From Iphione sp. A-MEVVRFRX5 (Eukaryota), in the NCBI GenBank assembly GCA_976226885.1, contig OZ320321.1:15066001-15130000 (forward strand): DNA of 64,000 nucleotides, read 5' to 3'. The position numbers and the translations under genes are program-made. The stretch's first letter is position 1; each line of letters starts with the position of its first letter. Shown in pieces: positions 1 through 64,000 of this stretch. Below the pieces are notes generated by a model. It saw nothing but the letters and a program-made list of their open reading frames with translations, did no database searches and was not told where the DNA came from.

Positions 1-295
1 AGATAGAGGTGAAGCGTCATCATATCACAAACCAGTCAGTCCTGTAGCACAGTGATTAAAGTGAAACTTTATTATATCACAGACTGGTCCTGTAGGCCAG
101 AGGTGAAACTGAAGCTTCTTTAGCTCAGAGACTGCTTCTGTAACAGAGAATTGAAGGTGAACTTATATCATGTCATAGGTAGGTCCTCTAGCACAGTGAT
201 GAAAATGGAGTTTCATCTGCTCCCAGGCTGGTTCTGTAACACAGGGATGAAAATGAACCTTTATTAACTTGCAGGCCGATCCTGTAGCACATAAA
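1..295. repeat. Degenerate ~45-50 bp tandem repeat
   Basis: Recurring blocks of the form GTGAA..TATCA..GGTCCTGTAGCACAG, about 6 times; runs off the window start. Confidence 0.4.
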
Positions 296-897
296 ACGTC
301 ATTAACTCACAGATGTGGTCTTCTAGTTGGAGTGAATATGTTATACAAGAAAGATCATTAGTGCACAGTGGCACCAGTGTTCTATGGCGCTGATGCCCCA
401 ATTTGAAAATCTCATATCTTGCGAGGCATTCATCTGTTATTGAGCACAATATTCCTGTTGCAAGCATCTACCATGAAAGATTTTCTCTGATATTTTTGCA
501 AGATTCTAAAAATTCTACATGGACGGTCGGGCAAGCCAAGCTGAGAGTGTTGGGAGGTCCAAACATTGTGAACAATTTGTGTAGTACATACTGAATGTCT
601 CTCTACTAGGGAGAAGAGGAAATAGCATTGAATCAACTACAAAGTTACAATTAGATGGCGCCCCGTACGTATCCTCATATTGGATAAAATAGTTAAAACA
701 GGGCATTTATGTTGTACGATGGTGATCAGCATATATTCAAATCAACGGTATATTCAAATATACCCTCATACACAGAATGACCACCTCAGTCGCATGACAC
801 TATTAAAATATAAATCAGTACAGGTTGTTATTCTTTGTAGTCTGATGAAAAGTAAACATGGACATGTACAGCCTGGTATGTCAAAGGACAGATCATT

Positions 898-1018
898 CTT
901 AAATAGGGACCGGTTTAGATTTGCCTTCCACCTAGTCTAGATAGCTTGTAGAAGTCCTTTTCTTAAATATGGACCAGTTTAGGTTTGCCTTCTAACTAGT
1001 CTAGATAACTGGTAGAAG
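898..1018. repeat. ~64-bp imperfect direct duplication
   Basis: CTTAAATAGGGACCGGTTTAGATTTGCCTTCCACCTAGTCTAGATAG vs CTTAAATATGGACCAGTTTAGGTTTGCCTTCTAACTAGTCTAGATAA. Confidence 0.7.
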
Positions 1019-2070
1019 ACTGGCCCTCAACATGGTCTGACCATACCTTGATATGGTCAGACAGGCCTCCCCTATGGTACATTTTTTTTCTCTTGTGTGG
1101 ACAAGTGTAGATGGTGCCACCTGTGTGATCATGTGGAAGGTTATTGGCAAGGTTATTTGCAAGGTTATTGACGATGTTTTTACATGGATAGTGAACCCTG
1201 GGACCACAATAAACCAACCACTTCACTTTTCCAGCCAATTTTACTGGAACAGAATTAATAATCTGTTCATAAAACGCTTCAGTATTGCAACCGCACTCTA
1301 TCCAGACCAATTCGGCTTGGAACGCAGGATGGTCGCATTGCTGAGGTCATATTGTACATAGAAATATACACAAGTCTAAATAGCCTTTTGTAGGATAGGA
1401 CAATAATATATGCACAAAGCCGTCTTGACTCTTGTGTAATGGCCATGCACACACAAGCCTGGACATGTCCCGACTGGCTGTTGGCATCCTCGGACAATAC
1501 AGCGAGATTGACAAGTCCAGATGCGTCTTTTGTGTAGTATGGAAACAAATCGAAAGATGGTCCAGTAAGTATCATATTGCTGCGTGGTCCGAAAGTGTCT
1601 GTCTAAATATGGAACAGTTCAAAGCAGTTCTGTGTGCGGCAACGATATCTAATTGGTCACTAGTGGAAACACTTTTCAAGCAGAACAAACAATTGTTGTG
1701 ACAATAACTCCGTCATGTTTGGTGTATCATACGCTACTGACCAGCGGAACTCTCGGATTGGAGGAGACATCTGTAGGCTGCTGCTTCCGGTTCCTGTCAG
1801 ATGCTGTTGTCGCAATTCTCGCTCTGGTAGATTACATATGATCAACCTGGAGTTTTTGCTCTAGGAGAATCAGAACAACAAAGGCAAAATGATATGAAAG
1901 AGAGGATTCCCCAGCCTTCGCGATACGATCGATGACCTTGCTTGGAAGGGTTTGAGCTTGTATGTATAAGGACCAGTGTACTTTTTTTCCTTGTTAACCC
2001 AATGGAGACGGACACCTAGCCCAACTTACTGGAGTCAAAGACAGCGCCTATTATGACATGTTGAACTTTC

Positions 2071-2340
2071 AGGACGGCGTGTATCCTTAAGGATACATGC
2101 AGAAAACATGTTACATGCATAATATATGCATAATACACATATACACATGAAATATGCACGTATATACGTGTATTCCATTTATATAGGTGTGTTAGGCATG
2201 TGTTTCATGTGTATTTTGCTTGTAACATGATCTCTATTTGCATCCTTGAGGATACACACTGTCCTAGGTGGTGTATCCTTAAGGATTCATGCTGGATGGC
2301 ATGATGTACATGATGTATCGTTAAGGATACACGCCCTCCT
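2071..2340. mobile_element. Foldback/MITE-like element made of two palindromic units
   Basis: AGGACGGCGTGTATCCTTAAGGATAC at 2071 is inverted at ~2240-2265 and again at ~2315-2340; core 16-bp palindrome GTATCCTTAAGGATAC occurs 4 times with variants. No clear TSD. Confidence 0.55.
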
Positions 2341-5300
2341 CTTTGGGTTGATATACACACACGAACACTAGTATATCAGCGTCAACATATAACACAAAAC
2401 TACGCGACAGGCCCAAGTAAAGCGCAATGAAGATCTCTTTGCGGTATTCATAATAAAAAAAACTGAAAATGAGAAGTGGGTGCTTCCGATGAATCATTTA
2501 CGAAGAGCTTTTTAGCAGGAGATAATCATTAAAGGAACAGATAATCCCGAGGAGCAATAAAAAAAGGGGAAAATCAGCTACAAATGATAAATGATAAACC
2601 GTCACTTCGATCAGGTCGAAATGAGGTCAGTGTTCGAGTTTATGTAGCTTTTCATGAGCTGATGTTTATTGTATGCATTGTGACGAACAGGTAACGTCAG
2701 ATCAGAAGATCCGACACTGTGGTCCAATGTGTAAGCTCCAACTTCTAAATCCACGAATTTGGTCCGATAGGTGGTCGGATGATGAAATCAATGAAGGCAT
2801 TGCAAAATAAATAAAGTGTGTTGCTTGTATTGTGACATGAAGCTAGTCACCAGCCACTGTCTGTGCATATAAGGAGGCAGACCTTTCTTGAATAAACAGA
2901 CATTCTTTCATTGCAGTTGGAGAGAGATTACACCCAGTAGAGTTCTACACATGGAGTGAACCCGATTTTTCGAAGTTGGCATTGGTTATTTCACCAAGCA
3001 CATCTCTGTATTAAAGGCAGATGACTCATCAGCTCGACTACACGTTACAACATGTTAGGTACTCAATGTCTCTGCTTGTAGTAAGGCCCTCTTCAGGAAC
3101 AGAGTATGTGTAGATTTATTTGAACAATCCTTATATTGATATGGTTGTGGAGTGTTTTTTTTTCAGAATGATGTTAACGGAATAAAACCGAAATTGCTGC
3201 TATTATTTGAACACAGAACACATATTCTCAAAGAGACCAGGCAACACCATCGACCTGCAAGATGTGATTGATAGAGCGCTTCTCTGTTTAGGATTTACAA
3301 CTTTTAATCAGATCGCAAAGGGTCAAGAGAATGATGAAGGAAAAACCTCCCGGAGCACACATACAAAACTGGCCTTCAGGCTTTGATATGGAGGGCGGAG
3401 ATATACAGGGCTTCTCCCACTACCTAAGGAAGAGCACGAAAATACTTTATATCAGAGCAAAGTCAACAGTTATTTAAACACAAAAAGGTTGTGTTTGGTA
3501 AAATGAATGCATTGATGATGCACTGCTACTTCTCCGTCCAAACAAAGATTGAGAGTCACCTCAGGGACAGTCCGTCAAAAGGAACTGGGACATTACACAG
3601 AGACCCCACGTAAAAGACCTTTATTGGAACTGGGGAACCAGTGATGCCCTTGGAAACCAGGATGTCCTTGGTACTGGGGAACCAGGTACTGGAGAGCCAG
3701 CGATGTCCTTGGGAACCAGGATGTCCTTTGATATAAATGTATAGGCTTCAAGTTTCTTTCAAGAGGTTTCAAGAGCATGAAGGTCATGAGACCAGTTGAC
3801 ATAAATTAATATAATTATCATCTCTTGATAGAGGCACACCGAATATTGCGGTTAAAGGAGTACTATGTCCTGTCTTGTATAGATACTATGTTATAGGTAG
3901 TTATAGTCACACTGGAGTTCAGTACAGTGGAATGTGCTCCGGTACTCTGGGCTCTGGCATTTGGCTTCTCCAAAGGTCTTGTGCAATTAAGATTGAGAAA
4001 CATGATGACTCGGTTGTGAAAGCCCTTAGGACTCTGACTGTATACATGTATAAGGATTAGCTTACACTGAACAAACAGACACCCATACACCCTAACGTTG
4101 TGTAAATGGTGTGAACCAGATTTTACTTGTCAATTCTATTATTTATTCTAATCGAAATGCTTACATAGTTCCTCATCAGGCTCTGTGCACATAGCTCCAT
4201 AGACTGGAAGTCATAATAATTGGGATATCGGTCACCTCACCAAAACCCGCCTATATGGTAATACCATGTAGTAAAAGAGTATCGTGACCAATCCTTAACT
4301 CTGTTAACAGCCACTCCAGGTGGAAATCTATCAGAAACATTTGCATGTTTGCGAGGAAAAAGATTTTTTTCCTATTGCATTCAGTTCTCTTGTTGACGTT
4401 CCAAGTCCCCAAATTGCAGTATCATTCCTTCTTCTTTGAGCTTTCCTCCGTCCCGCCTTCAATTCCTCCTCCTTACTGACAAAACCCCCGCACCAATGCA
4501 CCCAGCCTCGCGTCTACGTCTTTAACATTCTCCAAGCGAAGGCGGCAGATCGGAGTTGAACGTCTGCTCTCCAAAGGACAGCCAAACGGGAATCGCCAAG
4601 ACAACCGAACCGGCGGCGCATGCGCGGCAAATGGTGCGCGGTTTCCGGTGTGCGGAAATTGGATTTGTGACCAAGCACTTTCATGTTGGTCGGTCGGGGT
4701 TAGAAGTGTGGCAGGCACCTACGTGTGTGTGTTTGTGTGTTTGGGGAGGCGGGGAGGGAATAGGTGTGGGACCACTGTATGCACTGGAGGGGGCACAAAG
4801 CGGGTTCGTTTTAAAGGACTCCATACTGAGGTATCTAACTGAAGGGCGGGACTGAAGCGCGGTGCATTGACGTGTATGTGTGTTCGTGTGTCTGTGTGCA
4901 GCCGCGGGGGGGGGAGGGTTAGTCTCCGTGTGACAAGAAAAAGAAGAGTTTGAAGTACTACAGATACGCCCCCTAGTATATTGTTTGTATATTCATGCTT
5001 GTACGTGTGTGCGCGTACATATGTAAGATAGTACGTTGGGTTCGCTGTCCCGAAGACCTTCAAAGAAAACCATATTAGGAAAGAAAATACCAATGTATTT
5101 CCAACACTTTACAGGATGTCTTAGGGGAAAATGTTCTATTTAAAAAGCGTTTAACGCGGGTTCTGTATTATCTTGAGACATTTAGAATTTACTGCAAATT
5201 GGAAGCATTGTCGGGTGTCAGAAAATTATGATTTATCGATACAAAATGGCGGGAATGATTCTTCGTGAATCAAACGAAGATTTTCCTGGAAAATGCATTG

Positions 5301-6447
5301 TTAACGGCGGTAGGGGACAATATTTTCAGGTAAAACAACCATGCAAAATATTTATATAACAACATAAAAGGTTTACGTTAGAATATGGGTCCTACTATTG
5401 GGAACCATAGAAAAGCTATGGATCATATTTGCAGTCCTTTTCCTTGAGATTGGTCAGGACACCCTCCAAATAAACTGTAAAGAGGAATAATTCAACCTAT
5501 TGTTTGAAGCTTGAATATATAGCAACTTAGATTTTATATAATTTCTCAGGGTTTAATCTTTCTACCCACTGGTGAACAGTCAAAACCAAGGTAAATGTGA
5601 GAGATGCGTGTATGGTATCTGAAAGTAAATTCCTTATCTAAAGTGAACAAGATTGCACTCAGTATTCTGAAGTATTCTGACTAAAATGTACCAAATGATT
5701 CCAAATGTCATGACGGATTCCTTACATTTAAATCATCATGCAGAATGGACGATTTTAGGATACGTGCCACTTTCATAGCGGACGAGTCATACATTCCAAG
5801 GCGATGATTGACGAAGCACATGGGATTTGACAAGAGCCACTCCCGTTTTGACCCATGATTTTTACATATTTTCCAGGAGCTACTTGTGATAAAACAATTT
5901 TATGGCATTAATAGTATAGTTTTCGTTCGATCGACTGCGAATTGTTAAATAGCATGTATTTACAAATATTTAAATTGACATTTAAAAATTACAACAGTGC
6001 ATAGGTATTCCAAAAGGCAGTTTGGTGCAAAACGGAAGAATGAACAAGAAATAATATTTGATGTTCCGGATCGCTTCGAGAGGCCTTACTTCGTAAGTGA
6101 TCAAGAAGCTTCTTCACTGGCTGACTTCTTGACAATTTCACTTCCTTACAATCTCCCAAAAAAGATAGGTCAGGACAGACAGATGGAGGAGCAAAACAGA
6201 AACAGGCGGAGAGAGATCCATAGAGATTGCCAACGTCCACGGGAGGGATCTACGAAGAGAGAGATAGCTGGGAAGCAGAGAGATGGGGGGAGGGGTGGGG
6301 GAGAGGGAAAAGAGCGACATAGAGGCATAAAAAGGCTCAAATAAAGTCCCAGGACATAGACAGAAATCTATGAACAGAGAGACAGCCGGGAACAGAGCGA
6401 GATAGGGGGGAAAGGGGGAGGGACAGAGGAGGTAGGAGACAGTGACG

Positions 6448-6576
6448 NNNNNNNNNNNNNNNNNNNNNNNNNNNNNNNNNNNNNNNNNNNNNNNNNNNNN
6501 NNNNNNNNNNNNNNNNNNNNNNNNNNNNNNNNNNNNNNNNNNNNNNNNNNNNNNNNNNNNNNNNNNNNNNNNNNNN
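6448..6576. other. Assembly gap (129 N) next to GA-rich low-complexity sequence
   Basis: Run of N; purine-rich tract at ~6170-6447. Confidence 1.
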
Positions 6577-9500
6577 CGAAAATCATGAGGAGGACACATA
6601 CTACAGAGATTACCTTGTGATCGGTCCTGAGAATGAGATACGAGGGGGAGGAAATAACAGGAAGAATGCAAGTTAAAAATGGCGATCATAATTACCACCC
6701 GAAACGTATTTAATTGTGATCGTTTTGCAATGTGGTTATGAAGACGTGATATTACATGGACGGGTTGAAATTGCACAGATACTCAGTGTGGCAAGAGACA
6801 TTGTATGGTTTCACCTATTAGTGTGCACATGGGGTTGATAACGCCAGTGGACGAAGGAAGAGTTTCAGAAATTTCCGAACGGGACAGTCACAATATCATA
6901 TCCTACGTTCAAAGAAGGTGCCTTTCCCCGAGACTTTGGTAGCCTACAGGGCATAAACTTCTTGCGAAGTTGAGTTGCACGATTGTGCAACAGGCTAACA
7001 CTGTTTTGGGGGATTAAAATTATTAAACGGAATACACGTGTTAACTTAAGAAACTTCCAAGAGGCTGGCATTCACTCTTAAAACACGAGTTTAAATTTTA
7101 CACACGTTTTTGTCTAATAATCTTCATACATGTTAAAGTGTTCATAGAAATGAACGCATATACCCAGGTATGAATTGAAATCCGTGGATCAACATGTTTA
7201 TACAGTGATACCTTTTATAATGTATTTCAGGAAAAGACAGACAGACAGAGACAGCGTCTGAGACAGACGTGCATAAATTCCCGTAAACAGATGCTTCTTA
7301 CTCTTCCAGATCACATAGGTGAACCACCAACGATTCTTGTCCCTTTTGAAGATACAAATGATAATTAGCTTTTCCAACGTAATATTCAATTGCTGGACAT
7401 AATTATGAATATAATGTTCACCTACAGTCAGCTGTTCGTAACAAAACTATATTCTTGAGATTAGCTATATTGAGCCTTTGGCATTTTACTCCCAATCTGT
7501 TTTTTCCCGTAATTAATCAAACTATCTCTTATAATAATCACCACCCACAAACCGTCTCTCCAGCCCTGCCGTCGGCCATTTTATGTAGAAACATTCAGCA
7601 TTATTGTCACTGTCCTTGACAGCGAGACTTTCCAGTCTGGTGTTTCGCATCTGTATGCCATCGTCCGCAAGCAATCCCCACCTGGCATTCATGTTAAATT
7701 GTACTGTCTACCAGTAGATAAGCTTTCATTGTGGACCTTTCGGAGGGAAGCGTCGTGTATATATCCTCCTCGGTCGTTTATCATTAACTAAATGGCATTC
7801 TTCCGGTAAGCCTGCCGCAGTCAAGGCCACAGTGATAGGGCCACGTGCCTGCGTGACCTTCGACTGGCCACATCCGGGCTCCATGCACTAAAGACCAGTT
7901 CTTTGTGGTGACCTCTATCGGAAGCCGCTGGAATTAAGCAGGAATCCCGCCGGACTCTCGTTCATCGTGTTGATATGCAAATGGTGGGAGCTATCGGTAT
8001 TGTCATGCTGAGCCTAGTTGATCGGGCCAGCGTTCGGCTAATGGTTCGGGCAGGCTTCGGTAGGATTCGGACGTCATCGGACGTCATCGGCGAAAAGGGG
8101 GGACTGGGGGAGAGGGGCTTACTCCTTCATCTCCCGCCAGTCGGCCCCCACCGTCTGTGCATGCGCAGTCGGAGTCTGTTGGAGGGTCACGAGAGTACCA
8201 CGTTGCAAGGTCAGAGGATGGCAGATGACAGGGTTCTAGCATTGGAGGAGATTACACGTGACGTCTTTGTTGTTAAGCGCTCATAACAACAAACATATGG
8301 GCTTGGTATCCTTCAGAAATGTCCAGATGGCGGTGATCATTGTCGGAGATTTCTTCTGCAGATATTATTGACTCGGGGATAGTATAATATATGATGATCA
8401 CCTTCCTAGAATCTGTTTCATATGAATATGAAGAGACCTGATCCATCCAGCATACTAAACAAAAGAGATGACAGGCAAAAGTCGCTTTTGAATCGGCCCA
8501 TACACATGTACCGAACTGGCTAATGGAAATCGGAACTGAAGCTTATCATCTGAACAAGATACTGGAAAGAAATGGTTGGGTTTTTTAAGACAAAGTCAAA
8601 ATTGTTCTCGCTCATTTCAATTATGGCTTGTAATCTCGTCTCTTCATTGCTTTTTTGAAAACCAACCGAAAAAAAATCCCGTCGCCTCTGAAGTGGTAAA
8701 AGGACAATGGAAATGTTTTCAATAAGTCCTCACTCGGTGAATCAAACGACAGCTAAGCGCCTATTATCACTGAACCACACGGTATCCTTTTCTCTCATTT
8801 TCTAGCCTTGCCCGCCACCACCGGCGCCATGTATGAGTGTCTTATTGTTAGGATCGCCAATTAGCATCTGGCATCAGTAGTCAGCACCAATAGAGGAACC
8901 TTCTAGGTTAGAAAGTTGAGATACCCAGTGTCTCTCTCTCTCTGTATGAGGCCTTTAATTGCCTCTGGTCCTGGATATAATAAGGCCATCGCATTCCACG
9001 AGTCGTTATAGGGAGCCCTCTTCTAAAAGCAACCATTCAACATGGAATGGTTAATTCCCTTTCATTAGTGAACATTAACAATGAACTGTCGAACAATGTA
9101 TTTCTAAAAACTGGGGTGGTTTGACCATATAGAGGCATCTATTTATATTTTGAAGGCGACATTTGTACGACATCACAGCTCGCCAGAAAACTTAGGCCTG
9201 AGTAATTGTCTTAAATGTCAGTGTTCGTAGTAAATAAATAATTCGAAAATAATTATACATATAGAGTATTTTCACTTCCATACAACCTCTAATGCATTCA
9301 AAATTATATGTAACTCTAATGCACGAAATACGTCGAGAGACGGTGAGTAGAACCTCTTAAAATGATACGCTAGCACTTTTATTATTCCTCGCCTATAAAT
9401 GTTACATATATTTTCCTGAATCCTCACAGTGCTTCCATACGAAATGATTACAGCGGAGAGCCTGCTATAGGGACATGTTTCAAATAGGGACGTATCTCTA

Positions 9501-9794
9501 ATTGGGACACTTGGGAAAAACCAGGGTGTATATTCATATCTTAAAAGAAGTCTTTAATAGGGTAGGTCTACACGTCTCAATGAACCGATCGCCACTCGCA
9601 AAAACAACGTCATAATGACGTAGAAAGGCGATCGGCCCATTCACGATGGTCCATTCACGATGGTTTAGTACTAAAAAACTGTCCTGAAAGTCTCACACTG
9701 CTTCTCCCTTGCGAAGAGGTCGGTCATATTTAGAAATGAAATATTTATTCCCCCCGCGCAACTCGGATAACAGTTCTTGCACATTTGGTTGTTT

Positions 9795-9856
9795 CCCTCC
9801 TCCCCCTCCTGCTCCTCCTCCTTCTCCTCCTCCTCCTTCTCCTCCTCCTCCTCCTC
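9795..9856. repeat. (CCT)n microsatellite
   Basis: Imperfect CCT repeats; explains the poly-Pro ORF 9709..9906. Confidence 0.9.
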
Positions 9857-11991
9857 GCCCGAGGGGGGTGGGGAGGGGGTTAGTATTCTGCAGCGCGCAG
9901 CAGTAGTCGGAGGTGAATGATGGACTGGGTATGCTGAGATGTAATGGCTGTCAGGTGGGTGCGACCGAGCAGACTACCAGATAAGATAGACTACCACTGC
10001 AAGGACTACTCCTACTACTGCTGCCGCTACTGCTTTGGGGTGCGCGGGTATGTACTGGAGCATTGGATGACAAGAATGAATGGCCTGAACGGTCGAGTGG
10101 CATGGCAATGAAAAAGTCGTTAATCGGAGTATAATATGCTTTGTATGTATTCGTCTTTTAACAAAAAAAGTGTCAACTGCAGTAACTACATACTGATCCA
10201 TTTTAATCAAGCTAGCTAAGTGGCTTAATGAATTGAACTGTGCTGTTACAGTCAAGTCCGAGATAACAATTATAAACGGAAACATTTCAACCCATACCTC
10301 TATCATTCAATGAGATGTTCATACGTAGCCGAAGCATATCTTACGTAGGCAAGCATGTATGTAGACATATCTTCAGAACCTATCCATCACAGGCTCGCAA
10401 TGCATACCGATGCGTGGCTCATAGAACCCAATACTCACAGCATTGTTGTATCTATATGGAAGCAATTAACATACGTACTCTACAGGGGATAAGCTATACG
10501 GATCCAGAGCCGTGGGGTTTGTTTTTAAGGAGGTGGCCCAGAGTAGGTGTAGTGCAGGCCCATAAATGGAATGTGGGTGTGTGTGTGGGGGGGGGAGGGT
10601 GGGGGGGGGGTCATCTGAAATTAGAAAGGTGAAACTCCTGGTTACAGAGGTGGAATTCCTAGTTAGAGAGGCATTCCTCTCTATCCCTGCTTGCTCTCTA
10701 TCTATCTATCTATCCATCTATCGCTATGCCTTCCCTCTCATGGGCCTGGAGAGTTGGATATCCTGGCTTTTGGGGGGAGGGAGGGGGTATCGGACGGTAC
10801 CCCCGATACCCCCTTGTCTATAGGGAGACACAAACACTCATGCAGCTGGCCCCATGTCGAACCGTCCTTTGACGACCTTTCTAACCTAACCAAACCACAA
10901 TGTTCTTATGTGTTGTCGAAGAACACTCTGTTAGCTGGGGTAGTACGAGAAAAATGTTCACTTCAAGGCTATTCCACCAGTGCGGAATGAGGTAAAGACC
11001 AATCCGACGGATTTTTTCTTTCTGGATTAGATACTTTTTCAAGCCTATTGGGGGGGGGGTGATTGCTGACTGGGGTCGATCAAACGACTTCGAGGAGTCG
11101 GGTTTGTCTTGGGGCCTGCAGTCATCATAGTGTCATTTTGTTACGCCTGATGGCCAAAGATCGTACACATGTTGACGCTCTTTGTGATGGCCGGAGCAGT
11201 TCTCCTAAAATACACCAGGGGGCGACAGTGATGGCTGCCGCCGAAACGTCAGCACTTCGTTCAGATATCTGTAGTCTGATAATTGCACCCGTCCATTACG
11301 TGTCTTTAATCTGACTGTTCAGTTCCACATGCTGGGGCGTCTTTATAATTGACGTGCACGTTTATCAAGGGCTAAAAAACAAAGTTATAACAAGTAAAAG
11401 CATTCAATGTATACGCTGCTATTGTTCTTATCAGTATGTTGTTTTGGTACATCGATAACCACAAAAAAGTATGCTTCTTTAATGTGCATTTGTTTAATGA
11501 ACTTGTCGTTTTTCTTCTGTTACTACTCCCATGTGCTATTGTATTCTGTCCTTAGCTGCACATACACAAGCTGCATATAATGGTTCACAGGGGGGGGGGG
11601 GTGTCAGGGGGTACCCAATAACGTTTCACCAAGAATGAAAATCATCCATAACGCATAAAAAAAGTCCAGTTAATGGTTCACAAAGAATTTATTCTTTCAT
11701 AACATTTCACCAGTAACAGTTTCACAATGCATAACACGGAATTTAGAAAGCCAATAATGTTTCACCAGGAATTGAAATACCTTATAATGCTTCCCCTTAA
11801 TAGGTGTTCCCTCCTGTTGTTTCCTTTCCCTGCATGGTCCCTCCTTTTATCTTGGAAGGCATCTCTTCGTCTATATATGGAAAAATCAATACGACGTCTA
11901 TTTTTGACATGAAGGCTACAGTTTTTTCAGCATTTATAAATCAACTATTTCTTATATGATGGAGCATAAGGAGGCAGTGGGATGTAAACGT

Positions 11992-12044
<53 letters not shown>

Positions 12045-12067
12045 TGTGTGTGTGTTTGTGTGTGTGT
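11992..12067. repeat. Compound (AG)n(TG)n microsatellite
   Basis: About 24 AG units followed by TG units. Confidence 0.95.
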
Positions 12068-13257
12068 TAATAGATCCAACAGTGCTTAACACAAGTCCCT
12101 TGGAACACACAATTTTTAATCGAGAAACACTAATCAGTCATTTGCCTTTCGACTACCCGACCGCAGTCTCGCCTTGTAATATATCTCTATGATAACGTCA
12201 GCAAGAGTAGAAATATTGTCTTACTGATTTTCTTGGAGTTGTCTACAAGTATCCTATTAGAATGTCTGTGACAGCTGTTCCTAGCTGAAGGACATCATAG
12301 CAAATCTAAACATTAGACATGAATTCTTTATACATGGTTATTTTTCCGTTACGGATTGTTTCTTTCGTGTTGTTTGTTTATTGTACCTAAGAAATTTCTT
12401 ATTTCACGCATACATGGTGCACCCAATGGATTCTGAGGACAAAGATTGTATATTATATAATGGCATTGATACCAAACCAGTCAGTGATTTATACAAACAG
12501 TCAGCAGCCAATAAGGCCTATGTAAAAACAGCTGTGTTTCCAGTGACCTGGCCGACCCTGAGTTTTGTCCTTATGGAACTTTTTTATCATTTATTGTTTT
12601 GTAAATATCTCCGGAATCGATAAAGCTAGAAACATATACAATACACCATTTTCTTTCTTTAGGGACTTAGCTTTCGTTTCATGTCACTCTCCCAGGCATG
12701 GGAACACGTCCTAGTCATTGGAGGCTTGCTGTGGGTTGCTAGGCCAGACCTGTAGCTAAGGGGGGCATTGTCCACTGTCTGTACAGTACCTGTAATAGAC
12801 TGTAAGGAGGTTCTCACCGATAACTCACACAACAAACATTACATGTTCAGGGCCTTCATGTCAGTCTGTGTCTTCCTGTGTCATTCCTGATGGAGATGAT
12901 AAGAGTTACTTTGTTACTTTGTTCTCATGTGACTTGACATCATGAAACATGGTGTTACAATCTTTTACCTAGAAGCAGTTTCTGCTGAGAACGGATTCTG
13001 AGGACATGAGTACTTAACGACAATTTTTCTTGTACAGTTTAAGTACATTGCACAAGCCTTTACTTGGTAACATAATTATAACTATATACTACACATCACA
13101 TCAGTACTTTGAGAACATTGTGAGCAACGATACATTCTCTATCACAATGAGTACTGTGTTACATGACAATGGAAATTCTATTTCTTCAGTCAGATGTGTT
13201 TCGCCATTCAGTCCTGTGAAAGGTGCTGTTAAGGTGAGCATTGGTCCAAATGAGACT

Positions 13258-13267
13258 TTTATTTATT
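13258..13267 (-). promoter_or_regulatory. Probable poly(A) signal(s) of the NRF-6-like gene
   Basis: Overlapping AATAAA hexamers on the minus strand ~85 nt past the TAG at 13350. Confidence 0.5.
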
Positions 13268-13349
13268 GAGGTTCTGTGGTGATTTACAAGCATGGGGCAC
13301 TAGGTGAGTGCAATGTCTCAGCTACCCCTCTTGGCTGACAAAGGAAACC

Positions 13350-16300
13350 CTATTTCTTCTGCCGGATGTTTTTCTCCAGTTCCATGAAAGGCACTTCAAA
13401 GATGAGCGTCAGGACAAATGAGGCCATGATCGTCATCATGAGGTTCCCAAAATACCAGTACCACTGTAAGAGTGAAAGAGACCAAAAATCAAAACACATG
13501 TCACACTTGCATATAGTCAAAGTAAGCTGACCATTTCTAATAATAAGTGCTCAGACCCGTTCATGTCCATCACCCCTGATGGCTCTCTCATCTCTCTGCT
13601 CTCTATTTTGATGCTTTTCCCCTGCCCAACAGGCCTCTGTATTCTGTACCAAAATGCAAAAAAAGGTTGACTAAATGGACAATAGCACATACATCTTGGT
13701 TTCACCATAATTAATCTGTATTCCTTGGTGCATAGCTCAGCAGTTTAATTACAACCTGTAAATAAAGAGAAATTTAGTATCTCCTTTGTCGGTAAGCATA
13801 TCATCTGTATCTGCGTAAGTCCGAAAAGAAAGAATATTTGTGCACACATTTCAACAGCCCAGGTGTCTTTTAGAGATAACAGGTCCAAAAACTGTAGATC
13901 GACATGAAGATAGTCGTTGCTTAAATAAAATTACTTCTAATAACTTTTTCATCATTTCATTAGAAAAAAAGGTTTTTGTAGTATCTGTATTAACCTGTAC
14001 TTATATATACATATATCAGAACGGTTTAACTTTTATATAATGTTTTAAAAGTGTAAGAAGTCTGTAAGCATATGAAGCCTTTGTTTGCTTCAATACCTTA
14101 TATCTTTATGTTCATTAACCACTGAGGAGTGGTACAGGATGGATAATTAATCACTATACGGCTAGGCTACAAATAATAATATACTATGACTATGAAATGG
14201 TTTTAGCCTGCTACAGGATGGAAGCTCTGAATAATGACACCCAATAAATGGATAATAATATAAAACTCATAAATCAATATGTATATATATATATTTCTGA
14301 CATAAATAATGAACAAATGCACTATTACGAATGTTTGAAATATGATCCTTTATGGAAAAAAAGGAAAAAATTCAAGAAACACACTTTGATATAATGTTTC
14401 CTAAATAATGCCTGGAGGTATCTTCAAAACCTATCTGGGGAGTGCCTCCAGGCATTTAAAATCCCTGTTGGGTTAACACATTAAAATGTATAAAAACAGG
14501 TTTCGACAAACAGGGTTTGAACCATAACACATATTTTTACAGCGCTCACACTTCCAAGAATTTCCCGCATTATTTTGTTTTTACTTTGCTGAGATCAGAG
14601 GGGTGAAATCATCTGGAGCTGATCCAGTTTCAGAAGACACCCATACTTAACGACTGTGCTTGGGAAGAGGCTTGCTGCCATCATGTGATCACTACTCACC
14701 ATGGTGATGTCCTTAACGTACAGGAGTTGTCTGCGATTGCCGAGAGCGATAACATGGACAATGGCGTGGATGAGGTAACCAGTGTAGGAAAGTCTCGACA
14801 GGGGGAGCCACAGTTTCCATGAAAGAAATGAGTTGATGACACCTGCATGAATACATGAAATATATACTCCATAATATAGTGTTGTGTGTACTCCGTCAAA
14901 AACATTATTGAATAAATCAGGTCCACGATTAAATCTGATTTTTGATGTTAATTCAACAAAGGCTGACAAACAAATGACCACAACAACAACAACTCAGGTA
15001 TATTTACAGGAAAAAATACCCCCCTCAGCAATAGCAGAAGAACTCCATGGAAACACTGGGAAACACCACCCCCCATCTCAGTACAATTCAATTACCTTTG
15101 CACTGGGCCTCAACCTCTATACAATAAATATCAGCACCTTACAATATCACCATATTACAATAGTAAATGTTCAATTCTTTTGACTGTAGTCATTAAAGGT
15201 AAAACTCTACTTATAAAGTACATGTAGATGTATTATTTGATAACACTTCATTCTGAGAATCACCCTCATGAGACGCCCAGCAAAGTAACAGGGATTTTCA
15301 TGGTTTTAGAATCGAAATTTATTGTTATACCACTTTATCCACATATCAGTATATGTCCATTTTTTATGTTCCTTTTAAGAACATTTTTAAAGGAAAATTT
15401 TTATAAAAATTGGCTTCGAGTCACAAAGTCTTCGGAGATAGCCAATCTCATTATCCTGAGGCTTTTTGCTTGGAATTCGTTGATAGATACACTGTACCAC
15501 CAGTACTGGAGAGAATCGAGAATCTTGATGGCCACCTTTTGAAGAAAGTTTTTGAACTAAAAATAATTATATGTATTACGGACCAAATTAATCTTTTTTC
15601 TAAGTAGGTGCATTTTCTCAACTACCGTTTGACCCTCAAGGTTTTCAGGTTTGACATTGACTGTGCATATTTCTCCTAAAAATGATGTCCAGGGCCCAAG
15701 CTTGAAATAGAAGCCTTACCTCCATATCCAGTGCAGCAAGCAAATATCACCCATGCAACACCTGTATAACAAGAGAAAATTAATTTTAAAAAAAAGGTAC
15801 AGTTCGGACTGTCTAGATTCATACATGCCATCACCATTGCGTCTGTATATCTGGTATTTTCGTAGATCTGCTCCTGCTTATAAGATAGTGATATTGGAAA
15901 TTAAAAAAAGGTATCCAAATATTTACAAATATTCAAAGAATGTTTTATCAATATTGATTACAAATACATATGTATAATTTATCCTAAGCTAGCATTTAAT
16001 TTCAAAGGATGGATTCTGACATATTAGTGAGATCAGCCATTTTGGTTTTTAAGATGGAATCAAACATTGAGCTGCATGACCATCTCAGCCTGTCAATAGC
16101 ATTTCCAGACATAGAAAAACAGGTTAGTTGCAGCTTAGGCCTTCAAAGTTCAGAGAAAAGCTAACCCTAGTCAGGAGACTTTAGGAAAAACTTACCGAAG
16201 GTCATGAGATCACGTTTCATGGTGTCGTAGAAAATGTTATATGGCTTTGAAAAATTGCGATTTCCAGTCAAGGCATAAAGTGAGATCACTATGGCCGTTG

Positions 16301-19300
16301 TCCAGCAGCCAATTAAAACAATCTGCAAAGTTATTCAATCAATTTTATATTTATTGACGCGGTGAAAATGTCCTGAGTTATTTTTGTCGGGATTTTTTTT
16401 GGTATTGCTTTATTTGACATGAAGTTGATATACATAATAGTATTTTCATCCAGGATTTTCAGTTTAACATCTTCCAGCGAAACATATTCATGATATGATA
16501 TAGGCACTGATTATTTTACAGCTAGTGATGATTTAACCCATTCAGATGTAATAATATTTCACTGTCTGAAAGTGTCGATTGCTGAACATCAAAGTAACGG
16601 GTACTGCCGACCTCATTTTTACGTAATTGTGACATTGTCCAAATTATTCTCATAATAACGTCATAATTAGTAAAAATGGCATCGGCAGTATCCGTTACTT
16701 CGGCATTCGGCAATCCGTCAATTACCTGCTGCTTATATCCTAGGTACTTGGTTTGAACGGAATATGCCTGATTATAATCATAGCAGTTTGGTCTCTACCC
16801 AAAACATTGTGTTTTAATAAGGTAAAAAACTCAAACTGGTATTATTAAGTTTCCAGCTGGAAGTATCCTGACTCAAGGAACAAAAAGGTAGGGCTCAGTG
16901 CAATCTGAAGATATTCCAGTCCGAGCCAGAAAGAGGAAATTAAGAGGTGTTAATTGTTTCCAAAGTTGGATATTATGCAATGAAGGTTAATTGTAGAGCC
17001 AAACTCTGTATATAAGGGCCCTGATGTTCTGAATAAGGGGACGGTCTCCCACTGCACTTGAAGAAAGCAACACCGAACATATTTCTTGTGTGGACAGCAC
17101 TCATCCGAGACCAGGCACACATTACTATCATGAATAATTATTACCCGTAGGTACAGTGGCCCAGATAACTCTGCTACGTCGACATACAATAAAACGGAGT
17201 AATCTACAGTCGTCAGATGTGCCTCCTTGGCTGCAGTCGTCTTTGCCAGTCATACATTTTCATATTTTACCTTCTTCATCTTGACGTGGCATTGAGTCCT
17301 GTATAGCGCATATCCCAACGCAAGACCACTGAGGTAAGGGCCCGCTCTTGCATACGGCTTGACATACACCAGCCAGAAGTCTTCGCCCAGAAAGCTAAAC
17401 AAGTGTAAAAAAATGTAGAGTGGGAACTCCACCATATGCATTAATCACAATTGTAGGCATGCATGGTGAACATCTTTAACCAAGCAATTTATAAATTTCC
17501 CTCGGTGTGTAGGTAGCTACCAAAATGTATATACGACAACGTCTTCTAGGTTCTATCTGCGTGAAATACGTACTGGAAAGGTGAGAGAGCACCTTGGGGG
17601 GAGAGACCAAAATTGCCCAGCCAAAAAGCTTAGTCTCCTAGGGGAGTTCCAAGCGTAGTTGTACATGTATGTGGCATATTTATCGGAGCATGTAGGTCAG
17701 CGGGTCGACAGGTAGCAGACTGTGAAGAGTAAACAGGGTCTTTAAGCGCTATCCCCATAGACATGAATTATCTGCATGCACAAAGTCGCGTGGTGCAGAC
17801 TTCCCCGACCGTCCCGCAACAGGTGGCGGGGTCTATCCCCATGCATGCAAATGTTCCGTATGGATATGCCTATGTCCAACCGGAAATTGCTTGGTCGTGA
17901 CCCCATCCTATCACGTGGAAGAAGGCATGTCTTGCATCCACGAGAGCAATTTGACCCTGTTATATCCACGCAAAGGGTGGCGTGAAGGTGGCGGGGTGCA
18001 GGATTCCCGTAGGTGGCGGGTCCGGGATATTCGTATACATAGGTATAGTTTCATCTTTTTAGCTTTGATCGGACATCCCGCTGTCCACACACAAGGTGGT
18101 GGGTGCGGAAGGTTTGCGTCTATGGGGATAGCGCTTTAGAATATACATCAGTGAGGGGTGCGCTGGATATTAGAACAGTCAGTCAGACGGACGACCACCT
18201 GTACAGCCGTATGTAGGTTTTAACTGTCACTTACCTGATTAGACCGGCTCTTATAATTATCTGGCCAAACCAACTCATGATGAGGAGTATATATCCTAAT
18301 TTCGGCTTCCTTTTGTAGTGAAACAAAGCAGATTAGCGTCATCATGCTCGAAAATGTTCACCTGTGAGAAACTGGACAACGTTTTCAGATACAATCATGA
18401 AGCTTTCTTAACTTCTTAATTTATTCCAGATGATCTACAGTTTTTACATATCCTTTCCATAGTAAACCGGCTTGTAAAACTTGCAGAATATAAAAAAGTT
18501 AAGTATAGCAAGCCCCCTTCTCTTATTGTCTGAGATCTATTTTAAGTTTACCCTCTAGAAAGACAGGATTATGCAAGGGGTTCGTGCTTTTAATTTGACA
18601 GATGAACATTCCTAAATAATCCATAATTTTGCACTTGATTTCAAGGTTTGGCCTTTACGCTAATCATATGAACAATCAACACTACCTCTCAAAAATTGTC
18701 CGTAATGAAGGCCAGTTAAATTTCTCATCCATATGTATTCTCGAGAAGTTTCCTTGATGAAAACCACCAGTATTATTTCCACATAAGATTGCGTAATTGA
18801 AGGGCTGTATCATAAGGGCTATTGGAGTTTCCATATCTACTTCCCAATTTGAAAGAGCCCTGTGATAAGGGTAATCTGGGTTCCCACATCTACTAGTACA
18901 TTTTGAAGGGCCCTGTGATAAGGGTTATCTGGGTTCCCACATGTACTAGAACATTTCAAGGGCCCTATGATAGGGGTTATCTGAGTTTCCACATCCAGTA
19001 GGACATTTGAAGGGCCTTGTGAGAAGGGTTATTTGGGTTCCCACATCCACTAAGACATTTGAAGGGCCCTGTGATAAGGGTTATCTGAGTTTCCACATCC
19101 ACTAGGACAGTTAAAGGGCCCTGTGATCAGAGTTATCTGGGTTCCAACATCTACTAGAACATTTTGAACAGCCCTGTGATAAGGGTTATCTGAGTTTCCA
19201 CACCCACTTGGACATTTGAAGGGCCCTATGATAAAGGGTTATCTGGGTTCCAACATCTACTAGGACATTTTGAAGGGCCCCGTAATAAGGGTTATCTGAG

Positions 19301-22300
19301 TTTCCACATGCACTCGGACATTTGAAGGGACCTGTAATGAGGGCTATCAGTGTTGTCTACTGTTCGACTAACATGTAAAATTCTTAAAATGTTCATTCTA
19401 GTGAGAATATTTTCGATCCTTTTTATAACTTTCTGAAAACATTCCTAGCTACTGCTTAAAAACTTCAGGAAAACATTTTCAAAATATTTTTCTGATGACT
19501 TAAGAATGCTCCTGAAACATTTTCGGAGAATGTTTTTCTAATCATGCACCTATTTTTATCGAAGAAGCAACTAAAATAATAAATATAAGATACAAGGGAC
19601 CATTTTAGTTTGAACAAGTTTTCCGTAACTACTTATACAATTTGTACATAATATTATGACCCTTAAACGTTTGATTCCCTATGTCCCTTTTTTAAAAGTT
19701 GGGATGATTATTTCATCTGGTTAGCATCCCTGTCGTTGGCATGAGGGGTTTCGGATTCAAACCTTTGCTAGTGCAATATTGCAAATGATTTCAGTATAAT
19801 ATAATAATTAATATGTTACACTATATAAATATCTTCTTGTATATTAGAAGGGCTGCGCAGGATGCAGTGTGTTCAACTCATGGTAACATTGATATATATT
19901 GATACTGTATGATAAAAGACACTTGGATGACCATACGAAGTATGATATCATTATGATGTATTACTGAAACGTCCTATTACAAGATGCTGAATACTTATCT
20001 TCTTACACAGGGAGGTTTGTAAGATACTAAGACAGGGAGTTAGCTCAGTGGTAGAGCACTGGTCTACTGACTTAGAGGTTGCAGGTTCAATCCTGGACCT
20101 GGGACTCTTGATCAAGACCAGGCAGATTTACTGTAGTCCCAATCCAGAGTGGTCCACAACTTGTAAAAAGGCTGTGGGTGTATAGGATTCTGTCCTCTAT
20201 GCACAAAAAGACCCAACGAACCTATCTGAATAAGAGTAGGGGGCAACCCTGGGTATTCTGGTCTCTCAATTCTCAATAATAGATGGTAGTATGCTACCCC
20301 AGGAGGATATGGAAGAACCCTGTCATATGATAGGTGAATATATTCCTGGTAAAAGATCCAATTAAATACTCAAGTGTACATATGGAGGTTTTTACAGCAG
20401 GATCAAGTGAATTACTACGGCAAGTTTAAGTACTTGGGACACACAGTAGGTTTTCTCTATCTGGAGGTCTATCGCAATTGCGATAGTTGAATGTCTGGCC
20501 CTTTTTTATTTGAGCAGGTAGAAGTCTCTATCAACACAGTCTGTAAGTTTCTTTCAGGTTCCGACAGTCGAGCACCTATTTGCATCCATGCCAAATTTTG
20601 ACCATTTTCACTATTATAACCTCCCGAACTGGAAAGAAAAAGTGCTAACTTGTTACATGTATACATATTTGAATGAGGTGTGACCATTCTTGCTGATATG
20701 ACCACTTGAGCTCGGACCAGAGTGACGATCGCAATTAGGCGTTTCACTGTATACATATCTAATGATAAGGGTGAAAGTTACCAAGGTATGGCCCAGTATG
20801 GTCTCTATATCTATATAAGACGGATAGTGGATAAGACAGTCGATCAGATGTACTAATGTCGATCTTGTACTAAATAAACAGAATGCGGGAAAAAATCTAA
20901 TTATACTGGTTCATGTTTCTGTTTTGAGGCCAGCTATAGATGTCAGTGTATGATATTTGATTCAAGCGATGGAAATTCGGGAATAATCCAAATATACATT
21001 AGGCTTAAACAAAAAATATCCATCCTTCCGATGACCCGACCGACCCTGATTCGGATGCTTAAATAGAGATTTTTTTATTTTATTCTTGTTTTATAAATAT
21101 CTTAGCACTGGATATTGATAGAGACTCATATGGTACACCATTGTGTTCCTTACACCATTGGCTTTCATTTGGTATAAGTTTCCATAAGATCTAAGCGGTC
21201 AAACATATATTACCATATACATTTGTTGCTTGGTGTATGAATTAAGACTGAAAAAAATGAAAAAAAACTTACCACCGACCTACTAATCCTCAGCTTGTTA
21301 CTAGAAACACAGATTTTTTTCTTTAGGCCTTATCACTTTTAAAACTATAAGGGATGATTGGATTTCCTGGTTTTGATGCAGCTTGTAACCTCATGCTGCA
21401 TGGAAACTGAGTCACATACCTCAATCCTCCTAGTGAATGAAGAATCAATACCTGTAAACTTACAGATAGAGAGCAGCTGCGAAGAAGGGAACGATGCAGT
21501 AAAACTGGAAATCTGCCGCCAGGTACCAGGTCCAACCCATGCACTGTAAGTAGAATTTAAACGGAAGTTTTAACTAGGCAGACAGTTAAACAATTGTACT
21601 TCCTTGGATTGAACGCAGTGATTTATCAGGGGACTCACCACAGCAAACTCCTATGCAAAATAAGAGTGTGGACCTGCAATGTCTATTGTCCCCTACCTAA
21701 GTCACCATTTCATGCTTGATTGCACCTCCTTCTATCAGACTGCTACAATGCTGCTGGTGCTGGTAGACGAGGGATGGATATTGGTGAGTGTGTGTGCATG
21801 TGTGTGTGAGTACATTGTCAGACCTAGAAATTCCCAAACAATATATGTATGTTTGTGCATGTGGTGGCAAAAAAGTGAATTGAGATACTTTCAGCATTAC
21901 TACCGAAATTGCCCAGTACCATGGATCTTCATATGTAAATATCATATATCAAAATTAGTTTATTTGACTGAACAGTACTGACTTGAGTATTATAAAAAGT
22001 CAGACAGTCACAGGCCCGTAGCCAAGGGGGTATCAGGGGTATCGTCTGATACCCCCTACAGACATTAATGCCTTTAATACATTAAGATCTTCATAGGCAT
22101 GACAAAAATTAGTTCCACCCCTGCAGTACTGGGGGTATCGTCCGATACCCCCCAAAAAAACTTCCTGGCTACGGGCCTGAGTCAACTAGCAGCATTCCTA
22201 ATGTCCGCCTCCCCCCAATACGGTGAAGGACAAGAAAAGGGCAAACATCATGTTGGTTTGACTTGGGATCTTTCACTCCGACTTAAGAATAGATTTGTAT

Positions 22301-25300
22301 ACTTTAAGTGGAAATAGAACATGTACATTCTTCTAGTAGAAGTGATCAACCTACCCCTGCTCCAATGTAATTGTTTATGTAGAACAGATTTGCCCACCAG
22401 GACATCCGGCAATTGTCAGCCTGCGCTTGGAACTCGGGGAAGAGTGGACCTGAACCAAGGTACATCCACAGGTTGGAGTAGACAAGAAGGACGGCTGCAT
22501 ACACGGGGGTCAACCTGGGGACCAAAATACCTATACGATACGGCTATCCATAATTTTTGTGTTGAGTAGTGCCCTTGGCCACAGATATTGTAGCATAGAG
22601 CAAACAACAAAAACTGATTTATGGTCTTCAAAGTGACGTGAAGTCTCAGTCCTCTTTGCCATCCAACGTTCATGAGTCTTTGGTTTGGTTTTGTGACTTG
22701 ACTAAATACTATAGTATCGGTCTTTGCGGACAGTGTTAATAGGGGCGATGAATATCAAAAGCACTTTTACTCTCCAAGAGCCACTCGTACTGCCAAGACG
22801 AGTGTCAGCTTGAATGGTAAGGCCAAAACAGAAAATATCTGTGTTTCCGGTAAAACGATAACAACTGATGTAGGGTCGATCGGTCGGTGGTTTGTTTTTT
22901 TCAAACACAATTTATCGAGTTAAAGCCTAGACAGTACTTTCCAGTCATGGTACCATCACTGGATGTACTGCAGTTTACCAGTACATCGACGCCATCTTGG
23001 ATTTTTTTAAATGTTGAAGTAGCTACTACTAACCCTAACCCTCGATACAAATGCCCACACTAACCCTAATTTTCTAATTTTTATCCCTAAATTTGGGGGG
23101 GTTCCCCTGAACCCCCCCTTTTGTTGCTTTCTTTGTGAAATTGTTTTGTTACGTCAGAATGAAAAAATTCAATATGGCAGTGACATACCAGTGAACTGCA
23201 GTTTAGCCCAATCATTTCTCCTGCTTGGATCTTAATGAAACATATCTTGTGAAAGACTATGATTTAAGAAACAAAATGGTGTATCGTATGAGTCTGTAAC
23301 TTTATTCGTCCGCAAAATATTGGCAAAACAATTGTAAACGAAAATGTTCCGAGAGGTCAAAAGTGACGGTCCGTTAGATTACCGGAAACACAGAATTTCT
23401 TTGCTAGGCCATTGTTGAGCAGAGAGTAACTAAGGTGTCGGAAAGTCCTTCTACAAGCACACAACGTGTTGCTTGTCAGACGGAATTTATGAACAACGCA
23501 CCTTATGTAGCGGTGGACCACAAACAAGAGTAGTTCCTTTATCCAAAGTAAAGCTCTCCTTCCCTCTGGAATAAACGTAGTGTACGACGTAATTCTAAAA
23601 TGTGGTTTTTTTTTCGGCTAGAATACTGCAATACAGGTGAGTCAATGTTAGGAAGGAGTCCATGACGAGCGATAAGTAAAGGTACAGATAGAGTAGACCT
23701 ACCAATAGGTTTGTGTTTTTAAAAAAAATCAATCTAGGATGGTATGAGGGTCAACGCAACACTCTTAGCACACAATATGGATGGAGAGGGCAAAGAAAAA
23801 TTTAAGCTGAATATTCTGGAAAGGGCAAAAGCAGTGGCAGATTTCCTGTTTGCCACATTCAGTTATTTCACAGGTTAACATCTTCATATTGAATCTGCTT
23901 TATTCGACATGTGAGGGAAAATATGGCATTTACGTCAGAGGGCTTGGCCTGGGAAAACTAGGATTAATCTGATAAATGTGAGAAAAAAGCATGGAAGGAA
24001 AATGTCCGGTGAGAAATCAGAGAAGCATATTTTAGGTGGTGGTGAAGACTTTTAGCTTAAGTTAGTCTCATTAAGGAATGTGAAGCCAATAATCAATATG
24101 ATGGAAATGAGAGGTACATAAGGTGCAAATGCTTAAGGCAGCTATGACAGCTATGGACCTTGCCTAGCTTGGCTGGATGAAGATCGCTATGGTAGCCCCA
24201 TCCACCAAGGACCTTGCATAGTATGGCCTAGTATAGACAGGTGCCACCATCGAGAGCCTTGTCTAGTATGGCTGGGTGCTTTGTTTTGGACAGTCATGAT
24301 GGTTAGCAATAACAAGGAGTTCACCTAGTGACTAATTAGTTTGGACACTCAAGGCAGCTGTCAATATCAAGGTCCTTGCCTCATGAGTCTTGATGTAGAC
24401 AGGAATAATAGATCTTATTACAGGAGCTTCTGTGGTCTGCGCCCTACAATAAAAACTTTCGACACTAAGGCGGCGTCCACATGTACGCCTACAAAAAAGA
24501 AATCTGTCTATGTATCCACGAGCGTAGGTAGCCCCCCCCCCCACCTGTGGATTGCAAATTCTATGTTTGCCTGTTTGTGGATTTGTCTTCGCTGGAATGT
24601 GCAACGTCATTATGATTTGCTAAGTATTTTCGTTTCCGCCTGACTTGATCACGATTCTTTGTACATAAACATATTCTCGACGGCACTGATTTTCAGAAAA
24701 CTATGAGGATATTTGACTACACACATGCCAATTTCACCCAAATTTCATAGATCAGTGGGCTCCCAATAACCAATATTTTTGGTTCCTTAGGATTTCATCA
24801 AATGTATGGGAATTATCAGTCATGGAGACTTTTTTAGTGATTTTGTTACATTCGGTTCTGTCTGAGTGTGTTGGTTAAGCAGTAATGTTGGTTATAAAGT
24901 CATCAGATAAGGGGGGACCACTGTATTTACTTTAGTTGAATATGACTCTATTAATACACCTCTTCATGCCATTTTCACGGTTCTCACCAAAGCTTTTTTT
25001 GTACCTCCTTCAATTCAGTAGACCAAGTAAATCAAGTCCCGTATCATATTTTCCACCCGACTTCGTGTTAGTACAGTTTTTATATGTGTGATGGCATGAT
25101 GACAGACTTACCTTTATTCTCGGTGACTCTTCTGACAGTCTTTATAAATGAAACCATGACCAACGCGGCACTGATAAGAAAGAAACTGTCCACAGCAAAC
25201 TCCATGTTTTGGATGAAGGCATACAGAGGGTCGACGAGATAATAAAACTGACCGTAGTAGTTAGCTAAAAAAATATAAAAATGTATATAATAATAATAAC

Positions 25301-28300
25301 AGGTTTATTGTCCCATCTCATTTGCAGGAAATGCTCTTCGGGCGTCCACAATGAATTAGAAAGTCAGTTGGCATACATGTCATAGTACTTTACAAGCAAA
25401 GCGGCCTGAAGGCACGAATTATGGCATTACAATACTTTACTAAATATAATCATATCATTTCCTTCTTAAAAGTCTCTGGTGCATTTTTAAGATTATTTGA
25501 CAATTCGTTCCATACATAGGATTACCTAGTAAGAAAACTAACCATAGAAGTTATCTAGGAAAAAAAACATAAAGATGTTTGTATGGGGCACTTTACTTTT
25601 ATGTTGACAAATATGGTGTCTCATATCCAGAAAGGGTTAAAGAAGGAAACTTGTTGGAGGGATTTATAGTCACTGTGCCTGAGCTGACTATTTTTCCTAA
25701 AAATCCAGGAAGCTTAGGCCGAAAAATCACTTGTATTTTCTGGTACCATGCTAAAAGAAATATATGGTTAGTAGGTAGATTTATTTTATTCTTCTTTTTT
25801 CAGTTTTACAAGGCTTTATGCACAAAGAGGGAAGAATGTGGTGAAATATTGTCCTATAAGAACAATGCAGAAAACTTACTAAAATGTGGTACTATGACAG
25901 ATTTTCTCAAACCTTTTCCTTACTAATTAAACTTCATACACAAAGGTTTTCTGATATGACAGATTCATTGCTAGCATTTAAAAAGTATTTTCATTAATTA
26001 TTATTAAGCTTAGGTTACAGAACAAGCAGCCTGACTATGAACAGACAATATGTAAAGAGTGGAAAGTAGCTACTTTCATTTAATTTCCCTCATACCTAAT
26101 TCATATATAATATATATGTCATACATCAAATTAAACCTGAAATATCTCGCTTTCTCATGGTATATGGGCCTTTCTATTATCTAATATTCTCACTGAATGC
26201 TAATGAATTTGATCTTTGAAGTATTTTTAAAAATGGAAATACATAAGATAGAAACTTGCCTCAAACTTTATAGGAATGAGCAAGGTTTCAACTACAAGGC
26301 TGCCAATTTTCAATAGGATCATTGCATGGGAAATATTGAGGCTTTTTAGTCAAAGTAAGTTACTGTGTATGCTTCGGTTTGGGACCATATTTCAGACAGA
26401 AAACAGGCTGGCTGTCAATGGTTGGGATTTTCCCTCCTGAAACCACTTAGCGCACGTTGCTACCTATTATAGGAAAATGAATCATCTGGTCTTTGATATC
26501 TGGTTTGGTCTCCCCTGTGGGGTGGTCGTTAACTGAGTTTCTACTGTATGTACTATGTATACCTATGTATAAATATAAGTACATGTATAATTTATAATGC
26601 CAGAATTGGCCATCTTTCATTTACAGACCTGTTTTATTTGAGAAAACCAAATACAGTTCTAAATTTAAAAAAAAAACATAAGGACACACATTAGAAAATC
26701 CTGAGGACACATCAAACTCACCGACGTAGGCGTTTCTGGGGTCGGTTAAGATCATGGTCTCCAGTTTCCAAGTGTGTCCAATGACGATCCACGTAAAAGA
26801 GAAAAAACGCACGCCGTTGATACAACCATAGGTGGCGCGCACGCCCGTTGTGGACGTAACCGATGCAACGTTTCTTTGTAGGGAGAATGGCAGCAAGACC
26901 TTTAGCAATTTGCCTGAAAAATAAACCGAAATTAAAAGATGGACAATATACTGCTATGAATCTGAGGATTTCTCTTTCTCCCGCTCATAACCATATTATT
27001 ATGGAAATATATTGCCCCGAAGTTAAGATTTTTAAAAATCTTATCTTATAATCAGTAATTGTAAAGTCCCGTTCCCCTGTCATGTGGGTCATAGGTACAT
27101 GATAACTGCATCTATTTGCTACTTTGAATAGTAATGAACGCTGCAATAACGAAAATAAAAAGAATGCCACCTAGTGACCGACCCTACATTTTTTCAGCCT
27201 GTTACTAGAAACACAGAACGTTTATTACGCCCAAGGACTTTACCGCCGGATTTTGAGTGAGTCGGTTCCTCTACCGCTGGAGTCGCTGTATTCGCTGTTG
27301 ACCTTTGTTGACCTCCGACGTCGTTCTCCTGCAGTTCTACGCCATTAGCCTCGTTTTGGTCAGCGATTTTGTTCTCACTTTGAAAACGATGGTTCCTCTT
27401 TCGCTGACACTCCAGGCAAGCATCCAGCACGGAGGATATGATGATTATGATGATAAAAATCATGATGATGGCTCTAAATAAGGGACGAGAAAACCCACTC
27501 GGAATTACTCCTAAGTCTCGAAGGAAACATATTGCTTACATTTTAACACAGTCTTTACCTGGGAATTAAAACTGCTATACATTTGACAGATTCCTACGCA
27601 AATTAGAAATATACTAACTAACCTGTGTTTAACCGACAAAAAAATAACGACTGATTGATGCGTTTGAAAAGTATTTATCATGGAGTCCCTCATGGATCCA
27701 TTCTGAATCTCTCATTAGTTTCTCATTCTCTTATGTGTGTATGGCCTTATGACATTCAATTAATAAATCTTCAACATTCCGCATGAGATATTTGCTGTTA
27801 GGACTAGATCTTGTGATGTCAAGAGGAATGTAACAGGTATATATTAAGACCCCCAAGAGGAGGACTTTGACCTTACCTATGAGTTACCCCTCTGTCCGAA
27901 GTGATTGTACCGAATAGAATAATTAATTGGGACCACTCAGCTTTGCCCTTGATTCGCAGCAGCCCTCCTATTTAAGGTGCCCCAAGGACGAATTGTCCCT
28001 CTATAAATAGACCGCTGTAACTTTCACTGCCCACACAACCTGACAGGATGCGTCTCCGTCCAACTTCTTTTCACTAAAACCTCCTATTTACCATAGCTTC
28101 ATGTGCGTTGTGCTCTTCAAGTATGTCTTCTTTTCCCAAGAATTCAAATGGTACATAAATTATCATCTCTAATTCTACTGTCAACCAATGTTTTCTCAGC
28201 ACAGCAGAATCTCGTGTAATGAGCCGATTGCCAGCGGTTGAAACAACGGGTAGTGCAGGCATCATTTTTACCCAATTTCGACATAGTTGCAATTTTAAGC

Positions 28301-31300
28301 AATTTTATTGGTCGATTCTCACTATGAGATCACAATTAGTAAAAATAACATCGGCACTACCCGTTACTTCAACTGCTGGTGATCAGTCAATAGTAAGGTG
28401 TTGTTACGTAACTTACATGGCAAATATACCCCCCGGGTTTGTAGCCAGTGCTGGTTTGGAACCGCAGTAGACCCGCTTATGAATATTTGTTGTAGCATCT
28501 GAAACAAACGAAGCAGACAGTAGTTCAAGGCACCAAATAGAAGGCCAACAGAACCTTGTATTTCAGCTCACTGCACATAACTGTATGCCATGAAAGCATT
28601 TATTGGCAATCATGCATGTACAAAATGGACATCACATTCATCTATGTCATTTAGGATCCCCCCCAAAAATTACATTTCTATTCAAGGATGTCAAAATGCG
28701 AAATTGGTTTTCATGTTACATTTTCCACACAATACCTTGACTCGTTCAACAGTTTACTATACAGAGAATACTCGAAATCCGAATGATAGCCGTTTCCGCC
28801 GAAATCGTTCGGATTTCGGAAAATTCGGATTTTGAATAGTGGACTAAGGCCACTGTCAATATCAGTCAGTTACGTGGGGGCCCTAGGCCCTACCTCAACA
28901 CTTTCCATACGTACAAAATGGAAATAAATCATTGGGGAGAGCAACTGGGGCTTGCCGTCAGCTCACAGAGCATTCGGTTCTTTAATATAATTTCAATGTA
29001 TTTTAATCAAATAACAGCAACAAAGATATATGAGTGTATACATAGAGAAAAACGTTCGGTTCCCAGACATATCGTTCGGATTCAGGGAAATAGTTTTCAA
29101 GTGTTTGGTTTTGGAGAGACCTCTGTACATACAGAGTATGTATATTTTCCACGTAAGACTGCCAGACCCTTTCAGAGAATGCATTGAGCAAGGCCTTTCA
29201 CCTTGTGGACAGAACAGTAGCAATAAGACCCAAAGGGTCTTATGATGACTTACTTGGCATTATTTCCAGGATGTCATTGCGAGTGCAGGAGTCAGGTACA
29301 CATACACCTAATGATACACCAATCTGTAAAGGGAAAGGTAAAGTCCTTCGAAGAAACAGAAAGACAGCTTGTTAGAGAGTGTGACTATTTTCAACAAGAA
29401 ATCATATATGTCTGACTCCTGATATCTAGAAGGGAGGATCAAATTGGTTCCCACCTACAAACACGGACCAAAGGGAGACCGTTATCTGCTATGTCGGGTG
29501 AGAGTGAACCCAGGTCAGCAAGCCTGGAGGAGGGTTGATGCTCATCCACCACCCTGGATGGGGGTACATGCACAACCAGAGGAGAGTAAGGCTTTTCATC
29601 TTGTGGATAAAACAATAGCAATTAGACCCAAAAGGTTTTATGATGACTTACGTGACATTATTTCCAGGATGTTATTATCATAGGAGAGGGTGGACCTTCA
29701 TCCACTACCCTTGGAGAGGGTGGATCTCTATCCATAAACCTGGAAGGCGGTGAACTCCCATCCACTACCCTGGGAGAGGGTGGACCCTCATCTACTACCT
29801 TAGGAGAGGGTGGACCCTTATTCACTACCCTGGAAGAGGGTGGACCATCATCCACTACCCTGGGAGAAGGTGGATACCTATCCACTACCCTGGGAGAGGG
29901 TGGACACTCATCCACTACACTGGGAGAGGGTGGACCCCCATCTACTGCCTTAGGAGAGGGTGGACCCTTACACACTACCCAGGAACAGGGTGGATCCTCA
30001 TCCAGTACCCTGGGCGAGGGTGCACCCTCATCCGCTATCCAGTAGGAAGAGAGTGGCGCTGGCAGTCCGGATCTTAAGGTGAACGTTCATCTTTTCCTGC
30101 TTTTCTTGATTCACTTACTGAAGAGCGACTGGTCCTGTCATGTTCTGTACGATACTTGTATGTACCACCATGCTCAAGTCGAGTCCAATTTCCTGCATTA
30201 CTAACCATCCCATAAACAGTAACAGAGACAATCCTTTGAACATTCTGACGTATCTATTCTTCCGTTTTTCCGTTTCTAGACAAAGGTGGATCGCCATTAC
30301 TACTCACTGTGTATTCATGCTGGGCCCAAGTCATCCTGCAGTACTTCGAACCAAACACGTGCCTCCCGACAAAGGAGCTGTTTCCAAGCTCCTCGTTCGT
30401 GAGGTTTACCATTTGCCATGTTGCACGGGCACTCAGGCATTGGTCGTAGTCTCCAAGCCCTTGGAAACGTCCCGAATACAAGCCTGGCAGAGGGAACTCC
30501 CCGTTAGCATTGGCCACTGAAAAAAACACAAATATATCACATTGAAATACAACATTTCACTGTGCACTCTACTTGTGCTGTATTTGGATCACTTACAGTG
30601 TCAACCTATGGGCTTGGCTGATGTGGTTTTACTACAGCACTAAATTTAAGAATCTAGATTTTAACCCTTTGTGCATTTAGCACATAAGTTTTTTAGGTCA
30701 GAGAGGAAGGGGTGTGAGAGGAAAGATAGATGAATGTAAAAAGGTGAAGATACCATGTACTTCATGTTTTCAAAAAGATGGACCGATCACCATTTTACAT
30801 CGTACAGTGTTTAATTACTTTAGAACAATCAGTGAAATGGGCAGGAGGGCTACAACAGTCAAAGGTCAATATACGACAATATTGTTAATATGCTCGTCGT
30901 TGAAACAGGATGACAACAGCCATAACTTCCTTCATATTTGTCAGATTTTGATGCAACGAAGTTCATATGGAACCTAAAGTTCTGAGGTCAGGGAGTGAGC
31001 TATAAGTATGGCCGTGGGACTATTATTAAAGATTTTTATGGCCGTGTAAAGTGTCACCACTGATTCACGGTTAAGATCATGTTGTTTTCTGTTAGTGAGA
31101 GGTTCACAGTAAACAATGTCATTATGACGGCGAAGAATATTCGACACGACTGTATGTATAACCTTGAAATCGTTTCGGTGGCTTCCTAATCGATCTGGCG
31201 CCAATTTACTCTACTAGTAGCCCACTCACTGATGTGCGATGCACAACAAATTTACTATGGTTGAGGTTTTTTACAAGACCTTTGCGCACGTATAAACTAT

Positions 31301-32040
31301 AAAACACAAATAGTTGTCGGATCGCCATATTGTCAGCCACCCTGCTACAACAGATTTTTGTGCCATTTGTGAAGTCATCTTAGAGCATACACCAATCGAA
31401 TTGCTGTATTTTTTGGAAAATGATATTAAGCCATACAAAAACAAGTTCTGTGTTTCCAGTAACATGTTAAAAGAAAGGAGGGTCAGCTGGCAGGTGACAT
31501 TATTTTATTTTTCTTTCTTTTTCATTGTGAATTCATACTGCCAAGTACAAATGTATTTGGCAGTATCACTTATACTGGTTATATGTTAATGAAACTGATG
31601 TCACCTGAAAGCTTGTAACCGAAGGAGTAATTTAGTGGACATTATATGTCTCTATCCTTACTCATTTTGAAGTTATTTAAAAAAGCAACAAGAAAAAAGT
31701 TACAATTGGCTCTAATGTAGGAGTGGTCAGGTTAAAAGAAACAGTTTTTTATATTAGGCCTACGCTTACTGTAGGCAGCCCAGGTATAGTTGTCCGGATC
31801 CTTCATGGCAGTTTCAAGTATGTAGAAATCAGTAGCACACTGGTTACTAATGGTGCCCTCTTCTCCAGCCTGACGGGCCCTGGCCACCAGGTGGCCAGCT
31901 GTACGGTGGACGGCTATGGCCCTCTCAACATCCTCTATCGGGTTCCAGCTGTCCCTCTGACAGTGGGCCTTTCCTGACAGCAGCAGCAGCAGCAGCAGGG
32001 CAATCAGTAGTGCAAGAATGCTGCTTCTTGAGTAAGACAT
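13350..32040 (-). CDS. Nose resistant to fluoxetine 6 (NRF-6)/OACYL-like O-acyltransferase (NRF domain + acyltransferase-3 multi-TM domain), 18 exons, ~754 aa
   Basis: GT-AG, phase-compatible exons: 32040-31770, 30516-30308, 30192-30119, 29523-29469 (tentative; weak donor), 29323-29254, 28498-28417, 27473-27244, 26913-26722, 25264-25112, 23565-23502, 22514-22355, 21543-21464, 18309-18235, 17394-17271, 16322-16196, 15761-15720, 14842-14700, 13463-13350 (2265 nt). Signal peptide; family motifs GDYDQCL, GVCVPDSC, GVRFFSFTWIVIGHT, VDSFFLIS, HRYIRLTP, WWANLFYINNY, CMGWTWYLAADFQFY, YVKPYARAGPY, FLSWKLWLPLSRLSYTGYLIH, EVPFMELEK. Confidence 0.9.
16576..16717. mobile_element. ~140-bp foldback MITE (family also at 28224-28386)
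   Basis: ~44-bp imperfect inverted arms TTGCTGAACATCAAAGTAACGGGTACTGCCGACCTCATTTTTAC / GTAAAAATGGCATCGGCAGTATCCGTTACTTCGGCATTCGGCAA. Confidence 0.65.
17744..18136. mobile_element. 393-bp non-autonomous DNA transposon (MITE)
   Basis: Perfect 19-bp TIR AAGCGCTATCCCCATAGAC; internal GGTGGCGGG direct repeats; TSD not resolved. Confidence 0.75.
18799..19348. repeat. 52-54-bp minisatellite, 10 full units + 1 partial
   Basis: Unit starts ~18799, 18851, 18905, 18957, 19009, 19061, 19113, 19166, 19218, 19272, 19324; consensus GAAGGGCCCTGTGATAAGGGTTATCTG(G/A)GTT(C/T)CCACATC(T/C)ACTAGGACATTT. Confidence 0.95.
20035..20320 (+). mobile_element. tRNA-derived SINE
   Basis: A box TAGCTCAGTGG (20041) and B box GGTTCAATCC (~20084), followed by a non-tRNA body; the segment TGCACAAAAAGACCC...AATAAGAGTAGG resembles, from memory, the Meta-type SINE core. 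3' limit approximate. Confidence 0.65.
21002..21329. mobile_element. PIF/Harbinger-type MITE
   Basis: TTA on both flanks; termini GGCTTAAACAAAAAA / TTTTTTTCTTTAGGCC; internal CCGACCGACCC motif shared with related fragments at ~22821, ~27175 and ~34270. Confidence 0.6.
22011..22179. mobile_element. 169-bp MITE with perfect 14-bp TIR and 5-bp TSD
   Basis: CAGGCCCGTAGCCA ... TGGCTACGGGCCTG, flanked by AGTCA on both sides; internal GGGGTATCG..CGATACCCC hairpins; related fragment at ~10795. Confidence 0.85.
22821..23410. mobile_element. MITE (same family as 21002) hosting a nested MITE
   Basis: Imperfect TIR GGCC..GAAA..TCTGTGTTTCCGGTAA at both ends. Confidence 0.55.
22967..23202. mobile_element. 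Nested ~235-bp MITE with TAACCC motifs
   Basis: ~40-bp inverted arms ACTGCAGTTTACCAGTACATCGACGCCATCTTGGATTTTT / AAAAATTCAATATGGCAGTGACATACCAGTGAACTGCAGT; internal CTAACCCTAACCCT and a G/C hairpin. Confidence 0.6.
28224..28386. mobile_element. Foldback MITE, diverged copy of the 16576 family
   Basis: Inverted arms ATTGCCAGCGGTTGAAACAACGGGTAGTGCAGGCATCATTTTTAC / GTAAAAATAACATCGGCACTACCCGTTACTTCAACTGCTGGTGAT. Confidence 0.6.
29683..30045. repeat. 30-bp minisatellite, 12 units, in intron 3 of the NRF-6-like gene
   Basis: Consensus GGAGAGGGTGGACCCTCATCCACTACCCT(G/T), exact 30-bp period from 29683 to 30013. Confidence 0.95.
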
Positions 32041-34399
32041 TCTGGAAACTGGGAGGAAACAACAAAGGAAGGAAAATTTTGTAGAAGAAGGTCTCCGTGG
32101 TTAGGATGTGATATATATATATATGATATATATCGAAGCGGTCAACTATGTTATTGAGTGAAACATCTAGGACAGGGTAAAAAAAAGTATCCATTATCAG
32201 TCTAAAATGGTTAAAATAGTAAAACTATCCATTTCGTGTTCGAGTAGAACAAGGCTCGAGACTTATTTTACTAGAAAGGAGTCTACGCAGGTCCACTATT
32301 TTAATTGCCTAGAGTCCAACCTCTACATGTACTGCATTGGCCGGTCCAACAGAAGCCAACTTATTGTCGTGATGGTGTTGGTTGTCATCCTTTGACACGA
32401 CGGTTGAAAATGTGTATAGCGTTTTCATCGACGAGAGTTTAGAGCCCCTATTTACGCATACTCAGTAATCATTATGGTGGGGTTATTCATTCAATTAGCA
32501 GACATAAACGTTGTGGATCATAGGGAGGGAGGGGAAATTAAGGAGGCGGGGGGTAGGAGAGTAGCAAGGAACAAGCAGACGGAATGAGGGTTAGTGAGAG
32601 GGAGAGAAAGAGAAAGAGTAAGAGAAATATCTAGAAGGAGAGAGAAACATTCTCTCCACTCCAAAACCCCATAGGGGGCCAAAGAGAGAGAGATTTTTTT
32701 TCACCTGAACCAACAGTAACTGTAAAAATAGAACACTATTGGAAATCAATAAAGATCAAACAAAAGTAATGAGTGCCTGATGAGACACATGTCGAAACCG
32801 TGTTATAGAAGTAAGAAATAAGCTGAAAATTATTAAACCCAGAAAAACAACAGAGCATTGTGACACCTCAGCTCAGCATGGCAAACAAACAAACACATAT
32901 AAAACAGAAGGGGTTGACCTCAAGCTGGTTACTTGACTCGGTAGCACACCAAAGAGCTATGGCCTAACCACGTCTTAATAAAATAGAAGGAGAGAGTGAG
33001 ACGCAACAAAGATGAAAGGTAACAAACATAAAGAGGAAAGGAGAGAGGATATACAACAGAATTAGAAGGTAAACGTATCATGAAGAACGAAAACCCAAAA
33101 TAACTGAAAGGTACAGAAACCACACGGAGAAACAGGTAACGACGTTTGAGGTTCATGCAGATCAATGTTATCGCCACAGATGATAGATCGCATAAACAGG
33201 TGAGCAAATCTTCTGAAAAGAAACTCCTCTGAGAAACTGGGACAGAGGGACTGACTGGCCTAGGAACGACCGAGGTCTCCACCGTTCGGCATGAAGATTC
33301 TAAAATATACTCTGTACCAAGTAGAAGTATTGGAAGAAAGACAAACACAAAGCGGACAGTGCAGGTAAGCCCGTGGAGGATGGTAGCTATACTGGAAAGT
33401 GGAGAGGGAGAACGTTCCACCGTGTTCACGGTTGTATTTGTAGCACAAAGCCAACACCACAGCATCGTCAACCGCATATAGTCATTCATTACTTGTCACG
33501 GATATAATGGGTCATTACAACTTAGGTATCATGACGCCACAAGTGCCCAGTCTCCAGGGTCTTGTAAAAGATCACTGATAACACTTGCGTTGTTCACATG
33601 GTGACTCAACACAAAATACAATAGCTTTACACCGTTTTAAGTCTAGTTCCATTCAACACTCATATGAAGAATTGCATGAGAGAACACAAGTTCTTGCGAG
33701 ACAAACACATTTTTTGACAGGGACGTACTCTGCAGTAGGCTTTACTTTTAGTACTTCTATCTGTACACTATACATAACATAACGTTATAACAATACCACT
33801 TGCACTTAATCATTATTTTAACATTGTCACCTTACGTTATCTCACACTAACATAACGTTACTTTTATTGCACAGCACTTATACATTGGTTCAAACGTTAT
33901 ACAATAATACCCTGTTTTAAGAGCATTGTTTCTACAATAACACATCATCACCTTTATTTGAACTGTGTTACATATTCCCGGGGAAAGCTTCCTCATGATG
34001 AAATGGTAATCGATAGTGTAGTGTCTGTTGGGTGTACTGCATGTAAGACCTGGTATCTAGGATTAGATTTCAGGACGGTCCGGATGCTTTGGGCGTGGTG
34101 AGGTGTCTCAAGGAAGACAAACCGATTTCTCGTTATCGACGTTAGAAATAAATAAGGGAAGGTCGATTTCAACCGAGATAGGTTGTTTTTAGACAGGGGA
34201 AACGTATATAAACAAAGTCTCAGCATACATACCTTACAGAACGTACTCGTCTATATCTAATCATGTAATAAGGCCTGTGAAACAATTATTAATGTGTCCG
34301 GTAGCCCGGCCGACCCTTTTACCTGTTCTGCGTCTTCTGTAACCTTAACCATAAAGGTAAATATGTCATTCTCAGGCATTCCATGTCAACTGCTCTTTT

Positions 34400-34730
34400 C
34401 ATCGTATTTTTCCAGTAAATGCTTCTTTTAGCCTGTGTTTGAACACATTTTTTTTCTCAATATTTTAGGGTCCTTGGCAAACTGTTCCATGTGTACACAG
34501 ATTTATTAAATGCTGAAAGCATTCTTTTCTTGGCCTAGGTATTAAAAAATTTAATATACCCTAACATGTCTTTTCTTTGTAATTTCGTAATATTATTCTT
34601 AGTTTGACTTTTGTTGTGCACTATTGGCTGTGGCATTAGTAGTAACATACTGGTCTGCGATAAAATTGTTTCTGTACACATGTACCCCATTCCCTGTAGA
34701 CACTTTGTATAGTTCCATCATCATCTTTTT
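34400..34730 (-). pseudogene. Decayed 3' end of a CR1/L2-type LINE ORF2
   Basis: Minus-strand translation gives MELYKV...SVYTWNSLPRTLK and, after a frameshift, FKHRLKEA, matching the WNxLP...FKxxLK C-terminal motif; stops and frameshifts present. Confidence 0.45.
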
Positions 34731-37639
34731 CACCTGTGTGTACCTACATGTTGGGGTTTACTTGGAATACATAGTAACTATTAATTTATGAGAGTTTAAA
34801 GCAAATCTGAGAGAAAAAGTGGAGAGAAATATGGCATGGAATGACAACTGTCTGCGCAGTGTAGGTGTGTTTTACCTGTTGTCTGCCACCTGTATCCTAC
34901 AATATAAGTGAGTGCAATCTTAATGTGCGTGTACGTGGCTGTAAAGGAGTTCTGCGTAGGAACATGGTAAGGTTGTACTGTATTGTATTGTGCTGTTGAT
35001 GTTACTTGGTCTGAATCAGGCTTGGCTAAAACCTCACCAACCACACCTTGCAATATGTCAGGTACAAATTCTATTGTAATGTAACTGTTGGCATTGCTTG
35101 GTCTGAATCGGCTTGGCTAAAACCTTGCCAACAAATTCTAACTTGTTCAACATCGAACACCTAGCGGTACATAAACACCGCCACCGAAAACTCCATTTGT
35201 GTACATGTATGCATGAGTGATATGTATTAGTCCAAGTCCGAGGGCCAGCGATCACATGATATAATGGACGAGTGGGCATCAGCCCCGAGTTCATTTTAGA
35301 GTGTATGAGCTGGTCCGAGGATTTTAACTAATTTAAACTACCCCCAATAACACCTGGGCAATGTGCCGACCCAGTCAAGAAGATTAGGTCCACCGAGGCG
35401 AGAGCCCCCCTGCCGACCCAGGCAAGAAAGTTTGGCGTCCCCTGGAACATGGAGAGAAATGGGTGGCAGGGGTGGTTTAAATAAGCACAATGCTATAGCT
35501 TCCTTACATGAGAAGATACACAGAATTTACAACCAGAGCTTGCTTCCCCTTCTCCACTTGGAGAGCATTTGTGCCTTCTTTCTGCCCGGGGACACTGCCA
35601 CCTTGATCAGCGGCAGAAGCGGCAGTGGGGCTCGCTACATTGTTTTTTTCATTGGTCGCTTCTGAGGAGGCGGTAGCTCAAAGAAGTTACAAATAAAATG
35701 AGAGACGAAGAGATAAACATAAAAAAAAGCGTATAAGAGACCAAGCAGCTTCCAGCAGCCCGTATTACTTCAAGGACAACTGTACTTTATGTACCAGCTT
35801 CGAGCCAGTCGTGTTTTAAAGGAAAAGCTCTTGTTATGTACTCACTTGATGAACAAAGATCAGCTCGGTTCTGCGGTCATCCTTCACAGAACCACCTACC
35901 GTAGTCAGGAATGTCCTAACCGTTGTACGCGTGGGGGGGGGGAGGCGCCCAGTTTAAATCATTCCCGTCTTATACCAGGACTGACTGCTGCTCAATGTGG
36001 CCGTGGCGTTCCCACGGAACTCCAGCAGCCCTGGTAGCTGCTGTTGATTTGGCTCTGCCTCTCCCACACCTGTTACAAATGCAAAGCGGATTGTTCACCT
36101 GTATCAGGCCCCTACGACACCTGGAGTCATGCATGTGCCAGGTATGCTTCAGATAATCGGATATAGAGGTTTATGTGTGAGTGGGGTACGAGTATATACC
36201 ACTTGCATTTGTAAAAAGAAAATGTCGCCAGAAATTAGTACCGGCTAGTGTAATGGCGGAAGTCTCATGGGATTTCAGGAGATTGTTTGTCTCTACTGCA
36301 CCTCTGTAAAGCTCTCCCCCCCCCCTTTACGGACTTCTCATTCGGGGATATAGGCTGGAGCTCAAACATAGGTCGGGGGGTCTGATGTTGGTAGGTACTG
36401 CCGCCCGTCCTCGCTCCTTTAGCAAGTCCCTGCCAATTTTAGACAGATAATCACTAACGTAATCTACAGTTTTATGCTATATAACTCTCTCGCTCTTAAC
36501 GTCCTCAGGTGTGATACTGCCTTTTGCTCAGATATTTTCAATTGTATGCATGCATGTAAGGTTAATATGTTAACCGTGTCACACTTAGAATTGATCTGAC
36601 TCACTTTTGTTAATAATAAAAATAACAATTTATTTTCATGTATGTCTACCATAGTTTACTATTACACATGTTATTCCCTTTAGGATATGCTCCAATAGAG
36701 GTTAAAATCAATATATGTTCAATATAATTGATCACCAATACATTACTATTATACTACTTTTCTCCACCAGGAAATGTATGGGTCGCCGTTGCAACAACCG
36801 GAGTTTTCATCATCCGTACAATATTTTGATATTTGGAGGTACTCTGATTGATGAGGCTTGACTGTACTGGCTAAAACCTTTTTTAAACCAAGTCATATAG
36901 GTTAGGATATTATATGGAGCCCTTATTGGGTTTTATCTCTGTATCTAATTTCTTAGATCCTTTCCTCATAATCTTTACTCTATCTTTGCAATCGTAGTGA
37001 AGCATGGCAATAAGAACTTGTTCTATAATGCAATACTGTTTATTTAGTTTAGAAGTAAGAGTATAATGTCTCAGCATCAACTGAGAACTTTTGATTGTTT
37101 ATAATTATTCTACTTATATTCTATCTACCTCAACCACAACTATTTGATGGAAACAGGTAATCTATCTTGCTAGATCCTGTCCTCATAATTTTTACCCCCT
37201 CTTTACAATATTATTGTCAATATATACAATACATATATACATATGACAAATGGAACTTGCTCTAAAATGCGATACTTTACCCAGATTTAACTATCCTTCA
37301 AGGTGATAATAATCCATGAAACATATAATTTACAACTTGGTGAGCCAAACAAAAATAAATCACATATAACATGCCCTGAGTAAGTACTGAAATAGGTGGA
37401 TAGAGCATAGGCAACTGAATGTAGGATGGAGACGAGTTCTCTGCAGATACAACCATGAAGTATTATCAATAACCTCCTGTGTGTCCTTGATTCATAGAAA
37501 TTAACACAGTCAGCCATGAAATCTCATCCTAGTATCAACACATACATATGAACCACACAACTACATCAATCTCTCAGAAAAGTATGCATTTTAGTTAGTT
37601 GATTGCGACCTATCACAGCTATATCCTATAAAACCTTGT

Positions 37640-38987
37640 CATAAATTGGTTTATCCTATATGCCAATTCACACAATATTATGCTATGTTACTAGAGGGCA
37701 GGTGGTAACCATTACAGATTAATCAGATGTATCACTACCATTAATAACTGCATGTTATGGAAGATCAAACCATGTCTTAAAGTCAGTAGCAGCTTTGGAA
37801 CTAACTACCGTTACAAATGCATGATGAACAGGCTGCTCATGATGGGAATGTCTGATGAATTGGGATTGCTCCCCAAGGCCAGATTCATGAAGGACAGTGC
37901 TTTATAAAAGGGATGATGTCAGCAGACTCAATATAGCTTACATTACCAGGAGGAAAAAGACAAAGGAAGGGAAGACAGCACAACTCATGACATGACTATT
38001 TCTTAAAATGACAGATGAGAAAAAACTCATCCTCAATGGCATGAGCTTGAATCTCTAGTTCTTTCAAGCACCCAATACATTCAATCTCATATACCAAGCC
38101 GCCGAAACACCACCTAACACTACTACTTCATCTTCAACTGAGACTATCATGGGTAGAACTTCAAAAACATAACAACTGAAACTGACTAAAGCTGTCCCCC
38201 AGGTTCCCTTTGTAAGAGTACAATAGAACATCATCACTTTTAAGACATTCACCTCAAATTACATGCCATTCAAGATGGATGGAGTCTCCAGACCAGATCA
38301 ATCCTTCCAACTTCACTGATAACCACATAGCCATGCCCTACACAACCTTGTTTGACACCCTCCCACCCTGGCATCAAGGAGAAGTCACAGCAATCGCTGA
38401 GGATGAGTTTAGGAGTGGTTATACATTTCCCATCTTTGATCTGAACAAAGAGAAGAGGAACTGGCCTCTCTCCATTGAAGTTGGGAAATACCAGATTCAC
38501 TGTAATGTTTGCTACAGCTCTGTCCACTACTGTCAAATTACTGGTTTATGGAACCTTCCTTGCCACGGTGAACATAGTCTTGGAATATAATGTAGAGCTG
38601 GTCACTTAACCACTGTGTGTACTGGACATGGACAATTTCCTGACTGGAAACCATTTTCATGTGGGAGTGGACCCTCCAACAAACAGCCCTGTGAATTCTT
38701 TAATTCATTGGAGACACCACTCCATCATTATCATCCATGACTTAATCATAGTCAATGCTACTGATAGTTATGTTCATGCTAATAGAAGAATACAAGGAAG
38801 TAATCCTGTCTGTGGTTATTATTGTCTTGATTATATTAACAAGAGAACAGACAGTATCTTACTGCAGTACTCTATCGAAAGTTACCATGTTAATGGACTG
38901 TATTTGAATGACCTAAATGTTGTTGAGGGAGTGATTAATATATATGTATGTGAGGATCCATCCATACCTGTAAAACTGCCTTCTTGA
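37640..38987 (+). mobile_element. Polinton/Maverick relic, copy A (major capsid with ~740-bp deletion; adenain-like protease 38628-38987)
   Basis: MCP-like pieces FGTNYRYKCMMNRLL..KARFMKDSAL and EDEFRSGYTFPIFDLNKE; protease-like IHW...DSY...RRIQGSNPVCGYYCLDYINKR. Confidence 0.75.
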
Positions 38988-39609
38988 GGTGTGCATTCAA
39001 TGATGAATAATATTTTGTCTTATATTATCTTATCTTATCTTGTGCAGGATTTGATTTTCATCTCTGTTTGCAGTATTAGGAAGATATTGTAGATTGATCA
39101 CCTGTCATGGAGAAAGAAAATGATGAAAAAGTGCTAATTCCTATATCAGTTATGTATATATACACATACAAAAGAAATTACAAAACATTTCATTTAATAT
39201 ATATGTCCATATAAGTATCATATATATGTTGTCACAACGTATTGTTATTGTAACCAAGCAACTTATGTATGTATGCATGTCTACGTCTTGTATCTACACA
39301 CTCTGCTTTGAAAATTTTACTTACAAAAGAAATTACGACACATTTCATTAAATATATATATATATATATATGTATATATCAATGTAAGCAAAGGTTACAT
39401 CAATAAATGCTCTAGATGATACTTCTGTGTTTATGTGTTTTCCACTGGAAGACAGAAATAAATGCATACAGTTGGTGGATTCACTTACATTAGATGTTGA
39501 AACATTTTTTCAGTTGGATTCTCCAATGGGGGTCAAAAAATGAAATAAAAATTATGGAGGTATCAAATCATTACTTTCATGTTACTATAACCATTTTGTA
39601 AAACATCAA

Positions 39610-39970
39610 CCACCTGCTCCATCCCAAGCTCCATCACACGCTTCACCACATAATCCACCACACAGTTCACCACAAGCTCCGCAACATGCTTTACTACATG
39701 CACCATATGCTAACCACATGTTTCAAAACATGCTCCAACACTTTTCTCCACCACATGCTGTACCATAATATTATGCTTCACCACATACTCCACCATATGC
39801 AACACATCCTCCAACTCATGCTCCACCAAATACTTAACCACATGCTCCACCACATGCTGCACCATATGCAAAAGCATATGCACTACATTCTCCAACACAT
39901 GCTCCACCATGTGCGCTACCACATGCTTTGCCACATGCTCCCCTACACAGACCACATGCTCTACCACATG
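39610..39970 (+). repeat. Degenerate 12-bp CCACCACATGCT repeat (PPHA / HHML frames), copy A
   Basis: Low-complexity array; longer copy at ~49855-50270 and truncated copy at ~63720-63835. Confidence 0.85.
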
Positions 39971-41815
39971 GGAATGGAAATTGATTGGTTTGTAGACTAC
40001 TTACAGAGTTGTGGGCACAGAGTTAGGGTAATTGGGTCTCTGTATTCTGTTAAGACTGTAAAATGTGGGGTACTTTTTGCTTTATTCTCTCATTTAATGC
40101 TTTTAAAATACTACACATTTCAATAATATTTGATCTCACACCTGCCAAGGAAGCTGTCCAGTGTTGTTGATGTTCGGCAGGTATCTGGTTGATTTTTCAC
40201 TTACTGCAACTGTTTTCAAATGTTTCTACTCACTTGACCTTTAGGCATTCACAAAACTACCCAGGATGCATTACCTCTATAAACTATACTTTTAGTCTTA
40301 TGCATTACTAATTGAAATAATTCTTTTAGTAATACATGAACATATCATGAAGGCATAAGACAAGGGCATCAGATAATGCATGATGTCACCCCCTCTCATA
40401 GTGAATATAGCCATTGATTCTTGGTAACTGTACAGACTAAATTTAATGGATGGACCTTTGTTTGAAGGTCCCAATACTAAAGTCCTCCCACCCCAAGGGC
40501 ATTTTATCCCATGGTCGGCTACCCTGGTAATTCAGTGTATTGGAGATATTATTTGTATAGAGCAAGGATGGCAAATGAACCTATGCAAGATGAAGTGAAA
40601 ACATAATTCTACATAGTTCCACATAATGTTACCACTTTATTACTATTAACTAGGTCTTTCTGACTGTATTGATCAATTTTGCAGCTATCACTTCTCATCT
40701 ACCATGAACTAGCTAGTCATCTACATTCTAATGAGTTGGCTGCTGATGCAATACACTTGCCATGTTTAGAGTAACAACTGTTGGTAGAGCTATTTCTGTG
40801 AAATATGATGCATCATATGTGTACAGGTAGGTACAAGAATTACACAGTTATTCATGATTAACAATCAGGTGATAAATTCTAGAATATAATACTGACATCA
40901 GAAAAAATGATGAGTAGATAAATATATACATAACTGCTAGGCATGATAGCAACACACAAGATTAGATAGCAGTTGTGATTAAGACAATACCTGTTACATA
41001 GCAAGAGCCCCCTCAGGGTGAGAAACATCGGTAAAGTGCTACATGCTCTACAATAAAAGAAGAGAGGGCTGACCTACCTGTAATATCTAGAGTTGGAGAC
41101 CCCTAGGGCTCCTGAACTAAGACAGACTAACCGCCTACTATACCATATTTCTATAAATTGCTGACAGCAAAGAAACTTATTATTCTGCAATTCATTGATA
41201 AATTATTTACTTTGATAGGATTAGATAATCAAAATGTCAAAAAAAATACATTTACAAGCATATTTACATGAAGTAGCATGTGCAGTTTATCAATACTGTA
41301 AGACCCCACTTTGACAAAAGGAATGAACTCAGTAATGGGTGCAGCAATGGGCTATGCTGCTGTCTAAATATGAACTGTGAGAGTCAATAACTGATACAAA
41401 TGTTTGACAGGATATTAGCTAGATTTTGAGCCAATACACTGATGATTTGGTTCAATCTGCTTGTTCAAACTTGTGAGTTCTTCTAGAAGACAACCGAGCT
41501 AGCCATTGACAGTTGGTTAAGTTGTGCCTGCATATATGTCACTCATGGAGTTTTGATGGGTTCTGCCTAATAATTCAAATTGCTGTCTTCATTTTTTCAG
41601 TTTTTAGCATCTGACTGAAGAACTTACATTTGTAGAAAGGACTTGGATTTCATTAGTTATCCTTACGCTGGTTCATGTGTAATATGCACAACAACAAGTA
41701 TAATTTGATTGATATCTTTAGACAAAAATGATTCACACATCCTTTCTATAAACATCTTTTTTTAAATAGTGGATGATCCATTCTCTTAACAATTCCAAGC
41801 AGCATACCTGCTAAT

Positions 41816-43126
41816 ATGAAATTAATTCAAGTCAAAAAGACTTATTTTTTCATAATATTCAAACTGATCACCTTGTTGTCACTTTGTTTTATATGTATAA
41901 TTACTTGGACAGTTACAAGAAAAATCTCCCTGCAGCCTTCAGTGCATGTCCATGTAGAATTACCTGAATTGAAAAAGGAAAGTATAAGTTGTTCCAAATT
42001 ATTTGATGGGGATGAAAAGGAGATTTTAAGGGCAGAACAACTGAGGAATAGTAAAAAGTTTTTTCCATCTGATTTGACCGTGTATAGACTAGCAAGGAAC
42101 TGTTCTGCTTTGCGGACACTGGGATATGCAAGCAGACCTCTCTCATCAGAGGAAGAGTCTTATCCAATTGCATTTGTTATATTGATGCATGAAAAAACAT
42201 TTCAGGCAGAAAGGCTTTTACGTCTGCTTTACCAACCACAGAATTACTACTGCTTACACATTGACCGAAAAGCTAAAAGAGAAGTACACCTTGCAATGGG
42301 AGCTATAGCAGCTTGTTTTCCAAATGTGTTTCTGTCATCTAAATTAGAAACTGTTATTTATGAACATTTTAGTTCACTCCAGGGTGATCTCAACTGCATG
42401 TCTGACTTAATAAAAAGGGCAAGTGATTGGAAATATCTGATTAATTTAGCAAGTAGTGTTCTGCCTCTCAAGACAAATCTAGAGATGGTTAAAGTGATGA
42501 AGATCTACAATGGAGCAAATGATATTGAAGGAAAGTCAAGTTATGCATTGCCAAAATATTCTTATAGACATAAATCCTATTATGTATGGCTTTTTGGCTG
42601 GGCTGTACCTATATACAAAAAATCTCCTCCTCCTTTTGGTATCAAGATCCAGCATGGTAGTACCTATGGGATATTCAGTCGCCAATATATAGAATTTATT
42701 TTCCATGATAAGCGGGCAAGAGCTCTATTAGAGTGGCTTAAGCACTGTTATGCACCTGATGAACAGTTCTTCACCAGCCTCCATCACTTGGAAAACAATG
42801 CAGACTTGCACACTCCAGGTGGTTATTATGGTGACCCAGGTAAGAAGGAATATTTGGCCAGTCATTCTGTGTGGCGTAATAAATACAACACTTGTGGTGG
42901 GAAATGGTCAAAACACCACATTTGTTTATTTGGTACAAGAGACTTGCACCATCTGGCAAAAAGGAAGGAATTCTTTGCAAACAAATTTGATCCAGAGTTT
43001 GATGACATTCCAGAAATGTGCATTAGTGAATGGCTTGCTAACAAGACAGCTGGAAAAAGTGCAATGATAGATTTGTCATTTTATAGAAATCTGAAGTTTG
43101 TATTTCCTACAAAGTCCAGTGTTTAA
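41816..43126 (+). CDS. Core-2/I-branching beta-1,6-N-acetylglucosaminyltransferase-like (GT14/GCNT family), copy A, 436 aa, single coding exon
   Basis: Type II N-terminal TM anchor; motifs YPIAF, RLLRLLYQPQNYYCLHID, DLNCMSDL, WKYLINL..PLKTNLEMV, PDEQFF (catalytic Glu316), C..G..D, FANKFD. Confidence 0.95.
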   Translation: MKLIQVKKTYFFIIFKLITLLSLCFICIITWTVTRKISLQPSVHVHVELPELKKESISCSKLFDGDEKEILRAEQLRNSKKFFPSDLTVYRLARNCSALRTLGYASRPLSSEEESYPIAFVILMHEKTFQAERLLRLLYQPQNYYCLHIDRKAKREVHLAMGAIAACFPNVFLSSKLETVIYEHFSSLQGDLNCMSDLIKRASDWKYLINLASSVLPLKTNLEMVKVMKIYNGANDIEGKSSYALPKYSYRHKSYYVWLFGWAVPIYKKSPPPFGIKIQHGSTYGIFSRQYIEFIFHDKRARALLEWLKHCYAPDEQFFTSLHHLENNADLHTPGGYYGDPGKKEYLASHSVWRNKYNTCGGKWSKHHICLFGTRDLHHLAKRKEFFANKFDPEFDDIPEMCISEWLANKTAGKSAMIDLSFYRNLKFVFPTKSSV

Positions 43127-44229
43127 CTTTAATATCTATTGTTTATGTATGTAGTATAGCTGAATTGAATAACTAGTACTGGTGTAGATTTTTGTGCATT
43201 CATATCATATGATAGATCATTTCTTTGCTTTGTGACTGTGACATGTTTCCCTGGATGTCTGACATAAATGATAGTATTTATGTACCTTATTCTTTAAAAT
43301 CATTTGGTACTGCATTCTTTTACTGTGCCATCTTGTAGTACACAGCTGAAACAGAATAATGAATGACTATGAGCTATTTGAGCATCCTTTTCATCCCCCC
43401 CCCTCCCCTTTACCAGTCAAACTTGATTGGATAGTGCGGGTAACTAATGGCAGCTGTGAATTTAGATGTGTAAACTTAAGGTAACCACTAGGAGAGATTT
43501 ATTTGTATGTCATATATATATGCTTATCAGCATTCTGTATTTACCATTATGGATCTTCATGATGACCCTCTTCTTAGGCAGTAACAGAACAATTTATTCA
43601 TGAAACAATTCATATTGTATGGTGAACATTGGATCAAAAATTGCAAAACTGTGTTCCTTGAGAGCTCACTAGAAACAAAATTAGATGAAAATAGTGTTTC
43701 AACCCTTAGAATTTTAATCAGCACTCAATGCATTGTGGCAACTACAGGCAGGTTGTGGCTATTGCAAGACTGCAATTAGGCAAATTTACATAACTTACTC
43801 TGCTGACTCCAAGTCTAGCTCAAGAATCCAAGCCATACAATTGCTAGCTAATAAATTTATGACTGTATGCTGCTAACTCTACTCTTGAGAACTGTATCTA
43901 TATTCTCTAAATAAAAAGATAAAGAAAATATATGATTTGTCAAGACTCCTTCACTAAAACAATACATTCTTTTCAGTAACATGGTTTGTCTTGAAAGGTA
44001 TCAAGTCTCTTCCATTTTCCTTTCTCTCTTTTTCTCTCCTCTCTTGGTTTTTCCTTCTTTCTGTCTTTCTTTCTTTCTCTCTCCCTTTGCTTTCTTTGTG
44101 TAGTCATGTTTTCTCTATTGATGAAGATCAGTTAATCCTTGAGGTGGACCTAAATAGCTCACAAAATCAAGTTTTTCTGTGCAAGAATTGGATTTATTTA
44201 AAATGCTGGGCATGGCTCTGTGTCTGACT

Positions 44230-45720
44230 CTTCTATGATCAGAGCAGAGTCAGGAAATGAGGGCTTTAGCCACAAGATGTCTTATGTCTTCTCTGTGCAG
44301 AAGTCTCTGATGTTCTTGAACACATACTATTGTCTCTTGGTGGACAAACCAGGGGAAGGAACAGGTAGGGGGGATTGGTTCTTGGGGAAAGCTTGGGGAT
44401 AATTCTTTGAAAGTGTGTGGCTGGCTGTCTGCATACTGGTGGAAGGAATTAACCCTAGCATTCTGGTCTGAGAACTCAAAATGATGATGCTGCTTAATAC
44501 TTTGCAAATGCTGGACAAAAGATGTATAGAAACTTTTTCAGTCATATGATGGCACTTCAACTTTTCCTAGCTCATTGCCAATGACTTAGGGAATGTTTAC
44601 CTGACCCTGGGTACTCTTCAGTACTGTCTGAGATAACTCTGATAGGCTAAAGACAGGCTCCTACCAAAACTTCAGTTTCAGCAAACCAAACCACCAGTCA
44701 GGGGCAAACTTCATGTGGCTAGTAAAAAGAAAGTTAAAGGGGATTGTTCTGTGATCACCAGTCAGGACCCTCCACATGAGAACAGCTAGCACATAATTGT
44801 TCTTATTTTAGCCACTGCAGTTGGCACAGTGCAGATCAACAGAGTATGGCCCAAGATCAAACTTAGGAGATGAGAGGCATTGGCTTCCTTACTGCCACAG
44901 TGTCCCTCATCTATGAGAGAGTTGACTTGCTTGGTTATAGTCTCATTACACATTCCAAAGATGTCCACTTTTTGCAAGCTAGGAAATACAGTGGACCTGG
45001 CTGCATTTGGAAAGAGGGCAGGTGGACCTGCTGGGTATAGTAAAAACTGATGTGGGTAGCTATGTTGACAGACCAGGGTGGGTGTTGACCAAGGGTAGGG
45101 GACTTCCCGGTAGGCAGCCTTAACACTCTTCACCATATTCTGATAAAATGTCTTTTGCCCTGTTACTGCCTCCAGATGTCTCTATTGTCTCTTTAGTATT
45201 GCCACCTTGTCTACCTCAGGGAGATTACTAGATGAGGAAATGTTCCTGAAGTTACAGTGACACTCCCAATACAGGTCAGTCCTGGGGCAGGAACAAACTA
45301 TACAGGGGAGAAATTGCAGCCACAGGTTCCAGAAAGTAGAGTCTGCTAAACACCTATACTGAGACTTCTCTATGGCTGCACAATACAGTTTGTAGATATA
45401 GGCCTTGATTGCAGATGAGGGGAGGAGGAAAATGTCATCTTGTTTGTGGGTAACTACATGTCAGAGGGTACAAGGTCGTTGGTCTCTGCATATGAAGTGA
45501 TGAACCCTATAACTCTCTCAACATCAGCGACATGGGGTGTGTGCTGCCAGCCCTCTTAACATGGGGGACAATGCCGTTGTCCTTATACCATTGTATAATG
45601 TTGGCAATATTGTTCAGGCTGATGCTGGAAGGTAAACTGAAACACCCTTAACATCTAACCAAGAGAGGAAGGCAATCTATGCAGTTAGGTTGTAACGTCT
45701 AATTTGTGGGTGGTTACATA
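44230..45720 (-). pseudogene. Decayed DUF7869-like DDE/D transposase (Sola/Zator-like; superfamily uncertain), copy A
   Basis: Frameshifted pieces WYKDNGIVP, DVERVIGFITSYAE, DIFLLPSS, STFWNLW..PRTDLYWEC, HISFYYTQQVHLPSFQMQPGPLYF, QVNSLIDEG..GSKE, LHCANCSG, IKQHHHF, PGLSTKRQ*YVFKNIRDFC. Confidence 0.7.
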
Positions 45721-46709
45721 ATCCAAATTCATGACTACTCTGACATACTTATCTATTTACCCATACTGTTATCACTATAAATGCCTGTAAGTTACATTCA
45801 TATGGCACCTGGAAGGAAATAAAAGTACAAAGATGAATGATACTCATGCATACATTAATTTAAAGGTGTCCCTATAGATGGCCTTGGAACCAACCATGTA
45901 GTGGCTGCATGGAACAGGTCTCTCATGTTTCCCCTTCTCCCCCTTCTTCCACATTGATGTCATGGCACTAATATCAGTGACAGTGCTTATTATGCCTTGC
46001 AGTAGCATGTCCTTCTCCCCCAGAAATGATGGGTATACATGAGATCCATTAGACATGGATAGGATTGACATGGGAATGTTTTTTTTGCATGAGTGAAACT
46101 GACAACTTGACAATAATGTTCAGCAGACATCAAATTAAAGTGATCTTCTGAGCTACACATCTTTACTAAAATTTGTATAATGGTTGCTGCTAGTCTTAAT
46201 AAGCATTACAATAAGTTTGGGGAACAATAAGTACCTGAGGACAGCTGAAAAACTTCCTGCCATCACTCAGCCAACTCAGTCACCATGATCTGTTTACTGC
46301 AGCTGTCATCATTATACTGCTTGCAAGAACACCTACATCAAATGTTCACATAATTAGTTTCCCAGGGTTTGAGAAATTCTAAAATAGCCTGAAATACAAA
46401 TAAAATAATGGTGAAAAGCTATTCTAACATGTTCATGAGATACTTCAGAATGTCCATGAGGATTTACAAATACAGAGGTGATGTTTGACCTATTGTCAAA
46501 GGTGGACCCTCTGTCAGAGATATCGGTTAGGGTCATGGTAGGCCTTATGTCAAAGGTAGACCTTATGTCAAAGGTAGATGTCAAAGGAAGGCCTCTTTCT
46601 AAGGGTACCTTCCTGCAAAGGCTGGATCCACCTTTTGAGCCAGGGCTGGCATGAATTCCTAAAGTGGGGAAATTTTGAAGAGATGTGTGTAAGAGTTGGT
46701 AACTTAACA

Positions 46710-49238
46710 CTTGTCATAAATTGGTTTATCTCTTATGCCAATTTATACATATTCATGCTATCTCACTAGAGGTCAGGTGGTAGCCATTACAGTACAAACA
46801 GATGTATCAATGCCATTAACAACTGTATGGTATTGTAACATGTCGATCATCGTCAGGCCGGATGGCCACCGCGAAATAAAGAACTTCCACACAGAATATG
46901 CGTTGTTGCTCTCACTTCCAAGTCCGGATGAGAACTGTCTTTATTCAGGAAATCAGTGCCCTTATATACAGAGTCTGGCTCTAAAATTAGCCATGGTACA
47001 GTCTTAAAAATAGTAACACCCTCCCCCAGAGATCTTTCTGGAGGGGTGCTTCTGGAACCTTCCATAGTACATACTACCTTTCTCTCCAGAATCCTTCTGG
47101 AGAGATCCTCTCTAGAACCTTCCGAGCTATGCTCAGTACACACGTACTCCCTCCTAGGGGAGTTTCTAGAATGTTCTTCCCACCCCACGCCACCGGTGGC
47201 TGTCTCGGAGGACTATCCTCCGAATACCCTTTCGGAGGAAACACTCTCAATGCGCATTTTGTTCATACCAAACACCGAAACGCTACAGTATGGTAGATCA
47301 AACCATGGACAGGGAAACCTGATTCTTGTCCTAGACTTTGCAGTGAGCTGATTGTGTGCAAAGGTCATGGCATAAATCATGTCTTGGTCATCCAAGACCA
47401 TAAGATGTAGTTGAAGCTTCAGTAGATCTTTATTTCATGACTGTGCAGAAGACAATTCAGGGGCTTAAGTATCAAGGTCCTCCTCCAGTGGGATGAAGTG
47501 ATCTGAGAGTCACAGTGGTACTGTGCCCGTTTCCTGTCTCAGGACTAAATGTATCCAAGACACAGAGGATCAGATGGTAGGTTGTAGCTATTGTTTACAG
47601 GACACATCCACTTCCATAGAGGTTGTTGGCATATGGGGGCAGTGCAAGCATCGCAGGACACCAGTATCCCTGTTTGTCCTGGCCAAGGTACATAATGCTA
47701 AAGGACATAGTTGGAAGATTACCACACACATGTATGCACCAGAAAGGTTAATTATTCAGCTAAGCCGCTATTTTGGTTCATTAACATTTTTCCATTAGCA
47801 TTACATTTGAGATCACTCTGTTAAATTTGACCATACTAGGGGCCCATTCCTAAGCCCAGGTCGATGTCCACACAAGCAAATGCAGGGTTTTAGCAACAGT
47901 AATACTAAACACTTGACATATCTGGACACAGTGTCTTGGATTTTAAGGTTCCAAATGATTCACTCCAATGAATCAGAGTGAACACAATTTGGTGGAGCTT
48001 TAGATCCTCACTGAAAAAGGAGTGGAATTTTCCTTCCAACAGACCATAGTCAGTATCGGCTTTGGAGCTAGCTACTGTTACAAATGCATGATCAACACAC
48101 TGCTCATGACAGCAATGTCGGATGAATTGGGATTGCTCCCCAAGGCCAGATTCATGAAGGGCATTGCTTTGTAAAAGGGATGATGTCAGCAGACTCCATA
48201 TAGCTTACATTACCAGGAGGAAAAAGACAAAGGAAGGGAAGACAGCACAACCCATGACATGACTATTTCTTAAAATGACAGATCAGAAAAGACTCATCCT
48301 CAATGGCATGAGCTAGTTCTTTAAAGCACCTAATACAATCAATATCATATACCAAGCCGCTGAAACACCACCTAACACTACTACTTCATCTTCACCTGAG
48401 ACTATCATGGGCAGAACTTCAAAAACATAATAACTGAAACTTACTAAAACTGCCCCCCAGGTTCCCTTTGTGAGAGTACAATAGAACATCATCACTTTTA
48501 AGCCATTCACCACAAATTACATGGCATTCAAGGTGGATGGAGTCTCCAGACCAGGTCAATCCTTCACTGATGACCACATAGCCATGTCCTGCACAGCCTT
48601 GTTTGACACCCTCCCACCCTGGCATCAAGGAGAAGTCACAGCAATCGCTGAGGATGAGTTTAGGAGTGGTTACACATTTCCCATCTTTGATCTGAACAAA
48701 GAGAAGAGGAACTGGCCTCTCTCCATTGAAGTTGGGAAATACCAGACTCACTGTAAAGTTTGCTACAGCTCTGTCCACCACTGTCAAATTACTGGTTTAT
48801 GGAACCTTCCTTGCCATGGTGAACATAGTCTTGGCATATAATGTAGAGCTGGTCACTTAACCACTGTGTGTACTGGACATGGACAATTTCCTGACTGGAA
48901 ACCATTTTCATGTGGGAGTGGACTCTCCAACAAACAGTCCTGTGAATTCTTTAATTCATTGGAGACACCACTCCATCATTATCATCTATGACTTAATCAT
49001 AGTCAATGCTACTGATAGTTATGTTCATGCTAATAGAAGAATACAAGGAAGTAATCCTGTCTGTGGTTATTATTGTCTTGATTATATTAACAAGAGAACA
49101 GACAGTATCTTACTGCAGTACTCTATCGAAAGTTACCATGTTAATGGACTGTATTTGAATGACCTAAATGTTGTTGAGGGAGTGATTAATATATATGTAT
49201 GTGAGGATCCATCCATACCTGTAAAACTGCCTTCTTGA
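46710..49238 (+). mobile_element. Polinton/Maverick relic, copy B (possible penton tail, major capsid ~47520-48850, adenain-like protease 48879-49238)
   Basis: TSTSIEVVGIW; QKRLILNGMS; FKPFTTNYMAFKVDGVSRP; AEDEFRSGYTFPIFDL; LSIEV; protease H/Q/C motifs. Multiple stops and frameshifts. Confidence 0.8.
46834..47287. mobile_element. 454-bp solo LTR
   Basis: TGTAACA...CGCTACA termini (TG..CA); 4-bp TSD GTAT at 46830-33 and 47288-91; empty site AACTGTATG-GTAT-GGTAGATC in the paralogous copy at ~61420-61440. Confidence 0.9.
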
Positions 49239-49854
49239 GGTGTGCATTCAATGATGAATAATATTATGTCTTATATTATCTTATCTTATCTTGTGCAGGA
49301 TTTGATTTTCATCTCTGTTTGCAGTATTAGGAAGATATTGTAGATTGACCACCTGTCATGGAGAAAGAAAATGATGAAAAAGTGCTAATTCCTATATCAG
49401 TTACGTATATATACACATACAAAAGAAATTACAAAACATTTCATTTAATATATATGTCCATATAAGTATTATATATATGTTGTCACAACGTATTGTTATT
49501 GTAACCAAGCAACTTATGTATGTATGCATGTCTATGTCTTGTATCTACACACTCTGCCTTGAAAATTTTACTTACAAAAGAAATTATGAAATATTTCATT
49601 AAAAATATATATATGTATATATCAATGTAAGCAAAGGTTACATCAATAAATGCTTTAGATGATACTTCTGTGTTTATGTGTTTTCCACTGGAAGACAGAT
49701 ATAAATGCATACAGTTGGTGGATTCACTTACATTAGATGTTGGAACATTTTTTCAGTTGGATTCTCCAGTGGGGGTCAAAAAATGAAATGAAAATTATGG
49801 AGGTATCAAATCATTACTTTCATGTCACTATAACCGTTTTGTAAAACATCAACC

Positions 49855-50270
49855 ACCTACTCCATCCCAAGCTCCATCACATGCTTAGCCACATAATCCA
49901 CCACACAGTTCACCACAAGCTCCACCACATGCTTTACTACATGCACCATATGCTAACCACATGTTTCAAAACATGCTCCAACACTTTTATCCACCACATG
50001 CTGTACCATAATATTATGCTTCACAATATGCTTCACCACATACTCCACCATATGCAACACATCCTCCAACTCATGCTCCACCAAATACTTAACCACATGC
50101 TCCACCACATGCTGCACCATATGCAAAAGCATATGCACTACATACTCCAACACATGCTCCACCATGTGCGCTACCACATGCTTTGCCACATGCTCCCCTA
50201 CACAGACCACATGCTCTACCACATGCTCCACCACATGCTCCCCTACGTGTACCACATGCTTCACCACATG
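49855..50270 (+). repeat. Degenerate 12-bp CCACCACATGCT repeat, copy B
   Basis: As copy A, with extra units. Confidence 0.85.
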
Positions 50271-50274
50271 CAAA

Positions 50275-50535
50275 AAGGAGCACTGGAATTGCACTGGCAA
50301 TATTAACAATTAAAATATATGATAGGCTAAACAACAATAAATCAATAGGGTGTATTTATATAGATTGTAAGAAGGCTTTTGATTCTGTTAATCATGAAAT
50401 ATTAATGCATAAGTTAAAACAACTGGGGATGGGAATGGAAATTGATTGGTTTGTAGACTACTTACAGAGTTGTGGGCACAGAGTTAGGGTAATTGGGTCT
50501 CTGTCCTCTGTTAAGACTGTAAAATGTGGGGTACC
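50275..50535 (+). pseudogene. Internal fragment of a non-LTR (CR1/L2/Jockey-type) reverse transcriptase; shorter copy at 39971-40073
   Basis: STGIAL...IGCIYIDCKKAFDSVNHEILMHKL...WFVDYL...RV....S....VKCGVP; truncated at both ends. Confidence 0.85.
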
Positions 50536-52283
50536 TTTTGTTTATTCTCTCATTTTATGCTTTTAAAATACTACACATTTCAATAATGTTTGATCTCACA
50601 CCTGCCAAGGAAGCTGTCCAGTGTTGTTGATGTTCGGCAGGTATCTGGTTGATTTTTCACTTACTGCAACTGTTATCAAATGTTTCTACTCACTTGACCT
50701 TTAGGCATTCACAAAACTACCCGGGATGCATTACCTCTATAAACTATACTTTCAGCCTTATGCATTACTAATTGAAATAATTCTTTTAGTAATACATGAA
50801 CATATCATGAAGGCATAAGACAAGGGCATCAGATAATGCATGATGTCACCCCATCTCATAGTGAATATAGCCATTGATTCTTGGTAACAGTACAGACTAA
50901 ATTTAATGGATGGACCTTTGTTTGAAGGTCCCAATACTAAAGTCCTCCCATCCCAAGGGCATTTTATCCCATAGTCGGCTACCCTGGTAATTCAATGTAT
51001 TGGAGATATTATTTGTATAGAGCAAGGATGGCAAATGAACCTATGCAAGATGAAGTGAAAACATAATTCTACATAGTTCCACATAATGTTACCACTTTAT
51101 TACTATTAACTAGGTCTTTCTGACTGTATTGATCAATTTTGCAGCTATCACTTCTCATCTACCATGAACTAGCTAGTCATCCACATTCTAATGAGTTGGC
51201 TGCTGATGCAATACACTTGCCATGTTTAGAGTAACAACTGTTGGTAGAGCTATTTCTGTGAAATATGATGCATCATATGTGTACAGGTAGGTACAAGAAT
51301 TACACAGTTATTCATGATTAACAATCAGGTGATAAATTCTAGAATATAATACTGACATCAGAAAAAATGATGAGTAGATAAATATATACATAACTGCTAG
51401 GTATGATAGCAACACACAAGATTAGATAGCAGTTGTGATTAAGACAATACCTGTTACATAGCAAGAGCCCCCTCAGGGTGAGAAACATCAGTAAACTGCT
51501 ACATGCTATACAATAAAAGAAGAGAGGGCTGACCTACCTGTAATATCCAGAGTTGGAGACCCCTAGAGCTCCTGAACTAAGACAGACTACCCGCCTACTA
51601 TACCATATTTCTATAAATTGCTGACAGCAAAGAAACTTATTATTCTGTCATCATCGCAATTCATTGATAAATTATTGACTTTGATAGGATTAGATAATCA
51701 AAATGTAAAAAAAATACATTTATAAGCATATTCACATGAAGTAGCATGTACAGTTTATCAATACTGTAAGACCCCACTTTGACAAAAGGAATGAACTCAG
51801 TAATGGGTGCAGCAATGGGCTATGCTGCTGTCTAAATATGAACTGTGAGAGTCAATAACTGATACAAATGTTTGACAGGATATTAGCTAGATTTTGAGCC
51901 AATACACTGATGATTTGGTTCAATCTGCTTGTTCAAACTTGTGAGTTCTTCTAGAAGACAACCGAGCTAGCCATTGACAGTTGGTTAAGTTGTGCCTGCA
52001 TATATGTCACTCATGGAGTTTTGATGGGTTCTGCCTAATAATTCAAATTGCTGTCTTCATTTTTTCAGTTTTTAGCATCTAACTGAAGAACTTACATTTG
52101 TAGAAGGGACTTGGATTTCATTAGTTATCCTTACGCTGGTTCATGTGTAACATGCACAACAACAAGTATAATTTGATTGATATCTTTAGACAAAAATGAT
52201 TCACACATCCTTTCTATAAACATCTTTTTTGAAATAGCGGATGATTCATTCTCTTAACAATTCCAAGCAGCATACCTGCTAAT

Positions 52284-53594
52284 ATGAAATTAATTCAAGT
52301 CAAAAAGACTTATTTTTTCATAATATTCAAACTGATCACCTTGTTGTCACTTTGTTTTGTATGTATAATTACTTGGACAGTTACAAGAAAAATCTCCCTG
52401 CAGCCTTCAGTGCATGTCCATGTAGAATTACCTGAATTGAAAAAGGAAAGTATAAGTTGTTCCAAATTATTTGATGAGGATGAAAAGGAGATTTTAAAGG
52501 CAGAACAACTGAGGAATAGTAAAAAGTTTTTTCCATCTGATTTGACATTGTATAGACTAGCAAGGAACTGTTCTGCTTTGCGGGCACTGGGTTATGCAAG
52601 CAGACCTCTCTCATCAGAGGAAGGGTCTTATCCAATTGCATTTGTTCTATTGATGCATGAAAAGACAATACAGGCAGAAAGGCTTTTACGTCTGCTCTAC
52701 CAACCACAGAATTACTACTGCTTACACATTGACCAAAAAGCTAAAAGGGAAGTACACCTTGCAATGGGAGCTATAGCAGCTTGTTTTCCAAATGTGTTTC
52801 TGTCATCTAAATTAGAAACTGTTATTTATGAACATTTTAGTTCACTCCAGGGTGATCTTAACTGCTTGTCTGACTTAATAAAAAGGGCAAGTGATTGGAT
52901 ATATCTGATTAATTTAGCAAGTAGTGTTCTGCCTCTCAAGACAAATCTAGAGATGGTTAAAGTGATGAAGATCTACAATGGAGCAAATGATATTGAAGGA
53001 AAGTCAAGTAATGCATTGCCAAAATATTCTTATAGACATAAATCCCATTATGTATGGCTTTTTGGCTGGGCTGTACCTATATACAAAAAATCTCCTCCTC
53101 CTTTTGGTATCAAGATCCAGCATGGTAGTACCTATGGGATATTCAGTCGCCAGTTTATAGAATTTATTTTCCATGATAAGCGGGCAAGAGCTCTATTAGA
53201 GTGGCTTAAGCACTGTTATGGACCTGATGAACAGTTCTTCACCAGCCTCCATCACTTGGAAAACAATGCAGACCTGCACACTCCAGGTGGTTATTATGGT
53301 GACCCAGGTAAGAAGGAATATTTGGCCAGTCATTCTGTGTGGCGTAATAAATACAACACTTGTGGTGGGAAATGGTCAAAACACCACATTTGTCTATTTG
53401 GTACAAGAGACTTGCACCATCTGACAAAAAGGAAGGAATTCTTTGCAAACAAATTTGATCCAGAGTTTGATGACATTCCAGAAATGTGCATTAGTGAATG
53501 GCTTGCTAACAAGACAGCTGGAAAAAGTGCAATGATAGATTTGTCATTTTATAGGAATCTGAAGTTTGTATTTCCTACAAAGTCCAGTGTTTAA
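52284..53594 (+). CDS. Core-2/I-branching beta-1,6-N-acetylglucosaminyltransferase-like (GT14/GCNT family), copy B, 436 aa
   Basis: Intact paralog of 41816..43126 with 16 amino-acid differences; its stop codon is the TAA of the piggyBac target TTAA. Confidence 0.95.
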   Translation: MKLIQVKKTYFFIIFKLITLLSLCFVCIITWTVTRKISLQPSVHVHVELPELKKESISCSKLFDEDEKEILKAEQLRNSKKFFPSDLTLYRLARNCSALRALGYASRPLSSEEGSYPIAFVLLMHEKTIQAERLLRLLYQPQNYYCLHIDQKAKREVHLAMGAIAACFPNVFLSSKLETVIYEHFSSLQGDLNCLSDLIKRASDWIYLINLASSVLPLKTNLEMVKVMKIYNGANDIEGKSSNALPKYSYRHKSHYVWLFGWAVPIYKKSPPPFGIKIQHGSTYGIFSRQFIEFIFHDKRARALLEWLKHCYGPDEQFFTSLHHLENNADLHTPGGYYGDPGKKEYLASHSVWRNKYNTCGGKWSKHHICLFGTRDLHHLTKRKEFFANKFDPEFDDIPEMCISEWLANKTAGKSAMIDLSFYRNLKFVFPTKSSV

Positions 53595-53984
53595 CCCAAT
53601 GACGGCGGTAGTATGCAAAAAGCACTCCCGCGGTGGAGCGGGACAGTGCATTTTTGCAGTCCCATGGGACGGCGAGAGAGTGCATTTTTGCATGTTTTTC
53701 AACATGATCTATAGAAAGTCATAATAATTGATCTCATATTAGGGTTTTTGTATTGATTTTTCATAAGATTATAGATTATAAAATTAGTAAAGTGTGTGGC
53801 CCATTGCGAGGTGATCTATGCTCTGTGACGTATAAAAGTTTTATTGAGATGACGTTGCGCGTTGTTGTTGGCTGCTGCAGCCTGAATTGCCCACCCAACT
53901 AGCAGACACTGCACTGTCTTCCTCTCCCTAGGACATTCATATTCATCATATAACCTTCCCATTTAATTTTGTTTGCTGGAAATT

Positions 53985-56069
53985 ATGGAGTATTCCTCCG
54001 ACACTGACTCTGAAGATGATATATGCCTCTCTAAGTTAAGACTGAGGGAGGAAGGCATAGGAGAAGACACAGATGCTGAATATATTGAAGAATCCACAGA
54101 TTCTGATGAGGATGAACCCATTGCAGATCTTGTCCTTCTATCAAGACAAAGAGAAAACCAAGAAGATCCAGTTTCTGATGAGGAAACAGAAGAGGAGGGG
54201 GAAGTTTCATGGCAAAAGGTACCTATGGGTACAGAATATGTGGAGAAGACACCCTTTGATGACTCAGAGACAGGAATCAATGAGGATATGAAGGTTGGCA
54301 AGGACAGCAAAGCCATACAATTTTTGCAGCTGTTCCTAACAACATCCCTGTTCACACACATTATGAACATGACCAACCTATATGCCTCTACCCACAGAGA
54401 GGAGGAACCAGAGAAACACAAGATGAATTGGCAACCAGTGGACCCTCATGACCTGTCTGGATTTTTTGGACTTGCCTTCATAGTGGGTTTGGTGAAGAAA
54501 CCTCAAATCAAAGACTACTGGTCTACACTTTTGGCCATAGCTACACCGGTGTTTGGGACAATGATGAAGAGAGACCGGTTTTGTCAGATTTTAAGGTATG
54601 TAGGCCTATACAACTATATAGATATTTATTCAAATATTTTGGATCGATTTAAGCTATGGTGCTTTCAGTTGAATGCATACTGGTATTATGGTCATCTATA
54701 CATTTCACAACTTTCCTATTTCATATTTCAAGTATCTCTGTGCATATGACCCTGCCAAAGTCCCAGGAAAAGATGATCCGGCTAACACCCCTACATGGAA
54801 AGTACAACACCTGGTGTCTGAGTTCAACAAGGCTGCCACTGCTACCTATACACCAAGGAGAGAATTGGCTGTTGATGAGTCTATGGTAGGATTCAAGGGC
54901 AGGATGAAAATGAAGCAGTATATGCCAAGGAAGCGTTCAAAGTGGGGCCTGAAGTGCTGGTGCCTGGCAGAATCAGCTACCGGTTAGTAATGATCTTGAT
55001 ATGACCACCATTATATTTTTTCATGTCTGTAAAATAGAAAATGGTTCAACCAGAATGATCATATTTAGAAATGAATTTATTTCAGAACGAAATTTATTTA
55101 TTTTCTCAATAGTCAGACTCTCTATTGTACATCTCTTCAGGATACATCCTGCAACTTGAACCCTACCATGGAAGAGAGGACCGTGGCCAGACTGGATTAG
55201 CAGAATTTGTGGTTGTACAACTGATGAAGACAGCTAGGTTGCGAGGAAAGGGATTCATTGTATTTCTAGACAATTTTTATACATTAGTGACTCTTCTCCA
55301 GAAACTGTCAAATTTCAACACTCTAGCATGTGGGACAGTGAGAAAGTCTAGGAAGCTGCTACCCAAAAACCTCATGACATCTAATCCTCCTGGACTGGGC
55401 ACAGGCAGAGGGTCAGTTATTTTCAGGAAATTAGGAGAAATCATTCTGACTCTTTGGAGGGACAAGGAGGTAGTTGGTGTCCTGTCAACTGCTCATGGCA
55501 CCACTATGGGAGAGACCACCAGGCTAATGAAAAACAAGGAGACTGGTCGGTTTGAGAGAACAATTGTCCCCTACCCTGACTCTGTAAAGGCATACACCAA
55601 GTGGATGGGTGGGTTAGACCTTGCCGATCAGCTAAAAGGGTATTACTATTTCAGTAGGAAAACAAAAAAATGGAATATAAAATCCTTTTGGCATCTGGTT
55701 GAAGTTTGCAAAGTAAATGCCAATATTTTGATGAACAAATTCCAGAAGAAACCTCAATCACTGCACAAATTTACCCTCTTACTGATTGATTGTCTACTGC
55801 AGAATGCCAATCCACCCCAGGTGACCAGGCCCCTCCCCCTAGCATTGTCCGACAACCGGTTGACCTCCAGGTGTTTACCCACTGCATATGATAGGAGGAG
55901 TGTTTGCAGAGTGTGCTATCATAGGCAAAAGAAGGGACTGATAGAGCGTGCTAGCCAGACTAAATATGGCTGTGACACCTGTCATGTGCACCTATGCATT
56001 CCTGTGTGTTTCAGGGCTTACCACACACAGAAGGATTTTGTCAATCATCCACTATGTAATGAAGCATAA
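53985..56069 (+). CDS. piggyBac transposase (PGBD4-like), 3 exons, ~597 aa
   Basis: Exons 53985-54599 (or 54595), 54733-54982, 55141-56069. Acidic N-terminus; DYWS, MKRDRF..IL, VDESM, KWGLK, LDNFY, GTVR, YTKWMGGLDLADQ; C-terminal CRD CRVC..CDTC..HLC..CF..YH. TATAAAA at 53831, AATAAA at 56096. Confidence 0.9.
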
Positions 56070-56479
56070 GCATGAAATGCACAAGAAGGAGATGCAATAA
56101 AATGTTCAAACTTACCTCTGTGTACTGCATTACAACTCCTTCTAGAGTAAATCCACTTATTAAATTGATCACAATATCCTGGCATAATCCACTGTCAGCA
56201 TAGCCATCCATGGTGAAATCAATTCATAGTGATAATCCATTTATAGTGGTAATCCATTTGTTCATGGTAATCCATATGTGATAATCCATGCACAGGAGTG
56301 GACATCATAATCTCAAGAGATGTGATGATACATGGAGTAAAAAATTAAAAACCTTGCCTCTCATGATATATTACTATCAGGTTTCAGACATGCCTCATTC
56401 AGTAAAGACTCAGTTTAAAAATAATCTACTGGACCATTTCCTCAAGAATACCATTGTGAATATGCACATAAAAAGATTA

Positions 56480-57560
56480 TGGAAGAAATTCAGTGTAAAT
56501 GTCTGTAAAAAAATCTTCAAATTTCTAGTTGGGGTTAGCCTATTCTGTGCATATATCCAGTGCGAAAAGAGCAATCCAGGGAGAAAACATTTCAGTCTGA
56601 CTCCAAAATTTACTTATTTCAATGCAAAATATTATTATGCTACCCAGAATTTGAACTGAATTTGTGTCTGAGAACAATCTGGTAGTCATAAATTTGGAAA
56701 TACTAAAACATAGTCACCATGAGTATGATTATCATATTAGGATGTTTTTTGTCTATTCTGTGCATAAGTCCAGTGTCCAGTCCAACCTAAGCAGTCCAGG
56801 GAGAAAACACCTCGATTTGGCTACAAAAATAAGTTATTTACATACACAATATGCTCGTTCCACCCAGAAAATCCATATTTTACTAAGGTGAGCCTAATTT
56901 CTGCCTAACAATTAATATCATATTCATAAACTATGATTCACTAAACACTCAACAGTATGATGCCTTTCCCCATTCTGTTCATATATCTAGTGCCAGCTTT
57001 GCCATCCAGGGAGAAAACAATAGCATTTGTCTTCAAAAAACAGTTAAATCCATGCAAAATGTGCTCATGCTACTCGAAATTCCATATTTTAATAATGCAA
57101 ACTGAGTTTCTGTCTGACAATTGCTCTCCTATTCATAAATTTTGAAATACTACCACATCATGTTATGACGTTTCTCTCCATTCTATTCATATATCCAGTG
57201 CCAGCTTAGCTATCCAGAGAGAAATATTTCGATTTGACTCCAATAATCACTCATATCCATGCAAAACATACTCATCCTATGCAAAATATCCATAATTTAC
57301 TCAAGTGAACTGAGTTTCTGTCTGACAATTGCTCTGCTTTTCATAAACTATGATTTACGAAACAATAGTGACAGTATGACGTTGTTAGTCTATTCTGTCC
57401 ATAGTTCAGTGCCAGCTACCCAGGGAGAAAACACCTCGATTTGACTCCAAAAATTAGTTAATTCAAAGGAAAATACCTTCATGCAATCCACAATATCCAC
57501 ATTTTACTAATATGAACTGAATTCCTGTCTGACAATGATCCTGGTAATCATAAACTCTAA
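56480..57560 (+). repeat. ~210-bp diverged tandem repeat (about 5 units) inside the piggyBac 3' region
   Basis: Anchor CCAG(G/A)GAGAAAA recurs at ~56577, ~56797, ~57006, ~57214, ~57420, most followed by TTTG(A/G)CT(C/A)CAA. Confidence 0.8.
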
Positions 57561-58809
57561 TTTACTAATGACAAGCCCAACCACAAGGACGAAAAGTCCG
57601 TTATGACGTTGCACACAGCACGCCCTCTATGGGAATATGCATGTAATACCCCTGCGCCGCCTGACGACTTGAAGTGCTACTACCCTTCGCGCCGTCAAAG
57701 GGTTAACTTTAATATCTATTGTTTATGTATGTAGTATAGCTGAATTGAATAACTAGAACTGGTGTAGATTTTTGTGCATTCATATCATATGATAGATCAT
57801 TTCTTTGCTTTGTGACTGTGACATGTTTTCCTGGATGTCTGACATAAATGATAGTATTTATGTACCTTATTCGTTAAAATCATTTGGTACTGCATTCTTT
57901 TACTGTGTCATCTTGTAGTACACAGCTGAAACAGAATAATGAATGACTATGAGCTGTTTGAGCATCCTTTTTATCCCCCCTCCCCTTTACCAGTCAAACT
58001 TGATTGGATAGTGCGGGTAACTAATGGCAGCTGTGAATTTAGATGTGTAAACTTAAGGTAACCACTAGGAGAGATTTATTTGTATGTCATATATATATGC
58101 TTATCAGCATTCTGTATTTACCATTATGGATCTTCATGATGACCCTCTTCTTAGGCAGTAACAGAACAATTTATTCATGAAACAATTCATATTGTATGGT
58201 GAACATTGGATCAAAAATTGCAAAACTGTGTTCCTTGAGAGCTCACTATAAACAAAATTAGATAAAAATAGTGTTTCAACCCTTAGAATTTTAATCAGCA
58301 GTCAATGCATTGTGGCAACTACAGGCAGGTTGTGGCTATTGCAAGACTGCAATGAGGCAAATTTACATAACTTACTCTGCTGACTCCAAGTCTAGCTCAA
58401 GAATCCAAGCCATACAATTGCTGGCTAATAAACCTATGACTGTTTGCTGCTAACTCTACTCTTGAGAACTGTATCTATATTCTCTAAATAAAAAGATAAT
58501 AAGGAAAATATGTGATTTGTCAAGACTCCTTCACTAAAACAATACATTCTTTTCAGTAACATGGTTTGTCTTGAAAGGTATCAAGTCTCTTCCTTTTTTC
58601 TTTCTCTCTTTTTCTCTCCTCTCTCGGTTTTTCCTTCTTTCTGTCTTTCTTTCTTTCTCTCTCCCTTTGCTTTTTTTGTGTAGTCATGTTTTCTCTATTG
58701 ATGAAGATCAGTTAATCCTTGAGGTGGACCTAAATAGCTCACAAAATCAAGTTTTTCTGTGCAAGAATTAGATTTATTTAAAATGCTGGGCATGGCTCTG
58801 TGTCTGACT

Positions 58810-60320
58810 CTTCTATGATCAGAGCAGAGTCAGGAAATGAGGGCTTTAGCCACAAGATGTCTTTTGTCTCCTCTGTGCAGAAGTCTCTGATGTTCTTGAA
58901 CACATACTATTGTCTCTTGGTGGACAAACCAGGGGAAGGAACAGGTAGGGGGGATTGGTTCTTGGGGAAAGCTTGGGGATAATTCTTTGAAAGTGTGTGG
59001 CTGGCTGTCTGCATACTGGTGGAAGGAATTAACCCTAGCATTCTGGTCTGAGAACTCAAAATGATGATGCTGCTTAATACTTTGCAAATGCTGGACAAAA
59101 GATGTATAGAAACTTTGTCAGTCATATGATGGCACTTCAACTTTTCCTAGCTCATTGCCAATGACTTAGGGAATGTTTACCTGACCCTAGGTACTCTTCA
59201 GTACTGTCTGAGATAACTCTGATAGGCTAAAGACAGGCTCCTACCAAAACTTCAGTTTCAGCAAACCAAACCACCAGTCAGGGGCAAACTTCATGTGGCT
59301 AGTAAAAAGAAAGTTAAAGGGGATTGTTCTGTGATCACCAGTCAGGACCCTCCACATGAGAACAGCTAGCACATAATTGTTCTTATTTTAGCCACTGCAG
59401 TTGGCACAGTGCAGATCAACAGAGTATGGCCCAAGATCAAACTTCTCAAAATAGTGATGCAGATAGGAGATGAGGGCATTGGTTTCCTTACTGCCACAGT
59501 GTCCCTCATCTATGAGAGAGTTGACTTGCTTGATTATAGTCTCATTACACATTCCAAAGATGTCCACTTTTTGCAAGCTAGGAAATACAGTGGACCTGAC
59601 TGCATTTGGAAAGAGGGCAGGTGGACCTGCTGGGTATAGTAAAAACTGATGTGAGTAGCTATGTCAACAGACCAGGGTGGGTGTTGACCAAGGGTAGGGG
59701 ACTTCCCAGTAGGCAGCCTTGACATTCTTCACCATATTCTGATAAAATGTCTTTTGCCCTGTTACTGCCTCCAGATGTCTCTATTGTCTCTTTAGTATTG
59801 CCACCTTGTCTACCTCAGGGAGATTACTAGATGAGGAAATGTTCCTGAAGTTACAGTGACATTCCCAATACAGGTCAGTCCTGGGGCAGGAACAAACTAT
59901 ACGGGGGAGAAATTGCAGCCACAGGTTCCAGAAAGTAGAGTCTGCTAAACACCTATACTGAGACTTCTCTATGGCTGCACAATACAGTTTGTAGATATAG
60001 GCCTTGATTGCAGATGAGGGGAGGAGGAAAATGTCATCTTGTTTGTGGGTAACTACATGCCAGAGGGTACAAGGTCGTTGGTCTCTGCATATGAAGTGAT
60101 GAACCCTATAACTCTCTCAACATCAGCGACGTGGGGTGTGTGCTGCCAGCCCTCTTAACATGGGGGACAACGCCGTTGTCCTTATACCATTGTATAATGT
60201 TGGCAATATTGATCAGGCTGATGCTGGAAGGTAAACTGAAACACCCTTAACATCTAACCAAGAGAGGAAGGCCATCTATGCAGTTAGGTTGTAATGTCTA
60301 ATTTGTGGGTGGTTACATAA
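58810..60320 (-). pseudogene. Decayed DUF7869-like transposase, copy B
   Basis: Paralog of 44230-45720; retains ISYLHHYFEKFDLG, which a 20-bp deletion removes in copy A. Confidence 0.7.
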
Positions 60321-61309
60321 TCCAAATTCATCACTACTCTGACATACTTATCTATTTACCCATACTGTTATCACTATAAATGCCTGAAAATTACATTCAT
60401 ATGGCACCTGGAAGGAAATAAAAGTACAAAGATGAATGATACTCATGCATACATTAATTTAAAGGTGTCCCTATAGATGGCCTTGGAACCAACCATGTAG
60501 TGGCTGCATGGAACAGGTCTCTCATGTTTCCCCTTCTCCCCCTTCTTCCACATTGATGTCATGGCACTAATGTCAGTGACAGTGCTTATTATGCCTTGCA
60601 GTAGCATGTCCTTCTCCTCCAGAAATAATGGGTATACGTGAGATCCATTAGACATGGATAGGATTGACATGGGAATGTTTTTTTTGCATGAGTGAAACTG
60701 ACAACTTGACAATAATGTTCAGCAGACATCAAATTAAAGTGATCTTCTGAGCTACACATCTTTACTAAAATTTGTATAATGGTTGCTGCTAGTCTTAATA
60801 AGCATTACAATAAGTTTGGGGAACAATAAGTACCTGAGGACAGCTGAAAAACTTCCTGCCATCACTCAGCCAACTCAGTCACCATGATCTGTTTACTGCA
60901 GCTGTCATCATTATACTGCTTGCAAGAACACCTACATCAAATGTTCACATAATTAGTTTCCCAGGGTTTGAGAAATTCTAAAATAGCCTGAAATACAAAT
61001 AAAATAATGGTGAAAAGCTATTCTAACATGTTCATGAGATACTTCAGAATGTCCATGAGGATTTACAAATACAGAGGTGATGTTTGACCTATTGTCAAAG
61101 GTGGACCCTCTGTCAGAGATATCGGTTAGGGTCATGGTAGGCCTTATGTCAAAGGTAGACCTTATGTCAAAGGTAGATGTCAAAGGAAGGCCTCTTTCTA
61201 AGGGTACCTTCCTGCAAAGGCTGGATCCACCTTTTGAGCCAGGGCTGGCATGAATTCCTAAAGTGGGGAAATTTTGAAGAGATGTGTGTAAGAGTTTGTA
61301 ACTTAACAC

Positions 61310-63330
61310 TTGTCATAAATTGGTTTATCCCTTATGCCAATTTATACATAATTATGCTATCTCACTAGAGGTCAGGTGGTAGCCATTACAGTACAATCAG
61401 ATGTATCAATGCCATTAACAACTGTATGGTATGGTAGATCAAACCATGGACAGGGAAACCTGATTCTTGTCCTAGACTTTGCAGTGAGCTGATTGTGTGC
61501 AAAGGTCACGGCATAAATCGTGTCTTGGTCATCCAAGACCATAAGATGTAGTTGAAGCTTCAGTAGATCTTTATTTCATGACTGTGCAGAAGACAATTCA
61601 GGGGCTTAAGCGTCAAGGTCCTCCTCCAGTGGGATGAAGTGATCTGAGAGTCACAGTGGTACTGTGCCCGTTTCCTGTCTCAGGACTAAATGTATCCAAG
61701 ACACAGAGGATCAGATGGTAGGTTGTAGCTGTTGTTTACAGGACACATCCACTTCCATAGAGGTTGTTGACATATGGGGGCAGTGCAAGCATCGCAGGAC
61801 ACCAGTATCCCTGTTTGTCCTGGCCAAGGTACATAATGCTAAAGGACATAGTTGGAAGATTACCACACACATGTATGCACCAGAAAGGTTAATTATTCAG
61901 CTAAGCTGCTACTTGGGTTCATTAACATTTTTCCATTAACATTACATTTGAGATCACTCCGGTAAATTTGACCATACTAGGGGCCCTATTTCCAAGCCAA
62001 AGTGGATGTCCACACAAGCATATGCAGGGCTTTAGCACCAGTAATACTAAACACTTGACATATCTGGACACAGTGTTTTGGAGCTTAGGGTTCCAAATGA
62101 TTCACTCCAATAAATCAGAGTGAACACAATTTGGTGGAGCTTCAGACCCTCAGTGAAAAAGGAGTGGAATTTTCCTTCCAACAGACCATAGTCAGTAGCA
62201 GCTTTGGAGCTAACTACTGTTACAAATGCGTGATCAACACATTGCTCATGACAGGAATGTCTGATGAATTGGGATTGCTCTCCAAGGCCATATTCATGAA
62301 GGACAGTGCTTTATAAAAGTGATGATGTCAGCAGACTCAATATAGCTTACATTACCATGAGGAAAAAGACAAAGGAATGGAAGACAGCACAACTCATGAC
62401 ATGACTATTTCTTAAAATAACCGATCAGAAAAGACTCCTCCTCAATGGCAAGAGCTTGAATCTCTAGTTCTTTCAAGCACCTTATACATTCAATCTCATA
62501 TACCAAGCCGCTGAAACACCACCTAACACTACCACTTCATCTTCACCTGAGACTATTATGGATAGAACTTCAAAAATATAACAACTGAAACTAACTAATG
62601 CTGTCCCCTAGGTTCCCTTTGTGAGAGTACAATAAAACATCATCACTTTTAAGCCATTCACCACAAACTACATGCCACTCAAGGTGGATGGAGTCTCCAG
62701 ACCAGATCAATCCTTCCAACTTCATTGATGACCACATAGCCATGCCCTACACAGCCTTGTTTGACACCCTCCCATGCTGGCATCAAGGAGAAGTCCCAGG
62801 AATCACTGAGGATGAGTTTGGGAGTGGTTCCCATCTTTGATCTGAACAAAGAGAAGAGGAACTGGCCTCTCTCCATTGAAGTTGGGAAACACCAGACTCA
62901 CTGTAATTTTGCCATAGCTCTGTCCACCACTGTCACATTACTGCTGTATGGAACCTTTCCTGCTATGGCGAACATAGTCTTGGCATATATTGTAGAGCTG
63001 GTCACTTAACTACTCTGTGCACTGGAGAGAGACAATTTCCTGACTGGAAATCATTTATATGTGGGAGTGGACTCTCCAACCACTACATCATTATCATCCA
63101 CAACTTAATAATAGTAACTTATAGTTATGTTCATGCTAATAGAAGAATACAAGGAAGTAATCCTGTCTGTGGATATTATTGTCTTGTTTGTATTAACAAA
63201 AGAACAGAGAGTATCTTACTGCAGTACTATATAGAAAGCTACTGTATTGATGAACTGTATTTGTATGATACAGTTGTAGATAGGGTGATTAATATATAAA
63301 GGTGAGGATTCATCCATACCTGTAAAACCA
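61310..63330 (+). mobile_element. Polinton/Maverick relic, copy C (more diverged; protease disrupted)
   Basis: Colinear with 46710-49238 minus the solo LTR; ~97% to ~61950, then ~88-90% with private deletions (estimates by eye). Confidence 0.75.
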
Positions 63331-63840
63331 CCTCATTGAGGCGTGCATTGGATGATTAATGATATTATTTCTGATCTTGTGTAGGATTTGATGTTCATCT
63401 CTGTATGCATTATTAGGAAGATATTGTAGACCTGTCATGGAGAAATAAGTGATGGAAAAGTGCTATTACATTATCATTTATGTACATGGACATACAAAGA
63501 TAATTACGAAACATTTAATCAAATATATATAATATCAATGTAAGCCAAGATTATATCAATAAATGTTCTAGATGATACATACAGTTGGTCCATTCACTTA
63601 CATTAGATGTTGAAAACATTTTTTCAGTTGGATTCTCCAGTGCTGGTTAAAAAATGAAATAAAAATTATGGAGGTTTTAAATCATTACTTTCATGTCCCT
63701 ATGACCATTTTGTAAAAGATCAACCACCTGCTCCACCCCAAGCTCCATCACATGCTTCACCACATAATCCACCACAGATTTCACCACAAGCTCCACCACA
63801 TGCTATACTACATGCACCATATGCTTACCATGTTTCAAAA

Positions 63841-64000
63841 GAATCGCCGACGGTATGGCCGATTTCCAAAGTGGCCGATGCTCAAAGTGGCCGACCATGT
63901 TCTTGTATGGCCGTGTGTTTTCGGGGCCAAATCTGTCTGTAGAATTGCATCAGTCTCAAAATGGCCGTTTTTGATGTTCTTATGTGGCCGAGCTATTCTC
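63841..64000. mobile_element. Unidentified CpG-rich element end with repeated TGGCCG(A) motifs, interrupting unit C
   Basis: Homology to units A/B stops abruptly after GTTTCAAAA (63840); six TGGCCG motifs in 160 bp; runs off the window. Confidence 0.45.

What the first reader, a model, noticed from the sequence alone, without database searches (positions are those of the whole stretch)
37640..63840. Glycosyltransferase amplification unit bounded by endogenous Polinton/adintovirus capsid fossils
The order is relic A - GT14 - relic B - GT14 - relic C. The recent high-identity duplication begins and ends inside the capsid relic (switches near 38350/48610 and 47800/61950). This is what unequal crossover between older paralogous viral fossils would produce. 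The host gene appears to have been amplified by recombination through decayed virion genes rather than by transposition, so copy number may vary among individuals.
Basis: partly seen in the sequence, partly recalled or inferred. Interest (0 to 1): 0.75.

Follow-up and report, generated by a model that had tools for sequence, protein, structure and literature searches.

The report
Tandem GT14 repeat carrying capsid fossil
A roughly 10-kb stretch of an invertebrate genome holding an intact glycosyltransferase gene and a long-dead virus capsid gene fragment is repeated head to tail. The dead capsid gene is real, but it looks like a passenger of an ordinary tandem gene array, not the proven cause of the amplification.

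Summary
There is a head-to-tail array: U1 37635-46709, U2 46710-61308, and the start of U3 at 61309-63840. It carries two intact 436-aa GT14 (Pfam Branch) genes and three copies of a broken capsid gene.

The relics align over about 270 codons, at about 40% identity, to a 463-aa protein of the unnamed 'F54H12.2-like' family. An AlphaFold model of that protein (pLDDT 85) matches double jelly-roll major capsid proteins (PBCV-1, Sputnik, mavirus, adintovirus/adomavirus-type).

- The array edge (37635/46710/61309) lies upstream of the relic, so 'bounded by fossils' is a choice of phase.
- All three relics share 4 stops and 2 frameshifts, so one dead fragment was copied along with host DNA.
- The 0.84 kb between the switches holds three equally distant lineages (about 7%). 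One crossover between two fossils cannot give this.

At least three old copies and two exchanges (or one long conversion) are needed. The protease call stays weak. Haplotype mis-assembly is not excluded. This is an ordinary tandem-array history and of modest interest.

The parts
37635..46709 (+). Array unit U1. It lacks 741 bp near its start compared with U2 and U3.
   Evidence: 37635-37774 matches 46710-46833 (84%) and 61309-61448 (86%). Homology starts sharply at about 37633-37635, and nothing to the left matches the units.
46710..61308 (+). Array unit U2. It holds two private insertions, a solo LTR and a piggyBac-type element.
61309..63840 (+). Start of array unit U3. Homology to U1 and U2 ends at 63840 inside the 12-mer satellite; the last 160 bases of the window are unrelated.
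37782..38594 (+). Capsid relic A: a broken double jelly-roll major capsid gene matching residues about 110-459 of the 463-aa relative P0005. It has 3 frameshifts, 4 in-frame stops, 1-2 deletions of 10 aa or more, and its 5' part is deleted.
   Evidence: (score 331 against 29-41 for the controls).
47918..48848 (+). Capsid relic B, matching residues about 42-56 (weakly) and 101-459 of P0005. It has 2 frameshifts, 5 in-frame stops and 1-2 deletions of 10 aa or more.
62060..62985 (+). Capsid relic C, matching residues about 42-460 of its relatives. It has 5-6 frameshifts, 5-6 in-frame stops and 2-3 deletions of 10 aa or more.
38628..38987 (+). Possible clan-CE (Ulp1/adenain-like) cysteine protease piece in copy A, a 119-aa open frame. 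The evidence is weak.
   Evidence: It is 99% identical to copy B. Copy B gave only an E 0.69 match to the ASFV S273R protease around its catalytic Cys. There was no Pfam hit and no word-search hit, and the AlphaFold model failed.
48879..49238 (+). Possible clan-CE cysteine protease piece in copy B.
63020..63330 (+). Counterpart of the protease-like piece in copy C. It is placed by DNA alignment only, its bounds are approximate, and it is no longer one open frame.
47766..48597 (.). The 'old patch' in U2. Here all three copies are about 7% apart (A 37781-38349, C 61907-62755). It spans the 5' margin and roughly the first three quarters of the capsid relic.
38349..47766 (.). Young block, copy 1, about 1.7% from copy 2. 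It holds the capsid 3' end, protease-like piece, satellite, RT scrap, GT14 and downstream DNA, and crosses the U1/U2 unit junction.
48597..61907 (.). Young block, copy 2, which includes the private piggyBac-type insertion.
39609..39970 (.). 12-mer satellite in U1. It is longer in U2 (about 49852-50428), and a remnant lies in U3 at 63716-63804.
50249..50539 (+). Scrap of a reverse-transcriptase gene (RVT_1) in U2. Its U1 counterpart lies at about 39968-40105 by alignment.
41816..43126 (+). GT14 gene copy 1: an intact single 436-aa ORF of a core-2/I-branching beta-1,6-GlcNAc-transferase-like protein.
52284..53594 (+). GT14 gene copy 2: an intact 436-aa ORF with 16 aa differences from copy 1. Its stop codon overlaps the TTAA target of the piggyBac-type insertion.
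53595..57702 (+). piggyBac-type transposon private to U2, with TTAA duplication and CCC..GGG inverted ends. Its transposase reading frame is split into two ORFs, and it carries an internal tandem repeat of about 208 bp.
46834..47287 (.). Solo LTR private to U2, with TG..CA ends and a 4-bp GTAT target duplication. The empty site is seen in U3.

Best explanation
This is a head-to-tail array of a host segment of about 10.3 kb.

Contents of a unit, in order: about 0.6 kb of unannotated DNA; a dead fragment of a Polinton/Maverick-type major capsid gene (plus a possible protease scrap); a 12-mer satellite; a reverse-transcriptase scrap; an intact intronless GT14 (GCNT-like) gene; and about 3.6 kb of downstream DNA.

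Shown:
- The capsid fragment was already broken before it was copied, so the three relics are passengers duplicated with the host DNA.
- The array has at least two age layers. The old layer is 7-15% divergent and has at least three lineages of the relic-bearing stretch. The young layer, about 1.7% divergent, is one 9.4-kb block that includes GT14.
- The young block ends at 38349/48597, inside the capsid relic, and at 47766/61907, at the relic's 5' margin.

Inferred:
- The young layer arose by homologous exchange between misaligned units. The route was either two successive unequal crossovers (one adding a unit, one removing a unit) or one long conversion-like replacement. Either would leave a 0.84-kb unexchanged patch.
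- The relic served only as ordinary homologous DNA.
- Both GT14 copies are probably functional. Copy 2's 3' end is separated from its original downstream DNA by a transposon.
For: Array and zones:
- Array structure.
- Change points: (likelihood-ratio statistic about 32 each).
- Three equally long branches in the patch (A 18, B 21, C 22 private sites) with randomly interleaved patterns (runs test P = 0.6).
- Past 48597 almost all variable sites are private to C.

Capsid identity:
- The big search found one true relative, P0005, at 46% over 57 aa.
- P0005 has 202 relatives of 410-470 aa, several named 'F54H12.2-like' in bivalves.
- Model pLDDT 85, pTM 0.85.
- Foldseek hits to PBCV-1 Vp54, Sputnik, iridovirus, faustovirus and mavirus capsid proteins at E 1e-16 to 1e-12.
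- Foldseek hits to a bracovirus-borne protein (27% identity, E 2e-29), adomavirus LO7, and Adintovirus and MELD virus proteins.
- Frameshift-aware alignment scores of 266-331 against 29-41 for controls.

Shared lesions: 4 stops and 2 frameshifts common to A, B and C.

GT14:
- Pfam Branch.
- Nearest named kin are GCNT1/3-like proteins of Lingula, bivalves and gastropods at 41-45% identity.
- 27 nt and 16 aa differences between the copies, dN/dS 0.40.

Post-duplication private insertions with target duplications.
Against: - Only 2.2 units are visible. U3's homology stops at 63840, so a third full unit and a third GT14 are not shown. The old layer could be just short relic-bearing repeats flanking one gene.
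- Both ends of the young block fall in or next to the relic. The rough chance is about 0.02 if both must fall in the 1.5-kb viral stretch plus margin, and about 0.16 for two random points lying within 0.84 kb of each other. Some special role for the relic is therefore not excluded.
- Old divergence is uneven (about 15% at the unit start, 7% in the patch, 10% after it). The simple layering does not explain this.
- A conversion tract of 9.4 kb would be unusually long.
- No read data were available, so assembly error is not excluded.
Confidence: 0.55

Rival explanations
1. Two old relic-bearing direct repeats (A, and C at 61309-63840) flanked a single GT14. One unequal crossover between them made the hybrid relic B and the second GT14. 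Later a gene-conversion tract of about 0.8 kb, from a further paralogue outside the window, overwrote the capsid part of B or C.
For: - U3's homology ends at 63840, so C may be only a 2.5-kb repeat.
- B matches C on its left and A on its right.
- 0.84 kb is a typical conversion-tract length (established knowledge).
- The patch lies almost wholly within the capsid relic. This is where a dispersed copy of the same element family would share homology.
Against: - No donor copy is present in the window.
- The model needs an unseen third lineage that is equidistant from A and C.
- It does not explain why A and C are closer in the patch (about 7%) than on either side of it (10-15%).
Confidence: 0.25
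2. This is an assembly artefact. Two haplotypes of one locus, about 1.7% apart, were stacked in tandem, so the second GT14 does not exist on any one chromosome.
For: - 1.7% divergence is within the heterozygosity common in marine invertebrates (established knowledge).
- The private LTR and piggyBac-type insertions could be presence/absence polymorphisms.
- The host looks lophotrochozoan.
Against: A stacked-haplotype join predicts that B's patch is an allele of A's or C's, about 1-2% away. It is in fact about 7% from both and carries 21 private sites. Three distinct relic sequences therefore exist, which implies two intervals between them. The two GT14 copies differ at 16 residues with dN/dS 0.40, which is compatible with either view.
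Confidence: 0.12
3. GT14 is not a host gene but cargo of the virus-like element, and the repeat reflects the element's own multiplication.
For: GT14 lies on the same strand as the capsid and protease pieces, 2.8 kb downstream of them.
Against: - No polymerase, integrase or packaging ATPase match turned up among the open frames of 60 aa or more in the unit, or of 75 aa or more upstream.
- The units are head to tail with sharp host-type junctions.
- The viral genes were dead before copying, while GT14 stayed intact.
- The nearest relatives of GT14 are annotated animal GCNT genes.
Confidence: 0.03

Closest known systems
Tandem gene arrays that evolve by unequal crossing-over and gene conversion (non-allelic homologous recombination, concerted evolution)
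   Same: Head-to-tail units in one orientation; a mosaic of young and old identity blocks; private transposon insertions after duplication; gene copies kept intact.
   Different: Only 2.2 units are visible. The unexchanged patch coincides with a viral gene fossil, which may be chance.
Rearrangements mediated by endogenous viral or transposon copies, for example recombination between HERV15 proviruses at the human AZFa region (own knowledge) and the Polinton-driven reshuffling of the eri-6/7 locus in C. elegans (PMC11414722)
   Same: Paralogous copies of a virus-derived sequence lie at the points where host DNA was exchanged.
   Different: In those cases independent insertions of the element supply the homology. 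Here the three relics are copies of one already dead fragment, and the surrounding host DNA offers as much or more homology.
Double jelly-roll major capsid proteins of Polintons/Mavericks, adintoviruses, virophages and Nucleocytoviricota (PMC11161782)
   Same: The relatives of the relic fold as a double jelly roll, with TM 0.5-0.6 to solved capsid proteins.
   Different: There is no sequence-level hit to any Pfam, PHROG or PDB entry. The family carries only the automatic name 'F54H12.2-like'. In the window it is a 5'-truncated, multiply broken fragment without the other hallmark genes.
GCNT1/GCNT3-type core-2/I-branching beta-1,6-N-acetylglucosaminyltransferases (CAZy GT14)
   Same: Pfam Branch domain, about 430 aa, single coding exon, hydrophobic N-terminal anchor.
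   Different: Only 41-45% identical to the nearest named proteins. The substrate is unknown.

Membership tests
Double jelly-roll major capsid protein (Polinton/Maverick-adintovirus type) | The relic is homologous to a protein family | tested here: met
   about 270 codons at about 40% identity to P0005, score 266-331 against 29-41 for shuffled, reversed or other-DNA controls.
Double jelly-roll major capsid protein (Polinton/Maverick-adintovirus type) | The family has two consecutive jelly-roll domains matching solved capsid proteins | tested here: met
   (pLDDT 85, pTM 0.85). PBCV-1 Vp54, Sputnik, SGIV, faustovirus and mavirus capsid proteins at E 1e-16 to 1e-12, TM 0.5-0.6.
Double jelly-roll major capsid protein (Polinton/Maverick-adintovirus type) | The closest viral relatives are of the Polinton/adintovirus group rather than giant viruses | tested here: inconclusive
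   the best hit is a Cotesia sesamiae bracovirus protein (27% identity, E 2e-29). A chromosomal Maverick is reported to have moved into that bracovirus (Dupuy 2011, seen only as a reference). Adomavirus LO7, Adintovirus sp. and MELD virus follow, at scores similar to giant-virus capsids. No phylogeny was made.
Polinton/Maverick element (features as listed in PMC11161782) | [quoted passage not shown] | tested here: not met
   no such Pfam match among 113 open frames (60 aa or more in the unit, 75 aa or more upstream). Shorter scraps were not scanned.
Polinton/Maverick element (features as listed in PMC11161782) | Retroviral-type (RVE) integrase | tested here: not met
   no match.
Polinton/Maverick element (features as listed in PMC11161782) | Ulp1-family cysteine protease | tested here: inconclusive
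   The only hit is E 0.69 to the ASFV S273R protease around its catalytic Cys. Pfam and the word search were blank and the model was unusable.
Polinton/Maverick element (features as listed in PMC11161782) | Packaging ATPase, minor capsid protein, terminal inverted repeats | not tested
   No Pfam match for an ATPase appeared. No profile for the minor capsid protein was at hand, and no search was made for terminal repeats. The relic is a fragment, so membership rests on the capsid gene alone.
GT14 / Branch glycosyltransferase | Branch domain above Pfam's cut-off in a full-length open frame | tested here: met
   (132.8 and 134.4 bits; cut-off 23.4); 98% coverage of a 441-aa Lingula GCNT3-like protein.
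GT14 / Branch glycosyltransferase | Enzymatic activity and substrate | not testable with these tools
   None.
Single unequal crossover (NAHR) between two flanking repeats | Direct repeats in the same orientation on both sides of the duplicated block | tested here: met
Single unequal crossover (NAHR) between two flanking repeats | The hybrid middle repeat has one switch point, matching one parent on each side | tested here: not met
   There are two switch points 0.84 kb apart, with a third, equally distant lineage between them.
Single unequal crossover (NAHR) between two flanking repeats | Copy-number alleles (one-copy and two-copy) in the population | not testable with these tools
   No reads or other individuals were available. 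Exact look-ups of both GT14 proteins found nothing.
piggyBac transposon | TTAA target duplication, short inverted ends, DDE_Tnp_1_7 transposase | tested here: met

The most novel reading that the evidence does not exclude
The dead capsid gene is not a neutral passenger but a preferred substrate for exchange. Dispersed copies of the same virus-like element family elsewhere in the genome would convert or recombine with the relics. This would explain why both ends of the young block, and the anomalous 0.84-kb patch, coincide with the capsid reading frame. Fossils of DNA viruses would then drive copy-number change of a host glycosylation gene.
Probability: 0.12. Interest if true: 0.55.

Novelty: new member of a known kind. 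Interest (0 to 1): 0.3.

Why it matters
If the array is real, a mucin-type branching glycosyltransferase gene has been duplicated recently in this lophotrochozoan and may vary in copy number. This is the usual raw material of gene-family expansion.

The case adds a DNA-virus fossil to the list of repeats found at exchange points. It does not show that the fossil caused the exchange.

One by-product is useful for annotation. The widespread, Pfam-less 'uncharacterized protein F54H12.2-like' proteins of invertebrate genomes are predicted here to be double jelly-roll major capsid proteins. Many such gene models are therefore probably endogenous virus genes.

Tried and rejected
- Pfam on ten ORFs of the relics and insertions gave nothing for the relic pieces.
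- PHROGs and PDB sequence searches of the capsid family were blank.
- The word search with the protease-like piece was blank. Its single-sequence AlphaFold model had pLDDT 37, so no fold search was run on it.
- Two longer family members (P0020, P0024) were checked for a fused protease and none was found.
- Four of the five hits of the big search were bacterial repeat proteins and were rejected as chance.
- Exact look-up of both GT14 proteins found nothing on record, so no other assembly or individual could be compared.
- The big representative search was used before the word search. The word search's length filter cannot see full-length kin of a 120-aa fragment.
- I first took 37781 as the array's left edge. 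A more sensitive BLAST moved it to 37635 and revealed the 741-bp deletion in U1.
- The Pfam NRF match upstream was not located among the ten longest frames.
- A patchy-repair mosaic as the origin of the old patch was rejected, because B has 21 private sites and the A-like and C-like sites are not in runs.
- Hypermutability of the patch was rejected, because old A-C divergence is lower there than in the flanks.

Full report
**1. What is there**

The window is AT-rich (about 40% GC) and strongly CpG-depleted (observed/expected 0.09-0.14). It has one N run at 6448-6576, which I did not touch.

A self-comparison shows a head-to-tail repeat on the + strand. With a more sensitive search and a three-way alignment, the units are U1 37635-46709, U2 46710-61308, and the start of U3 at 61309-63840. 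Homology of U1 to the other units begins sharply at about 37633-37635. Nothing further left in the window matches the units.

Differences between the units:
- U1 lacks 741 bp that U2 and U3 have between the first 140 bp of the unit and the capsid relic.
- U2 carries a solo LTR at 46834-47287, with TG..CA ends and a 4-bp GTAT duplication. The empty site is present in U3.
- U2 also carries a piggyBac-type element at 53595-57702, with TTAA duplication, CCC..GGG ends and DDE_Tnp_1_7 and zf-Tnp_2 matches. The empty site is present in U1.
- The 12-mer satellite differs in length between units.

**2. The host gene**

Each full unit has an intact 436-aa ORF (41816-43126 and 52284-53594) with a Pfam Branch (GT14) domain at E 2e-38 and 6e-39.

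The nearest named relatives are GCNT1/3-like beta-1,6-GlcNAc transferases of Lingula, bivalves, gastropods and octopus, at only 41-45% identity. The host is therefore probably a lophotrochozoan whose genome is not closely represented. Nothing suggests human sequence.

The two copies differ at 27 of 1308 bases and 16 residues, with dN/dS 0.40. That is mild evidence that at least one copy is under constraint. The piggyBac-type element sits on the TTAA that overlaps copy 2's stop codon, so copy 2 keeps its ORF but has lost contact with its original downstream DNA.

**3. The capsid claim**

No Pfam family matched the relic ORFs. The word search cannot see full-length kin of a 120-aa fragment, so I sent the best piece (38228-38587) to the representative search.

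- Of five hits, four were bacterial repeat proteins and one, P0005 (463 aa), was a true relative at 46% over 57 aa.
- P0005 has 202 relatives of about 410-470 aa. Where named, they are 'uncharacterized protein F54H12.2-like', in oysters and a pearl oyster.
- The family has no Pfam, PHROG or PDB sequence match.
- An AlphaFold2 model built on a 50-sequence alignment is confident (pLDDT 85, pTM 0.85).
- Foldseek places the model among double jelly-roll major capsid proteins: PBCV-1 Vp54, Sputnik, grouper iridovirus, faustovirus and mavirus, at E 1e-16 to 1e-12.
- Among predicted viral structures the best hit is a Cotesia sesamiae bracovirus protein (27% identity, E 2e-29). Adomavirus LO7, Adintovirus sp. 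and MELD virus proteins follow.

A profile of the family and a frameshift-aware alignment find the gene on the + strand in all three relics and nowhere else in the window: A 37782-38594, B 48022-48848, C 62161-62985. Each covers about 270 codons at about 40% identity to residues about 101/110-459 of P0005. Scores are 266-331, against 29-41 for shuffled or reversed protein or other DNA. A weak but colinear match to residues 42-56 lies at 47918-47962 in B and 62060-62104 in C, inside the 741 bp that A has lost.

Counts of lesions:

| Relic | Frameshifts | In-frame stops | Deletions of 10 aa or more |
|---|---|---|---|
| A | 3 | 4 | 1-2, plus the 5' deletion |
| B | 2 | 5 | 1-2 |
| C | 5-6 | 5-6 | 2-3 |

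Four stops and two frameshifts are shared by all three relics, so the gene was dead before it was copied.

**4. The protease claim**

The 119-aa open frame just downstream (38628-38987 and 48879-49238) has a Gln...Cys-Gly arrangement. Its only PDB hit is the clan-CE protease S273R of African swine fever virus, aligned at the catalytic Cys but at E 0.69. Pfam, PHROGs and the word search were blank, and a single-sequence model failed. I rate it as possible, not shown.

No polymerase, integrase or ATPase match was found among 113 open frames of the unit and the upstream 37 kb. The relic is therefore an isolated fragment, and the Polinton-versus-adintovirus label cannot be decided.

**5. The identity mosaic**

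Change points:
- U1 versus U2 is 7.3% apart from 48048 to 48597 and 1.4% after it (support 48592-48630, equal to 38349 in U1).
- U2 versus U3 is 1.3% apart from 47288 to 47766 and 7.9% after it (support 47737-47771, equal to 61907 in U3).

From 38381 to about 47700 the two units differ by about 1.7% throughout.

Between the two switches, at 47766-48597, the three copies form a star: 18, 21 and 22 private sites for A, B and C. The patterns are interleaved at random (runs test P = 0.6). Past 48597 nearly all variable sites are private to C, which is about 10% away. The first 140 bp of U1 are 14-16% from the others.

**6. What this means for the mechanism**

One unequal crossover between two old fossils would make B a clean hybrid, C-like up to one point and A-like after it. 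B instead carries its own old lineage over 0.84 kb.

- Patchy mismatch repair is excluded by B's private sites.
- Hypermutability is excluded, because old A-C divergence is lower in the patch than beside it.

At least three old copies of this stretch must therefore have existed.

Three histories fit. The first two are alternative routes of the same reading, and I prefer that reading to the third:
- Two successive unequal exchanges in an older array of three or more units.
- One long replacement of 9.4 kb.
- One crossover followed by a conversion of about 0.8 kb from a copy outside the window.

The array's own junction (46709|46710 and 61308|61309) lies about 1.2 kb upstream of the first detectable capsid residue in U2, or about 0.75 kb once the private solo LTR is set aside. 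The old homology also continues about 0.85 kb past the viral pieces. 'Bounded by fossils' is therefore a choice of phase in a tandem repeat.

Both ends of the young block do lie in or beside the relic. That is suggestive (rough chance 0.02-0.16, depending on how it is framed), but with two points it is not evidence of a special role.

Stacked haplotypes would also predict a clean hybrid, so the third lineage argues against that artefact. Only reads can exclude it.

**7. Comparison with what is known**

- Tandem arrays reshaped by unequal exchange are textbook.
- Exchange at copies of endogenous viruses or transposons is known. Examples are HERV15 at AZFa (own knowledge) and Polinton-driven rearrangement of eri-6/7 in C. 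elegans (PMC11414722).
- Polinton hallmark genes are as listed in PMC11161782.

This locus is a new example of a known kind.

Noticed in passing
P0005-P0124; model m8d3a56f8cc7b: The widespread, Pfam-less 'uncharacterized protein F54H12.2-like' proteins of bivalves and many metagenome or Logan contigs are predicted to be double jelly-roll major capsid proteins. A full-text search for 'F54H12.2' found no paper.
   Followed up: partly
window 53591-53594: The piggyBac-type element inserted at the TTAA that overlaps the stop codon of GT14 copy 2. The ORF is intact, but its original 3' flank now lies 4.1 kb away.
   Followed up: partly
window 56534-57568: Inside the piggyBac-type element there is a tandem repeat of about 208 bp, roughly 5 copies at 67-80% identity.
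   Followed up: no
window 63841-64000: U3's homology stops inside the satellite. It is followed by 160 bases rich in a repeated GGCCGA-type motif (16-mer repeat at 63856-63894). This could be the end of a transposon or the true right edge of the array.
   Followed up: partly
window 18797-19354 and 29673-30056: Two further tandem-repeat arrays outside the finding, with sub-repeats of about 52 bp and about 30-120 bp at 78-84% identity.
   Followed up: no
window 1-37780 (fragment not located): One open frame of 75 aa or more matches the Pfam NRF (nose resistant to fluoxetine, N-terminal) domain at E 2e-5, hinting at a multi-exon host gene upstream. Scanning the ten longest frames did not find it.
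   Followed up: partly
window 46886-46992 and 16985-17094: Part of the solo LTR matches a stretch at 16985-17094 on the opposite strand (77%), so a second, older copy of that LTR family is in the window.
   Followed up: no
window 39609-39970, 49852-50428, 63716-63804: The 12-mer satellite (ACCACATGCTCC-like) next to the relic has a different length in each unit. It reads as long His/Leu-rich open frames on both strands that are not genes.
   Followed up: no
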